Of a DNA stretch of 54,240 bases, positions 1 through 54,240 are shown in pieces. Source of the stretch: Kiritimatiellia bacterium (lineage in GTDB: Bacteria > Verrucomicrobiota > Kiritimatiellia > RFP12 > JAVBOU01). The stretch covers positions 1-54,240 of the forward strand of contig JAVBOU010000141.1 of NCBI GenBank assembly GCA_031550185.1. Direction: 5' to 3'. Positions within the stretch are counted from its first letter, which is position 1. The number at the start of each line of letters is the position of its first letter. The notes under the pieces were generated by a model that searched no databases, was not told the origin of the DNA, and saw only the letters and a program-made list of their open reading frames with translations. Made by a program: the position numbers and the translations under genes.

Positions 1-106
1 AAAATCAACAAATTTTAAAATTTTTTTTTTTTTTTTCCCCCCCCCACCTGGCGGGTGGGGGGGGGGCTGGGGCCCGCCCCCCCCACAACGCAGTTTTGAT
101 GTTTGG

Positions 107-3100
107 TTATTCGAGGATGAGGTCGCCGACGTCGTCGAGATTTTTGGTGTGGGGGCCGCTGAACCAACTGCTGTAACCGACGCGACGGTCGCCGTCGTCT
201 TCGTTGATGATCAGGCCCATGCCGAGGTTGGCGCCGGAGAGGGGCTTGAAGGGCGCGAGGTGCGTCCAAGGAATGGCGAGCTTGTAATGTTTGCCGCCTT
301 TTCCGCCTTCGGGCCAGTTGGTGATGGAGACTTTGAAGGCGGAGGACGCGTTGCCCTCGGGAACGCTGGGATGGGCGGTGAGGTTACACCAGGCTTGCGG
401 GTCTTTGCCCTTGCCGAGGCCGACGGAGTAATCGTATTTGCCGGCTTTTTCGGTCTGCGTGCGCGTGGGGTCGAAGAGGAATTGGAGGCCATCCTGATTC
501 CAGATCGCGCCGTCGACGTGCGGGGCGCTGAAGACGTCGTCGGTGACGTCGATAAGGAGGTAGAGGTAGGTGTCGTCCCACGCGGCGCGCCACGTGGCGG
601 AGAGATCTTCGGGGCCTTGCCACGGACGGGTTTTGTCGCCGCCGAAACGCAATGCGGCGGCGACGGTGTTGATGGTTTCAGGCGGGCAGTTGTTCCAGAA
701 GGGTTCGACGGAGCCGTCGATGGCCACGGGCTGATTGACGCGTTTGGCAACGGCGAAACCACCGGCGAAGCGCTCGGTGACGGTGCGGCGGCCGGCGTCG
801 TCGGTGACGGTGGTGCGGACGCGATAAAGTGTCTGCGGGGCGAAGTCAGCGACGTGAATGTCGAGGGTGTGTGTGGCGTCGGCGTCGAGTGTGGCGCGGC
901 CTTCGGTTTCGCCTTTGAGGTAGGCGGCGAGGTTGCCGGGTTCGTTGAATTTGAAAACGCCGCCGGCGAGAGGCCAGGCGTTGAGGAGCTCGATGGTCCA
1001 GTTGACGGTCTTGGGTTCGAGGCCGTTGTTGGTCATGATGACGCGGATGCCGGGCTGGCCGTCGGCGTTGCGACCGGCGAGCGCGGTTTCGGCGGTGATG
1101 GGACTCATGATGGGCATGGTGAGGATGAGTTCGCCGGAGGGCTTGCCGCTGGTGAGCTGGCGGATCATGACGCGGCCGGTGCGCGCTTCGGTTTCAGCGG
1201 GCGAGGTGACGGTGCAAATGACATCCGCGCCGGACTGCGCAAATGTCGCGTTCCAGCGGGGCGGATATTCGGCGACGAAATCAGCGGCCTTCAGATTGGC
1301 GCCGGTGAGTTTGACGCTACGGGACTGCCCTTTGAGGATGGAGAAATTTTGCGCGGGGTCGAGGTTGAAGGCGGCGGGCGCGAAGTCACGCGCGAGGGGT
1401 TGTGCGGCGGTGCGCGCGGACGGCGTCGCGGTGTAACGCAGGAGCACAGGTTCGGTGGAAAGACCGAGCGTGAGCACGCCGTTGTCGGGCGTGAGGTCGA
1501 CCATCGAGCCGTCAACGCGCGTGACGCGAACCGGGCCAGCGGCGCTGACTTTAACGCCGCGCGTGGCAAGCGGTCGCTCCATCCACAACACCTGGAAGGT
1601 ATCACCATTGCCGGAGGGATCGCGGAAGAGGAAGTCCTGCACGCCGTCGGAATGCTGCACCTCGTCGATACATTTTTTGACCGTGATGTTGTTGATCATC
1701 ACATAGTTCATGATCGCGTCGAGCTTGGGATTGTAACGGTTATACTGCGCATCAAAAGTGTTGTGCGCCTCACCGCCGCCGCCGCGGAGCTTGCCGTCGG
1801 TATCGGGGTACATGATGGTGAACCAGCTCACATTCGCGCCGCCCTCGGCGAAGAACGCGGTGAAGTTTTTGACCACGGTCTCCGCGACCGCCTGGCGCGT
1901 CTGGCCCTGTGAGTTGAGACCAAGCTCAGTGCACCAAATCGGCTTTTCGGCATTGTATTTTTTGGCGAGCTCGCGATACTTGCGGATGCCGTTGCGGACG
2001 CCCTCGGGGCCGCCGTAGGTGTGGTAATCATAGGCGTCGGTATACTTGTAATAACCGGCTTCGAAAAACGTTTCGAGCGCGGGCACGGACGTGGTGACAA
2101 TAAAAATGTCGGGCTTGACAGACTTCAGCGCCTCGTACGCAATTTGATACGCGCGGACTTTTTCCGCGACGAGTTCGGGCCGCTCGTTGGGTTCGTTGCC
2201 GAGCATGACGACGCCAAGGCTTGGCTCGTCCTTGTGCTTGGTCATGAAGTCGATGGCGCACTGGCGAACTTTTTCTTCGGTCGTGTTTTTCCAGCCGTTT
2301 CGCTCGACCGCTCCCGGGGTGTCCGGGCCGCGCGGGCCGCCATACCAGAGGTCGCCGAGGTCGCGGATTTTCTCCCAGTTGGCGTCGCCCCACGTGCCGA
2401 TGAGGCGGATGCCGATTCGGTCGGCGAGCGGGTAATACGAGGCAATGGTGCTGTCCCAGTTGCGAATCGAAAACGGAATGTCACGCGCGGGATGATTGTG
2501 CGACTCGGCCTTCGGCAAACGCGCGAAGCCGCTGAACTCAAAGGCGTCCGCATACCGCGGCACCGCGACGTTGACGTGCACCTCGAAATACTTGCCGACT
2601 TCCAGGCGCTCAACGGGCAGCGTGAATTTCTCGACGTGGCGCAAGCGCTCCTTCTCCTTGCCGTTTTCCGCGAGCTTGAGCGTGATGGGATCCAACACTT
2701 CCGCGCCCCAGTAATCGACGATCGTCACCACCGCCTGGCGTGCGTCAGCCGGAAGCGCCTTGCTCGTCTGCACGTCGACCTCAAACTCAACCGGCGCGTC
2801 GGGCATGAAGAGATGCCCGGACGTCGAACCCGTGATCACCACGCGCTCCACAATCTTCTCCGCCGCCTTTGATTCAAACGGCGCCGCGGTCAGCGCGTCG
2901 GCGTCAAACGTGCCGTGCGTCTTGTTCACGATGAACACAAAGCGCGCCTTCTCCGTGCCTTTCGGAAACTCGATCATGCGGCTGAACGGCTTCCAATTCG
3001 CGGTTCCGGCCTGCTCGATCAGCGCCTTGCGTTCGATCACCTTGTCGTTCGCGTCGAGCGTTTCCACGCCCGTCATCACATTGAAACTGTTGTCCGGTGA

Positions 3101-3952
3101 ATGCAACGCACTGCGCAACGCGCCGCCCAAATTCCACGCGCCCGGCGCCGCCGCGAACAACGCGCCCGTCACCTCCACGGCGTCGTTGAGTTGCTTCTCA
3201 TCACGCTGGATGTGCAACGCGTTCGCGCCGTCAAACGCCGTCTCCGCGACAACCGCCGCAGCGCCCTTCGGCCCCCTTACCGTCCAACCCTGCGGCAACG
3301 CCGCGCGCGCGTCAAACGACTCCTTGTACGGCTTTGACGGCACGACCAGCAGCTTCATTCCCGAGAACCAAACCTCCCCCTTTTTTGCTTCACCGAAAAA
3401 TTTCGGACTCGCGAGAAAATGCAACCCCTTCATCGGCTGATGCCACTTGCCGTCCTTAGTGCCACCCCAATTTTCGTACTTCACGACCAACTCCAGCGGC
3501 GTACCGGACGCCCGCATGTCGAAGTATTTCGTGACCGGCAAAATCACCTGCTGCCAGTTGCCATGATCCGCCACCTTCAGATTCAACTGATGGCACTGAC
3601 CCGTTCCATCGATCAAGCGCACCGTCATTTGACTGGCACCCTGCGGCACCTTGATCCAATACGTCAGCGTGTCCACCTCCACATTCGGAACATTGCGGCC
3701 CACATCCACATACCCGCCGCCGCCCGTGAAATCCCCGTCGAGCCGGAGCGCCGGCCGGCGTTGCGGATCGACCCCGTCGTCGAGCGTGATCCCGCCCTTT
3801 GCGCCCGGAAATTCCGGCCCGTTGTTGAAACGCCATCCCTGCGCCGGATTCACCGGATCAATCAGCGGCACCTCCTTCGCAGCGTGCGCGACGCCCGCGG
3901 CCAAAACAGCCGACAACACAACCCAAGACGCAAAACAAGACCAGCACTTCAT
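107..3952 (-). CDS. Secreted multidomain clan GH-A glycoside hydrolase-like protein (N-terminal CBM-like jelly-rolls, GH39/GH5-like barrel, C-terminal CBM9-like domain)
   Basis: 1281 aa; signal peptide ending AHA; AAGGAG RBS upstream; acid/base motif LGNEP, YDYHTY, nucleophile motif IWCTELG; C-terminal IDG...WDDTYLYLLIDVTDD...DGLQFLFD typical of CBM9-like domains. Confidence 0.75.
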   Translation of the reverse strand: MKCWSCFASWVVLSAVLAAGVAHAAKEVPLIDPVNPAQGWRFNNGPEFPGAKGGITLDDGVDPQRRPALRLDGDFTGGGGYVDVGRNVPNVEVDTLTYWIKVPQGASQMTVRLIDGTGQCHQLNLKVADHGNWQQVILPVTKYFDMRASGTPLELVVKYENWGGTKDGKWHQPMKGLHFLASPKFFGEAKKGEVWFSGMKLLVVPSKPYKESFDARAALPQGWTVRGPKGAAAVVAETAFDGANALHIQRDEKQLNDAVEVTGALFAAAPGAWNLGGALRSALHSPDNSFNVMTGVETLDANDKVIERKALIEQAGTANWKPFSRMIEFPKGTEKARFVFIVNKTHGTFDADALTAAPFESKAAEKIVERVVITGSTSGHLFMPDAPVEFEVDVQTSKALPADARQAVVTIVDYWGAEVLDPITLKLAENGKEKERLRHVEKFTLPVERLEVGKYFEVHVNVAVPRYADAFEFSGFARLPKAESHNHPARDIPFSIRNWDSTIASYYPLADRIGIRLIGTWGDANWEKIRDLGDLWYGGPRGPDTPGAVERNGWKNTTEEKVRQCAIDFMTKHKDEPSLGVVMLGNEPNERPELVAEKVRAYQIAYEALKSVKPDIFIVTTSVPALETFFEAGYYKYTDAYDYHTYGGPEGVRNGIRKYRELAKKYNAEKPIWCTELGLNSQGQTRQAVAETVVKNFTAFFAEGGANVSWFTIMYPDTDGKLRGGGGEAHNTFDAQYNRYNPKLDAIMNYVMINNITVKKCIDEVQHSDGVQDFLFRDPSGNGDTFQVLWMERPLATRGVKVSAAGPVRVTRVDGSMVDLTPDNGVLTLGLSTEPVLLRYTATPSARTAAQPLARDFAPAAFNLDPAQNFSILKGQSRSVKLTGANLKAADFVAEYPPRWNATFAQSGADVICTVTSPAETEARTGRVMIRQLTSGKPSGELILTMPIMSPITAETALAGRNADGQPGIRVIMTNNGLEPKTVNWTIELLNAWPLAGGVFKFNEPGNLAAYLKGETEGRATLDADATHTLDIHVADFAPQTLYRVRTTVTDDAGRRTVTERFAGGFAVAKRVNQPVAIDGSVEPFWNNCPPETINTVAAALRFGGDKTRPWQGPEDLSATWRAAWDDTYLYLLIDVTDDVFSAPHVDGAIWNQDGLQFLFDPTRTQTEKAGKYDYSVGLGKGKDPQAWCNLTAHPSVPEGNASSAFKVSITNWPEGGKGGKHYKLAIPWTHLAPFKPLSGANLGMGLIINEDDGDRRVGYSSWFSGPHTKNLDDVGDLILE

Positions 3953-4063
3953 GAGGACTCCTTAAATAAAACGCAGTTGCCCAACAGTATGACCCAGACT
4001 CTCCACAGAATCAACAGCGAAGTTGCCCAAATCTCCAGACACCTTGTGAAAACAGAACAAAAA

Positions 4064-4099
4064 CGCGGCGTGGCAGAGCCCCACCACTGCCACGCCGCG
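4064..4099. repeat. REP-like palindrome, GTGGCAGAG family
   Basis: CGCGGCGTGGCAG-AGCCCCACCA-CTGCCACGCCGCG. Confidence 0.85.
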
Positions 4100-4132
4100 A
4101 CAATCAGGGACCATCCGGTGTGTAGGGTTACG

Positions 4133-7100
4133 TTAGCGAACCATGAAGAGGGTTTGTGGAAGCGACCAGTGAATGGCGATGTTGCCGGAACCGCCAACAT
4201 CGTAATGGAGGTTGTAGTCTTTGGGCATTCCGCTGACGTTGCCGAATTTGCCGTTACGTCCGCCAGGGCTGGTGATGAAGACGTACGTGCCTCTTTCAGG
4301 CGGAACGCCAATGAACCGCAACGAGCTTCCGGCTCCGAGTTCCAAGGCTTGCTGCGTGGTGAGAACAACGCCGCTTGCGGGAAGGTTTGACAAGTCGACG
4401 ACCACTTCACCGTTGAGCGCGGCAGGTTTTTCCAACGTGAGCGTGCTGTTGAAGAGTGTGAGCTCGCCGTTGCAAACAAAGGGCAACGCGACGGAAGCCA
4501 CCGTGTTGGAGCAGAGCATGGACGCGCCGCTACCGATGGCAGAACCGATGGTGAGTGAGCCGGTGTCCTGCGCGCGCGTTTGGTAGCGTGTCGTGCCGTT
4601 GACCATTTCGAGGCGGAAGTAATTGGTCGGCGTAATGTTGGGCTCGAAGAGGTAGCTTTGGTCGACGTTGTTGGCAATGGTGAGGTTATTCAGACGGAAG
4701 GCGTTGTTACCGGCCCAGACGATGTTGGCGAAACCCGCCTGTGTCCAGTTGTCGCGAACCGCGACGTTGGTGGTGTTGGTGATGGACAGAACGCCGTTCT
4801 CAATGGTGACAGCGCCCCTGTAGACTTCGCCGGCTCTCCTCGAGTTGTAGGTTGGCGCACGAGCGCCGCGCAGTTGCCAGACACCGCGGTCGAAGATGCG
4901 CAGGGTGTTGTTGTTGGGCGAGCACAGACGAACGGTGTTGGCTTCAAGCACGCCGCCGGCGGTGACTTCAATGGCGTTGTCCCTGGGGAAATAATCGTTG
5001 TCCGCGCCGAGACGAACTTGGTTGGAGACATAGAGGTGTCCGTTGTTGCGCACGTAAATGCGGTTATCATAAACTTCGCCCTCCACAGAAGTGGTGGCAC
5101 GATGTCCCGCGGCAATGTATGAACACTGCATAAAGCCTTCGTTTTCCACAATCAACATGTTGCCAAATGATTTTGAATAACCATAGGTCGCGTTGCCCAA
5201 TTCCGTGCCAACGGCGACGTAGCCGGCGACAACCGTTGCACCCGGGCCATTGACAACAAGGGCGTTGCCGGTTGACACATGCCCGGCGCCATACACCCGG
5301 CCGATGTATGTCTCATTTTCGATCAACCAATATCCGTTCGTCCCGATCAGCACGCGGTTGTCGAAGCTGTCACCGTAATTATCCGATTCGTTGCCGGGGT
5401 TGCCGGCGCCGCCAATGACTGTCTGCCACTTTTTGAAATTTGAGAACCGCGCACCATCTGCAATGACCACTTCGTTGCTGCACGCATTCACCGTTTTGGA
5501 GAGCAATCTCACAACAGGAGCAGCCGAATTGGTCCAAACGGAATACGGCACGCCGATTTCAAAAGTGGCGTTGCCCGCATCCGCCACCCATTTCGTCCCC
5601 GTACCAGTCAACGTGGCCGAATTATGGAAGGATCCGCGGCCAACCGTGAGTGATCCACCGGTGATGACGCCGCCATCGCGAACGACCAGCCTGTTGGCAG
5701 GCGCCTCGTCTCTGCCCACGGTGATGGGGCTTCCCCCTGGTATTTGAAAGAGGGCCGAACCGGGATACCCCTTGCCATCGATCACAATTTCATTGCCGGT
5801 TGTACCCTGACCATTGCCAATGTTGTTGGGAATGACCTTCAACAGGGAGGAGACGACGCCGTCGCCACCAATGACTTCAAGTCGGTTCCAATTGGCATTG
5901 GTGCCCTCGCCGACGGCATTGCCGTTGTTGCTGACCGTGACAAAATCATGCCATGAGCCGCCGTTGACGATGCTGACCACGTTGCTCTGGCTGTTGGCAC
6001 CCCTTCCGACGGAGAGGCCGGGTTTGTTTTCATGAACCGCCCCATCCGAACGGGGACGGATTGTATAACGGTTTGTTGCAGCAGTACCGTCAACGACCAT
6101 CCTGTTGTTGGAACCGCCGTTCACCCCGACGTGAAGCCCGCTCCAGCCGTCCAGCACGCTGTCGATGATGTGGATGTTGATGTTGTTTTTTCCCGCGCCC
6201 GTGGTGTGCGCGTCGTTGGAATTCCGCAGAACGGAGTTGGTGACCAGCACCGACATGCCTTCAACATTGAGTTGCAAGCCATACGCAACCTCCACCGAGC
6301 TGTCCTTGATGGTCAGCGCCGGTCCTGCGTTGAAGTTGAACGCGGAAAAAACAGCCTCTTTGCCATCAAACGTCAACGCGCCCGCGCCCTCCTTGGTAAA
6401 ATACGATCTGGCACCGGTGTTGTAGTGAAAGCCTCGGATGTTGAACGGCACATCCGAGTCGTTTTCAAGCACTGCCTTGATCGTGCCCGTCCAAAGAGTG
6501 GTGTCGCCGCGCCACGACAGGTTGGTCACAGTGAGCGTGCTGTTGTTGCCAAAAAGCGTGAGCCCACCCGTGGTGTTAATACGCGGCTCAAAGCGTCTCT
6601 CACTACCACCCTGCATGTAAATGATCGCCTCGGCGTCGCCCAGTTCAAAGGAGCCAGACCCCAGGACAGAGCTGTCCTTCATGACAAAGCCACCACCGAC
6701 ATTCGTGACCGTGACGCCACTGGGAACCACAAAACCCATGTGCCCGAGTTTGAGACCGTAAGCGGTTTCTCCGTCCGTGAACGTCCTGGCGGATGAGGGA
6801 TATATCACATCCGTGGGATCGTCCATCGGGTTGTTGTGACGTGTCGGCGAGAGAATTTCAACAAGCCCCTGGCTGTTCACGCGCAGAAATTCCGTGGCGG
6901 AAAACCATAACGGCAGGATGCCCCGCTCATTACCCAGGCTCTCCAGATTGCTGAAGCTTATTTGCGTGGTGGTTGGCACGCCGGTTGTCGCCAGCGAAAT
7001 CACCCCGCGATTTTCACGCTGAAGCGTACCGCGGAAGTTGATTGCATTGGTGTAGACACTATTTTCACCAGAGAGTTCGCTGTACGATTTGACAATGAAA

Positions 7101-7762
7101 TCGCGGGCATTCCAATCGGTGGTGGCGCGGTCTCTCAAGGCAAAAAAGTTAAGCTTAGGCGCGCTGTTGCCTGTGGCCTCCGGATGACCGAGGATCACAT
7201 CTGCGTCTGGCCCGCCAAGGGTGTTGCCGCCACCGTAGGCGTTCAACGTGAGGCTGTCGATCCAAAGCGACGAAAGATTGTTGAAGGCGTTGGACAAGGT
7301 CAAGGTGTTGGCGTAAACCTTGCAAAGATTATGACCACCGGTGATCGCGCCGAAAATCGAAACTTGCGTCGAGTTGGAGATCACCAGATCGTTTTGCAAC
7401 TCAATGTCGCACCAGATGTTGTTCTGCGTTTCCCCTGTGGCGACAAGCGGCCCGACGAGGCGCATCGGCCCGGTACCGGGACGGAACACCTGCGACTGAG
7501 TAATATTCCAAGCACCAACCAGCGGATTGTCAACGTAAACCGTTCCCTTCGGCCCGATGGTGAACCATGCCGTGTTACCATCGACCCATCGCAAAGGCGC
7601 GTTTGTACCGGCAGTAGTCGCCGACCATGCCGCGGAATCCGCGCCCCAGCGATTATCACCGTGGCCCCTTGGCGTAGTGGTCGGATTCCAATATTGTATG
7701 TCCGCGTGAAGCGCGGAAATCGTCACCATGAACCAAAAGGTTGCGAATAACATTCGCTGCAT
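4133..7762 (-). CDS. Large secreted beta-helix (autotransporter passenger-like) surface protein without beta-barrel; C-terminal tail QTLFMVR
   Basis: Start reassigned to ATG 7762 (GGAG RBS, signal peptide MQRMLF...ALHA); G/N/T-rich repeats (GxxxxxNxVxIxxGG), passenger-repeat-like GGLTLFG and FTKEGAGALTF. Confidence 0.7.
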   Translation of the reverse strand: MQRMLFATFWFMVTISALHADIQYWNPTTTPRGHGDNRWGADSAAWSATTAGTNAPLRWVDGNTAWFTIGPKGTVYVDNPLVGAWNITQSQVFRPGTGPMRLVGPLVATGETQNNIWCDIELQNDLVISNSTQVSIFGAITGGHNLCKVYANTLTLSNAFNNLSSLWIDSLTLNAYGGGNTLGGPDADVILGHPEATGNSAPKLNFFALRDRATTDWNARDFIVKSYSELSGENSVYTNAINFRGTLQRENRGVISLATTGVPTTTQISFSNLESLGNERGILPLWFSATEFLRVNSQGLVEILSPTRHNNPMDDPTDVIYPSSARTFTDGETAYGLKLGHMGFVVPSGVTVTNVGGGFVMKDSSVLGSGSFELGDAEAIIYMQGGSERRFEPRINTTGGLTLFGNNSTLTVTNLSWRGDTTLWTGTIKAVLENDSDVPFNIRGFHYNTGARSYFTKEGAGALTFDGKEAVFSAFNFNAGPALTIKDSSVEVAYGLQLNVEGMSVLVTNSVLRNSNDAHTTGAGKNNINIHIIDSVLDGWSGLHVGVNGGSNNRMVVDGTAATNRYTIRPRSDGAVHENKPGLSVGRGANSQSNVVSIVNGGSWHDFVTVSNNGNAVGEGTNANWNRLEVIGGDGVVSSLLKVIPNNIGNGQGTTGNEIVIDGKGYPGSALFQIPGGSPITVGRDEAPANRLVVRDGGVITGGSLTVGRGSFHNSATLTGTGTKWVADAGNATFEIGVPYSVWTNSAAPVVRLLSKTVNACSNEVVIADGARFSNFKKWQTVIGGAGNPGNESDNYGDSFDNRVLIGTNGYWLIENETYIGRVYGAGHVSTGNALVVNGPGATVVAGYVAVGTELGNATYGYSKSFGNMLIVENEGFMQCSYIAAGHRATTSVEGEVYDNRIYVRNNGHLYVSNQVRLGADNDYFPRDNAIEVTAGGVLEANTVRLCSPNNNTLRIFDRGVWQLRGARAPTYNSRRAGEVYRGAVTIENGVLSITNTTNVAVRDNWTQAGFANIVWAGNNAFRLNNLTIANNVDQSYLFEPNITPTNYFRLEMVNGTTRYQTRAQDTGSLTIGSAIGSGASMLCSNTVASVALPFVCNGELTLFNSTLTLEKPAALNGEVVVDLSNLPASGVVLTTQQALELGAGSSLRFIGVPPERGTYVFITSPGGRNGKFGNVSGMPKDYNLHYDVGGSGNIAIHWSLPQTLFMVR

Positions 7763-7912
7763 GTTTATTCTCCGTTTGCTTTGGCTGGCGAAAGGCACGA
7801 CGTCTTTGTGTACTTCTTTCTCACAGTCTACCTCATTATTTTACACAGACGCGGACGTTTGTGCCACAAAAGAATCAACACCCAAGGCCGACATGATCCG
7901 CCTCGTCAGCAT

Positions 7913-7943
7913 GGCGTGGCGTGGCAGAAGCGCTGCCACGCCG
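7913..7943. repeat. REP-like palindrome, GTGGCAGAG family
   Basis: GGCGTGGCGTGGCAG-AAGCG-CTGCCACGCCG. Confidence 0.8.
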
Positions 7944-7963
7944 CGATCCAGTGACGCACTCGA

Positions 7964-9112
7964 TCACGCAAATTCCAGCAGGCGTTTGCGGAAGTGGAGG
8001 TAGTCCTCGAATTTGACTTCCTCGGGGACGCCGTGGTCGCAGGTGGGATAATAGCCGCCGCGCTTTTGCATCACGGGGAGGATGCGGTCGATCTCGCGGT
8101 CGATGGCGTCCTTGCCGGCGGCGAGGATGCGTTTGTCAATGCCGCCGGAGATGAGGAGGTCGGGATATTCGCGCGCAGTGCGCACGACATCGCAGCTGGA
8201 GGCGACTTCGAAGGGGCAAAGGAAGTTGAGCCCGATTTCTCGGTAGAGCGGAATCGCCACGTCGGAGAAGCCGTCGGTGTCGAGGCGCACGCTAAGCGGG
8301 ACGGATTTGTCGGGCTGGCGTGAACGGATGTTGGCAATGAGCTGCTGGTAATAGGGGAAGATAAATTCGCGAACCATGTCGGGGGAAATCAGCAAACCGT
8401 GGTTGTAACAAATGTCCTCGGCGAAAAAAATTTCCTCGATATTGACGCCAGCCCGCTGCACCTGCGTGTAGTAGGCGTCGGCCAGTTCGAACCAGGTTGT
8501 CATGCAGGCGTGGAGAAGCTCCGTCTGATCGTAAACCGCGTAGAGCAATTCTTCGGGACCAATGAGGCTGCGCAGGTACATGTAGCCGCCGACCAGGCCG
8601 GCGCTGATGAGTTTGCCTTGCGCGGCGCTTTGGGCGGCGTGCTGGATGGCGCGGGTCTGTTGTTCGATGCGGGAGGGCGTTGCGGGATCCATGCGCCAGC
8701 GGCAGTTTTCCTCCCAGGTCTTCATGTTCTTGACCGGATGGTCGACGTATTCGGGCATGAAGCCGCTGCGCCGGCCTTTGAAAAATTTGACGATGCGTCC
8801 GGCAAAGTCCTGCGCCAATTCCCAGTCGCCGAGGTCTTCGACCACTTTGGTTTCGAAGCAGGGATCGAACCCGGCCTCGCACCAGCCGAGACAGCCGAGG
8901 CCGTGAGTGGCGCCTTCGTCAAAACCAAAGAGCGCGCTCCATTCAGCCCAACCGGAATCCTTGGGGAGGTGACCCTCCGCCTTCCATTTGTCCGTGACGT
9001 AAAAACCGAACTCTGTCATGTAGATTGGCGCGCCGGGTTTCATGGTGTAAAAGTCGCGATACTTTTTCACGCCTTTTGTAAGCTGAAGCGTGGACATAGG
9101 GTGGCCTGTCAT
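7964..9112 (-). CDS. Uroporphyrinogen decarboxylase (UroD)/MtaA-CmuA superfamily protein
   Basis: FAEDICYNHGLLISPDMVREFIFPYY, DTDG, ISGGIDKRIL, GGYYPTCDHGVP motifs; alternative start at 9097. Confidence 0.75.
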   Translation of the reverse strand: MTGHPMSTLQLTKGVKKYRDFYTMKPGAPIYMTEFGFYVTDKWKAEGHLPKDSGWAEWSALFGFDEGATHGLGCLGWCEAGFDPCFETKVVEDLGDWELAQDFAGRIVKFFKGRRSGFMPEYVDHPVKNMKTWEENCRWRMDPATPSRIEQQTRAIQHAAQSAAQGKLISAGLVGGYMYLRSLIGPEELLYAVYDQTELLHACMTTWFELADAYYTQVQRAGVNIEEIFFAEDICYNHGLLISPDMVREFIFPYYQQLIANIRSRQPDKSVPLSVRLDTDGFSDVAIPLYREIGLNFLCPFEVASSCDVVRTAREYPDLLISGGIDKRILAAGKDAIDREIDRILPVMQKRGGYYPTCDHGVPEEVKFEDYLHFRKRLLEFA

Positions 9113-9127
9113 GTTGGGTGATTGGTT

Positions 9128-10381
9128 TTATTGCCCGGTGCATTGCCGCACTTTGCGCACCCAGCGCCGCATGCGCGTGGTGTCGCCCTCGAGGGTTTCG
9201 ACGTCTTTGAGGTTGATGTGCATGATGCAACCCGCGCTGTCGTCCAAAGCTTTGCAGACGATTTTTTCGACGCGCTCCTCGTTGTAACCGCAGCACACCA
9301 TGTCGGTCGGATTCGGGCGCCACGACATCACGTAGTCGTTGCGTATCTGCTCCGCGCAATGGCGGACGTTGGCGAGCGGGGCGACGGCGATGCTGCGCAG
9401 ATTTTTCAACTGGCGCAGCATCGTGATTTTTTCGCCGAGGTCCTCGCAGCAGCCGTAGTGGACGAGTCCGTAATGCGCCATGATCGGGAGCTGATACTGG
9501 AACATGAACTCGTCGTGAAACTCCGGGGAAACCAACGCCAACTCCTGCGCCGCACAGAAGCCCCAGATATCCTTGCGCCGGCGGGCGCCGCTGTTGGGTT
9601 TGCGCGGTTCCAATTCGCGCGCATACGGCATTTGCTGGTTGTGCGAGAGCGTCAACGAGAAGTGTCCCGCGTCCTCGGCCTCCTGGTTGTTCACGAGGAT
9701 GCCGTCGCGCATGAACGCGAGCAGGCGGTGCAATTCGCCGGGCGACTCATACATGTCGATCATCAGTTGCTCCAGCCCGCGCAACTTGGCGATGCTCGTC
9801 GAAATGTCGCCGTTAAAACCGTTGTAAACGGAATGGCGTTGGACATCAATGGGCAGGATGTCGCCGATGGCCGAGGCGAGCTTGTCGAGGTTGCGACGAC
9901 CGGCCGCCTCGTCGAGTTCGTGGTGAATCACGCGGAGTTTCGCAACGTCGTCCCACGTTTTGAGCGCGGGTTTGTAACAAGCCGCAGTGCCCTCCTGCCC
10001 GTCGAGATGCGTCATCGACTCGTCAACGCCCCACAGTCCCTGCCCGCTTATTTTGTGCGGCACGCCGAGCGGCAGCCACGGTTCCTGAATGGTGTCGTCG
10101 CCGATGTCATGTTGAAACAACCACATGCGGAGGAGCCGTTCGTAATGTTTGAAAAACGGATCCTCGCAGAGCATCCTCGCGTCGCCAAAGACCTCGCGGC
10201 ACCACATGTTCCACATGCCGAAACCCGCGATGATTGGAACGCGCGTGCGCTTGAGCGAAAAGTGGTCGGACCAGAGTTGCCGTTTTTCCTCCTGAACCGG
10301 CATCGCGGCGATCTCCGCGTAACGATGCGCGAGTTTGCGCAGGATGGTGGTGTCGTTGTGCAGCGTTGAATGTTCGCTCAT
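9128..10381 (-). CDS. UroD-like barrel protein (divergent UroD/MtaA superfamily)
   Basis: Start reassigned to ATG 10381; LRGLEQLMIDMYESP, VSPEFHDEFMFQYQ and HYGCCE motifs; no signal peptide. Confidence 0.65.
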   Translation of the reverse strand: MSEHSTLHNDTTILRKLAHRYAEIAAMPVQEEKRQLWSDHFSLKRTRVPIIAGFGMWNMWCREVFGDARMLCEDPFFKHYERLLRMWLFQHDIGDDTIQEPWLPLGVPHKISGQGLWGVDESMTHLDGQEGTAACYKPALKTWDDVAKLRVIHHELDEAAGRRNLDKLASAIGDILPIDVQRHSVYNGFNGDISTSIAKLRGLEQLMIDMYESPGELHRLLAFMRDGILVNNQEAEDAGHFSLTLSHNQQMPYARELEPRKPNSGARRRKDIWGFCAAQELALVSPEFHDEFMFQYQLPIMAHYGLVHYGCCEDLGEKITMLRQLKNLRSIAVAPLANVRHCAEQIRNDYVMSWRPNPTDMVCCGYNEERVEKIVCKALDDSAGCIMHINLKDVETLEGDTTRMRRWVRKVRQCTGQ

Positions 10382-10417
10382 GTGAAACTCATCGTGAAGA
10401 TTGCGGTGTGAGGGAAA

Positions 10418-10447
10418 AGTATAGCACAACACAAAAATCCGTGGCAA
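10418..10447 (-). promoter_or_regulatory. Putative sigma70 promoter of the UroD-like pair
   Basis: Minus strand TTGCCA-18 nt-TATACT with extended -10 TG (TGcTATACT). Confidence 0.5.
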
Positions 10448-10464
10448 AGCCCAACCTCTGCCAC
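10441..10464. repeat. Degenerate REP-like palindrome, GTGGCAGAG family
   Basis: GTGGCAAAG-CCCAAC-CTCTGCCAC. Confidence 0.7.
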
Positions 10465-10509
10465 CAAAACAAAAACACCACCGCAATGCCGCACGCGAAA
10501 CGTCAAAAA

Positions 10510-10545
10510 CGGCGCGTGGCAGAGGTATGGCTCTGCCACGCGCCG
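10510..10545. repeat. REP-like palindrome, GTGGCAGAG family; possible terminator of the GH gene
   Basis: Perfect 15-bp arms CGGCGCGTGGCAGAG-GTATGG-CTCTGCCACGCGCCG with T-runs following on both strands. Confidence 0.9.
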
Positions 10546-10549
10546 CTTT

Positions 10550-11980
10550 TTATTTTGCACGCAAGAGGGTGACGGAATAGGGTGCGAGCTTGAGCTTCGA
10601 GAGGTTGATTGCACCTTGAAGAATTTTGGGCGGAGGGAGCGCGGATTTCCAGGGCGTGGGGGATTTGACGCCATTCCAGGTGACGTCGCGCGCGGTCGGC
10701 GAATCGGCCTCAAGGGTGTAGAGTTGCATGGCGGATCCGAGAGGACGGGCCACGCCTTTCCAATCCAGTTGAACGTCGATGGGAGCGTCGGTTTTATTGA
10801 TGAGCATGACGCTGGTGACGCGGTCAGCGCTGCGGGTGGCGTAGGCGGACATGACGTTGGCCTCGTCGGCGGTGGTGGTTTCGAGGACTTCGCCGCCGAG
10901 CATGGCACTGAGCACGAGGGCATAGTAAGTGGGTGAGGCTTCGTGCCACGGACGGTTGTCGCTTTTCATGGCGAGGACACCCCAGTTTTTTTGAATGCGT
11001 TGGAGACAGAAGAAGGTGTGGCCGCTGACGCCGGTGCGCAAAAACATGCCGATGGCGTCGGCGGTGCCAAGGGCGTTGGCGAAGTCGGCGGCGGATTCGT
11101 TTTTGTCGCCGCCGCCCCAGTTCCATTCGGTGATGTAGAGGGGCAGGTTGCGGCTGTCGTGTTCGGCGATGGTCTTCTTGATGAAGTCCATGGCTTTTGG
11201 CCATTCGGTTTGAACAAGGCCGCGTTTATCCTGCCAGGAACCGTTGCCGCCCTCGGGATACCAGTGGAGGCTGATGGCATCGACGAGTCCGTCGCCGGTT
11301 TTGTTGCCGTGGGCTTTGAGGAATTTGGCGAGGTTGTTTTGCGCCCACCAGAACCAGGTGTTGCACGAGGCGGGCCCCATGAAGCGGGCCTGCGGGTCGG
11401 CCTTTTTCATGGCAGCGACCTGCTCTTTGAATTTGGCGTTGTACCACTCGTAGATGGCGTCCTGACCCTTGGACTTGATGTCGTTGGGCGCGTCGATTTC
11501 GGGTTCGTTGCCGATCTCCCAAAAGGCGACGCCGACGCCGGCCTTTTTCATGGCACTGACCCACTCGGCGGCATGGGAGCCGGAGGAGTTAAAGGAATAG
11601 GGCTTGCCGGTGTCCTTGTTGGTGTCGGTCTTGTCGGTGGCGGTGTTGGTTTGAAAGAGCATTTTGGAGCGGCCGGCCTTGGCGAAATCCCAGACGTTTT
11701 GCGGCGTCATCGTGGTCCAGCCGGTGGCAAGGGGTTCCTTCCAATCATACCATTGACACGGCACGCCGCCGGGAAAGCGAAGGAGTCCGAAGCCGGCTTG
11801 CTCGTACGCGCGGCGTGTTTCGGTGTCAATGCCGGTGTCGTTCCACAGTGCGACCAAGTTGACGCCGTGGTAATCGCGCTCGGCGACTTTGTGTAGCACC
11901 TTGCCGGTGTTGATCGTGACGGTGGCGGTTTGTTGCGCAACGGCGCAGAGTGGGAGAAGGAGGAATAGGAGTGTTTTCAT
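10550..11980 (-). CDS. Secreted clan GH-A glycoside hydrolase (GH51/GH44/GH79-like) with C-terminal beta-sandwich
   Basis: Start reassigned to ATG 11980 (signal peptide MKTLLFLLLPLCAVA); LRFPGG, WEIGNEP, ISLHWYP, YITEWN motifs. Confidence 0.8.
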   Translation of the reverse strand: MKTLLFLLLPLCAVAQQTATVTINTGKVLHKVAERDYHGVNLVALWNDTGIDTETRRAYEQAGFGLLRFPGGVPCQWYDWKEPLATGWTTMTPQNVWDFAKAGRSKMLFQTNTATDKTDTNKDTGKPYSFNSSGSHAAEWVSAMKKAGVGVAFWEIGNEPEIDAPNDIKSKGQDAIYEWYNAKFKEQVAAMKKADPQARFMGPASCNTWFWWAQNNLAKFLKAHGNKTGDGLVDAISLHWYPEGGNGSWQDKRGLVQTEWPKAMDFIKKTIAEHDSRNLPLYITEWNWGGGDKNESAADFANALGTADAIGMFLRTGVSGHTFFCLQRIQKNWGVLAMKSDNRPWHEASPTYYALVLSAMLGGEVLETTTADEANVMSAYATRSADRVTSVMLINKTDAPIDVQLDWKGVARPLGSAMQLYTLEADSPTARDVTWNGVKSPTPWKSALPPPKILQGAINLSKLKLAPYSVTLLRAK

Positions 11981-11983
11981 AAT

Positions 11984-12070
11984 GTAAGACAGACATTCTT
12001 GTCTGTCATGGTGATTGCCTTGACGGTGTTGGTGGGGATGGTTGATGACAGACAGGAATGTCTGTCTTAC
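11984..12070. repeat. Inverted dimer of a second REP family (BIME-like)
   Basis: GTAAGACAGACATTCTTGTCTGTCAT (11984-12009) and its reverse complement with 1 mismatch (12045-12070); each unit is itself a hairpin GACAGACA..TGTCTGTC. Confidence 0.85.
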
Positions 12071-15000
12071 TCTTTCACATCGACCCGCACGACAGACATG
12101 GCGGGCAGGTCGAGTTCGAGGGTTTTTCCGCTGACTTTTTGGGCGGGAAGTTGACCGATGGCGTAGCGATCGGCAGCGGAGTATTCCCACGGCGTCACGG
12201 TTTGTTCGGGAATGGGACGAGTGAGGTTGAGGGCAACGCGCGCGTCTTTGGCGGCGCGCTTGTTCACCAACACGAAGGAGAGGCGCTTCGTTGCCGCGTC
12301 GCGGAACGTATGCACGGAAACATCATCCTGCGCGCTAATTTTTGCGGGCAGATAATCGCCACCGACCGCGGTCATGGCGCCGTCGGGATTGCGCAACATT
12401 TTGTAGCCGAAATAAATCGGCGAGTTGGGTTGCGGGAAGAACCAAAGGTACGCGTGATCCACGCCTTCGCGCGCAAAAACGCCGAGCAACTCGGCCTGCG
12501 CCACGCCGCCGGAGACATCCTTTTCGCCGCCGAAATTGTATTCGCCAATCGCGAGTTGCATGCCGGGATTGTGGTCCGCAATCCATTTTTTGAACATGCG
12601 AATAATCTGGAGTTTGCCGTCAAATGTTTTGCCGTTGTGGTCACCGGCCATCCATGAAACATCCTTGTAATCCGGATCCCACAGCACGCGAGTTTGCTGG
12701 ACGCGCAACTCCATGGTCGCGGGATCGTTGGGCTGCCCGCCCATATAAATGCCGGTCTGCGGATAAAAATGGAAGTCCAACACATCCACCAAATTGACGC
12801 CGGTTTTGGCCTTGTGTTCAGCGAGCTTTTTGAGCCACCACACGGTGATGGGCTCGTTGTTGTGCGCGGCGCGATCAGGCGGGCTGGCCCAGTCGGCTTT
12901 GCCGGCCGAGCAGAGTTCGGCGTCGTTCGCGGAGGTGAAATACGCGGACCAACCCCACCACGTCGGGCCCGCGACCTTGACGGACGGATCAATCTTCTTG
13001 AGTCGCGACGCGTAGTTTTCGGTCATCTCCCAAAACGCGTCGTATGTGAGGCCGTGCGGAAACATGCCGCGATGCGTGGAATTCCAGAGGCACGGCTCGT
13101 TGTCGAGTGCGATGAATTTGATGCCGCCCTTGTCCGCTGTGCCGTACTTCATCTTGTCGACCATGAAGGAGAGAATTTCCGTCTGCTCGTCGGGCGTGAC
13201 GGCGATGGAGGTGTCGTTGACGTCCGGCTCGATCAGCTCGGTCTTGGGATTGTTGTTGGCGTCCTTTACGATCTCGCCGTCCGCGCCGCGCACATAACGG
13301 CGCCCGCTTCCGGCAGTGGGGCGCGGATCCGTCGGTTGCTGGCGGCCGGCCCAGTCGTCCTGATCAGGATACTTGTTGGTGTCGAACGCAACGCTGGTAT
13401 TGTCCTTCGCGACGCGGCCCATGGTGGGGATCGACATGTACGTGTCGAGTCCGGCCTTCGCGTTGGCCGCGTGGAAACCAATGAGCCAGTTCTGTTCCGG
13501 CGGCGTGGGCTTGCCATCGTTCTGATAAAACCAGTCGGCGCCTTTGCCGGAAAATCCGGTGCGCCAGTTGTGCGGCGTGAGCGGATTTCCGCCCGAACGC
13601 AAAATGGTCAGCCCCGCCTGTTTGCCGAGCTCGCGGTCACCCATGGCCGCGCCGTAAATGTACGGACTCACCGGAATGCCCTTCGCGTTCAAATCAATCT
13701 CCGCCACGACGCGCGCGGGATTTTTCACCGCCTTGGGTTCGCGCGCAATCGCCTCAATCACCAGATCCTTCTTCGAGCGCACGAAGCGGTTATCGAAACC
13801 CAGGTCGTCGATGTAAACGCTGAACGCGCGGCTGTTGGGCGCCCACGAATCCACGTCAAACTCCCATGCCTTCGCCGGGTCAAACCCGGGGTCGCCCTCC
13901 AGCAAATCCGCCAGCGGAATGATGATTTCGTGCCACTGGCCGTCGGTCAAATCCGCCTCGCCCTGCGTGTAGTCGAAGACGCTCACCGCGGTCGAAGGCT
14001 TGCGCGACGACGAGCAGTTGAGCTTCACGTTGAGCGAGCCCGGATGGTCGCCCTCGAGCTTCATCCAAAACGCGAGGTTCGCGTAACCGCTCACATCCGT
14101 GCCCGCGTTGTCCGGCCACCAACCGTGCCAGTTCCAGCCGCCGCCGATCCATCCCCCACCCTCTCCGCGGAACTCCATCGCGGTGCCGCCGCTTCGCTTT
14201 TCCTCGGTCTGCGTCTTGAAATAATTCAGCGGCGCTTGCGGCGCAATCCACGGATAACCGCCGCTAAACTGCTCGCCATTCCAAATCGTGATCTTGGAAT
14301 CGGCGTCCGCAATCGTCAGCGTCACCGCGGTGGAGCCGACGCGCTTGTCATCGGTCGTTGCGATCACGCCCAGCACCTTTTCGCCCGCGCCAATGTTGGG
14401 GGGAATCGAAAACGTGTTGCCATATATCTTGTCATTCGCCGCGCCGTCGCCATGCGCGCCATCGTCGAAGAGTTCGATTTCGCCCGCGCCAATCGCGCCG
14501 AGATCGGCCGTGACTTTCGCCACTTTTCCTCGCTTGTCGCTCGCCGCGACCGTGAGTTGCAACTTTGTTTTCGTGTCGCCGACGCGCAAGGTTTTGGGCG
14601 CGAGTTTCGCGCCCGCGATGATGGGCGGCTTCTCCGTCCACATCCATTCGCCCTTCACAACACCCGCGTCGTCGAGCGCGAGCAACATCGTACGCTGTCT
14701 CGCGTTCGTCCCAAACGCGGTGGCGATTCGAATGTGCGCGTACGGATCCTTCTCCTCCGGAATCCACAACGCCGCACGACGCGACGCCGGAATCGCCTCA
14801 AACAAACCAAAATTCGCGGGTTGCCACGAATTGCCAAGATCGGCGCTCATTTGCAACGTCAGCGGACGATCCTTCAGTCCGCGCAAACGCGCGCGGTCGC
14901 CTTCGCGAAGAAAAAGGTTTTCCGCCGCGCCGATCACGCGCGCGTGCTCGCCCATCGTAAACTTCCACGTCTTGCCGCCGTCAACGCTGTGGCTTAATCC

Positions 15001-15690
15001 GTGATGCTTCGCGATCAACAACGTGTCGCCGGATTGCGCGACAGGCAGCGCGCCGGTAAAATATTCCGTGTCACCCTGCGCCGCGTGCCACGTCTTGCCA
15101 TCGATCTCCGTGTATAAAATCTTTTGCTCCTGCCGTGACACCACACACAAAGTTTGCTTCGTGAAAAACACCAGCGGATCGCGCATCTCCGTGCCAAGGT
15201 CAAGCGTTTCCCATCCATTGCTATTACCTTTGGAAATGCGGTTTCCGGCTGGATGTCCGGTGAGGTAAATGACGGTGCCGGGTGTGGCCGTCATATTCAC
15301 GGCGACTGACGTCACGGCGTCATCGGCCATGCCCTTTTCCTTTGAGCCGATCTGCTTCCATGTGACGCCGTCATCGCTCTGCCACAACCCATTTTGCGTC
15401 GCCGCGCAAAAATGTCCCAACAAATCCGGCACGCCAATCACCGCACTAACACCGGAAAGCGCGTCGCTTTTCGTCCATTGCGTGGCAGCGCCAGACCTCT
15501 GCCACAACGCGCCGGATTTCGTCGCCGCCAACGCGATATCCTCACGAACATTGATGAACGCGAGACTTTTTACCGGATCATCCGCGGGAAGTCCTTCGTT
15601 AAAGTCCGTCCAGCGGATAAAGCCCTGCGCGGAGGAGACAACCGGCAGCAAGGCGGCGACAAGCAGTGATGTGAGGCGAGTCATGTTCAT
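12067..15690 (-). CDS. Secreted multidomain GH44 glycoside hydrolase (Asp-box beta-propeller + choice-of-anchor-X-like + CBM-like + GH44)
   Basis: Start reassigned to 15690 or 15684 (signal peptide); Asp boxes SDDGVTW, SVDGGKTW, SADLGNSW; LFDDGAHGDGAANDKIYG; GH44 motifs SPYIYG, RSGGN..NW, LDNEPCLWNSTH, DVLDFHFYPQ, GEYNFGGEKDVSGGVAQAELLGVF. Confidence 0.85.
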   Translation of the reverse strand: MNMTRLTSLLVAALLPVVSSAQGFIRWTDFNEGLPADDPVKSLAFINVREDIALAATKSGALWQRSGAATQWTKSDALSGVSAVIGVPDLLGHFCAATQNGLWQSDDGVTWKQIGSKEKGMADDAVTSVAVNMTATPGTVIYLTGHPAGNRISKGNSNGWETLDLGTEMRDPLVFFTKQTLCVVSRQEQKILYTEIDGKTWHAAQGDTEYFTGALPVAQSGDTLLIAKHHGLSHSVDGGKTWKFTMGEHARVIGAAENLFLREGDRARLRGLKDRPLTLQMSADLGNSWQPANFGLFEAIPASRRAALWIPEEKDPYAHIRIATAFGTNARQRTMLLALDDAGVVKGEWMWTEKPPIIAGAKLAPKTLRVGDTKTKLQLTVAASDKRGKVAKVTADLGAIGAGEIELFDDGAHGDGAANDKIYGNTFSIPPNIGAGEKVLGVIATTDDKRVGSTAVTLTIADADSKITIWNGEQFSGGYPWIAPQAPLNYFKTQTEEKRSGGTAMEFRGEGGGWIGGGWNWHGWWPDNAGTDVSGYANLAFWMKLEGDHPGSLNVKLNCSSSRKPSTAVSVFDYTQGEADLTDGQWHEIIIPLADLLEGDPGFDPAKAWEFDVDSWAPNSRAFSVYIDDLGFDNRFVRSKKDLVIEAIAREPKAVKNPARVVAEIDLNAKGIPVSPYIYGAAMGDRELGKQAGLTILRSGGNPLTPHNWRTGFSGKGADWFYQNDGKPTPPEQNWLIGFHAANAKAGLDTYMSIPTMGRVAKDNTSVAFDTNKYPDQDDWAGRQQPTDPRPTAGSGRRYVRGADGEIVKDANNNPKTELIEPDVNDTSIAVTPDEQTEILSFMVDKMKYGTADKGGIKFIALDNEPCLWNSTHRGMFPHGLTYDAFWEMTENYASRLKKIDPSVKVAGPTWWGWSAYFTSANDAELCSAGKADWASPPDRAAHNNEPITVWWLKKLAEHKAKTGVNLVDVLDFHFYPQTGIYMGGQPNDPATMELRVQQTRVLWDPDYKDVSWMAGDHNGKTFDGKLQIIRMFKKWIADHNPGMQLAIGEYNFGGEKDVSGGVAQAELLGVFAREGVDHAYLWFFPQPNSPIYFGYKMLRNPDGAMTAVGGDYLPAKISAQDDVSVHTFRDAATKRLSFVLVNKRAAKDARVALNLTRPIPEQTVTPWEYSAADRYAIGQLPAQKVSGKTLELDLPAMSVVRVDVKE

Positions 15691-15710
15691 GATGTGGGCG
15701 ACGTGGTGTT

Positions 15711-15725
15711 GTGAAAGCGTTATAC
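15711..15725. promoter_or_regulatory. Possible LacI-family operator upstream of the GH44 gene
   Basis: GTGAAAGCGTTATAC resembles the TGNAANCGNTTNCA-type consensus; single imperfect site. Confidence 0.3.
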
Positions 15726-15730
15726 GCGCT

Positions 15731-15759
15731 GTGGCGTGGCAGAGATTCTGCCACGCCAC
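15731..15759. repeat. REP-like palindrome, GTGGCAGAG family
   Basis: GTGGCGTGGCAGA-GAT-TCTGCCACGCCAC. Confidence 0.9.
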
Positions 15760-15784
15760 GCGGCATTGCTCAATGCAAGGATGA

Positions 15785-18700
15785 TTAGCGTACAATGAAA
15801 AGGGATCCGGCAAGCCAAGCACGGATTTGGAGGAGGTTGGGTTCGGCAATGAGTTTGTGGTTGTAACCTTGCGCTTGATTGACGGTAACGGCGTCGGGGG
15901 TGAGGTCGCCGGTGGCGGAGGAGAAGAGCGTGGCGGAACCCTGGAATTTGCCGAGGTTGATTTCAACGCGTGTGTCGGGAGAAAACGAGGCGTTACCGGT
16001 GATGTCCAACACGGGATACGTGTAAACAGCGCCGACGGGAAGGTCGAAGGTGATGAGGTCGATGTCGGCGCGCGCGTTGAAGTTGGCGGCAGTGAGGTGT
16101 GAGGGACGCGAGAAGTGGATGCGGCTGTCCACGGCGGTAGCGGTGGTGTTGAAGGTGAGGCCCGACAGGTCGAAGTGTCCGCCGTGGAACCCGAAGAGGT
16201 TGCGGGAGGAAGCACCGCCAACATCGAGGTTGTTGCCCGGCGCGACGATGGTGGTGTGGCCGGGGTCTTCGTAGAGCAGGACGGTGTTGTCGGTTCCACT
16301 GTTGCCTCTTCCGATTTCAAGACCGCCGGTCGCGCGAAGCGTGGCGTTGCTGACGACAAGCCAGCCGCGCTCGCCACCCCAGTCGGTGCCACCTCCAGGG
16401 AAAACATTACCGGAGTTGACGGCGAGATAAATCCTGCCATTGAGGTCAAACTCGGAGCCGCTCAAAATGGAAACGCGGGGATTAGAAGTGGCGCGGCCGC
16501 CGATGCTGAGGGCTCCGGTGGTCTGGATGTAACGGGCGTTGTTTTGCAACGTCAGCGTGTGACCGTTGCCGGTCCACCGGCCGATGGCGGTGAGCGCCGT
16601 GTTGGTGACAACACCGCCATCAACGGTCATGAGGGCGGCGCTGTCGCTCCAGCCACCGGTCACGCCCACCCAAATTTCGCTGGCGCAGAAAAGTCCGCGA
16701 ACGAGGAGTTCGTTGTTATAAATCGACTTGTCGACGCTACGGTGGCCAACATTGGCGGTGTTGCGGGCGGTCAGCGCGGCGCCGGATTCGACGGTGAGGC
16801 GGTTGCCGGATTGGTCGTATCCGACGTAGAGGTGTTGGGTGATCACACGGCTGCCGGAAGCGAGCGAGGCGTTGCACGTCCCGGCGTTGCGGCCGACAAA
16901 GAAGGAGTCCGTGAAGTTCATCACGCCACTGGCGAGCAGAAAGTTTCCAGCAACGTTGTCGAGGCCGACGTTGAAGGTGGCGGCGTCGAGGGTGAAGCCG
17001 CCGAAGTCGAACGTGACGGTGTCGGCGCCGGAAAGGATGTTGATGGTGGCAATCGCGATGTCGCGGGACGCGGTGACAAACACGTCGCCCGCGGGGAATT
17101 TGGCCGTGCCGCCAGGCCCAGGCACGCCGTGACTCCAGTTGGCGGGATTGTTCCAGTCGGTGTTGGAGCCGCCGCCCGCGGTCCACTCGGTGACGCCGGA
17201 GAGCACGACGCGGTTGGTGGATGACCAGACATTCCACGAGGCGAATTGGCCGCCGTCGGTGACGCTGCTTTCGATTTGGAAGGCGTAGTAATAGACGCCG
17301 CCGACCTGGAGGTTGCTTTGGGTAAAGCTGACGGCGCCGGGGGCGTCGAGCGTGTCACCGCCCACGGACGCGAGGAGATCAGGATCCGTGCCGAACCAGT
17401 AGGTGACCGCGCCTTCGACAGGGCCTGGATAAAGAATTTCTGCGTTCATTCTGAGGATGTTGGGCTCCGGGGTGGAGTGGGTGATGGCGCCGAAAATGGG
17501 CACGCCGGGCGTGGTGAACTGGACGGGTTCGGGACTCCAGGCAAAGCCAAATTCATTTGACGCGGCAAAACGATAATGATAGTCCTGCGAGTACCAAAGG
17601 CCGGTAACGGGCATGGCGACCGGGCCCGCGGATTGCGCGAGTTTGACGGCGGAGTTGGTTGTCGCGGTGGCGTCATCCCACCAGTACAGATAAACATCGG
17701 CGGTGCTGAGACCAGGGCCGCAATAGCCGAGACTCGCATTGGCAACGACGGAAACGCCGGTCGCGTCGGAGGGCGGAAGCGACGCAATGTTGGCGGTCAC
17801 ACCGTATGTGGAAAATGCCAGCGGGAGGGAATTTTGCCAAAAGCCCTGCTTGACCGTGAAGAAACGGATGACGTAAGGCGTGGCAAGGCCAAGATGTGCA
17901 AATTCGATCGACGCGGGTGGCGTGGTGATGCTGGTGAATGTTTGAAGAAGGCAGGACGGAGAGTTTGTCCAGGCGGAGAACACGGCGCCGCGATCCTGCG
18001 TGTCGCACACGGCGTAGAGATTGAAATCCTCAAGGGAATGGGTGTAGGTGAAGTTCGGATCAAAGGTAATCGCGTCGTGCGTGAGCGAAAGCGTGAGCGG
18101 CACCACGGGCGCGCTGAGGACGGAGGCCGTGAAGGAATAGCGCAGGTCGTCGAAGGGCGTGTTGTTGCGGTCGGTGATGCGGAAGCCCATCTTGTCGTCA
18201 CCGCTGAGTTCGCGGAACTTGATGCCGATGCTGTTGACGCCGGGAAGGAGCGTGATGTTGACGCTTGCCTCGTTGGGGGTGTAGGCGGCGTCGAGGATGC
18301 GTTCGCCGTTGCGCCAGACGCGGATGTTGTCATCGCAGGTGTAATGGATGCGCGCGTTGCGGTTTGTGTCACCGGGGACATGGATGTAGATGTGCCAGTA
18401 TTTGACGTAGTTGTCCCGGTTCATGGTCCAGAGGCCGTTGGCGTTGTTGTTGGTGAGAATCGTCCATGTGAGGTCGCGCTGAGTGCCGGGAACAGGCAGC
18501 CCGGACAAGGTCAGACCGGGATACGGCGTCTGCGCGGTTTCGCCACCGAAGGCCGCAAGATGGTCGGTGTCGATGTTGCTGTCGTTGATGACATCATTGC
18601 CCAGATTGGCGCCGAGGTGAAGCAGGACGTTGTAGTAACCCGTGGTGAGCGCCGGCAAGAGCGGATGAATCTGCGCCACGCGCACCTGGTTCGTCGCGCT

Positions 18701-20182
18701 CCACACGCTCCAACTGTTTTGCGCGTCCGCCTCGCACAACGCGTGGAAGGCGTAATAGTAGACCGCGTCGGTGGCAAGGCCTGACAGCGTGTGCGCGAAG
18801 TTCACCGCGCCGCTTGCCGGCCAGTTGGTCACCGCTTGCATGCTCTCCGGTGTTGCGCCGAGCCAGCAGGTGACGCTTGCCACGGCCGCGCCCGGCTTCA
18901 AGAGGGAGGCGGTCAGTTCCAGCGTTCCCTGCGCGATCGTCGCGGCGCCGGACGCGCCCCAAACCGGCGCGCCAAGCGTTGTGAACCATCCGGGCGCGTC
19001 CTGCCACATCTCCGCGTCATTCGCGTTTGTTGCCTTGAACAGATAGCAATAGGTTCCGCCATAATCCAGCCCCTCCAGCGTGGTTGAAAACGCTCCGGGT
19101 GCCACGTTTGACAAGACTACGGATGTCATGCTCGACACCTCCGGATCGGCTCCCCAGTACAGCGTCACATCCACGGTTTCCTGACCCGGCCCGCAATACA
19201 GCAACGTGCCGCCCAGCGTCGCCGTCGTCCCGGTCACCTGCGCGGGATTGACGGAAAACACCGGCTTGTCCGGCAACGTCGAAAAGGTTCCCGTCTTGCT
19301 CCACGACGAACGCAACGCGTTGGTCAGCGACATACGAAAACGATATTCCGAGGCGGGAACAAGACCGCTGATGTCGAAATGAAGCACGCCGTCATCCGTC
19401 ACCGCGAGCTCCGCCGATTCCGCGGTGGCCCAGTCCGCCGCGTTCGACGGTTGCCAGTAAGCCGTCACTGTTGACGCCTCGCCGCCGGTGATCGCCTGTC
19501 CGTTCAACCGCGCCGAGTCCGCAGTCAACTGCGTAACTTCACCCGGCGTGACCTCGTACACCTGTTCGTTGACCACGCCATAACAGTGATAGGTGTCGCC
19601 TTCGTTTTCCATCGAATTAAAAACGATTTCCAGCGCGTTCCCACCCGCCGTGTAGCGGTAGATCAACATTTGATCCCCCATCTTTTCGTCCGGATTGAAG
19701 CGGAGGGAATCGGCCGTTGTCGCGTCCGGCTTGAACGTGAACGTCTGCCAGCGCGCGGCGTTGACCCCAAAGGGGCGATGATAAAAGCGCGTCTCATACA
19801 CCTTTCCCGGTGTCAGGCCGCGCAACCAGACCGACCCTAACTTGAGACTGTAGTTGAAGTCCGCCAGCACCTGGTAAATTCCAGAAGAAGGCGGCGAAGA
19901 GATGGTGGTGCAGTCATTTTGAAAGGGAAACGGCGCTGACGGGAAGCCTTCCCAACTGTACCCGCCATGGCTTCCGGTGGCATTGGGCGTACTGAAAAAT
20001 TGCACGCCGTTGACTTGCGGATGGTTCTCGTGTCCTCCAAAATCCAGCGCGTGCGTGTAGACGCGGTCCGCTCTGATCCGCGTTTCGTCATCGCCGACAA
20101 ACGGCACAGTTTGAGGATTGGCAACCGCGCGTGTGATGGCGAAGGCAAGCGCGGCGCTTGCGAGGATGGTTTTGCTGTTCAT
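15785..20182 (-). CDS. Large secreted adhesin-like protein A1 (N-terminal unknown domain, FN3-like repeats, PA14-like domain, beta-helix); tail GSLFIVR
   Basis: 1465 aa; signal peptide; FN3-like LxGLxxxxxYxYxF repeats; PA14-like CDDNIRVWRNG...LLPGVNSIGIK; WNNPANWS entry into G/N-rich beta-helix. Confidence 0.75.
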   Translation of the reverse strand: MNSKTILASAALAFAITRAVANPQTVPFVGDDETRIRADRVYTHALDFGGHENHPQVNGVQFFSTPNATGSHGGYSWEGFPSAPFPFQNDCTTISSPPSSGIYQVLADFNYSLKLGSVWLRGLTPGKVYETRFYHRPFGVNAARWQTFTFKPDATTADSLRFNPDEKMGDQMLIYRYTAGGNALEIVFNSMENEGDTYHCYGVVNEQVYEVTPGEVTQLTADSARLNGQAITGGEASTVTAYWQPSNAADWATAESAELAVTDDGVLHFDISGLVPASEYRFRMSLTNALRSSWSKTGTFSTLPDKPVFSVNPAQVTGTTATLGGTLLYCGPGQETVDVTLYWGADPEVSSMTSVVLSNVAPGAFSTTLEGLDYGGTYCYLFKATNANDAEMWQDAPGWFTTLGAPVWGASGAATIAQGTLELTASLLKPGAAVASVTCWLGATPESMQAVTNWPASGAVNFAHTLSGLATDAVYYYAFHALCEADAQNSWSVWSATNQVRVAQIHPLLPALTTGYYNVLLHLGANLGNDVINDSNIDTDHLAAFGGETAQTPYPGLTLSGLPVPGTQRDLTWTILTNNNANGLWTMNRDNYVKYWHIYIHVPGDTNRNARIHYTCDDNIRVWRNGERILDAAYTPNEASVNITLLPGVNSIGIKFRELSGDDKMGFRITDRNNTPFDDLRYSFTASVLSAPVVPLTLSLTHDAITFDPNFTYTHSLEDFNLYAVCDTQDRGAVFSAWTNSPSCLLQTFTSITTPPASIEFAHLGLATPYVIRFFTVKQGFWQNSLPLAFSTYGVTANIASLPPSDATGVSVVANASLGYCGPGLSTADVYLYWWDDATATTNSAVKLAQSAGPVAMPVTGLWYSQDYHYRFAASNEFGFAWSPEPVQFTTPGVPIFGAITHSTPEPNILRMNAEILYPGPVEGAVTYWFGTDPDLLASVGGDTLDAPGAVSFTQSNLQVGGVYYYAFQIESSVTDGGQFASWNVWSSTNRVVLSGVTEWTAGGGSNTDWNNPANWSHGVPGPGGTAKFPAGDVFVTASRDIAIATINILSGADTVTFDFGGFTLDAATFNVGLDNVAGNFLLASGVMNFTDSFFVGRNAGTCNASLASGSRVITQHLYVGYDQSGNRLTVESGAALTARNTANVGHRSVDKSIYNNELLVRGLFCASEIWVGVTGGWSDSAALMTVDGGVVTNTALTAIGRWTGNGHTLTLQNNARYIQTTGALSIGGRATSNPRVSILSGSEFDLNGRIYLAVNSGNVFPGGGTDWGGERGWLVVSNATLRATGGLEIGRGNSGTDNTVLLYEDPGHTTIVAPGNNLDVGGASSRNLFGFHGGHFDLSGLTFNTTATAVDSRIHFSRPSHLTAANFNARADIDLITFDLPVGAVYTYPVLDITGNASFSPDTRVEINLGKFQGSATLFSSATGDLTPDAVTVNQAQGYNHKLIAEPNLLQIRAWLAGSLFIVR
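17049..17425. repeat. 377-bp direct repeat copy 1 (partner 21420-21796)
   Basis: Gapless hand alignment, about 36 mismatches in 377 nt (about 90% identity). Confidence 0.9.
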
Positions 20183-20233
20183 GGTGTTGCTTCCTTAACA
20201 GGCGCGCAACCTTTGCGCGTCGCGGGTTGTTGA
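20183..20233 (-). repeat. Duplicated 5' leader with hairpin and RBS, copy 1 (partner 24566-24616)
   Basis: 49/51 nt identical; CGCGCAA-AGG-TTGCGCG hairpin then TAAGGA RBS. Confidence 0.9.
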
Positions 20234-20257
20234 AAAGGGTGACAATTTTTCAAGGAG

Positions 20258-23200
20258 CTAACGCAGGATGAAAAGGGTACGGTTAATCCAAGCACGAATT
20301 TTAAGAAGATTTGGTGCGACAATCAATTTGTGATTATAGCCTTCGGTTTGGTCGACGGTGATAACGTTGGGGTTGAGATCGCCGGTGGCGGAAGAGAAGA
20401 GCGTGGCGGTGCCCTTGAATCGGCCAAGGCTGACGTTGACGAGTGTGTTGGCGGAAAACGCGGCGGCGCCGGCGACGTTCCAAACGGTGTGATCAAAGGT
20501 GTCACCTGCGGCAAGGTCATAGGTGAGCGAAGAGGAACCGCGCAGATTGAGGACGTTCGCGGAGAGGCGCGAATTCGGGCGCGAGATGTGAATGCGGTTG
20601 TTGATGCAACTGTCCGCATAAGCAAATTCACCGCCCACGGTGAGTGTGCCGCCGTGAATGCCGAAGTGGTTGTTGGAGTAATTCCCAGGTTCTGCGGGAT
20701 TGTAGCCCTGCTGAACATGGAAATTTCCACCGAAACTGGCGATGGTGGAATAGCCGGGGTCTTCGTAAAGGAGGATGGTGTTGCCGCCTCCACTGTTCCC
20801 CTGGCCGACGGTGATGGAGCCGGTCACGCGGAGGGCGGCGTTGCTAACCGTGATATAGCCGACACTGCCGCCCCAGTCCGTGCCGATATTGACCGTGACA
20901 TTTCCAGTGATGTCGAGCTCGGAACCGTCGAAGACATGCAGACGACAGTTTGAACCGCGGTAACCGACCCTGAAGGTATCGGAAGCCTGAACAAAGCGCG
21001 CGTTGTTGAGCAGTTCCAAGGTGTGGCTGCCGGACCAGGGGCCGATGTTTGTGGCGATTTGGTTGGTGACGCAACCGCCGTCAACCGTCATCTTGTCCGA
21101 ACCTCCCCAGCCGCCGCCGTCGCCAATGTTAATGCCATTGGCGAGGAAGAGTCCGCGGACAATCAGCTCGTTGCCGATTTGGTTGCCGTTGCGGGTGAGG
21201 GTGGTGGTTGAGGTGGCGACGAGCTCCGCGCCGGCCGCGACAGTGAACCGGCAGTTGCTGCAACCGTTGCCGACGATGAGTTCGGCAACATGGAGGCGGC
21301 CCGAGGCAAGCGTGGCAGCGCACCCATAGACGTTCACCCCGACGGTGAAGATACCCGTGACATTGAGCGTGAATTGACCGAGGTCGAAGGTCACGCCGTT
21401 GCCGAGGACATTGACGTTAGCAATCGCGATGTCGCGGGACACAGTGACAAGCACGTCGCCCGCGGGGAATGCGGCCGTGCCGCCAGGCCCGGGCACGCCG
21501 TGACTCCAGTTGGCGGGGTTGTCCCAGTCGGTGTCGGAGCCGCCGCCCGCGGTCCACTCGGTGGCACCGGAGAGTACGACACGGTTGGTGGCCGACCACA
21601 CGTCCCACGAGGCGGACTGCCCGCCGTCCGAAACGCTGCTTTCGATTTGGAAGGCGTAGTAGTAGACGCCGCCGACCTGGAGGTTGCTTTGGGTAAAGTT
21701 GACCGTGCCGGGTGCGTCGAGCGTGTCACCACCCACGGACGCGAGGAGATCAGGATCCGTACCAAACCAGCAGGTGACCGTACCCTCGACAGGGCCGGGG
21801 TAGACCACTTCGGCGTCCATTTGCAGTTGGTTCGGCGTCGGGCTGGCGTTCGCGATGTTGCCGAAGATGGGAATGCCGCGCGTGGTGAAGTTCGTGCTGC
21901 TGGAGGCCCAGACGGAACCGGCGGCATTCACAGCCATGGCGCGATAGTGGTAGGTGGTGTCGTACCAAAGCCCGGTGAGCGGGACGAGGATGACGCCGGA
22001 ACTCTGCGCGGGCACTGAATTGGTGTTGCGCCATGCGGAGGTGTCGGCGTGGTCGGTGGTGTCCCAGAGGAGCAGGACGTCGGCGGAGACATCGGGGCCG
22101 CCGGTAAAGAGGAGGTCGGCGCGCGCGGTGGCGGCGCGTTCGGTGACAAGGTCGGCGGCAAGGGTTTCGACAACCGGCGTGTCGGCGTGCGTGGTGAATG
22201 CGACGGCGTCCGTCCATGCCGTTCCGAACGAACTCTCCATTTTAAAGCGGAAGTAATAGGTGGAATTGCCGGTGAGACCGGTGAGGTCAAAGTTGACCGT
22301 GCCGTCGGCGTGGACGGTTTGGCTGAGCTGATTCGCCCACTCGGCTTCGTTGCTGGCGCGGGGTTGCGTGTCCCAAAACGCGGAGACGATGGCGGACGAC
22401 CCTTCCAGCAGGACGCTGGCGTTGAGCGTGGCGTAGGTGTTGCCGACTTGCGCGGCGGGCTCAAAGATGCCCGCGAGGATTTCGTTACTGAGGCCGTAGA
22501 TGTGGTAGGAGTTGTCGCTGGGCGCGGTTTGGACATACTCCACGATGAGCGTGTCCGCCGCGGGCGCGTAACGGAAGGAGAGGATGTGATCGTTCTTCTC
22601 CGCGTCGGGGTTGTGCGCAATGGACCAGCCGGGGTCGCTGGCGCCGAGGGGCTTGAAGGTGAAAGTTTGCCCGCGGTCGTTGGGAGTGTCCCATGGCCGG
22701 TCGTAAAAACGAAACTCGTAGAGGAAGCCGGGTTTCAATCCACCGAAGGTCAACGCGCGCGGCGTCGTGCCAGTGTTGGCCGCGCTGTGCCTGAAATCGG
22801 TGAGCAGCGCGCGCATTCCAGAGCCTTGCGGCGCGGAGATTTGCCCCTCGTTGCCGCCGTTGTGCAGGTTGCCCGGAAGGTTGGCCCATGAGTACCCGTT
22901 CACGCTGCCCGCGACGTCCGCCGTGCTGTGGAAGCGCACGCCATTGACAACGGGATAATTCAGCGTGCCGCCGACATCGAGCAGATGCGTGTAACGTTTG
23001 GTCGTTGAAATTTCACTCTCCGCGTCGCCTTGAAACACCGTAACACGCGGCGCCTCGTGAATGTAGGCGACCAGCGCCGTGTTCGTCGCACTCCATACCG
23101 TCCACGACGTGGTCTCATCAGCCGCGCAAAACACCTCAAACGCATAATGATACAACACACCGGGTTGCAACCCGTCCTCCGTGTGCGTGAGCACCGGCGT

Positions 23201-24565
23201 CCCCTGCTCGCCCTGCCACGTCGCGACGGACGCCATATTCTCCGGCGACGTTCCAAACCAGCACGTCACATCCATCGGCCCTGCGCCTTGCGTCGAGATG
23301 GCCACCGACAATTCGAGCGTTCCGGCCGCGGACTTCCGCGCGCCGACAGCGCCCAGCACCGGCGCGCCGAGCGTGGTGAAGCTCCCGGTCTCCGCCTGCC
23401 GCGTCTCCGCTCCGTCCGCATTTTCCGCCACGAAACGGAAGTAGTAAGTTGCGCCGAAATCCAGCCCGCTCAACGACATCGTGAACGGCCCTGGGGCCAC
23501 GTCGGTCAACACCACCGGCGCTCCGTCCAACGCCTCCGGATCCGTGCCCCAAAGCAACGTCATGTCCACCGTCTCCATGCCGCCGCCGCAGAACAGCAGC
23601 GTGCCGTTGAATGTCGCGGTTGTCCCTGTCGGCGCCGCGGCGTCAATCTCAAACGCCGGCACATTCGCCGTTGTCGCAAACACACCCGCATCGCTCCACG
23701 CCGTCGAGACGCCGTTCGTCATCAAAAAGCGGAAGCGGTAAGCCGTCTCCGGCACGAGTCCGCCAATGTCCAGGTGAAATGCGCCGTCCGTGGTGAGTAC
23801 GACCCCGGCCTCTTCCGCGGTGTCCCAATCCGTCGCGCTCGACGGCTGCCAATACGCCGTCACCGTTGACGCCGCACCGCCGATGATGGCCGCGCCGTTC
23901 AGCCTCGCTGTGATCGCGGTCTGTTGCGTTGCCTCCGCCGCCTCAACCTCGTACACCACCTCGTTCACCAATCCGGAGATATGATAAGTGTCGCCAGGCT
24001 TCTTCGAATAGCAATGGACTTGCAGCGATGTCGCGCCTGCGGTGTAACGGTACACCACCATCTCGGCCCGCTCGTGCGCGTCAGGATCAAAATCAATCTC
24101 ATCCGCAATCCCCGGCCCCGGGATGAACGTGAGCGTCTGCGGCCGTCCGCCGCCAAAAAACCGGTGATAAAACCGCGCCTCATACACGATCCCCGGCGTC
24201 AAGTTGTCGAGGTAGATGGAGTTGTTCGAAATGCCATAACAAAAATCCCCCAACACATTGGCAATCCCCGAACCCAGCGGCGCGAATGTCTTATCCGTCT
24301 GGAAGGGGAACGGGTTTGGCGGAACTCCACGCCAGCCATACCCGTTGTGGCTGCCATTATTGCCATTGTTCACGCTCTTGAACTGCACACCGTTCACAAA
24401 CGGGTCGCCGCCCTGGTCACCCAAATCCAACGCGTGCGTGTAGACGCGGTTCGTTGTAATCCGCGACTCATCATCACCGTAAAACGGTATGACTTGAGGA
24501 TTGGCAACCGCGCGCGTGATGCAGAATACAAGCGCAACGGTTGCGAGGATGGATTTGCTGTTCAT
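20258..24565 (-). CDS. Large secreted adhesin-like protein A2, paralog of 15785-20182; tail RTLFILR
   Basis: 1435 aa; near-identical signal peptide (MNSKSILA...AVANPQ); two copies of the FxGDxE..YTHxLDxG domain; FN3-like repeats; beta-helix. Confidence 0.75.
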   Translation of the reverse strand: MNSKSILATVALVFCITRAVANPQVIPFYGDDESRITTNRVYTHALDLGDQGGDPFVNGVQFKSVNNGNNGSHNGYGWRGVPPNPFPFQTDKTFAPLGSGIANVLGDFCYGISNNSIYLDNLTPGIVYEARFYHRFFGGGRPQTLTFIPGPGIADEIDFDPDAHERAEMVVYRYTAGATSLQVHCYSKKPGDTYHISGLVNEVVYEVEAAEATQQTAITARLNGAAIIGGAASTVTAYWQPSSATDWDTAEEAGVVLTTDGAFHLDIGGLVPETAYRFRFLMTNGVSTAWSDAGVFATTANVPAFEIDAAAPTGTTATFNGTLLFCGGGMETVDMTLLWGTDPEALDGAPVVLTDVAPGPFTMSLSGLDFGATYYFRFVAENADGAETRQAETGSFTTLGAPVLGAVGARKSAAGTLELSVAISTQGAGPMDVTCWFGTSPENMASVATWQGEQGTPVLTHTEDGLQPGVLYHYAFEVFCAADETTSWTVWSATNTALVAYIHEAPRVTVFQGDAESEISTTKRYTHLLDVGGTLNYPVVNGVRFHSTADVAGSVNGYSWANLPGNLHNGGNEGQISAPQGSGMRALLTDFRHSAANTGTTPRALTFGGLKPGFLYEFRFYDRPWDTPNDRGQTFTFKPLGASDPGWSIAHNPDAEKNDHILSFRYAPAADTLIVEYVQTAPSDNSYHIYGLSNEILAGIFEPAAQVGNTYATLNASVLLEGSSAIVSAFWDTQPRASNEAEWANQLSQTVHADGTVNFDLTGLTGNSTYYFRFKMESSFGTAWTDAVAFTTHADTPVVETLAADLVTERAATARADLLFTGGPDVSADVLLLWDTTDHADTSAWRNTNSVPAQSSGVILVPLTGLWYDTTYHYRAMAVNAAGSVWASSSTNFTTRGIPIFGNIANASPTPNQLQMDAEVVYPGPVEGTVTCWFGTDPDLLASVGGDTLDAPGTVNFTQSNLQVGGVYYYAFQIESSVSDGGQSASWDVWSATNRVVLSGATEWTAGGGSDTDWDNPANWSHGVPGPGGTAAFPAGDVLVTVSRDIAIANVNVLGNGVTFDLGQFTLNVTGIFTVGVNVYGCAATLASGRLHVAELIVGNGCSNCRFTVAAGAELVATSTTTLTRNGNQIGNELIVRGLFLANGINIGDGGGWGGSDKMTVDGGCVTNQIATNIGPWSGSHTLELLNNARFVQASDTFRVGYRGSNCRLHVFDGSELDITGNVTVNIGTDWGGSVGYITVSNAALRVTGSITVGQGNSGGGNTILLYEDPGYSTIASFGGNFHVQQGYNPAEPGNYSNNHFGIHGGTLTVGGEFAYADSCINNRIHISRPNSRLSANVLNLRGSSSLTYDLAAGDTFDHTVWNVAGAAAFSANTLVNVSLGRFKGTATLFSSATGDLNPNVITVDQTEGYNHKLIVAPNLLKIRAWINRTLFILR
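21420..21796. repeat. 377-bp direct repeat copy 2
   Basis: Matches 17049-17425 at a constant offset of 4371. Confidence 0.9.
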
Positions 24566-24616
24566 GGTGTTGTTTCCTTAACAGGCGCGCAACCTTTGCG
24601 CGTCGCGGGGTGTTGA
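24566..24616 (-). repeat. Duplicated 5' leader, copy 2
   Basis: Matches 20183-20233. Confidence 0.9.
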
Positions 24617-24628
24617 CAAAAGCGTGGC

Positions 24629-24654
24629 CGTGGCAGGACACGACCTCTGCCACG
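24629..24654. repeat. REP-like palindrome, GTGGCAGAG family
   Basis: CGTGGCAG-GACACGACCT-CTGCCACG. Confidence 0.8.
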
Positions 24655-24697
24655 CCGGCGGGCATGGCGTGAGATGTGACATGGTGTGTGGCGGGTG

Positions 24698-27616
24698 TCA
24701 TTTGAGGAAAAAGAGCGTGCCGTCAAGTCCGATGTGGATGAGGGCGATGTCATTGGGTGCGCCGTCCTCATCCGCGGCGTGCGTATAGGTGAGCGTGGCC
24801 ATGGCACGGTCGCCAATGCGGACACGGCGGCCTTCGGGAAGATCCTTGAAGGTTCCGGAAATGGGGTTTTCGCCCGTGTTATGCAACAGCACGATGACGT
24901 CGCCGTGGCGGACGCGGGTGTTAGAAAACGCGCTGATGTTGAGCGCGGGGTTGTCGAGGACAACGGTGAAGGCTGGATTGAAGACAGGGGCATTGTTGAT
25001 GGTGGAATTGTAAACGGCGCGGATCATGGCGTTACTTTGGGCGTTGACAATGCGAAGGTCGAGCGTGGCAGTGGCGGCGAGTTTGCACAGGGGCGCATCG
25101 ACGGTGAGCGTGCCGGGAATGAGGTCATTGCCGGGGGTGACGCTGCCGGCGAGTGTGACGCCGTTGTCGTGGTTACCGGAATAGAGCACACCGAAACCAT
25201 TGAGGGTATTATACAACGTCATGGCATGGTTGTTCCAGCCCCAACTAAAGCTGAGGCGCGTGGCGGGAAAAAGAAGATGCACGGCGCCGTCGCCAAGCGC
25301 CGTGTCGTGATGATACGAAATGTAACCGCCGCCGAAAATCCAGTCGCAATGAAGATCCGTCGAAGGATCACGGAAGGCGAAGGAGCCGCGCGTGGAAATC
25401 GTGACGCCAGACGGGGCGGATACCGGGCCGATGTCGGCGCCGTTGGTAACATCGACCTCGCCGTCGGCGTTGGTGAAGAGCGAATCGCCGGTGACGCGGA
25501 TTGGCGCGCGAAGCGGACGTGGATCCCAGCTCCAGCGAAGCGTCGAACCTTGGAGTTCGATCGGGGTTTCGCTGACACTGTTGTCATCGTTGGGACGCAT
25601 GAAAAGCGTGGCGCCAGGCTCGACAATGACACGCGGGCGGTTGCGCGCGACGCCGAGGTCGAAAAACATGTTGGCGGTGGAGCCGGCGCTGATAATGGCG
25701 ACATCACCGGAAGACGCGGGGAGACGCGGCGACCAAAAGTCCGGCGAGCTCCATTTATAAACGCCGTCATCCTGGTGCCAGCCGACATTGCTCCAGCGCT
25801 GCGTTTCGATCACGCGGCTGGTGAAGGCAAGGACGTCGCCCCAGGCGGAATGCCAGTCCGTGCCGTCATGGTTGATGGCAAGGGTGGTGTAATGGTATTC
25901 ACGCTCTGGTACGAGGTCGTAAATGGTGGTGAAAAATCCGGAGGACTGGCCGCCCATGGGGATGACGTGTTGCCAGGTGTTGGTATCGGTGCTCCCGGGG
26001 ATTTCGCCATAACAGAAAAACGTGGAGGGCACGGGCGTCCCCGCAAGGATTTGCGCGTTGAGGATCGTCGAGTGGGAGAGTATTTCCGTGGCGCCGGTGT
26101 TGGAGATTTGCGGGGCGACATGGGCCGCGGAGGTGGTGAAGCCAGTGAGCGCGACGGAGTTGGCGTTCGGACCGGCCATGTAAGTGACGCGCGCGGTGCG
26201 GCCGAAACCGAGGTCGAGTTCAGCGCCTTCGGGAAGCGGATTGCCCTCGGCGTCATTAAAAATTCCGACGACCGGATGACCCGGCGCGTTGTTGAAGATG
26301 AGAATGACGACATCGGTGGGACCGGCGTCGTAATCGCAGGTGACGTTAAGGACTGAATCGGCAATGGTGAGAGCGGGATTGGAGTCGATGCTCATGACAT
26401 TGATCTTGTCGCTGTTGAGCGCGTCGAGGAGACGAAGGTTGACCGTGGCGTTCGCAAGAGAAAGGCGGCCGTAAACATCGAGCGCGCCGGCGAGCCCGTT
26501 TTCGCGCGCGGGCGTGATGACGCCGCCATCAAGCGTGAGGAGCCGGGCAAAGGGAAAAGGCGCGACGAACCAGCGGGCGTCCTCGCCGACGGAAATGTCC
26601 CAAGGACCGGTGAAGTCGTTGACAAGCGTCCAGTCGCTCCGCGTGTTGAGCATGAGGCTCGCGCCGTTCGGCGTGATGAACGCGCCGGCGTGAAGGTGGC
26701 CGCTGTCGGATTGAATGCGGCGCGGCTCACTGTCCCGGACAAGGCCGACCAAATCGCCGAACCAATTTGTAAAATCGCCGCTAAAGCGAATGGTGCCATT
26801 GCCCAGGTCGCCACCGCCATCGAGCGCGGCGCCCAGCGTAATGTTGTGCGAACCGGTGATCACAGACTCAATGCGAAGCGGGTCGTTGCACCAGGCAATG
26901 GTGTCCATGTACGAATCGGCGGTCAGGGTAATCGGCCCGCTGTAAGTCACCCTTTCACCAGTGTTGCGCAACGTGCCGCCTGCGAGAATCAGCGGCGAGT
27001 TTTGCGGCGCCGCGATCGAATAAAATCCGCCCGGTCCAACCCGGACGGTGGCGGCGGGAAAGGCGTTTTGCTTGTCAACATACACGCGACCGAGGACGTT
27101 CAAAATGCCTGTGAAATTCGGAGACGGCACCATCATGCGCAATGTGGTCGGCCAGGAGTTCGCGCTGCTTCTGCCGCTGATGGTGAGGGTTTTGTCGCCG
27201 GAGATCGGACTTTGCAAATTGCACACTTCGTGAGTGTCAAACAGAATGGTGCTGTCCGCGCTGACAAGAAATGTGCTGTCGATAAAAATGTAACCCTTGC
27301 GAATGTCAAAGGTACCGCCATTGAGGACAATGGGGCTGTAAAGATTGTTAACGCCCGTGGCGGGCCAGACGAGCGTGGCGCCGCTTTCAATGACAATCGT
27401 CGGCGCGTCGGAATCCGAGCCGAGAATGTTGTTGAAAATCGCGGTGCTGCCGACTGGGAGGATGGCGCGATCCGCCGCGGTCCACGCGAGAGGCTCGGGG
27501 GACCAATTCGCGGGATCGGTCCAGTTGGCGTTGTCGCCGACAAACGTGTGATCAATGGCCAACGCGGATGCCGCAACGCAAAGCGTCGTGCCAAAAGAAA
27601 TGATCTGTTTTTTCAT
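24698..27616 (-). CDS. Secreted passenger-like protein B1 (two beta-helix+cap modules around an FN3-like domain); tail GTLFFLK
   Basis: 972 aa; AAGGAG RBS; signal peptide; NWTDPANWS; cap motif GxFxxLPEG..TY twice; no beta-barrel. Confidence 0.75.
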   Translation of the reverse strand: MKKQIISFGTTLCVAASALAIDHTFVGDNANWTDPANWSPEPLAWTAADRAILPVGSTAIFNNILGSDSDAPTIVIESGATLVWPATGVNNLYSPIVLNGGTFDIRKGYIFIDSTFLVSADSTILFDTHEVCNLQSPISGDKTLTISGRSSANSWPTTLRMMVPSPNFTGILNVLGRVYVDKQNAFPAATVRVGPGGFYSIAAPQNSPLILAGGTLRNTGERVTYSGPITLTADSYMDTIAWCNDPLRIESVITGSHNITLGAALDGGGDLGNGTIRFSGDFTNWFGDLVGLVRDSEPRRIQSDSGHLHAGAFITPNGASLMLNTRSDWTLVNDFTGPWDISVGEDARWFVAPFPFARLLTLDGGVITPARENGLAGALDVYGRLSLANATVNLRLLDALNSDKINVMSIDSNPALTIADSVLNVTCDYDAGPTDVVILIFNNAPGHPVVGIFNDAEGNPLPEGAELDLGFGRTARVTYMAGPNANSVALTGFTTSAAHVAPQISNTGATEILSHSTILNAQILAGTPVPSTFFCYGEIPGSTDTNTWQHVIPMGGQSSGFFTTIYDLVPEREYHYTTLAINHDGTDWHSAWGDVLAFTSRVIETQRWSNVGWHQDDGVYKWSSPDFWSPRLPASSGDVAIISAGSTANMFFDLGVARNRPRVIVEPGATLFMRPNDDNSVSETPIELQGSTLRWSWDPRPLRAPIRVTGDSLFTNADGEVDVTNGADIGPVSAPSGVTISTRGSFAFRDPSTDLHCDWIFGGGYISYHHDTALGDGAVHLLFPATRLSFSWGWNNHAMTLYNTLNGFGVLYSGNHDNGVTLAGSVTPGNDLIPGTLTVDAPLCKLAATATLDLRIVNAQSNAMIRAVYNSTINNAPVFNPAFTVVLDNPALNISAFSNTRVRHGDVIVLLHNTGENPISGTFKDLPEGRRVRIGDRAMATLTYTHAADEDGAPNDIALIHIGLDGTLFFLK

Positions 27617-27634
27617 TCTTCACTCCTTGTGTTG

Positions 27635-28219
27635 TCACCAGTCGATTTTTTGTTCACGGTTGATGAAGTCGATATCGTCGATGTACAGGCTGAAGGCGCG
27701 CGGATATTGCGCCCAGGAGCCGAAGATGATTTCCCAGACCGCCTTGGGATCAAAGGGCGTTTCGTCATTTTTGGGTTTGAAATCGGCAACGGGAATGACG
27801 ATCTCGTGCCACGCGGCGTCGCGCAAATTGGCGGCCTTGACGTAGTTCGCCAGCGGCACGGGTTCGGCGGGATTTTTCGTGATGGACGACACGAGCGTGA
27901 CGGTCAGGTTCTCAATCGCATCGCCGCTTTGACGGATCCAAAAGGTGAGATGCGAAAACGCGGTGAGATCCGTGCCGCCGTTTTCGGGCCACCAGTTCAT
28001 CCAGTTCCATCCGCCGCCAATCCACTCCGCGCCCTCGCCGTGCAGCTCCAGCGCCGTGGTTCCGTTGTGCGCAAAGTCGGTCTGCGGCTTGAAAAAATTG
28101 ATTTCATTTTTCGGGCCGGCCCAACCTCCGCCCGTGGCAACGTCCTCGCCGTTCCACACGGTGACAGCCGAAAGCGAGAGGGCGCAAAGCGCGGAGAAAG
28201 CAAGGAGTGTTTTTTTCAT
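27635..28219 (-). CDS. Secreted stand-alone carbohydrate-binding-module-like protein (CBM11/CBM30-like jelly-roll)
   Basis: Start reassigned to ATG 28219 (MKKTLLAF signal peptide); WIGGGWNW..WWP, WHEIVIP and YIDDIDF match the internal domain of the GH44 protein. Confidence 0.8.
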   Translation of the reverse strand: MKKTLLAFSALCALSLSAVTVWNGEDVATGGGWAGPKNEINFFKPQTDFAHNGTTALELHGEGAEWIGGGWNWMNWWPENGGTDLTAFSHLTFWIRQSGDAIENLTVTLVSSITKNPAEPVPLANYVKAANLRDAAWHEIVIPVADFKPKNDETPFDPKAVWEIIFGSWAQYPRAFSLYIDDIDFINREQKIDW

Positions 28220-28248
28220 GCGGAAAAAGGGTGAACGTGAATTCGCTG

Positions 28249-28274
28249 CGTGGCAGAGGTCATGCTCTGCCACG
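28249..28274. repeat. REP-like palindrome, GTGGCAGAG family
   Basis: CGTGGCAGAG-GTCATG-CTCTGCCACG. Confidence 0.9.
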
Positions 28275-28285
28275 AGCCGGTTTTG

Positions 28286-31168
28286 TTATCTGAGCAAGAG
28301 GAGGGTTCCAGCAAGGCGGATGTTGGAGATGGCGATGTCGTTGGGCAGGCCGTCGTCATCGGCGATGTGGGTGTAGGTGAGGGTGCCGAGGGCGTGGCCG
28401 AAGTCGATTTTCGAACCTTCGGGAAGGTTGGCAAACTGGCCGTTGATGGCGTTAACGCCAGCGTTGTGAAGAAGAACAAGCGTGTCGCCGGGAGCAATTT
28501 TGAAACCGGGTTGCGGAGCGATGGTCAGCGCCGGATTTTGCAGGATGACACTGCACGCGGTGAGATCGTCGTTGGTGACGTAAAGCCGACCGGCATCTAC
28601 GGGACTCCAAAGGTTGAAGTGAAGCGAAGATGTGGGCGTCAGCGTCAACTTTTTCGTGTTTATGGTGAATGTGCCGCCTGTTTGCGCGGAGCCGGGTGTG
28701 ATGGAATTTGTTACGGTGCATCCCGTAGCATTGGAACCGGTGAAAAGGATGCCAAAGCCGCTGAAGGGATTCCAAACATTGAGGGATTGGTTGTGCCAGT
28801 GGAGGTTATTGCTGATTTGGGCGGTTTCCTCGAGAAACACAGGGCCGTAGCCAAGGGCGCGATCGCTCAAAATTCCGCTCAATCCGGTGCCGAAGTGAAA
28901 GGCGCTGAAAAGATTTGTGTTGTTGCCTTCGAAGTATGTGGAACCACGCGTGGACAGTGTGACGCTGGCAGGGCCGGTGATGTTTTCGATGATACGGCCA
29001 CTGCCGTCGCCCGCCAGGTCGTCAGAGGTGACAAGTGAATCGGCCTGAAGGTGAAGTCCGCCGGCAAGACGCGTGCGGGAAGAGTAGAAGATTGAGCCGC
29101 CATTCAGCACGACCGGCGTGGCGTTGACGGGACCGATTCGGACGTAAAGGCGTCCGCCAGGTTCGACGACGATAGTCGGCCGGTTGTTCTCTGTGCCAAG
29201 GTCACCGTTGATGTTGGCGGTGAAAGAATTGGTGATGTAGCCGGTGTCGCCGGCGGAGGCAGGGATGGCGGGAAACCAATAGGCGGGCTTGGACCAGTCG
29301 TAGGTGGTGGAGTCATTCCAACCGGAATTTTGCCAATACATGCTTCGGCGGGCGCTGGTGGTGAACGACGCAACCGGGCTCCACGCTTCATGCCAGTTCT
29401 CGCCGTCGTAGTTGATGGCCAGGCAGGCATAGTAATATGTGGTTTCCGGAAGGAGGCTGTAAATGGTGGTGGAGAAGGCCGCATTCTGCCCCAACATGGG
29501 AATCGTATGCGACCAGGCTTTGGTGGTGTTGGAGCCGGGGTTGAAGTCGCCCCAGCAGAAGAAGACGGTTGGCACCGGCGTGCCGGCTGTGACCTGGCCA
29601 TGAAGAATCGCAGAGTGGGCGAGAAGCTCGGTGGCGCCGCCGTTAAGATCCACCTGGGGAGGAACGTGCGCCACGGGCGTGGTGAAGCTTTTCAAGGCGA
29701 TCGAAGTGCCGTTTGGCGCGGCCGTATAGGTGATTTTTGCGGTGCGGCCGGAGCCGAGATCGACCACCGCGCCTTCGGGAAGATCGTCACCTTCAGGCGT
29801 CTTGAAAATGCCGGAAATGGGAATGGTGCTGTTGTTCTGCAAGATGACAATGGTGTCGAGCGAGCTGGCGTCATACGCGCAGGTGACATCGAGCATGGCA
29901 TTATTCAAGACAACGGCGGGATTGGCGGCTGTGGCGTTATTTCCGCTGACAACCAACAAGTCGGCGGTGGTGGCGGAGAGGAGTTGGAGCTTCAACGTGG
30001 CGTCGGCAAGCGTGACGCGTCCATTGAGGGTGAAAATGCCGGTGGAGGTCTCATTGGCGGACGGCGCCAGCGTGGCGCGCTGGAATGTGAGACGGCGGTT
30101 TTTGTTGTTGCCGACGTTGAGGGTGATGGGACCGGCGAAGGAATTCGTCATCGTCCAGTCAGCGTCCTGGGACAATGTCAAAACCGTGCCGTTGGGCGCG
30201 ATGATCGATGAGCCCGGGAGCGCATTTGGCGTGGCGAACGAGGTCCCTGGACGCCCGGAGGCGGTGGACTTGAGGGCGATGAGCCTGCCGGTCCATGCGC
30301 TGTTGTTGCCGCTGAAGACGGCGCTGCCCTCGGCAGTGGCGGCAGAGGGAAAATCCTGGCCGAGGATAATGTCATAAGATCCTGAAATGGAGCCGCTGAC
30401 ATTGGCGGGATTCCCCCAAGTCGAGGAATCAACATAGGAATCTGAGGCGAGCGTGATGGGACCGGCGAACCTTCCGCCGCCGCCATAACTCCGAATGGAA
30501 CCACTGTTCAGCGTGATGGCGTTGGTCATCGTGGCGTTGGAATCGAAAAAGCCGTTGGCGCCAACGTAAATCGCCCCACTTCCGAGGCTCGCGCTATTGG
30601 GCGTGTAAATCCGTCCGAAGATATTGACTTGGCCACTAAAGCCGGGGCTTTGCGCGCTGAGGCGAACGGTGTTGTCCATGTTGCCGCCGGTGCTGGTACC
30701 GATGAACGTAAGCGAGCCGGAGCCGCTAATAACGCTGGCACCGCCAAACCCCGCGTCACCGCCAACGCTGTAGCGGATGATGGTGTCGGCATTGACCAAA
30801 ATAGAACCGTTGAATGTGAAACTCCGTTGGAAATTCAGCTCGCCGCCGTTGAGGATGAGCGGGTTGGAAATGCTCGTGAGATTGCCGCCGCTGAGGCGCT
30901 GAAGCATGCCGCCTTCGCTGATGGTGACAACAGGCCAGCCGGTGTTAGACGAACCGATGGCGAGGTCCATTTGCGCAATGCGTCCGCTGGGAATCGTCGC
31001 GGTATCGCCCGACGTCCATTGCGCGGCGGACGGTGCGACCGGATCCCAGTTGGCGCTGGCGCTCCAATTGGCATTCTCGGCGATGAACGTGTGGTTTTCC
31101 GCCACGGCGTATGTGGACAGCGCGATGGTGATGACGAGTGAGTGGAATTTGTGCATGATGTTTTTCAA
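28286..31168 (-). CDS. Secreted passenger-like protein B2, paralog of B1/B3; tail GTLLLLR
   Basis: 960 aa (ATG 31156 is an alternative start); signal peptide; same two-module architecture; ends TYTHIADDDGLPNDIAISNIRLAGTLLLLR. Confidence 0.75.
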   Translation of the reverse strand: MKNIMHKFHSLVITIALSTYAVAENHTFIAENANWSASANWDPVAPSAAQWTSGDTATIPSGRIAQMDLAIGSSNTGWPVVTISEGGMLQRLSGGNLTSISNPLILNGGELNFQRSFTFNGSILVNADTIIRYSVGGDAGFGGASVISGSGSLTFIGTSTGGNMDNTVRLSAQSPGFSGQVNIFGRIYTPNSASLGSGAIYVGANGFFDSNATMTNAITLNSGSIRSYGGGGRFAGPITLASDSYVDSSTWGNPANVSGSISGSYDIILGQDFPSAATAEGSAVFSGNNSAWTGRLIALKSTASGRPGTSFATPNALPGSSIIAPNGTVLTLSQDADWTMTNSFAGPITLNVGNNKNRRLTFQRATLAPSANETSTGIFTLNGRVTLADATLKLQLLSATTADLLVVSGNNATAANPAVVLNNAMLDVTCAYDASSLDTIVILQNNSTIPISGIFKTPEGDDLPEGAVVDLGSGRTAKITYTAAPNGTSIALKSFTTPVAHVPPQVDLNGGATELLAHSAILHGQVTAGTPVPTVFFCWGDFNPGSNTTKAWSHTIPMLGQNAAFSTTIYSLLPETTYYYACLAINYDGENWHEAWSPVASFTTSARRSMYWQNSGWNDSTTYDWSKPAYWFPAIPASAGDTGYITNSFTANINGDLGTENNRPTIVVEPGGRLYVRIGPVNATPVVLNGGSIFYSSRTRLAGGLHLQADSLVTSDDLAGDGSGRIIENITGPASVTLSTRGSTYFEGNNTNLFSAFHFGTGLSGILSDRALGYGPVFLEETAQISNNLHWHNQSLNVWNPFSGFGILFTGSNATGCTVTNSITPGSAQTGGTFTINTKKLTLTPTSSLHFNLWSPVDAGRLYVTNDDLTACSVILQNPALTIAPQPGFKIAPGDTLVLLHNAGVNAINGQFANLPEGSKIDFGHALGTLTYTHIADDDGLPNDIAISNIRLAGTLLLLR

Positions 31169-31178
31169 GTTTTTGTGG

Positions 31179-31204
31179 CGTGGCAGAGGTCAAGCTCTGC
31201 CACG
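31179..31204. repeat. REP-like palindrome, GTGGCAGAG family
   Basis: CGTGGCAGAG-GTCAAG-CTCTGCCACG. Confidence 0.9.
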
Positions 31205-31215
31205 AGCCGGTTTTG

Positions 31216-34185
31216 TTATTTGAGGAAGAGGAGGGTTCCATCGAGGCGGATGTTGGTGATGGCGATGTCGTTGGGAAGGCCGTCGTCATCGGCGATGTGG
31301 GTGTAGGTGAGGTCGCCGGAGGCGTGGCCGAGGTTGATTTTGGCGCCTTCGGAAAGACCGGCGAATTCGCCTTGAATGGCGTTTGCGCCGATATTGTTGA
31401 CGAGTACGAAAACATCACCGGCGCGGGTTCTGAAGCCGGATTTCGGGGTGATGTTGAGGGCGGCTCCGGGGTTGATGATGATGTTGATGTTGCGGTTCGT
31501 ATAAGTGACACCGCCGGTGATGTAGGTGTTGAGCACGAGAAGACGGCCGTGGTTGGCGGCATTCCAGAGATTGACGTCGAGGCGGGCTGTTTCGGCGAAG
31601 GTGAGTTTTTCCGTGCTGACGGCCATGGTGCCGCCGGATTCAGGACTGCCGGGCATGAGGGAACTGGCGGTGGTGAAGCCGTCGTCATGCTGGCCGGTGT
31701 GGAAAATGCCGACCCCGGAGAAGGGGTTGCGCAGGTCAAGGGGGCCGCCGGCGGAGACGGCGATTTGATAACTGAACTCCGCACCTTGCCCGAGGATGAC
31801 GGAGGCGTCGCCGCCAAGGGCGAGGTGATTGTAAATGCCGCAACGCCCGGGACCGATTTGCCAGACGCCGTTGAAGCCGGGGTTGACGCCGTCCATGTAC
31901 ATCGCGCCGCGCGTCGCAAGGGTGACGCCGGCGGGCATGAAGACCTCGGAAAAGATGCGACCACTGCCGTCGTAGTTGGGGGTGGTCTGGCTGCATGTGA
32001 TGGCAGAGTCGGAGATGATGCGCAACCCGCCGGAAAGTCGCACGCGCGACTCGTAGTGAATGGCGCCGCCGTCGAGGATGAGGGGCGTCTCGTTTACCGG
32101 CCCTGCGCGGACGTAAAGGGTGCCGCCGGAGGTGGCGATGATGGTCGGGCGGTCGCCGGTCTCGCCGAGGTCGCCGTTGATGTTGGCGGTTCCGTTAGTG
32201 ACGTAGCCGTAGTAATCGGCGTTGACCGGCGGCGCGGGCGACCAATGCGCGGGGTTGCTCCAATCGCAGGCGGTGGAGTTGTTCCATGTTGGCGCGTTCC
32301 AATAAACGGCGGTCGGCGCGGGCGTGGTGAAGGAGGAGGTGGCGCTCCAGACTTCATGCGGCACGCCGTTGTCGTGGTTGTCGGCGCGGCAGGCGTAGTA
32401 ATAGGTGGTGGAGGGCTGGAGGCCGGCAATGTCCGCGTAAAACGCGCCGTCCGGCCGGTTCTTGTCAATGGTGTGCTGCCAGTCGGCGGGATCGGTGGAG
32501 CCGGGATCCTCGTTGCCCCAGCAGATGATGACGTTGGGTGCGGGCGTTCCCGCGAGGAGCTCGCCGTTGAGGGTGGCGGATTTCACGCGGATGTTGGTGG
32601 CGCCAACGCCGGTGCCAATCTGTGGCGTGGTAAATTCAATGTGGTTGACGAAGTTGTACAGCGCGATGTCGTTGCCGCCGAAGAGCTCGCTGGTGGCGGA
32701 GTTGGCGGCGTAGGCGATTTGAGCGGTGCGGAGCGGGCTGGTGCTGAGGGTGACAGCGGCGCCCTCGGCGAGTCCGGAAAAGGTGCCGGTGTTGGCGTCG
32801 TCGGCGTTGTTGACGACAAGGAAAAGGACGGCACCGGGCAAAGGGGCGTAGTCAATGGAGAGCTCCAGTCGCGTGCCATGAATTTGGAGGGTCGGCAACG
32901 CGGATCCGCCGCTGGAGGGCGCAAGGACAAGGCGGTCGTGACCCGTGTTCAGAAGGCGCATCCGCAACGTGGAGTTGGTGAGGTTGAGGCGGCCGCAGAT
33001 GGTGGTCTCGCCGGTGGTCGAAGGTGTTCCGGAGGGCGCGAGCACGGCGTTGTCCAGCGTGAGCCGGCGATACTTGTTGGCGCCGACGTTGATGGTCAGC
33101 GGCCCGATGAGGCTGTTGGTGACGATCCAGTCAATGTTGCCGTTGAACTGGATGCCGCAGGGCGTGGCGTTGAGCGAGCGGATGGCGCCGGATGGCAAGA
33201 ACTGGCTGGCGAGCGGCGCGGATACGTTGTTCGTGGCGAATTGCGTCGGGTTGCTGCTGGCGGCTGCCGTGTGGCGGAGGATGAGGTCGCCGCGCCAGCC
33301 GCGGTTGTCGCCGTAAAAGTAGACGGTGCCCTGCCCGGGTTTGCCGCTTCCGGGAAGCTCGCTGGCGCCGACAGTGATGTCGGCCTCGCCGATGATGGGG
33401 CCGTAAAACGTGAGTCGGTTGGCGGAGCCGGCGGCGTCGAGCCAGGAGTTGGCCGTGAGCGTGGTGGTTCCCCTTAGCGTGCCGTTGCCGTAGCCGCGTA
33501 ACGCGCCGCCCGCCAGCGTCAGGTCGCGCGTGACATTGATGGCGCCAATGTCGAAAAATCCGCCGGGATGAATGGTGATGGGGCCGGCGGGAATGCCGGC
33601 GGCGTCGAAGTAGACGCGTGTCTTGAGATGCAAATGCCCGGTGAATCCCGCGTTTCCGTTTGGTTCCCTGGTGGCTTGAAAGCGGATGCTGTTGTTGTCC
33701 CAGTTGCTCATGTTGCTCACGGTGCCCTGCAACGTGAGGGACTCGGATCCGTGGAAACACCCCGGCACCTTGGCGATGGCGTTGTTCTCATAGTTAAACG
33801 TGATGGTGGCGGGCCGCATGACATGCATCGCGCCATGCAAGGTCATGTTTTTGTTGAACTCAAGGGCTCCGCCGTCAAATACAAACGGCGTGAAAATTTG
33901 ATCCGTTCCGTTGCCGGGGACGCGGATCAACCCGCCATGCCCGAGCACCATCGTGGGCGCGTCATCCTGTATCCCGGGCCGCGGAGTGTTCGGGGCCGCC
34001 AGCGCGACGGCGTTGGCCACGATGCCGGTGTCGCCGTTCCGCCACTCCGAAACGGGCGTGGCGCTCAGGGGTGACCAGTTGGCCGGCACGGACCAGTTGT
34101 CATTGTCGCCGATGAACGTGTATGTCTCCGGATGCGCCAATGCCGTCAGCCAAACCGCGCTTAAAAACGTGATGATTGCTTTCAT
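31216..34185 (-). CDS. Secreted passenger-like protein B3, paralog of B1/B2; tail GTLLFLK
   Basis: Start reassigned to ATG 34185 (MKAIITFLSAVWLTALA); same architecture; ends TYTHIADDDGLPNDIAITNIRLDGTLLFLK. Confidence 0.75.
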   Translation of the reverse strand: MKAIITFLSAVWLTALAHPETYTFIGDNDNWSVPANWSPLSATPVSEWRNGDTGIVANAVALAAPNTPRPGIQDDAPTMVLGHGGLIRVPGNGTDQIFTPFVFDGGALEFNKNMTLHGAMHVMRPATITFNYENNAIAKVPGCFHGSESLTLQGTVSNMSNWDNNSIRFQATREPNGNAGFTGHLHLKTRVYFDAAGIPAGPITIHPGGFFDIGAINVTRDLTLAGGALRGYGNGTLRGTTTLTANSWLDAAGSANRLTFYGPIIGEADITVGASELPGSGKPGQGTVYFYGDNRGWRGDLILRHTAAASSNPTQFATNNVSAPLASQFLPSGAIRSLNATPCGIQFNGNIDWIVTNSLIGPLTINVGANKYRRLTLDNAVLAPSGTPSTTGETTICGRLNLTNSTLRMRLLNTGHDRLVLAPSSGGSALPTLQIHGTRLELSIDYAPLPGAVLFLVVNNADDANTGTFSGLAEGAAVTLSTSPLRTAQIAYAANSATSELFGGNDIALYNFVNHIEFTTPQIGTGVGATNIRVKSATLNGELLAGTPAPNVIICWGNEDPGSTDPADWQHTIDKNRPDGAFYADIAGLQPSTTYYYACRADNHDNGVPHEVWSATSSFTTPAPTAVYWNAPTWNNSTACDWSNPAHWSPAPPVNADYYGYVTNGTANINGDLGETGDRPTIIATSGGTLYVRAGPVNETPLILDGGAIHYESRVRLSGGLRIISDSAITCSQTTPNYDGSGRIFSEVFMPAGVTLATRGAMYMDGVNPGFNGVWQIGPGRCGIYNHLALGGDASVILGQGAEFSYQIAVSAGGPLDLRNPFSGVGIFHTGQHDDGFTTASSLMPGSPESGGTMAVSTEKLTFAETARLDVNLWNAANHGRLLVLNTYITGGVTYTNRNINIIINPGAALNITPKSGFRTRAGDVFVLVNNIGANAIQGEFAGLSEGAKINLGHASGDLTYTHIADDDGLPNDIAITNIRLDGTLLFLK

Positions 34186-34479
34186 GAACAGACTCACTGC
34201 AAAACCTGCTCCCGTGGCCGGCACGGGCATGGAGGAACTCCATCTTCCACGTTTCTCACTTATAAGATACCAGTAGAGTACAGAAACGACCGCAAAGTTT
34301 CAAGCACAAAATCACACGGAAAAAGAAATGTTTTATGCAATACATGTCTTTTATAGAGATCAACCGAGCCCTTTTTTCTTGACGGCGGGACGATTTTACC
34401 CCATGCTCGCGAAATTCTGTGGTTCCACTTTTTTTAAGCCCCGTCCGCGCGTCGCGCGAGGTGCAACAAGGAGAAAAAC

Positions 34480-35409
34480 GTGATGGACATCAAACTGACC
34501 GGGCGGGAATTTCAAGGCATGGCCGGTGCGCACGCGGCGCTGTTCACGCCGTTCACCGCGGACAACCAAGTGAACGTTGAAATGCTGGAGCGGCTGGTGG
34601 AGTTCCTGCTGGCACAGGGATTGCGCGGGTTTTATCTGACAGGCTCCACGGGCGAGGGGCTTCTGCAAAACGAAACCGAGCGCAAGCTGGTGGTCGAGAC
34701 CGTGGTGAGGGCCAACCGCGGGCGCGGCAAGGTCATGGTGCATGTCGGCTGCGTAGCGACGGACGACGCGGTGGCGCTGGCCCGCCACGCGGCGGCGTGC
34801 GGCGTGGACTGGGTGTCGTCGGTGGCGCCGGTCTACTTCGGGCAGACGTTTGAGGCGGCCAGCCGCCACTACGCGCGCATCGCCGGTGCGACGGATTTGC
34901 CATTCATGATTTATTCCATCGGCCAGGCGCTTGAGCCGGAGCGTGACGCGCGTTTCTTCGACATCCCGAACGTCAGGGGAATGAAGTATACCGGCCGCGA
35001 CTATTACGCCGTCCAATGCCTGAGACGGCGGCTCGGCCAGGAGGCGATTTTTTTCGCGGGCTGTGACGAGCAACTGCTCTGCGGGCTGGCGCTGGGCAAT
35101 GTCTTTTCCGGCGGCATCGGCACCACTTACAACATCATCCCCGCGCACTTCGCCCGCATTTGCGCGCTGGCCGCGGCAGGACGCTTCAACGAGGCGGCGC
35201 CGCTGCAGGACGAGGCAAACCGTGTGGTCGAGCTCATGATCGAGAGCGAAAACCGCTCCTACTGCAAGGCGTTCATGAAATACATTGGCCTCGACTGCGG
35301 CGCGTTTCGTCCCCCGTTCGCGCCGCTGTCCACCGATGAGTACGAGGCCTTTGCCAAACGCATCGCCGCGCAGGGAATTGTCAAGGCCGCCGCCGCGAAC
35401 CATTTCTAA
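34480..35409 (+). CDS. nanA: N-acetylneuraminate lyase-like, DHDPS/NAL family
   Basis: [17 protein letters not shown], catalytic Tyr (MIY) and Schiff-base Lys (MKYT), GGIGTTYN; AAGGAG RBS; adjacent BNR protein. Substrate assignment is less certain than family. Confidence 0.7.
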
Positions 35410-35426
35410 AACCCACGAATCACCCC

Positions 35427-36506
35427 ATGCACACACTCCCCGCCACCATTGATCTTTCGCAGGACGTCCCCCGACAGACCGTCATCGCGGCCGGCACAGA
35501 GACGGTCTATCAGGGCCATCCGACAACCGTCATGCTGCCGGACGGCAGGACAATTTTTTGCGTGTGGTGCGTGAACCACGGCGGCGCGGCCGGCCCCATG
35601 GCACGCAGCGACGACGGCGGAAAAACATGGACACGGCTTGACGACATCATGCCGCCGGGTTTCAAAACGCACCAAAACTGCCCCAGCATTTACCGCCTGA
35701 TCGACCCGCGCGGCAAGGCGCGGCTGTGGGTCTGGTCCGCAGCCAGGGACACCCGCGAAGGACCACCGATGCCCGGCATCATGAGTGAGGATGACGGCCG
35801 GACATGGCACGAAATGCCGCCGCTGGGCGAGGCCTTTTTTTGCGTGATGACGTTCAGCAGCATGGTGCGCCTGCGCGACGGTTCCTATCTTGGCCTCTAT
35901 CACCGCGGCCGGAAATCCGGCGAGGACGAACGCCATCTCGGCGTCATCCAAACCATCAGCAAGGACGGCGGTTTCACGTGGTCAAAACCGCGGCCGGTCG
36001 CGTTTGTCGACGGCAAAAAAGTCTGCGAGCCTTTTGTCTTCCGCTCGCCCGGCGGCGACGAACTGTGTTGCCTGATGCGCGAAAACACCCATACCGGACG
36101 CAGCATGATGATGTTCAGCCGCGACGAGGGCGCGACATGGAGCGTCCCCGACGACACGCCATGGGGCTTGACCGGCGACCGGCACATCGGCGTCCAAACC
36201 CGCGACGGACGGCTCGTCTTCGCCTTCCGCGACCAGGCGCCGGATTCGCCGACCACCGGTCACTTCGTGGCATGGGTCGGCACCTACGACGACATCCGCC
36301 AGGGTCGACCGGGGCAATACCGCGTGAAGCTGCTGCACAACCACGCCGGCTGGGACTGCGGTTATCCCGGCGTGGAGTTGCTGCCCGACGGCACAATCGT
36401 CGCCACCACTTATCTGAAATACCGCGACGACAATTGCCGTCACTCTGTGGTCTGCACGCGCTTCACACTGGCGGAAACGGACATTTTGGCGGGACGGGTC
36501 GTCTAA
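35427..36506 (+). CDS. BNR/Asp-box repeat sialidase-family protein, cytoplasmic
   Basis: Asp boxes [32 protein letters not shown]; C-terminal DCGYP; no signal peptide. Confidence 0.8.
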
Positions 36507-36528
36507 ACCGCCCTGTCCAAAATCCGCA

Positions 36529-36554
36529 GCGTGGCAGAGGCCGTGCCACGCCAC
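36529..36554. repeat. REP-like palindrome, GTGGCAGAG family
   Basis: GCGTGGCA-GAGGCCG-TGCCACGC-CAC. Confidence 0.8.
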
Positions 36555-36650
36555 AAGGATGTTGAGTCATGTGAAGCGACGAACGTGCAAAAGCATGGAC
36601 GTCTGGTTGAGTACATGTGTCGCATACAGGCCGATGTTGTATCTTTGCGC

Positions 36651-36680
36651 TTGACGTCGCCGGGGAATTCGTGCCATTAT
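36651..36680 (+). promoter_or_regulatory. Putative sigma70 promoter of the GntR gene
   Basis: TTGACG-18 nt-CATTAT with TG extension. Confidence 0.4.
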
Positions 36681-36691
36681 CGCGCCATACT

Positions 36692-37849
36692 ATGAAACCG
36701 ATTGTTTTTGACACGCGTTATGCGCCACGCAAGGCGTTTTTCCAGGTGCGCGACCAAATCATCGACGCGTTGACCGGAAGCGACGCGGTGTATGGCGACG
36801 CCTTTTTCTCCGAGGCGGAACTCATGGACATGACAAAGGTCAGCCGGACGACCATCCGCAAGTCGCTCGACCTGCTGGTGGCGGAAGGTTGGATCGAACG
36901 CCGCGCCGGAGTCGGCACGTTCGTCGGCGCGCGCATCAAGGCGCCACCCGCCGCAAAGAGCGCGCTGTCCGCCGCCAGAACCGGCGCGCGCGTCGCGGTT
37001 GTGCTCCACAATTTGAACAGCACGCATCCGGACTGGTTTTCGCGCGGCGTGCTCAGCGGCATGGATGACTTTGCCGCGGCGGAGGGCGTGACCATTGAAG
37101 TGCTCGGCAACCCGGTGCCGAGCATCGACGTGTGCCGCATCACGCGCCGCCTCGAACAGTCGCGCCCGAACGCCGTCGTGATGTTGCCCGCCTCCTCCTC
37201 GCAGGCGCTGCTGGCCGGCGCGATCACGGCGATGGACATCCCGTGCTTTTTTTGCGGCGCGCATTTTCTGTATTCCGGCCTGCCCACCGTATGCGAGGAC
37301 GGTCCGCAGGGGATCCGTCTGGCCGTGGATTACCTCGTGCGCCGGCGCAAGCGCAAACGCGTCGGCCTGTTGCTTGCGACGCTCGGCGCGGACTGGGTTC
37401 TGGAACGCCGTCGCGCATTTTTCGAAGCCTGCGCAAGGCACCGGCTCGCACACGACGAGGGGCTTTTGCTTTGGACGCCCTTTTCGATCCAGCAGGAACA
37501 TCTGCGCGAACAGCTTGCTTACGCCAACATCTTCCGCAACTACCTGCAGCGTTACCGGCCCGACGCGCTGATCCTCGGATGCTCCGGCCAGCATCTCAAA
37601 ACCATCCATCACGCGATGCAAAAACGCTGGCTCCGCATTCCCGAAGACGTCGAGCTCGTGGCGTTTGACCAGGATTATGCCGAGCAGGAATTTTTTCTCC
37701 ACCGCCGCATTCCAACCATTGAAGTCCCGCTTGCGCAACAATGCCAGAGCATCCTTGACATGGTCCGCCAACTTCAAAACGGCGCGGCGTTCAACATGCT
37801 TCCGCAACTCACGCGGCTTCCGTGCCGCCTCGTTTTGCCGCCCGGGTAA
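36692..37849 (+). CDS. GntR HTH + LacI-type sugar-binding domain regulator (AraR-like)
   Basis: Start reassigned to 36692; SEAEL...VSRTTIRKSLDLLVAEGWIERRAGVGTFV GntR HTH; LRIPEDVELVAFD LacI-type C-terminus. Confidence 0.85.
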   Translation: MKPIVFDTRYAPRKAFFQVRDQIIDALTGSDAVYGDAFFSEAELMDMTKVSRTTIRKSLDLLVAEGWIERRAGVGTFVGARIKAPPAAKSALSAARTGARVAVVLHNLNSTHPDWFSRGVLSGMDDFAAAEGVTIEVLGNPVPSIDVCRITRRLEQSRPNAVVMLPASSSQALLAGAITAMDIPCFFCGAHFLYSGLPTVCEDGPQGIRLAVDYLVRRRKRKRVGLLLATLGADWVLERRRAFFEACARHRLAHDEGLLLWTPFSIQQEHLREQLAYANIFRNYLQRYRPDALILGCSGQHLKTIHHAMQKRWLRIPEDVELVAFDQDYAEQEFFLHRRIPTIEVPLAQQCQSILDMVRQLQNGAAFNMLPQLTRLPCRLVLPPG

Positions 37850-37855
37850 ACACCC

Positions 37856-37893
37856 GGCGTGGCGTGGCGTGGCAGCGGCCGTGCCACGCCACG
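37856..37893. repeat. REP-like palindrome with expanded GGCGT pentamers
   Basis: GGCGTGGCGTGGCGTGGCA-GCGGCCG-TGCCACGCCACG. Confidence 0.85.
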
Positions 37894-37908
37894 AAAAGCG
37901 TTGCACGA

Positions 37909-37937
37909 TTGTTTGCAGAGCGAAATTGGGGTACAAT
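37909..37937 (+). promoter_or_regulatory. Putative sigma70 promoter of the GH116 gene
   Basis: TTGTTT-17 nt-TACAAT, 40 nt upstream of the ATG. Confidence 0.45.
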
Positions 37938-37976
37938 TCGTTCTTTCTTTTGTCACACTCACACCGGGATTTTATC

Positions 37977-40553
37977 ATGACGTACGAAGGCAGGCAGACG
38001 GCGGAGATTTCGTTTCCACTGGGTGGAATCGGCACGGGCAGCATCGGACTGGCGGGCAACGGCGGGCTGATCGACTGGGAGATTTTCAACGCGCCGAACA
38101 AGGGTTCGCTCAACGGCTTTTCGCATTTCGCGTTGCGCACCGAATGCGCGGGCAAGGTGCGCGACGTGCGCGTCCTGAACGGCGATTTACCGCCGCCGTA
38201 TGTGGGGACGCTGGCCTATCGCGAACGGCTTTTTGTGGGTTACGGCTGGGGTCCGCGCTCGGAGACGATGTCGGGGCTGCCGCATTTTCGCGATCATGTT
38301 TTTAACGGCGAGTTTCCGGTCGCCAGGCTTTCGCTGTCGGATCCGGACGCGCCGGTGAAAGTTGAATTGATGGCGTGGAGCCCGTTCATTCCGAGCAACG
38401 CGGATGATTCGAGCCGGCCGCTGGCGGTCTTTGAAATCACGGTTGAAAATCACGCGGGCGAGCGGTGCGATTATGCGCTGGCGGGCGTGCTGGCAAATCC
38501 ATACAACACGCTGTCCGCGTCAAACGCGGTGCAGCGCAACGGCCGGCTGACACAACTGGTGCTGACGCGCGGCGGCGACGCGACGGCCTTTGAATACGGC
38601 GAGCTGGCATTGACGACGGACGCGGAACGCTGCTCGCATCAGGAATATTTTTACCGCGGCGTATGGTGCGACGCGCTGGAGTCGTATTACCACGATTTGT
38701 CACAGCCGGGCGAATTCAAACACCGCCATTACGCGGAGCGACGCGAGGGATTGGGCGCGGACACGGGGTTGCTTGCCGCGCACTTCAGCCTGGACCCGGG
38801 CGAGCGCAAAACCACGCGTTTCATCATCTCGTGGCACGTCCCCAACCGCCGCCACGAGGCGACGTGGCAGGAGAAGGAGATGTGCGCGGACGGGTTTGTG
38901 AACCGCTGGAAAAATTTTTACGCGTCGCTCCAAAGTTCGGCGGCGGACGGCGCGCGCTACGCGCTGGACCACTTCGACCGCCTGCGCCGCGACACGCTGG
39001 CCTTTCGCGACGCGCTGTTTGCGTCGACGTTGCCGGCGTCGGTGCTGGACGGCGTGTCGGCAAACCTCGCGGTGCTGCGAAGCCCGGTGACGCTGCGTTT
39101 GGAGGACGGCACGTTTTACGCCTGGGAGGGCGCGGGCAACACGCAGGGCAGTTGCGAGGGCAGCTGCTCGCACGTCTGGAACTACGCGCAGGCATTGGCG
39201 TTTCTCTTCCCCGAGCTCGAGCGCTCGATGCGCGACGCGCAGTACCTTTACAACGTCGACGAGCATGGCGGCGCGCATTTCCGGGTGAAACTTCCGCTTG
39301 GTCGAAAGGCAAAAATTTCCGATCAGCGCCCGTGCGTCGACGGACAGTTTGGCGAGGCGATGAAGAGCTATCGCGAGTGGAAACTCTCGGGCCGCACAGA
39401 CTGGCTCATGCGCGTTTATCCGGCGATCAAACGGACGATCGAATACGCGTGGAGCGACAAAAATTACGACCGCTGGGATCCGGAGCAGAGCGGCGTCATC
39501 CGTGGTCGCCAGCATCACACGCTCGACATCGAATTTTTCGGGCCCAGCGGCTTTCTCAACGCCCATTACCTCGGCGCGCTCAAGGCCGTCGCTGAAATGG
39601 CCGACGTGCTCGGCGACGCGCATTTCGCACAAACCTGCCGCGATATTTTTGCGCGGGGCAAAGCGTGGACCGACCAGCATCTCTTCAACGGCGAGTGCTA
39701 CTTTCACGACGTCGATGTCACCGACCGCTCGCTCCTCGACGGCTTCACCGATCATGGCGACGCGCGCGACTATTACTGGGACGAGGAACACGGCCAAATC
39801 AAATACCAGTTTGGTAAAAGCGGCCGCGCCATCGACGCGCCGCTCGCGCAACTCTACGCCAGTCTTTACGGCATCGGTGAGGTGCTCGACGCGAAACAGG
39901 TGCGAACAAACCTCCAAACCCTTTTCGATAAAAACTTCCTCTCCATGCGCGACGTCGCGAACACATGGCGCATTTTTGGACTCAACGATGAGAAGGGCGT
40001 ATTGCTTTGCACCTGGCCCGACGCGGCGTCACGGCCTGTGATTCCCACCTGCTATTCCTCCGAAATTTTCACCGGACAGGAATGGTCCTTCGCCGCGCAC
40101 CTCGCGCTTTTCGGCGAACTCCAAAAGGCGAAGGACGTGGCCGACGCCATCCGCTTCCGTTACGACGGCGAACGCCGCAATCCGTGGAGCGAAATCGAGT
40201 GTGGCAGCAACTACGCCCGCAGCCTTGCATCGTATGGCATGCTCATCGCATGGAGCGGTTTCGCGTTCGACCTGACGCGCGGCATGATCGGCTTTGCGCC
40301 ACGCACCACGGGCGACTTCCGTTTCTTCTGGAGCGTCGACGGCGCATGGGGCGAGTTTGAGCGCGTTGGATTTTTCTGCACCTTGCGCGTCCTGTACGGC
40401 ACCCTCAACCTCCAAACCCTTGCCGTCAAAGGCGCATGGAAAACCGCGGAACTCAATGCCACTCCCCTCCCCTTCCAGACCGATGGCAGCCACATTTCCT
40501 TTAATGTCCCCGTCGCCCTCTCCGCTGGCGCCGAACTGGTCATCGGGGATTAA
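37977..40553 (+). CDS. Glycoside hydrolase family 116 (GBA2-like)
   Basis: Start reassigned to 37977; FPLGGIGTGSI, FYAWEG, CEGSCSHVWNYAQ, QHHTLDIE, RYDGERRNPWSEIECGSNYAR. Confidence 0.9.
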   Translation: MTYEGRQTAEISFPLGGIGTGSIGLAGNGGLIDWEIFNAPNKGSLNGFSHFALRTECAGKVRDVRVLNGDLPPPYVGTLAYRERLFVGYGWGPRSETMSGLPHFRDHVFNGEFPVARLSLSDPDAPVKVELMAWSPFIPSNADDSSRPLAVFEITVENHAGERCDYALAGVLANPYNTLSASNAVQRNGRLTQLVLTRGGDATAFEYGELALTTDAERCSHQEYFYRGVWCDALESYYHDLSQPGEFKHRHYAERREGLGADTGLLAAHFSLDPGERKTTRFIISWHVPNRRHEATWQEKEMCADGFVNRWKNFYASLQSSAADGARYALDHFDRLRRDTLAFRDALFASTLPASVLDGVSANLAVLRSPVTLRLEDGTFYAWEGAGNTQGSCEGSCSHVWNYAQALAFLFPELERSMRDAQYLYNVDEHGGAHFRVKLPLGRKAKISDQRPCVDGQFGEAMKSYREWKLSGRTDWLMRVYPAIKRTIEYAWSDKNYDRWDPEQSGVIRGRQHHTLDIEFFGPSGFLNAHYLGALKAVAEMADVLGDAHFAQTCRDIFARGKAWTDQHLFNGECYFHDVDVTDRSLLDGFTDHGDARDYYWDEEHGQIKYQFGKSGRAIDAPLAQLYASLYGIGEVLDAKQVRTNLQTLFDKNFLSMRDVANTWRIFGLNDEKGVLLCTWPDAASRPVIPTCYSSEIFTGQEWSFAAHLALFGELQKAKDVADAIRFRYDGERRNPWSEIECGSNYARSLASYGMLIAWSGFAFDLTRGMIGFAPRTTGDFRFFWSVDGAWGEFERVGFFCTLRVLYGTLNLQTLAVKGAWKTAELNATPLPFQTDGSHISFNVPVALSAGAELVIGD

Positions 40554-40627
40554 CAGCATTTGCAAAACGTTCGGTTGCAACGACAAAAGCCTGGGCTTTC
40601 CTTGTTTTTCGTTTTGTTGCAACGTAC

Positions 40628-40656
40628 TTGACAATATGGTATGAGGGCGATAGGCT
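40628..40656 (+). promoter_or_regulatory. Putative sigma70 promoter of the membrane protein cassette
   Basis: TTGACA-17 nt-TAGGCT. Confidence 0.55.
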
Positions 40657-40707
40657 GTATGTCGTGCATGGCCTTTGTGTTGGTGATGCGCTCATGCCAA
40701 GGAGAAT

Positions 40708-41076
40708 GTGATGCCATTTTGTTCATATTGCGGTTCAGTGCTCACGGCCACGGGCACCTGTCAAAGATGCAACGTGCCGCCGATTACGGCACCGGCGCCC
40801 GGCGATGACGCGGCCATTCGAATGTTGTTGCCGGTTGGACGATCGGGTTGGGCCATCGCGTCGGGTTATCTGGCACTTTTTTCGGTTCTGCCGATTTTTG
40901 CGCCATTTGCCTTGATTACGGGCATTTTGGCGTTGCGGGACATCAAGAAGCATCCGAAAAAACATGGCAAAGGACGCGCGTGGTTCGGAATCATCATGGG
41001 TGGATTTATTTCAGCATTGATCGTGATCGTACTCATCCTGTCGCTTTTCGCCGCTTCTCGTGTAAGCTCGCATTAG
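40708..41076 (+). CDS. Zinc-ribbon + DUF4190-type two-TM membrane protein
   Basis: CxxC..CxxC; AIASGYL...ALITGILALRDIKK...GKGRAWFGIIMG; AAGGAG RBS. Confidence 0.75.
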   Translation: MMPFCSYCGSVLTATGTCQRCNVPPITAPAPGDDAAIRMLLPVGRSGWAIASGYLALFSVLPIFAPFALITGILALRDIKKHPKKHGKGRAWFGIIMGGFISALIVIVLILSLFAASRVSSH

Positions 41077-41085
41077 GAGGTGAAC

Positions 41086-41421
41086 ATGTTTTGCAGAAAT
41101 TGTGGAAGTGAAATCGACGACGGAGCAATGGCGTGCATGCGGTGCGGGACGCCGGTGACGCCGGGTCCGCCCGTGACGCAAGTTCCCAACCATCTTGTCG
41201 GCGCAATTTTGTGCACGATTTTTTGCTGCCAAATTTTTGGCATTGTTTCGATCGTGTATGCGGCGCAGGTCAACGGACGACTCGCGGCGGGAGATGTGCA
41301 GGGCGCGATGGATCTTTCCAAAAAGGCGGAAACCTGGATGTGGTGGGGAGTTTGGTTGAGTGTGGCGGTTAATCTGATTGTGCTTGCCGCGGCTATGATG
41401 AAGCATGCGAGGACGTTCTAA
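41086..41421 (+). CDS. Zinc-ribbon + CD225/dispanin family membrane protein
   Basis: MFCRNCG..CMRCG; PNHLVGAILCTIFCCQIFGIVSIVYAAQV...GDVQGAMDLSKKA; AGGAGG RBS. Confidence 0.85.
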   Translation: MFCRNCGSEIDDGAMACMRCGTPVTPGPPVTQVPNHLVGAILCTIFCCQIFGIVSIVYAAQVNGRLAAGDVQGAMDLSKKAETWMWWGVWLSVAVNLIVLAAAMMKHARTF

Positions 41422-41752
41422 TTTTTTTCTGGGCGCAGGGCTTGTAATTTTTCTGGCCGCTGTCGCGTTGTTGTATGTGTTCGATCCTGAGCGCCACGGA
41501 TTTTATCCGCGGTGTCCGCTGTATGTGGTCACCGAATGGCAATGCGCGGGTTGCGGCACGTTGCGGGCGGCGCACCGTGTGTTGCATGGCGACATTCAAG
41601 GGGCGATGGCGTTTAATCCGATTCTTGGAGTCGCGGTACCGCTGGTGTTATTGCTGGCGCTAAAACCCGCGCTGGCGTACAACCGTTTTGTGGGATGGGG
41701 CGTTGTCGTGGTCGTCGTGCTCTACTCTGTATGGCGGAACGTGGGAATCTGA
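41405..41752 (+). CDS. DUF2752 family membrane protein
   Basis: CPLYVVTEWQCAGCGTLRA..VLHGD..A..FNP; C-terminal WRN. Confidence 0.8.
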   Translation: MRGRSNFFLGAGLVIFLAAVALLYVFDPERHGFYPRCPLYVVTEWQCAGCGTLRAAHRVLHGDIQGAMAFNPILGVAVPLVLLLALKPALAYNRFVGWGVVVVVVLYSVWRNVGI

Positions 41753-41770
41753 GCGTAAGACAATGGCATT

Positions 41771-41817
41771 TTATCGTTGTCAACCGGTTGACACGATAAT
41801 TTTAAAAATGCTATCAT
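41771..41817 (+). promoter_or_regulatory. LacI-type operator overlapping the -35 of the lacI-family promoter
   Basis: Perfect 16-bp palindrome TGTCAACCGGTTGACA (41778-41793) extended by TTATCG/CGATAA; TTGACA-18 nt-TATCAT with TG extension. Confidence 0.75.
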
Positions 41818-41849
41818 CTTGATGTCATTTGAAAGGCGGAGTCTTTGTC

Positions 41850-42875
41850 ATGGTTCGTATTTCCGACATAGCGGATGCGCTCGACGTGTCGCGGTCGCTG
41901 GTTTCAAAAGTGCTCAGCGGGCGGATGGGCAGGAGTTCGGTGAGGCCGGAGCTGGCGGAGCGCATTCACGCGCAAGCCAGGGAAATGGGGTATGTGCCGA
42001 ACGCGACGGCCAGGGCGTTGTTCACGGGGCGGCAGAATGTGGTGGGTGTTTTTATTTCGCACCACGGGCAGCCGGGGAGCGGATTGGTGGAGGCGTTTCT
42101 GGATGGTGTGTCGAGTGAATTTGCCAAAACGCATCAGCGGATGTTGTTGCAATTTTTTCACGACGAGCCGGATTTCGAAGGGTGCCTGAGCGTGGCGAAC
42201 CGCAATGTGGTGGACGGCGTCATCGTGGCGGGTGCGCCGTACTTTGATCTCGCGCCGAAGCTGAATGAAATTTTGAGGCGGAAGGTTCCGGTGGCGACGA
42301 TGTTCAGCCGGTCGGTTGCGGCGCGGATTCCGAACGCGGGTGTGAATCAAATGGAGGTGGGATTGTTCGCGACGCGGCATTTGGTGGAGCGGGGTTGCCG
42401 GCGTCCGCTTTTCATCAAGGCGCCGCACAAGGACGGGCGCATGCGTTTCGAGGGATATCAGGCGGCGCTGAAAGAGGCCGGGTTGCCATTTCGCGCGGAG
42501 CTGGTATGCGCGCGCAAGACGTATGAGACGGCGCATTTGACGGAGAAGATGGAGGCGGTGTTGAAGTCAGGCGTGAAGTTTGACGGCGTGGTGGCGGAGT
42601 CGGACCGGCAGTCGGCGACAATGCTTCGGATGTTGTCGGACGCGGGTCTTCGGGTGCCGGAGGAGGTCAAGGTGATCGGCGTGGACAATTCACCGGTGTG
42701 CGAGTTCAGCACGGTGCGGCTGAGCTCGGTGTCAGGGCAGGATCGCCGCCGGGCTGTGATGGCGGTACGGCTGTTGAATGCATTGATTGAAGGCGGCGGC
42801 GCGAAGGAGCTCGTGCTGTCGCCAATGGTGGTGGCGCGGGAGTCGACCGTGTGCAATGGCAACGTGCGACAATGA
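41850..42875 (+). CDS. LacI family transcriptional regulator
   Basis: VRISDIADALDVSRSLVSKVLSG HTH; MGYVPNATARAL hinge; GLRVPEEVKVIGVDN; VVAREST. Confidence 0.92.
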   Translation: MVRISDIADALDVSRSLVSKVLSGRMGRSSVRPELAERIHAQAREMGYVPNATARALFTGRQNVVGVFISHHGQPGSGLVEAFLDGVSSEFAKTHQRMLLQFFHDEPDFEGCLSVANRNVVDGVIVAGAPYFDLAPKLNEILRRKVPVATMFSRSVAARIPNAGVNQMEVGLFATRHLVERGCRRPLFIKAPHKDGRMRFEGYQAALKEAGLPFRAELVCARKTYETAHLTEKMEAVLKSGVKFDGVVAESDRQSATMLRMLSDAGLRVPEEVKVIGVDNSPVCEFSTVRLSSVSGQDRRRAVMAVRLLNALIEGGGAKELVLSPMVVARESTVCNGNVRQ

Positions 42876-45800
42876 GGTACGGGATGACAAGAAGACCATT
42901 TTTTTTGCATCGGATGATCGCGTGCGCGGCGATGACGCTTGCGTACGGGTTGGGATTTTCGGTGACGCTTGACAAGGGCTGGTACACGGTGACCATGCCG
43001 GCCGAGGTGATGCCGGGACAGGAGTTTGAAATTTCCATCACCATCAAACCCGACGCCGGCGACGTGCTGAAGGGCGTGCAACTGGCGAACCATTTGCAAT
43101 GGGCGAAGAACAAGGACGAGTACGGCGGATTCCTCGCGTGGCAGGCCGCGCGTGATGTGAAGGCCGGGCAGGCGTATGTGTTTAAGCACAACCCGAAACT
43201 GGACGTGTCGAAGATGACGGGCGTGCAGCCGATCGTGTTCCTCGCGCCGGGCGGCGATTTTGAAAAACGCACGAAGTTTGACGTGCTGCCGGTGATTCCG
43301 ATCAAGGTGGACGCGGCGGCTTTGGCCAAACAGGAGGCTGAGGAAAAACGCCAGGCCGCGCGCGCCAGGCCGGCAACGGCGACGTTGAAAAAAAGTTTCA
43401 TTCACATCGTGCCAAACGCGCAGGAGGTGACAAAAGGCGACACGTTTGAGATGACCGTGGAGTATGGCCTCGACACGTCGGACAACTGGGCGGAAGGCAC
43501 GCGGTTGGAGATCGTGCCGCTCGGTCCGTGGGTGGACAACCCCGACGGCATTTACACGAAAACGCGCCAGCATTACGGCTATCCAGGGCTCCACACGCAG
43601 AGCGCGCCGGTTGCGCCGGGCCGTGGCAGCAAGACGTTTCGCTACACGCTCGGCGCCACGTTTCGTTACAACGAAATCCAGTGGATGGCGTATTTCAAGG
43701 GCGGCGACGGTAAAAACTGGCCGTGGAGCGTGCGCGCCAGCGGACCGAAAATCATGCGATTTGTCGACGGATTCGATTTAACCGTGCCAGCGGAAGGCGG
43801 ACTTTTTACGTACGCCGAAAAACCTCGGGTTGACATGGTGTGGGGCGAACATCGCGCCAGGGGATCGCAGGTCGAGGCAACGTTTCGCATTGTCAACACC
43901 GCGGGAAAAACCGTGGCCGCATTCACGCAAAACGTGACGGTTGGCGCAAAGGGAACGACCACGCCGATCGCGCTTCCCGAACTCACCGAGCGTGGCGTGA
44001 TGCTGCTCCTTGCCACGATTGACAAGGACACGCGCGACGCGTTTTTCGCCCGCATTCCCGGCGTCGCCGCGAAGGCCACGCCTTTTGGTGTGACGAACGT
44101 GAATACGCCGGAACTCGCGCGCGTGGCACGCAAACTCGGCGCCACGTATTGCCGCCACTTCACCAACTGGAACACCCTCGAACCGCTCGCCGGCCAATGG
44201 TTTTTTGACGAGCTGGACGCGCGCGTCGCGTCGAACAACGCCGCCGGTATCGAGCCGTGGATTTGCCTCGTGACGCCGCCCGCGTGGGTGATGGCGCCGG
44301 ATGCGTATGGCGCAGGTTACGAGCCCTTCACGTTCGACGCCGCCGCATGGCAGCGCACCGCCGCCACGCTCGCGACGCGCTACAAGGGCCGCGTCTGGGG
44401 CTTCGAGTGGCTCAACGAAATCGTCCCCGGCAACAAGGCCGCCGACCCTGTGCGCGAGTACCTCGATTTCTGCCGCATCGGCACCGCCGCGATCCGCAAG
44501 GTCGATCCGAAACTAAAGGTGCAGCTCGCGGGCGGACTCTGGCCGCGCAACTTCCGCACCGATCTGCTCAACAGCGGCGTGGCGGATTTCATCGACGTGC
44601 TGCCCATTCATTATGCGGGCGAGTCCGGCGTCCGCGAGGCGCGTCACGACATGACCGCGGTTGGCAAGCCCGGCATCGCCGTCTGGGACAATGAAACCGC
44701 GCGCGGCCTCTCCGTCTGGAACATGCCGCCAGAGGAAAACATCGTCCGCAGCGTCATGCAGTCCAAATGGATCATGCGCCAGTGGCCCGCCGAACTTGTC
44801 GCCGGCGCCGGCGCGGTCGTCTACTTCGGCGGCCACACCGCCGCGGCCGGCAACTGGACGTATCTGCTCGACGACACCACGCCGCGCCCCGTCGCCGCGA
44901 CCTTCGCCGTGATCGCCTCCAAAATCGGCCTTGCCAAACCCATTGCGACCGCTTATGTCGGCGACGCGGTGTTGTATATTTTTGAAAAAGACGGGCGCGG
45001 TCTTGCAGTCGCTTCCACGGTCACGGATGCGGACAACGCGACCACCACGCTCGACCTCCCCGCCGGCGCGCCGTCAATCCTGCTCACCGACCACCAGGGC
45101 AACGAGCGCCGCCTTGCCACCGCGGACAACACGCTCTCCGTCACGCTCAACGCCATGCCCGTTTTTCTCGAAGGCTTCGATCTCGCCACGCTCGCGGTCA
45201 ACGCCGGCGTGCAACTCGGCACACAGGGCGCCACCGCAAAACCCGCACTCACCGCTGTTGCCGGTTCCGCCGCCAGCGTCATCACGTTGCGCGTCGTCAA
45301 TCCGCTCGCGCGTCCGGTCAAAGGCGCGCTCAACGTCACGCTCGGCGCTGACAACACGCTTCCCGTCACGTCTTTCGATCTCGCGCCCAACAGCGATGCG
45401 CTCATCAACTTGTCGCTTGCCGCCGTGAAGAATGCCGCACCCACGCTCAACGGCACGCTCAAACTCACATGGACGTCGCCCGCCGCAGTCTCCTGCACGA
45501 AGCCCTTCACGCTCACACTCATTGACCCCAAGTCTCTCGGCAACCTGCTCAAAAACGGCGGCATGGAAAACGGCGCCGGCGGCAAGCCCGCGGATTGGAG
45601 CGGCGATGTCGAACGCGTCGATCTCGCCTCGCTCGGTCGCGGCCCGGGTTTTGAAGGCCACGCCGCGCGTTTCTCCGGCACGAAAAGCGCCAACTACCAG
45701 CACATGAACCAGAGCGTCACGCCACCCGCTCCAGGTCGCAAATACCTTTACACCGCATGGGTCTGGAACAACGACATGCAGGCCGGCAGCAACCTCTCAA

Positions 45801-46645
45801 TCGATGACAAAACTTTTTTCATCCCGCAGGTCTTCGACGCCGGCAACACCACTCCATTCTGGCGCCTCCTCTCACACGTCCGCGACACGCCGCCCGCCGC
45901 AAAATCCATGAGCTTCACGCCCGTTGTCCGCGGCAACGGCTGGGCCATGTACGACAACCTCCGCGTCACGCTCTACGACAACACCCTCTTCGCCACCGAA
46001 GCCGCCCGCAGCAAATCGCCGCCCGTCATCAACGGCGATCTCAGCGATTGGGATTTCACCGATCCCATTCCACTCCTCTGCGACAACCAGCTCACCGCGC
46101 CCGACGGCTACACCTGGTCGCCCGCCAACCTCTCCGGCGTTGTCAAATTCACATGGGACGACCAGGCCCTTTACTTCGCCGCCAAAGTGCGCGACGACAC
46201 GCACGTCGCCAACGCCACCGGCGAGGAAACCAACCGCGGCGACAGTCTCGTCATCGCCCTCCATCCCGGCAACCGCGTGGAGGGCGCCGACGCCCGCGCC
46301 TTCGCATGGCTCGTCAGCGCGACCACGCCCGGCGGCGGCAGCGGCAGGCACACCCTCTACCGTCCGCCCGCGCGCAGCGGCGGCCTGCCCTCCGGCCAGC
46401 TCGCCAAGGACTCCTCCGTCTACGAGCTCGCCATCCGGCGCAACGCCGACATCACCACCTACGAACTCCGCATTCCCTGGTCCGAAACCGGCGGCCTCAC
46501 GCCCTCCCCCGGCGTCACCGCCGGCCTCTCGCTGCAGCTTTTCGACGCCGACGGCGCGGGCGTCCCGGCGGTCATGACCTGGGGCGGCGGCCTGCGTCCG
46601 GCCTGGAGTCCCACGGGCTTCGGCACGCTCACCCTCACCGATTAG
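42872..46645 (+). CDS. Secreted multidomain clan GH-A hydrolase-like protein with CBM-like and CBM9-like domains
   Basis: Start uncertain (42872 overlapping the lacI stop, or 42884); signal-like N-terminus; WNTLEP, FEWLNEI, LPIHY, VWDNET; NLLKNGGME CBM4/9-like domain; INGDLSDW..WDDQALYFAAKVRDD. Confidence 0.72.
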   Translation: MRYGMTRRPFFLHRMIACAAMTLAYGLGFSVTLDKGWYTVTMPAEVMPGQEFEISITIKPDAGDVLKGVQLANHLQWAKNKDEYGGFLAWQAARDVKAGQAYVFKHNPKLDVSKMTGVQPIVFLAPGGDFEKRTKFDVLPVIPIKVDAAALAKQEAEEKRQAARARPATATLKKSFIHIVPNAQEVTKGDTFEMTVEYGLDTSDNWAEGTRLEIVPLGPWVDNPDGIYTKTRQHYGYPGLHTQSAPVAPGRGSKTFRYTLGATFRYNEIQWMAYFKGGDGKNWPWSVRASGPKIMRFVDGFDLTVPAEGGLFTYAEKPRVDMVWGEHRARGSQVEATFRIVNTAGKTVAAFTQNVTVGAKGTTTPIALPELTERGVMLLLATIDKDTRDAFFARIPGVAAKATPFGVTNVNTPELARVARKLGATYCRHFTNWNTLEPLAGQWFFDELDARVASNNAAGIEPWICLVTPPAWVMAPDAYGAGYEPFTFDAAAWQRTAATLATRYKGRVWGFEWLNEIVPGNKAADPVREYLDFCRIGTAAIRKVDPKLKVQLAGGLWPRNFRTDLLNSGVADFIDVLPIHYAGESGVREARHDMTAVGKPGIAVWDNETARGLSVWNMPPEENIVRSVMQSKWIMRQWPAELVAGAGAVVYFGGHTAAAGNWTYLLDDTTPRPVAATFAVIASKIGLAKPIATAYVGDAVLYIFEKDGRGLAVASTVTDADNATTTLDLPAGAPSILLTDHQGNERRLATADNTLSVTLNAMPVFLEGFDLATLAVNAGVQLGTQGATAKPALTAVAGSAASVITLRVVNPLARPVKGALNVTLGADNTLPVTSFDLAPNSDALINLSLAAVKNAAPTLNGTLKLTWTSPAAVSCTKPFTLTLIDPKSLGNLLKNGGMENGAGGKPADWSGDVERVDLASLGRGPGFEGHAARFSGTKSANYQHMNQSVTPPAPGRKYLYTAWVWNNDMQAGSNLSIDDKTFFIPQVFDAGNTTPFWRLLSHVRDTPPAAKSMSFTPVVRGNGWAMYDNLRVTLYDNTLFATEAARSKSPPVINGDLSDWDFTDPIPLLCDNQLTAPDGYTWSPANLSGVVKFTWDDQALYFAAKVRDDTHVANATGEETNRGDSLVIALHPGNRVEGADARAFAWLVSATTPGGGSGRHTLYRPPARSGGLPSGQLAKDSSVYELAIRRNADITTYELRIPWSETGGLTPSPGVTAGLSLQLFDADGAGVPAVMTWGGGLRPAWSPTGFGTLTLTD

Positions 46646-46679
46646 CAACCTCTCATCCACACCTCGAAGGAGTATTCAT

Positions 46680-48515
46680 ATGAAACACCGCACATGGATC
46701 AGCGCCCTGGTTATGGGCGCACTTTTCACGGCAAACGCCGCCGAATACGCCGTCACCAGCAATCTTGACGACGGCGAAGGCACGTTGCGCCAACTCATCG
46801 CCGGCGCCCACCCCGGCGACACCATCATCATTCCGCAAGACATGTCCGTCACGCTCGACAGCCGCATCAGCATCACGCGCGAAACCGACCTGACCATCAT
46901 TGCCGCCGGCACCGGCGCGACACTCATCGGCAACCGCGCCAGCGAGAGCTTCACCAACGGCATGTTTTACGTCAACCACCCGCAGGCGCGCCTCGCCTTC
47001 AACAACCTCACCTTCACCAATGGCTACTCACGCGGCAACGGCGGCGTCTTCTATATCCAGAACGGCGTCTCCAACGGCACCACCATCGCCAACTGCGTCT
47101 TCCTCGCCAACACCGCCGAAAACGGCGGCGCCATCTATCTCGAGCAGGCGATACGCCTCAACGACTGCGCCTTCACAAACAACACCGCCGCTGTTTCAGG
47201 CGGATGCTTTTCGCTTGGCATGGACAACCCGTATGAAGCAAATGTCAAACGTTCCGGCATCCTTCTTTCCGACAACTGCGACTTCTTCAACAACTCCGCC
47301 ACCAGATACGGCGGCATTCTCACAACGACCGAACTCAGCAAGTGGCCCATGCTCGACATCACCCGCTGGCACTGCGTCAGCAACACTGCGACACGCGGCG
47401 GATGCTTCAACATCGCGGCGCTCTCCTTCATCCAGGACAGCACCTTTGAGCGCAACAGCTCCGGCACTGGCGGCGGCAATGTCGCCTACCTCTACCGCGG
47501 CAAGCGCACCACATTCGACGCCTGCACCTTCCGCGACAACACCGGCAGCAACGCCCTTCTCGAAAGCAAGGTCGCCCTTTCGATCGAAAACAGCATTTTC
47601 GAAAACAACACCGGCGTCAACATCAACCTGAACCTCGACTCAAACGCCACGTATGACGACGACATGATCATTCGCAACAGCGTCTTCAGGCGCGGCGTTA
47701 CGTCCTACATCACAACAGGCGGCAGCCGTCCCCTCAAAAAAGTCCACATCTCCGACTGCGCCTTTTACGACGCCGTCGGCATCGGTGATCCCAACAACTA
47801 CGCGATCTCCCACGCCACGGTCAGCATCACCCACGCCGGACGCATCGAACGCTGCCTCTTCAAACTTGCCGACACCGCCAACCGCACCTACGGCACCACG
47901 CTACTCTACGCCGCAAACTCCGCCGGCGCCACCAACACCATCGTCAACTGCACTTTTTCCCGCAATCCCGACGCCCCCGCTCAGCATCTCCGCAAAGCCA
48001 TCAATGTCGGCAACGCCTCAGGATACTACAACATCCAGTTCTGCACATTCACCGGTTTCTGGGGCTCCCACGGCGCAATCAGACTCTACAGCGCCGCCGC
48101 CTCAACCACGCGCCTCCTCGGCTGCGCCTTCGACAAAAACATGGCACGCATTTCCAACGTTCTCACCCTTGTCGACCTCTCCAACGCCGCGCTCTCCGTG
48201 CAAAACTGCTCCTTCACCATGCCCGAAACCAGCCTGCTCACACTGCCCGGTGGAGCATACGACAACAACCTCTTCGACACCGATCCCCTGCTCTCTCCGC
48301 TCGCCGACAACGACGGCCCTCTCCTGCCCGACGCCACCGCCTTGCAAACCCACGCCTTCGCCCCGCGAAGCCCGCTCCGCAACGCCGGTGGCATCATCGA
48401 CATTCCCCCGACCGACGCCCGCGGCATGCCCCGCCCCGACACATCCGCGCACCTCGCCGACATCGGCGCCTACGAATACCAGCCTCAAATCGGCACCCTC
48501 ATCATAGCCCACTGA
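46680..48515 (+). CDS. Secreted Pmp-like right-handed beta-helix protein with choice-of-anchor-Q-like C-terminus; tail GTLIIAH
   Basis: AAGGAG RBS; signal peptide; VTSNLDDGEGTLRQLI; FxxN/GGAI repeats; DPLLSPLADNDGP..TH..TDARGMPR..DIGAYE. Confidence 0.8.
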   Translation: MKHRTWISALVMGALFTANAAEYAVTSNLDDGEGTLRQLIAGAHPGDTIIIPQDMSVTLDSRISITRETDLTIIAAGTGATLIGNRASESFTNGMFYVNHPQARLAFNNLTFTNGYSRGNGGVFYIQNGVSNGTTIANCVFLANTAENGGAIYLEQAIRLNDCAFTNNTAAVSGGCFSLGMDNPYEANVKRSGILLSDNCDFFNNSATRYGGILTTTELSKWPMLDITRWHCVSNTATRGGCFNIAALSFIQDSTFERNSSGTGGGNVAYLYRGKRTTFDACTFRDNTGSNALLESKVALSIENSIFENNTGVNINLNLDSNATYDDDMIIRNSVFRRGVTSYITTGGSRPLKKVHISDCAFYDAVGIGDPNNYAISHATVSITHAGRIERCLFKLADTANRTYGTTLLYAANSAGATNTIVNCTFSRNPDAPAQHLRKAINVGNASGYYNIQFCTFTGFWGSHGAIRLYSAAASTTRLLGCAFDKNMARISNVLTLVDLSNAALSVQNCSFTMPETSLLTLPGGAYDNNLFDTDPLLSPLADNDGPLLPDATALQTHAFAPRSPLRNAGGIIDIPPTDARGMPRPDTSAHLADIGAYEYQPQIGTLIIAH

Positions 48516-48549
48516 ACCAACGCCGGCGCTCCTGATCACGCAAAACCCC

Positions 48550-48590
48550 AACCCTGTGGCGTGGCACGACCTCTGCCACGCCACAGGGTT
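48550..48590. repeat. REP-like palindrome between convergent genes; possible bidirectional terminator
   Basis: AACCCTGTGGCGTGGCA-CGACCTC-TGCCACGCCACAGGGTT followed by TT. Confidence 0.9.
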
Positions 48591-48606
48591 TTGTAAACTG
48601 CATTCC

Positions 48607-49542
48607 TCACTTCGCATGCGCCGGAACAGGCAGGCTTTTGCGTTGCCACGCCTCGACAAGGGCGTTGATGTGTTCGTCGTCCGGCATGTTGTGATGCAGG
48701 CGGATGAGATGGCCGGTGACGGACTTTACGCGATAGCGCGCCGCCTCGTTGGGACGTTCAAGGGCGACGTCCAGGTAGCCGATATACTTGCCATATTCGC
48801 CGGCCTGGGCGATCCACGTACAATTCGTCACACCATTGCGCGCGTGAGGAAATGGAATGGGCATGGGAATCGCCGTGTGGCTGTCGCCGCCAATGATCAG
48901 GTCAATCCCGGTGTCCTCCCGCGCCAACACAAAATCATTCGCCACACCATGGTGCGTCAACGCGATCGTGAGGTCGACGTTGTTGGTCAGCGTGGACAAA
49001 ATCGGCTTCACCGTGTCATTAAAGAACGCCAGCTTCACTTTGGGAAACGGCTCGTACCGCACGATCCGTCCGCCGCCGACGATTCCAATCTTGACGCCGC
49101 CGCGCTCGAGAATCGCCGTCTCAGGGAACCATTCGATCGTCTTGTCCTCCGGCTTCGTGTTTGAGTGCAACACCGGGAAGCGGACGCTTTTGGCGATCTG
49201 CAACAGGTTCGACGCGCCGTCGTAAAAATCGCCGTTGCCCGCCGTGAACACGTCCAGCCCCATCGCGTCGAACAGCGCGAAACTCGACGCCCCAAGCGTG
49301 GCGCGGGTCAACGCGTCGCCGCGCGAAATCTCGTCGCCGGCGTGAAGAAAAAGCACCTTTCCCGGATGCCGCTCGCGCAGGGTATTGACAACATGCGCGA
49401 TCCGCGCGACGGGGTATCCCTCGTTTTGCTCCGTCGTCAGCTGCCCGTGCGAGTCATTGATATGCACGATCAGCAGGTGCGTCTCGTCGGCAAATGCCCC
49501 TGCAAAAAATAACAACCCTCCAATCAAAACCATCCAACGCAT
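48607..49542 (-). CDS. Secreted metallophosphoesterase, 5'-nucleotidase/NadN-like N-terminal domain only
   Basis: Start reassigned to 49542; HINDSHG, HAGDE, GNGDF, LTHHG, IIGGDSHT, QAGEYGKYIG. Confidence 0.8.
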   Translation of the reverse strand: MRWMVLIGGLLFFAGAFADETHLLIVHINDSHGQLTTEQNEGYPVARIAHVVNTLRERHPGKVLFLHAGDEISRGDALTRATLGASSFALFDAMGLDVFTAGNGDFYDGASNLLQIAKSVRFPVLHSNTKPEDKTIEWFPETAILERGGVKIGIVGGGRIVRYEPFPKVKLAFFNDTVKPILSTLTNNVDLTIALTHHGVANDFVLAREDTGIDLIIGGDSHTAIPMPIPFPHARNGVTNCTWIAQAGEYGKYIGYLDVALERPNEAARYRVKSVTGHLIRLHHNMPDDEHINALVEAWQRKSLPVPAHAK

Positions 49543-49614
49543 CGCGTCAACTCCATGTTTACAAGGTGGACATGAGAACCGCATTCAGCGTATCATACCG
49601 AATGGTGTCACGTC

Positions 49615-50370
49615 ATGCCTTTTCATTTTGCAGAGACTTTTCTTAACGCCACGCTCGACCTCTTCTCGCCGCCGGTTTGCTTCCTGTGCCACAACCCCAC
49701 GCACCGCAAACGCCGCGCGCTCTGCTGGGATTGCCTGCGCAAATCGCTGCTCGTTGCGGACGGACTCTGCGACGTTTGCGGCGTGCGCGCGATGGGCGCC
49801 GTTCCCGCCGCGTTCACCTGCTCCGACTGCGCGCGCGACACCCCGGCTTTCCTGCAGGCGCGCGCCGCCACGATTTTTGCAGGCGACATCCGCCGGCTCG
49901 TCCACCTCTTCAAGTACCAAAAATCCCTCTGGCTCTGCAACGATTTCGCGGATCTGTTGCACGGCTGCTTCCTCACCCATTACAGCGCGGACATGTTCGA
50001 TCTCATCGTCCCTGTCCCCATCTCCATCGCGAAGTTTTGGCGCCGCCATTACAACCAAAGCGAATTTCTCGCCCGCGAGCTCAGCCATCGCGTCGCGCTG
50101 CCCCTCCTCTCCGGCGCCCTCGCGCGAAAAGGCGCTCCCGTCTCGCAAACCACCCTCACGCGCCACCAACGCGCCGTCAACGTCGCGCACGCCTTCCGCG
50201 TCAAACGACCGCGCAAAATCGAAGGCCAGCGCATCCTTCTGCTCGACGACGTTTTCACCACCGGCGCCACGGCCAACGCCTGCGCCAAAACTCTCCTCCG
50301 ACACGGCGCCCGCTCCGTCCACGTCATCACCGTCGCCCGCGGCATGCACTACGCGCTGAACCTCGAATGA
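49615..50370 (+). CDS. comF: ComF family protein (double zinc ribbon + PRTase domain)
   Basis: Four CxxC motifs; VPVP..RHYNQS; ILLLDDVFTTGAT. Confidence 0.88.
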   Translation: MPFHFAETFLNATLDLFSPPVCFLCHNPTHRKRRALCWDCLRKSLLVADGLCDVCGVRAMGAVPAAFTCSDCARDTPAFLQARAATIFAGDIRRLVHLFKYQKSLWLCNDFADLLHGCFLTHYSADMFDLIVPVPISIAKFWRRHYNQSEFLARELSHRVALPLLSGALARKGAPVSQTTLTRHQRAVNVAHAFRVKRPRKIEGQRILLLDDVFTTGATANACAKTLLRHGARSVHVITVARGMHYALNLE

Positions 50371-50411
50371 CTGGCGTGGCAGAGGTCATGCTCTGCCACG
50401 CCAGTCATTCG
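50364..50411. repeat. REP-like palindrome with perfect 21-bp arms containing both stop codons
   Basis: CGAATGACTGGCGTGGCAGAG-GTCATG-CTCTGCCACGCCAGTCATTCG. Confidence 0.95.
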
Positions 50412-51652
50412 CCCGCATTCGTTTGCACGCGCGTGGCCTCCTGCCAGCAAAAAACCTTGTCCCCTGCCCTCACGCGCGACGCGCACGCAAACGTCACCCA
50501 TTCGCCGCGCGGCGCAAACTCCACCTCCCGTTCCTCCTGCCGCAACACCTCCGCAACCACCTCGACCAGTCCGCTCGTCGGCCCCTGAATCGTCAACCGT
50601 TCGCCGCGCCTCAACCCTTCCGGCGCATGCACCAGCACCTGCGCCACCTTCGCCTTTGGATAATAATTCAGCACCACGCCCACATACACCTTTTTGCGTT
50701 GCGCCTGATTTTCATCCGTCGCGCAAAACTGCCCCTGCCCCGGCCTGCCGTGAAAAAGCCCCGCGCTCCACGGCCGGTGATACACACCGCGACACTCCTC
50801 CAGCAACGCCTCCGCCAGCGATGCCGAGAAACTTCCCTGCCCTATCGCATCAAGCCCCGCACGATACGCACGCACCACCGCCGCCACATAATCCGCATTG
50901 CGCGCGCGCCCCTCGATTTTCAACGACGCCGCGCCTGTTGCCACCACCTTGTCCAAAAACGGCAGCGAACACAAATCCCGCGCCGACAACACATACCCGC
51001 CGCCCACCACAAACGCCGCGTCCGACCCCTCCCCTTCGCGCACCTCGCGAATCTCAAACTCCCGCCGGCACGGTTGACGGCATTCGCCGCGGCACGCCGA
51101 AAACCCATACGCTTCGTGCGACAAGAGACACCGCCCCGACGTGGCCACGCACTGCGCGCCGTGCACAAAAATCTCCACCTCGATCCCGCTCCGTTCCGTG
51201 ATGCGTTTCACCTCCTCCAACGAACACTCGCGCGCCAGCACCACGCGCGACGCGCCCAGCGTTTTCAACACCCGCGCCGACGCCGAATTTGAGCATGAAA
51301 ACTGCGTCGAAACATGAAACGCAATTCCGTGGCGACGGCACCCCTCTGCCACCGCCACATCCGACAAAATCACCGCATCGACATGCGCCTTCGCCGCCAG
51401 CAGTAGCGGATCCAGCAGTTGCAACTCCTCCTCAAACACCACCGTGTTCAGCGTCAAATACAACTTCACTCCGCGCGCGCGACAACGCTCCGCCGCTTCC
51501 GGGAGCGTCTCCAGCGTAAAATTCCGCGACGGCATCCGCCTCATGCTCAACCGGTCGAGCCCCAAATACACCGCATCCGCGCCCGCATCCAGCGCCGCCT
51601 GCAGCGCCGTCATGTCCCCGGCCGGGGCGAGAAGTTCCGGAAGTTTTGTCAT
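50405..51652 (-). CDS. Peptidase U32 family Fe-S protein (TrhP/RlhA-like hydroxylation protein)
   Basis: PELLAPAG, GADAVYLG, HVSTQ, LARE, EIFVHGAQC..SGRC..CRQPCR, SLKIEGR. Confidence 0.9.
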   Translation of the reverse strand: MTKLPELLAPAGDMTALQAALDAGADAVYLGLDRLSMRRMPSRNFTLETLPEAAERCRARGVKLYLTLNTVVFEEELQLLDPLLLAAKAHVDAVILSDVAVAEGCRRHGIAFHVSTQFSCSNSASARVLKTLGASRVVLARECSLEEVKRITERSGIEVEIFVHGAQCVATSGRCLLSHEAYGFSACRGECRQPCRREFEIREVREGEGSDAAFVVGGGYVLSARDLCSLPFLDKVVATGAASLKIEGRARNADYVAAVVRAYRAGLDAIGQGSFSASLAEALLEECRGVYHRPWSAGLFHGRPGQGQFCATDENQAQRKKVYVGVVLNYYPKAKVAQVLVHAPEGLRRGERLTIQGPTSGLVEVVAEVLRQEEREVEFAPRGEWVTFACASRVRAGDKVFCWQEATRVQTNAGE

Positions 51653-51757
51653 GCGCGTGAATATCCCTCATTCCCGCCCAAAAGTCGAGTCCCATTTCCA
51701 CGAGACACCAGCCCCCATGCCGTGACGTCGTGTTATGCCACAGGGCGCTTTTTGCGC

Positions 51758-51786
51758 TTTGCAGGCGGCGGGTGCGCGTCTATAAT
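51758..51786 (+). promoter_or_regulatory. Putative promoter giving a leaderless or near-leaderless ade transcript
   Basis: TTTGCA-17 nt-TATAAT ending 6 nt before ATG 51793; no SD sequence. Confidence 0.55.
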
Positions 51787-51792
51787 GTCATC

Positions 51793-53415
51793 ATGAATTC
51801 AGAAAAGAAGGTTGTGCGCGGCCGCGTGGTGGACGTGATTGGGCGCCGGATTTTTGAGGGCGCGCTGGAGATCAACGCGGAGGGGTTTATCGAGTCGGTC
51901 GTGGAGAAGCCGGTGGAGGCGGCGGAAGGTTTTTTGATTCCGGGTTTTGTGGACGCGCATGTGCATGTGGAGAGCAGCATGGTGCTGCCGGGGGAGTTTG
52001 CGCGGTGCGTGTCGGCGCAGGGGACGCTGGCGGCGGTGGCGGATCCGCACGAGGTGGCGAACGTGCTGGGCGAGGAGGGCGTGCGGGAGTTTTACGGGCT
52101 GGGCGAGGGAAGCGACTTTGTGTGGGGCTGGGGCGTGCCGTCGTGCGTGCCGGCGCCGCCGCGCGAGTCGGCGGGAGCGGTGATGGACGCGGCGGCGGTG
52201 GAGCGGCTGCTGGAGGATCCGCGGGTGACGCATCTGGCGGAGATGATGAATGTGCCGGGCGTGTTGAACAACGACGCGGAGGTGATGCGCAAGATCGCGG
52301 CGGCGCGGCGTTTGGGCAAACGGGTGGACGGCCATGCGCCGTGCCTGACGGGTGCGATGTTGCAGCGTTACATCGACGCGGGGATTGGGACGGATCATGA
52401 ATGCGAGTCGGTGGAGGAGGCGCGGGAGAAGTTGCGCCGGGGGATGCGGCTGATGTTGCGGAGGGGTTCGGCGGCGCGCGTGGACGAGGCGTTTTTGCCG
52501 CTGCTGGCGGAGTTTCGCGGGCAGTGCATGTGGTGCTGCGACGACCTGCATCCGACGGCGCTGATCCGCGAGGGAATCGTGGGCGCGGTGCGCTGGGCGG
52601 TCGGCGCGGGCGCGGAGGTATGGGACGTGCTGGAGGCGGCGACGGTGACGCCGGCGACGTGGTACGGGTTGAAGCTCGGACTGCTGCGCAAGGGCGACCG
52701 CGCAGACTTTTTGCGCGTGGGCGATTTGCGGGAATTTGAGGTGGAGGAGGCGTGGCTGAAAGGAAAGTGCGTGGCGCGCTGGGGCGAAACGCTGATGGCG
52801 CCGCGGGAGGTGGAGCCGCGGAATTGCTTTCGCGCGGCGCGGGTGGGGATGGAGGATTTGCGCGTGTCGGCGAAGGGGCGCGTGCGCGTGATCGGCGTGC
52901 GGGAAGACGCGGTGATCACGGATCATTTGATTGAACAATTTGGCGCGCCGGGCGCGATGAAGCTGGCGGTGTTGAATCGTTACGAGCGCGGGCAAAAGCC
53001 GGCGGTGGGATTCGCGCGCGGCTTTGGAGAAATGGGTGACGGCGCGATCGCGGCAAGCATCGCGCATGACTCGCATCATGTGATCGGCATCGGTGGCACG
53101 GACGAGGCGCTTGCCACGGCGTTGAACGCGGTGGTGGAGATGCGCGGCGGGCTGGTGGTGGTGCAGGGTGGCGCGGTGACCGCGTCGCTGCCGTTGCCGT
53201 ACGCGGGGCTGATGTCAACGTGCTCGGTCGACGAGGTAGCCAAGGATGAGCGCGCGTGTTTGGAGGCGGCGCGGCGCGTGGGCGTGCATTTGCGTTCGCC
53301 GTTCATGGCGCTGTCGTTTTTGGCGCTGCCGGTGATTCCGAAATTGAAACTGACGCCGCGCGGACTTTTCGACGGCGAGAAGTTTGCGTACGTTGACTTG
53401 GAGGCGGGCGAATGA
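51793..53415 (+). CDS. ade: Adenine deaminase
   Basis: PGFVDAHVHVESSM, DPHEVANVLG, LAEMMN, VDGHAP, TDHE, DDLHP, SIAHDSH, LSFLALPVIP. Confidence 0.95.
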   Translation: MNSEKKVVRGRVVDVIGRRIFEGALEINAEGFIESVVEKPVEAAEGFLIPGFVDAHVHVESSMVLPGEFARCVSAQGTLAAVADPHEVANVLGEEGVREFYGLGEGSDFVWGWGVPSCVPAPPRESAGAVMDAAAVERLLEDPRVTHLAEMMNVPGVLNNDAEVMRKIAAARRLGKRVDGHAPCLTGAMLQRYIDAGIGTDHECESVEEAREKLRRGMRLMLRRGSAARVDEAFLPLLAEFRGQCMWCCDDLHPTALIREGIVGAVRWAVGAGAEVWDVLEAATVTPATWYGLKLGLLRKGDRADFLRVGDLREFEVEEAWLKGKCVARWGETLMAPREVEPRNCFRAARVGMEDLRVSAKGRVRVIGVREDAVITDHLIEQFGAPGAMKLAVLNRYERGQKPAVGFARGFGEMGDGAIAASIAHDSHHVIGIGGTDEALATALNAVVEMRGGLVVVQGGAVTASLPLPYAGLMSTCSVDEVAKDERACLEAARRVGVHLRSPFMALSFLALPVIPKLKLTPRGLFDGEKFAYVDLEAGE

Positions 53416-54113
53416 AACAGGCGATTGCGTTGCTCGCGGCGATGGACGAGGAGCTGGCGGAGTTGCTGGCGTGCTTTGGCGGCGGTGTGGCGCGCGAACA
53501 TTTTGGCGTGCGCATGTACGACGTGAAGGTGGGCGAACAGGAGGTGGTGATCGCGAAATCGGGCGTCGGCAAGGTGAACGCCGCGATGGTGATGACGCTG
53601 CTCGCGTCGGACTTCAACGTGGGTTGCGTGATCAACACGGGGTGCGCGGGCGGGTTGAAGCACGACCAGGAAATTTTGGATTTCGTCGTGCCGGAGCAGG
53701 TCGTCTACACCGATGTCGATGTGCGCGCGCTGGGTTTTGAATATGGGCAAATCCTGGGCTCTCCGCCGCGGTTTGATGTCTCGAAAGCGCTGTTGGAAAA
53801 ATTCGACGCGGTGCGACGTCCGGAGTGGCGGTGTCATCACGGTGTGCTGGGCAGTTCCGACGCGTTCATCAGCGAGCCGGAACAAATCGCGCGCATTGAA
53901 AAACATTTTCATGGCGAGGTGGTGTGCGCCGACATGGAGGGCGGCGCGGTCGCACACGTCTGCACCAATTTCAAAATTCCCTTTCTCGTGATTCGCGCCA
54001 TCAGCGATGTCGGACTCGGCGAAAAACGCGCCGACGATTTCCGCGCCTTTGTCCGCGAGGCCGCGCGCCGTTCCGCGCAACTCTGCGTCGGGCTTGTGGA
54101 AACGTTGCAGTAA
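53412..54113 (+). CDS. mtnN: 5'-methylthioadenosine/S-adenosylhomocysteine nucleosidase
   Basis: AMDEE, SGVGKVNAA, INTGCAGG, DMEGGAVAHVC, FLVIRAISD; ATGA overlap with ade. Confidence 0.93.
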   Translation: MKQAIALLAAMDEELAELLACFGGGVAREHFGVRMYDVKVGEQEVVIAKSGVGKVNAAMVMTLLASDFNVGCVINTGCAGGLKHDQEILDFVVPEQVVYTDVDVRALGFEYGQILGSPPRFDVSKALLEKFDAVRRPEWRCHHGVLGSSDAFISEPEQIARIEKHFHGEVVCADMEGGAVAHVCTNFKIPFLVIRAISDVGLGEKRADDFRAFVREAARRSAQLCVGLVETLQ

Positions 54114-54120
54114 ACGCGCG

Positions 54121-54148
54121 TCGTGGCAGAACCCCACCTCTGCCACGA
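54121..54148. repeat. REP-like palindrome, GTGGCAGAG family
   Basis: TCGTGGCAGA-ACCCCACC-TCTGCCACGA. Confidence 0.85.
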
Positions 54149-54200
54149 CAGGATATTTTTCGATTTTATAGCGTTTTTAAGCAACATTGGCACATTTCAA

Positions 54201-54231
54201 GGTGGGGCGCGACCGCCGGGCGCCCCCCACC
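54201..54231. repeat. GC-rich imperfect hairpin, possibly a third REP-like family
   Basis: GGTGGGGCGC-GACCGCCGG-GCGCCCCCCACC; single clear copy. Confidence 0.4.
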
Positions 54232-54240
54232 CTGTGTTCG

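Follow-up and report, generated by a model that had tools for sequence, protein, structure and literature searches.

What do the last few residues of the secreted proteins encoded at this locus do? The window, i.e., the whole stretch of DNA that was analysed, comprises 54,240 nt of Kiritimatiellia bacterium contig JAVBOU010000141.1 (assembly GCA_031550185.1, forward strand, 1-54,240), from a 2.95 Mb genome that is 87% complete. A sequence-only reading had proposed that seven proteins of the window share a C-terminal tail acting as an undescribed export or anchoring signal, a proposal that our analysis partly supports. ORF translation reproduced the tails claimed at 4133, 15785, 20258, 24698, 28286, 31216 and 48515. 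Carrier 1 (4133..7798, minus strand; 1221 aa) has a signal-peptide-like start, no Pfam or NCBIfam match, and the ending QTLFMVR (4136-4156, minus strand; stop codon 4133-4135); by its C-terminal 150 aa it has one paralogue, on contig C2 (BLAST clusters). Carrier 2 (15785..20182, minus strand; 1465 aa; tail GSLFIVR, 15788-15808) contains fn3-like repeats and belongs to a group of 32 proteins with a common C-terminal beta-helix domain; its paralogue, carrier 3 (20258..24565, minus strand; 1435 aa), ends in RTLFILR (20261-20281). Carrier 4 (24698..27616, minus strand; 972 aa; tail GTLFFLK, 24701-24721) has no Pfam match and belongs by its C-terminal 150 aa to a BLAST cluster of 7; both carrier 5 (28286..31168, minus strand; 960 aa; tail GTLLLLR, 28289-28309) and carrier 6 (31216..34230, minus strand; 1004 aa; tail GTLLFLK, 31219-31239) are its paralogues. 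Carrier 7 (46680..48515, plus strand; 611 aa) consists of a right-handed beta-helix and then, at residues 535-601, a choice-of-anchor Q domain that scores 53.1 bits with NF041518 (cut-off 25); the tail GTLIIAH (48492-48512, plus strand) lies 10 residues beyond this domain. All seven N-termini look like Sec-type signal peptides, by eye and by a hydrophobicity rule, and the six secreted proteins named as counter-examples do end without the tail (GDLILE, TLLRAK, VDVKE, TLTLTD, QKIDW and PAHAK).

The seven carriers proved to be a sample of about 77. We scanned the whole genome as stop-to-stop ORFs of at least 80 aa for the motif [TS][LMVIF][LIVFMA]x3[RKH] at the end, and found it in 72 of 16,344 ORFs versus 2.7 expected from the frequency of the motif anywhere within the same ORFs; a relaxed definition gave 77 carriers, in which the tail is always the last 6-7 residues. 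At the DNA level, a T-L-F-phi-phi-R-stop pattern matched 12 times versus once for the reversed control, and a broader T-phi4-R-stop pattern 36 times versus 6 for its control. The consensus is x-T-[LI]-[FL]-phi-[LV]-[RK]-COOH in this genome and G-T-phi4-R in relatives. Across the 77 carriers each of the last six positions holds 2-3 bits of information, and positions upstream hold at most 1 bit; T/S stands at -6 in 68/77, L/I at -5 in 70/77 and R/K at -1 in 75/77, positions that are partly fixed by the search pattern. The last residue is R in 53, K in 22 and H in 2, always as a single basic residue and not a cluster of 2-5, and the positions upstream of the hydrophobic segment are mixed or polar. 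Of the pattern first described, G-[TS]-L-three hydrophobics-basic, the terminal tail is real, but G at -7 occurs in just 21/77 carriers of this genome; it was found, without having been selected for, in 25/25, 9/9 and 15/18 tail ORFs of three relatives.

The carriers are mostly non-catalytic proteins of 500-1,600 aa with signal-peptide-like N-termini and varied Pfam modules (beta-helix repeats, LamG, fn3-like, discoidin, Calx-beta), and they sit in glycan-utilisation loci. Signal peptides were called by crude hydrophobicity rules on an approximate gene set, in which antisense ORFs were chosen at two loci; one rule found a signal-peptide-like start on 67/77 carriers and a second on 59/75. The tail was present on 59 of 549 proteins with such a start versus 16 of 1,407 without it (Fisher p = 2e-20), i.e., by this crude rule it is not equally common without a signal peptide, and it was present on 48/148 proteins with such a start that are at least 700 aa long. 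We consider it moderately probable that the tail serves Sec-exported surface proteins, most of them non-catalytic, as a C-terminal signal for sorting or anchoring that is specific to the lineage and is read by a partner in the envelope.

We compared the tail with known C-terminal signals. Like the tripartite signals (PEP-CTERM, LPXTG, GlyGly-CTERM, MYXO-CTERM), it lies at the extreme C-terminus, has a motif, hydrophobic residues and a basic end in that order, and occurs on many diverse signal-peptide proteins per genome, the pattern by which such signals are recognised in the accessible part of their catalogue (10.1101/2023.06.07.544157). It could accordingly be imagined as a miniature tripartite signal which, as with PEP-CTERM or LPXTG, would be cut and re-attached by a sorting enzyme bound to the membrane, whether exosortase-like or not; its elements follow one another in the same order (often P-x-T or G-T, hydrophobics, then R/K), and the genome encodes an exosortase, fused to EpsI, versus about one clean PEP-CTERM ORF (regular expression). 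We regard this as quite improbable. The same catalogue, in its accessible part, gives known tripartite signals a transmembrane-length segment plus 2-5 basic residues; every C-terminal sorting signal that it lists depends on a segment that spans the membrane and on an enzyme within or bound to the membrane. The tail, in contrast, has four hydrophobic residues, which are not a TM helix, and one basic residue at the very end, so its motif could not be held at a membrane-embedded active site; even counted as four to five residues, the hydrophobic segment is too short to span a membrane, as had been claimed. The tail also lacks a PEP, LPXTG, GG or Cys motif, no sortase was found in the genome, and exosortase does not co-vary with the tail, being present in 41/41 same-order genomes, tail-poor ones included. 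None of the NCBIfam or Pfam sorting models matched any of the 77 carriers, and PEP-CTERM (TIGR02595 / PF07589) was found neither in the 77 at E <= 0.001 nor in the window's seven at E <= 0.1. Our searches of NCBIfam, Pfam and the literature found no known family and no published description of the tail, in line with the original impression that no named family covers it.

The C-terminal domain (CTD) of type IX secretion (T9SS) likewise acts as a C-terminal signal on Sec-exported surface proteins, and it too closes with a short strand of hydrophobic residues accompanied by basic ones. The T9SS signal, however, comprises a folded domain of ~70-100 aa and is not known outside Bacteroidota, whereas the carriers share just 6-7 residues and none of the 77 matched an NCBIfam T9SS sorting-domain model. 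Peptidase_C25, the sole T9SS-related family searched, gave no match in the genome, and the control genomes were likewise silent.

The carriers resemble type Va autotransporters in that their commonest C-terminal module is a beta-helix, their weak structural neighbours are passengers, 11/77 match PATR repeats, and relatives of the module end in autotransporter-like barrels. They differ in ending only 8 residues after the last beta-helix strand, with no barrel: the autotransporter barrel PF03797 was not found in the genome (87% complete) or among the carriers, and an Omp85 search of the genome gave one protein, BamA, and therefore no TpsB, in line with both absences noted earlier. The tail is also a short C-terminal strand-like motif comparable to the BAM beta-signal, and known beta-signals are read by strand pairing after Sec export. 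It might thus be a local variant of that signal, and the carriers might end in a barrel or hairpin of the outer membrane that escaped recognition; they are exported, and passenger-like beta-helices, as suggested by the weak structural matches, usually stand before barrels. This reading was already disfavoured and is very unlikely: the five recognisable barrels of the genome all have canonical aromatic endings (BamA ...QLQF, FadL-type ...AYKF, BBP2-type porin ...RLKY, and two TonB-dependent receptors ...SYSF and ...RTKF), the tail has R/K/H as its last residue, lacks an alternating pattern and accompanies no barrel, and the modelled C-termini are beta-helices.

We then searched a profile of the commonest C-terminal module against 1.84 billion proteins and inspected the best 150 of 1,386 matches. 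The profile contained the tail columns and therefore favoured tail-bearing matches; 23 of the best 150 were this genome's own, and the other 127 included 51 with a strict tail, 9 with variants, 13 with autotransporter-barrel-like endings, 9 with PEP-CTERM and 17 with ...FYR... endings. Related proteins elsewhere carry an autotransporter barrel or PEP-CTERM where the tail stands. Of the 76 matches that lack a terminal tail, only 5 contained the motif at an internal position, which in no case directly preceded another anchor. Of the 41 same-order genomes, autotransporter barrels above the Pfam cut-off occurred in three tail-poor genomes and in 0/18 tail-rich ones, an alternation that rests on two families and therefore on about two evolutionary events. 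One of the best 150 matches is named 'T5SS/PEP-CTERM-associated repeat protein' by its source.

Choice-of-anchor domains are named for preceding different C-terminal anchors, and carrier 7 has its tail after such a domain, the only one among the 77 carriers to match NF041518. Its homologues end in NTLMLVR, GTMVTIH, GTLLLVN, PGIIVVR, ASIVVVR, GTVVIIR, GGIIIVH and GTLILVQ. Many relatives have tails after the same ...GAYE ending, in the form ...G[AC]YE, 5-8 residues, and GT-phi4-R. The tail is not, however, among the known choice-of-anchor anchors for which a model was found.

Does common descent account for the shared ending? The last 150 residues before the tail fell into 19 BLAST clusters across the 77 carriers, and full-length carriers into 14. 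The window's own carriers had been assigned to four unrelated architectures, and they do form four BLAST clusters over the 150 residues upstream of the tail; when whole proteins are compared, shared repeats bring five of the seven together in one single-linkage cluster. Similarly, the claim that duplication cannot explain all of the sharing holds for the 19 clusters but must allow for a homologous C-terminal domain of ~110 residues common to 32/77 carriers, with 2 more detected by HMM. Part of the sharing is therefore common descent, and the tails of these 32-34 carriers are not independent. An HMM of this domain with the tail removed matched 30 of its 32 own members and 2 of the 45 other carriers.

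The tail might accordingly have no sorting role and instead close a set of related C-terminal domains, as their final strand or as a hydrophobic cap, kept by descent and folding. Besides the shared domain, this is favoured by the strand and turn (P at -8 or -9) that usually precede the tail in the 77 carriers, and open beta-helix ends generally need capping. The AlphaFold model of the last 230 aa of carrier 3 (pLDDT 91.7) is all-beta with its last strand at 215-222, and tail residues 223-230 have a pLDDT of ~83, so the tail may pack against the beta-helix end rather than hang free. We nevertheless judge a purely structural ending unlikely. DSSP assigned the tail no strand in either of two models, and in that of carrier 7, which has an overall pLDDT of 77, residues 601-611 lack structure and score less than 50; the tail is thus predicted to lie outside the fold and not to be a core strand, apart from the possible packing in carrier 3. 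Moreover, 43/45 other carriers lack the domain at the sensitivity of the HMM, most of the conservation falls on the last six residues and hardly any on the domain itself, the motif is missing from homologues that have a barrel or PEP-CTERM, and the motif also follows a different fold, choice-of-anchor Q. The carrier 3 model had no significant match in the PDB; its weak top matches, none significant, were autotransporter passengers (IcsA autochaperone, Ag43, Hbp and pertactin).

If the tail is a sorting signal, it would project freely from the folded protein after export, a short and extended stretch of hydrophobic residues whose terminal carboxylate is exposed. An envelope component would bind it, most simply by strand addition to its own beta-sheet, and would either retain the carrier at the cell surface or hand it on through the outer membrane; the strand addition and the dedicated translocon or sortase of the sequence-only reading are conceivable forms of such recognition in trans. 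The tail is comparable to TonB boxes, PDZ ligands and pilus donor strands, being a hydrophobic, beta-prone peptide of 5-7 residues, often after proline: two TonB-dependent receptors of the genome have ...PIVVTA and ...PVVVTA, and tail variants include PGIIVVR and PATIVVVR. TonB boxes, unlike the tail, are N-terminal and have no terminal basic residue, and the likeness may serve as an analogy for how the tail is read, not as a sign of membership. Neither the gene neighbourhoods of carriers in four genomes, which had only LacI regulators, sulfatases and glycoside hydrolases in common, nor a cross-genome comparison of candidates yielded a reader or processing enzyme, and the FadL-type outer-membrane protein does not track the tail across genomes.

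Two further ways in which a free end could act were considered. Strand addition is how PDZ domains bind free C-termini, and the genome encodes two S41 peptidases, so the tail could be pictured as a degradation or quality-control tag for a periplasmic tail-specific (S41/PDZ) protease. This is highly improbable: tail-specific proteases favour a final residue that is small and non-polar rather than Arg or Lys, S41 enzymes are widespread (10/14 control genomes), and the destruction of 77 large, costly proteins by a tag conserved across the order is hard to rationalise. Alternatively, a polar residue, four hydrophobics and a basic residue, unstructured in monomer models and present on many carriers per genome, would suit a self-assembly zipper, in which an aggregation-prone hexapeptide with gatekeepers (P/G before, R/K after) joins the carriers into a coat or fibres. 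We find this rather unlikely too, since the modelled carriers appear to be complete folds with no evident acceptor groove, and the co-assembly of such different proteins has no explanation.

A bolder form of the sorting-signal reading, possible but doubtful in our view, is that the tail is the address label of an undescribed Kiritimatiellia-type envelope system. The free end of this TM-less six-residue signal would be bound by a receptor of its own in the outer membrane or periplasm, which would amount to an autotransporter barrel or anchor acting in trans. For passenger-type surface proteins, such a receptor would take the place of both type V secretion and sorting by exosortase, and it would export or tether ~3-4% of the proteome. 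If a six-residue signal with no membrane segment does operate here, it would be a different way of reading a protein's end, and would account for the arrival or retention of passenger-type beta-helix proteins at the surface where no barrel and no TpsB were found. For poorly studied polysaccharide degraders, with ~77 tailed proteins in glycan-utilisation loci, it would provide a one-line rule for the surface proteome. The tail-rich and tail-poor genomes now known within one order offer a comparative-genomics route to the machinery. About 18/41 same-order genomes and one other lineage of the class are tail-rich, the named relatives being Kiritimatiellia and Lentisphaerales MAGs, a range that is patchy and confined to certain lineages, as would be the case for a signal that depends on a dedicated reader.

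The C-terminal motif is a genuine, genome-wide, lineage-bound feature of exported surface-type proteins. Translation of the seven window ORFs returned the tails reported by the sequence-only reading, namely QTLFMVR (4133), GSLFIVR (15785), RTLFILR (20258), GTLFFLK (24698), GTLLLLR (28286) and GTLLFLK (31216) on the reverse strand and GTLIIAH (46680–48515) on the forward strand, together with its six counter-example endings. We extended the count to the source genome (G000), a draft of 2.95 Mb in 234 contigs with 60% G+C and 87% completeness, in which the window is contig C221. Among all stop-to-stop ORFs of at least 80 aa (n = 16,344), 72 terminate in [TS]-[LMVIF]-[LIVFMA]x3-[RKH], with 2.7 expected from the frequency of the motif anywhere in the same ORFs, and a relaxed definition (N, A or G also allowed at −6; length ≥190 aa) yielded 77 carriers. 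Information content across these carriers was 2.1–3.0 bits per position over the last six residues and ≤1 bit upstream, with T (52) or S (16) at −6, L (60) or I (10) at −5, F (45) or L (25) at −4, M, L, I or F at −3, L (36) or V (27) at −2, and R (53), K (22) or H (2) at −1; before the tail, P is weakly favored at −8/−9 and hydrophobic residues alternate from −16 to −10. At the DNA level, TLF-phi-phi-R-stop (phi, hydrophobic) gave 12 matches in the genome vs 1 for the reversed control, and T-phi4-R-stop gave 36 vs 6 for the control.

The tail had been proposed to mark secreted proteins, and the genome-wide distribution agrees: of the 549 genes whose products begin with a signal-peptide-like segment, 59 end in it, vs 16 of the other 1,407 (Fisher p = 2e−20), these counts being approximate and based on a heuristic signal-peptide rule, not SignalP, applied to a mechanically chosen non-overlapping set of 1,956 genes (greedy longest ORF). 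In this set the median carrier length was 915 aa vs 376 for all genes, and the tail was found on 48 of the 148 signal-peptide-like proteins of at least 700 aa. By one hydrophobicity rule, 67/77 carriers have a signal-peptide-like segment; several of those without a signal peptide are ORFs that run into a contig end or are extended too far upstream. Long spurious ORFs are common in this high-G+C genome, which makes the genome-wide gene counts approximate; at two loci checked, antisense ORFs had taken over real TonB-dependent receptor genes (C142:7571–9625, C187:2487–4580). One of the carriers lacking a signal peptide, a 496-aa ORF on a 5.9 kb contig (L011, C1:1960–3450), combines part of an SNF2 helicase with a C-terminus whose homologues are small tail proteins, signal-peptide-like at their N-termini, on contigs C39 and C57; this ORF is probably a chimera that arose in assembly or by recombination.

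Pfam searches of all 77 carriers identified fn3-like Pur_ac_phosph_N domains (12 carriers), PATR repeats (11), Laminin_G_3 (6), DUF2341 (6), Calx-beta (5), F5/8 type C (4), and PA14, Beta_helix and Pectate-lyase-like domains (1 each), while the majority of carriers were without any Pfam match. Three families recur near carriers in the genome: LacI regulators (9), large secreted proteins of the glycoside-hydrolase/CBM9 type (9) and GH5 enzymes (4). Taken with these neighbors, the domain content suggests that the carriers are non-catalytic proteins with a role in binding or adhesion at glycan-utilization loci. Two small carriers of 260–275 aa ending in ...GVWATLFMVR (C39:4748–5530, C57:2742–3569) each adjoin a member of a large membrane-protein family (C39:1010–4705, C57:3621–5156; also C1:3513–5702); neither these carriers nor the adjoining membrane proteins had a Pfam match.

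We compared the carriers with the tail removed, and obtained 14 single-linkage BLAST clusters, the biggest of which (58 carriers) is joined through repeats. The 150 residues preceding the tail formed 19 BLAST clusters, the largest comprising 32 carriers that have in common a real C-terminal domain of ~110 aa; an HMM of this domain, built without the tail, matched 30 of its 32 members but just 2 of the 45 remaining carriers. The claim that duplication cannot explain all of the sharing is thus weakened: a large part of the sharing is descent, because 32 carriers have one homologous C-terminal domain, although the tail also closes at least 17 other C-terminal contexts. That shared domain is also a point in favor of the main rival explanation, in which the tail serves to cap related domains structurally; given the other contexts and the predicted structures, we regard this as improbable.

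In both of the predicted models, the tail was not a core strand. The AlphaFold model of carrier 7 (46680–48515; alignment of 6 sequences) is a beta-helix with a pLDDT of 77, in which residues 601–611 are unstructured and below 50. The last 230 aa of carrier 3 (20258; alignment of 32 paralogous ends) were modeled as all-beta at a pLDDT of 91.7, with the final strand at 215–222 and no strand assigned to the eight tail residues; the last 10-residue block averages 83, and the tail may be packed against the end of the beta-helix. In a Foldseek search of the C-terminal model against the PDB, nothing reached E ≤ 0.001 and the best of the weak matches were autotransporter passengers; a search of the ESM Atlas returned hypothetical clusters only, most commonly from Verrucomicrobiota or Kiritimatiellota.

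The contention that no known C-terminal sorting signal is involved was borne out, as none of the 77 carriers was matched by NCBIfam or Pfam sorting models. Searches of the 87% complete genome found neither an autotransporter barrel nor a sortase (PF04203), and BamA was its only Omp85 match; Peptidase_C25 had no match there, nor in the control genomes. Four secretins and two S41 peptidases are present. The last residue is aromatic in all five recognizable barrels of the genome (BamA, a FadL-type protein, a BBP2-type porin and two TonB-dependent receptors); the tail is therefore distinct from the BAM signal, whose canonical aromatic form is in use on the genome's own barrels. Measured against the published criteria for C-terminal sorting signals (10.1101/2023.06.07.544157), the tail resembles such signals in its position, in its many occurrences per genome, in the signal peptides of its carriers and in the diversity of its cargo; it has neither a hydrophobic segment of transmembrane length nor a cluster of basic residues. 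Its length falls short of what any known anchoring mechanism needs. The main text of openly searchable articles yielded no description of such a tail, and no model was found either. We think it somewhat probable that the tail serves in sorting or anchoring, as a signal read in trans; how it is read is something we infer rather than observe.

Searched against 1.84 billion representative proteins, a profile built from the 32 C-terminal ends retrieved 1,386 at E ≤ 0.001, and we examined the best 150, of which 23 came from G000 itself. The other 127 ended in the strict tail (51) or a variant (9), both inflated because the profile included the tail columns, or in autotransporter-barrel-like sequence (...GRxVxEF and similar; 13), PEP-CTERM (9), ...[FY][FY]R... 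(17), or other or truncated ends (28), the last class containing, by eye, ~4 further tail variants and ~5 further aromatic barrel-type ends. Whatever the share of the tail, four kinds of ending coexist on related modules, and one match is annotated at its source as a 'T5SS/PEP-CTERM-associated repeat protein'. Among these best 150, the motif occurred anywhere in only 5 of 76 matches without a terminal tail, and never directly preceding another anchor. Carrier 7 has an NCBIfam choice-of-anchor Q domain at residues 535–601 of 611; tails of this form recur on its homologues from other contigs, and the anchor that ends a more distant homologue is transmembrane, contains Cys and is rich in Arg. Judged by these sequence comparisons, the tail takes the slot of known anchors. 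A second recurrent C-terminus, ...[RH]F[FY][RK]-x-x-[VL]-x-[LE][PE] (e.g., RFFRVKVELP, RYFRLRTP), closes other large exported proteins on contigs C172, C114, C98, C106, C53, C111, C121 and C126 (representative proteins include P0027, P0057 and P0058); its ...FYR... type also accounts for the 17/127 module relatives, and it could represent a further terminal domain or signal that has no name.

Across 41 genomes of the same order, the broad T-phi4-R-stop pattern separated ~18 clearly tail-rich genomes (G002, G003, G005, G007, G013–G017, G019, G021, G022, G025, G029, G034, G035, G040; e.g., 65 matches vs 4 for the control in G022, 58 vs 9 in G005 and 44 vs 3 in G021) from ~14 at background (G001, G004, G010, G012, G018, G024, G026, G030–G033, G036, G037, G039), which include every sampled member of families f2 and f11. 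Among 83 genomes from other orders of the class, G293 alone was clearly positive (33 vs 6), with G437 weakly so (8 vs 1), and across 401 genomes of the phylum the narrow TLF pattern was at background outside the order, save for noisy low-G+C genomes. Named relatives of carrier 7 come from two MAGs, labeled 'Kiritimatiellia bacterium' and 'uncultured Lentisphaerales'. Regions of up to 20 kb around tail genes (40 in all; 20 from G293) contained 25 tail ORFs in G293, 9 in G005 and 18 in G022, with G at −7 in 25/25, 9/9 and 15/18, respectively; many of these tails come after ...G[AC]YE, and all 25 from G293 are G-T-phi4-R. The tail of G293 was either retained from a common ancestor or acquired by transfer of the whole system. 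Within the order, autotransporter barrels (PF03797, over the Pfam cut-off) were confined to three tail-poor genomes (G001, G012 and G018), with none in a tail-rich genome, a pattern resting on two families and suggestive of barrels and tails alternating between genomes.

No candidate for an envelope partner binding the tail was found among the 202 non-carrier genes within three genes of a carrier in G000, and no non-carrier family near tail genes was common to G000, G293, G005 and G022, the widest shared (LacI-like and sulfatase-like) each occurring in three of these four. A FadL-type outer-membrane protein, considered as a PorV-like receptor, is in 30/41 same-order genomes and does not track the tail: no match was obtained in tail-rich G021, yet tail-poor G012, G036 and G039 each have one. 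An exosortase is not discriminating, since it occurs in 41/41 same-order genomes, the single copy of G000 being an ordinary EpsH–EpsI fusion in a polysaccharide locus; several tail-poor genomes (G001, G020, G032, G036) have 3–4 exosortase matches vs 1–2 elsewhere. Prepilin-like proteins, sought by regular expression, number only 4 in G000, with 0 near carriers.

The window itself is a glycan-utilization island (107–3952, 7964–16449, 35427–46645) encoding GH44, GH39/44-like, GH116 and BNR sialidase-like proteins, along with a pair of large CBM9 proteins and two regulators of the LacI type; the tail is absent from all of these. An upstream 'LCHAT' peptide on some ORFs was discarded as a carrier feature, as it derives from a genome-wide palindromic repeat, which also produces spurious 'MAWHDLCHAT' N-terminal extensions. 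This repeat, GTGGCGTGGCAG-N6-CTGCCACGCCAC, lies between genes of all kinds (in the window at 15732–15758, 31175–31202, 37865–37891 and 48557–48583), gave 537 regular-expression matches with both strands counted, or ~270 loci in 2.95 Mb, and looks REP-like or terminator-like.
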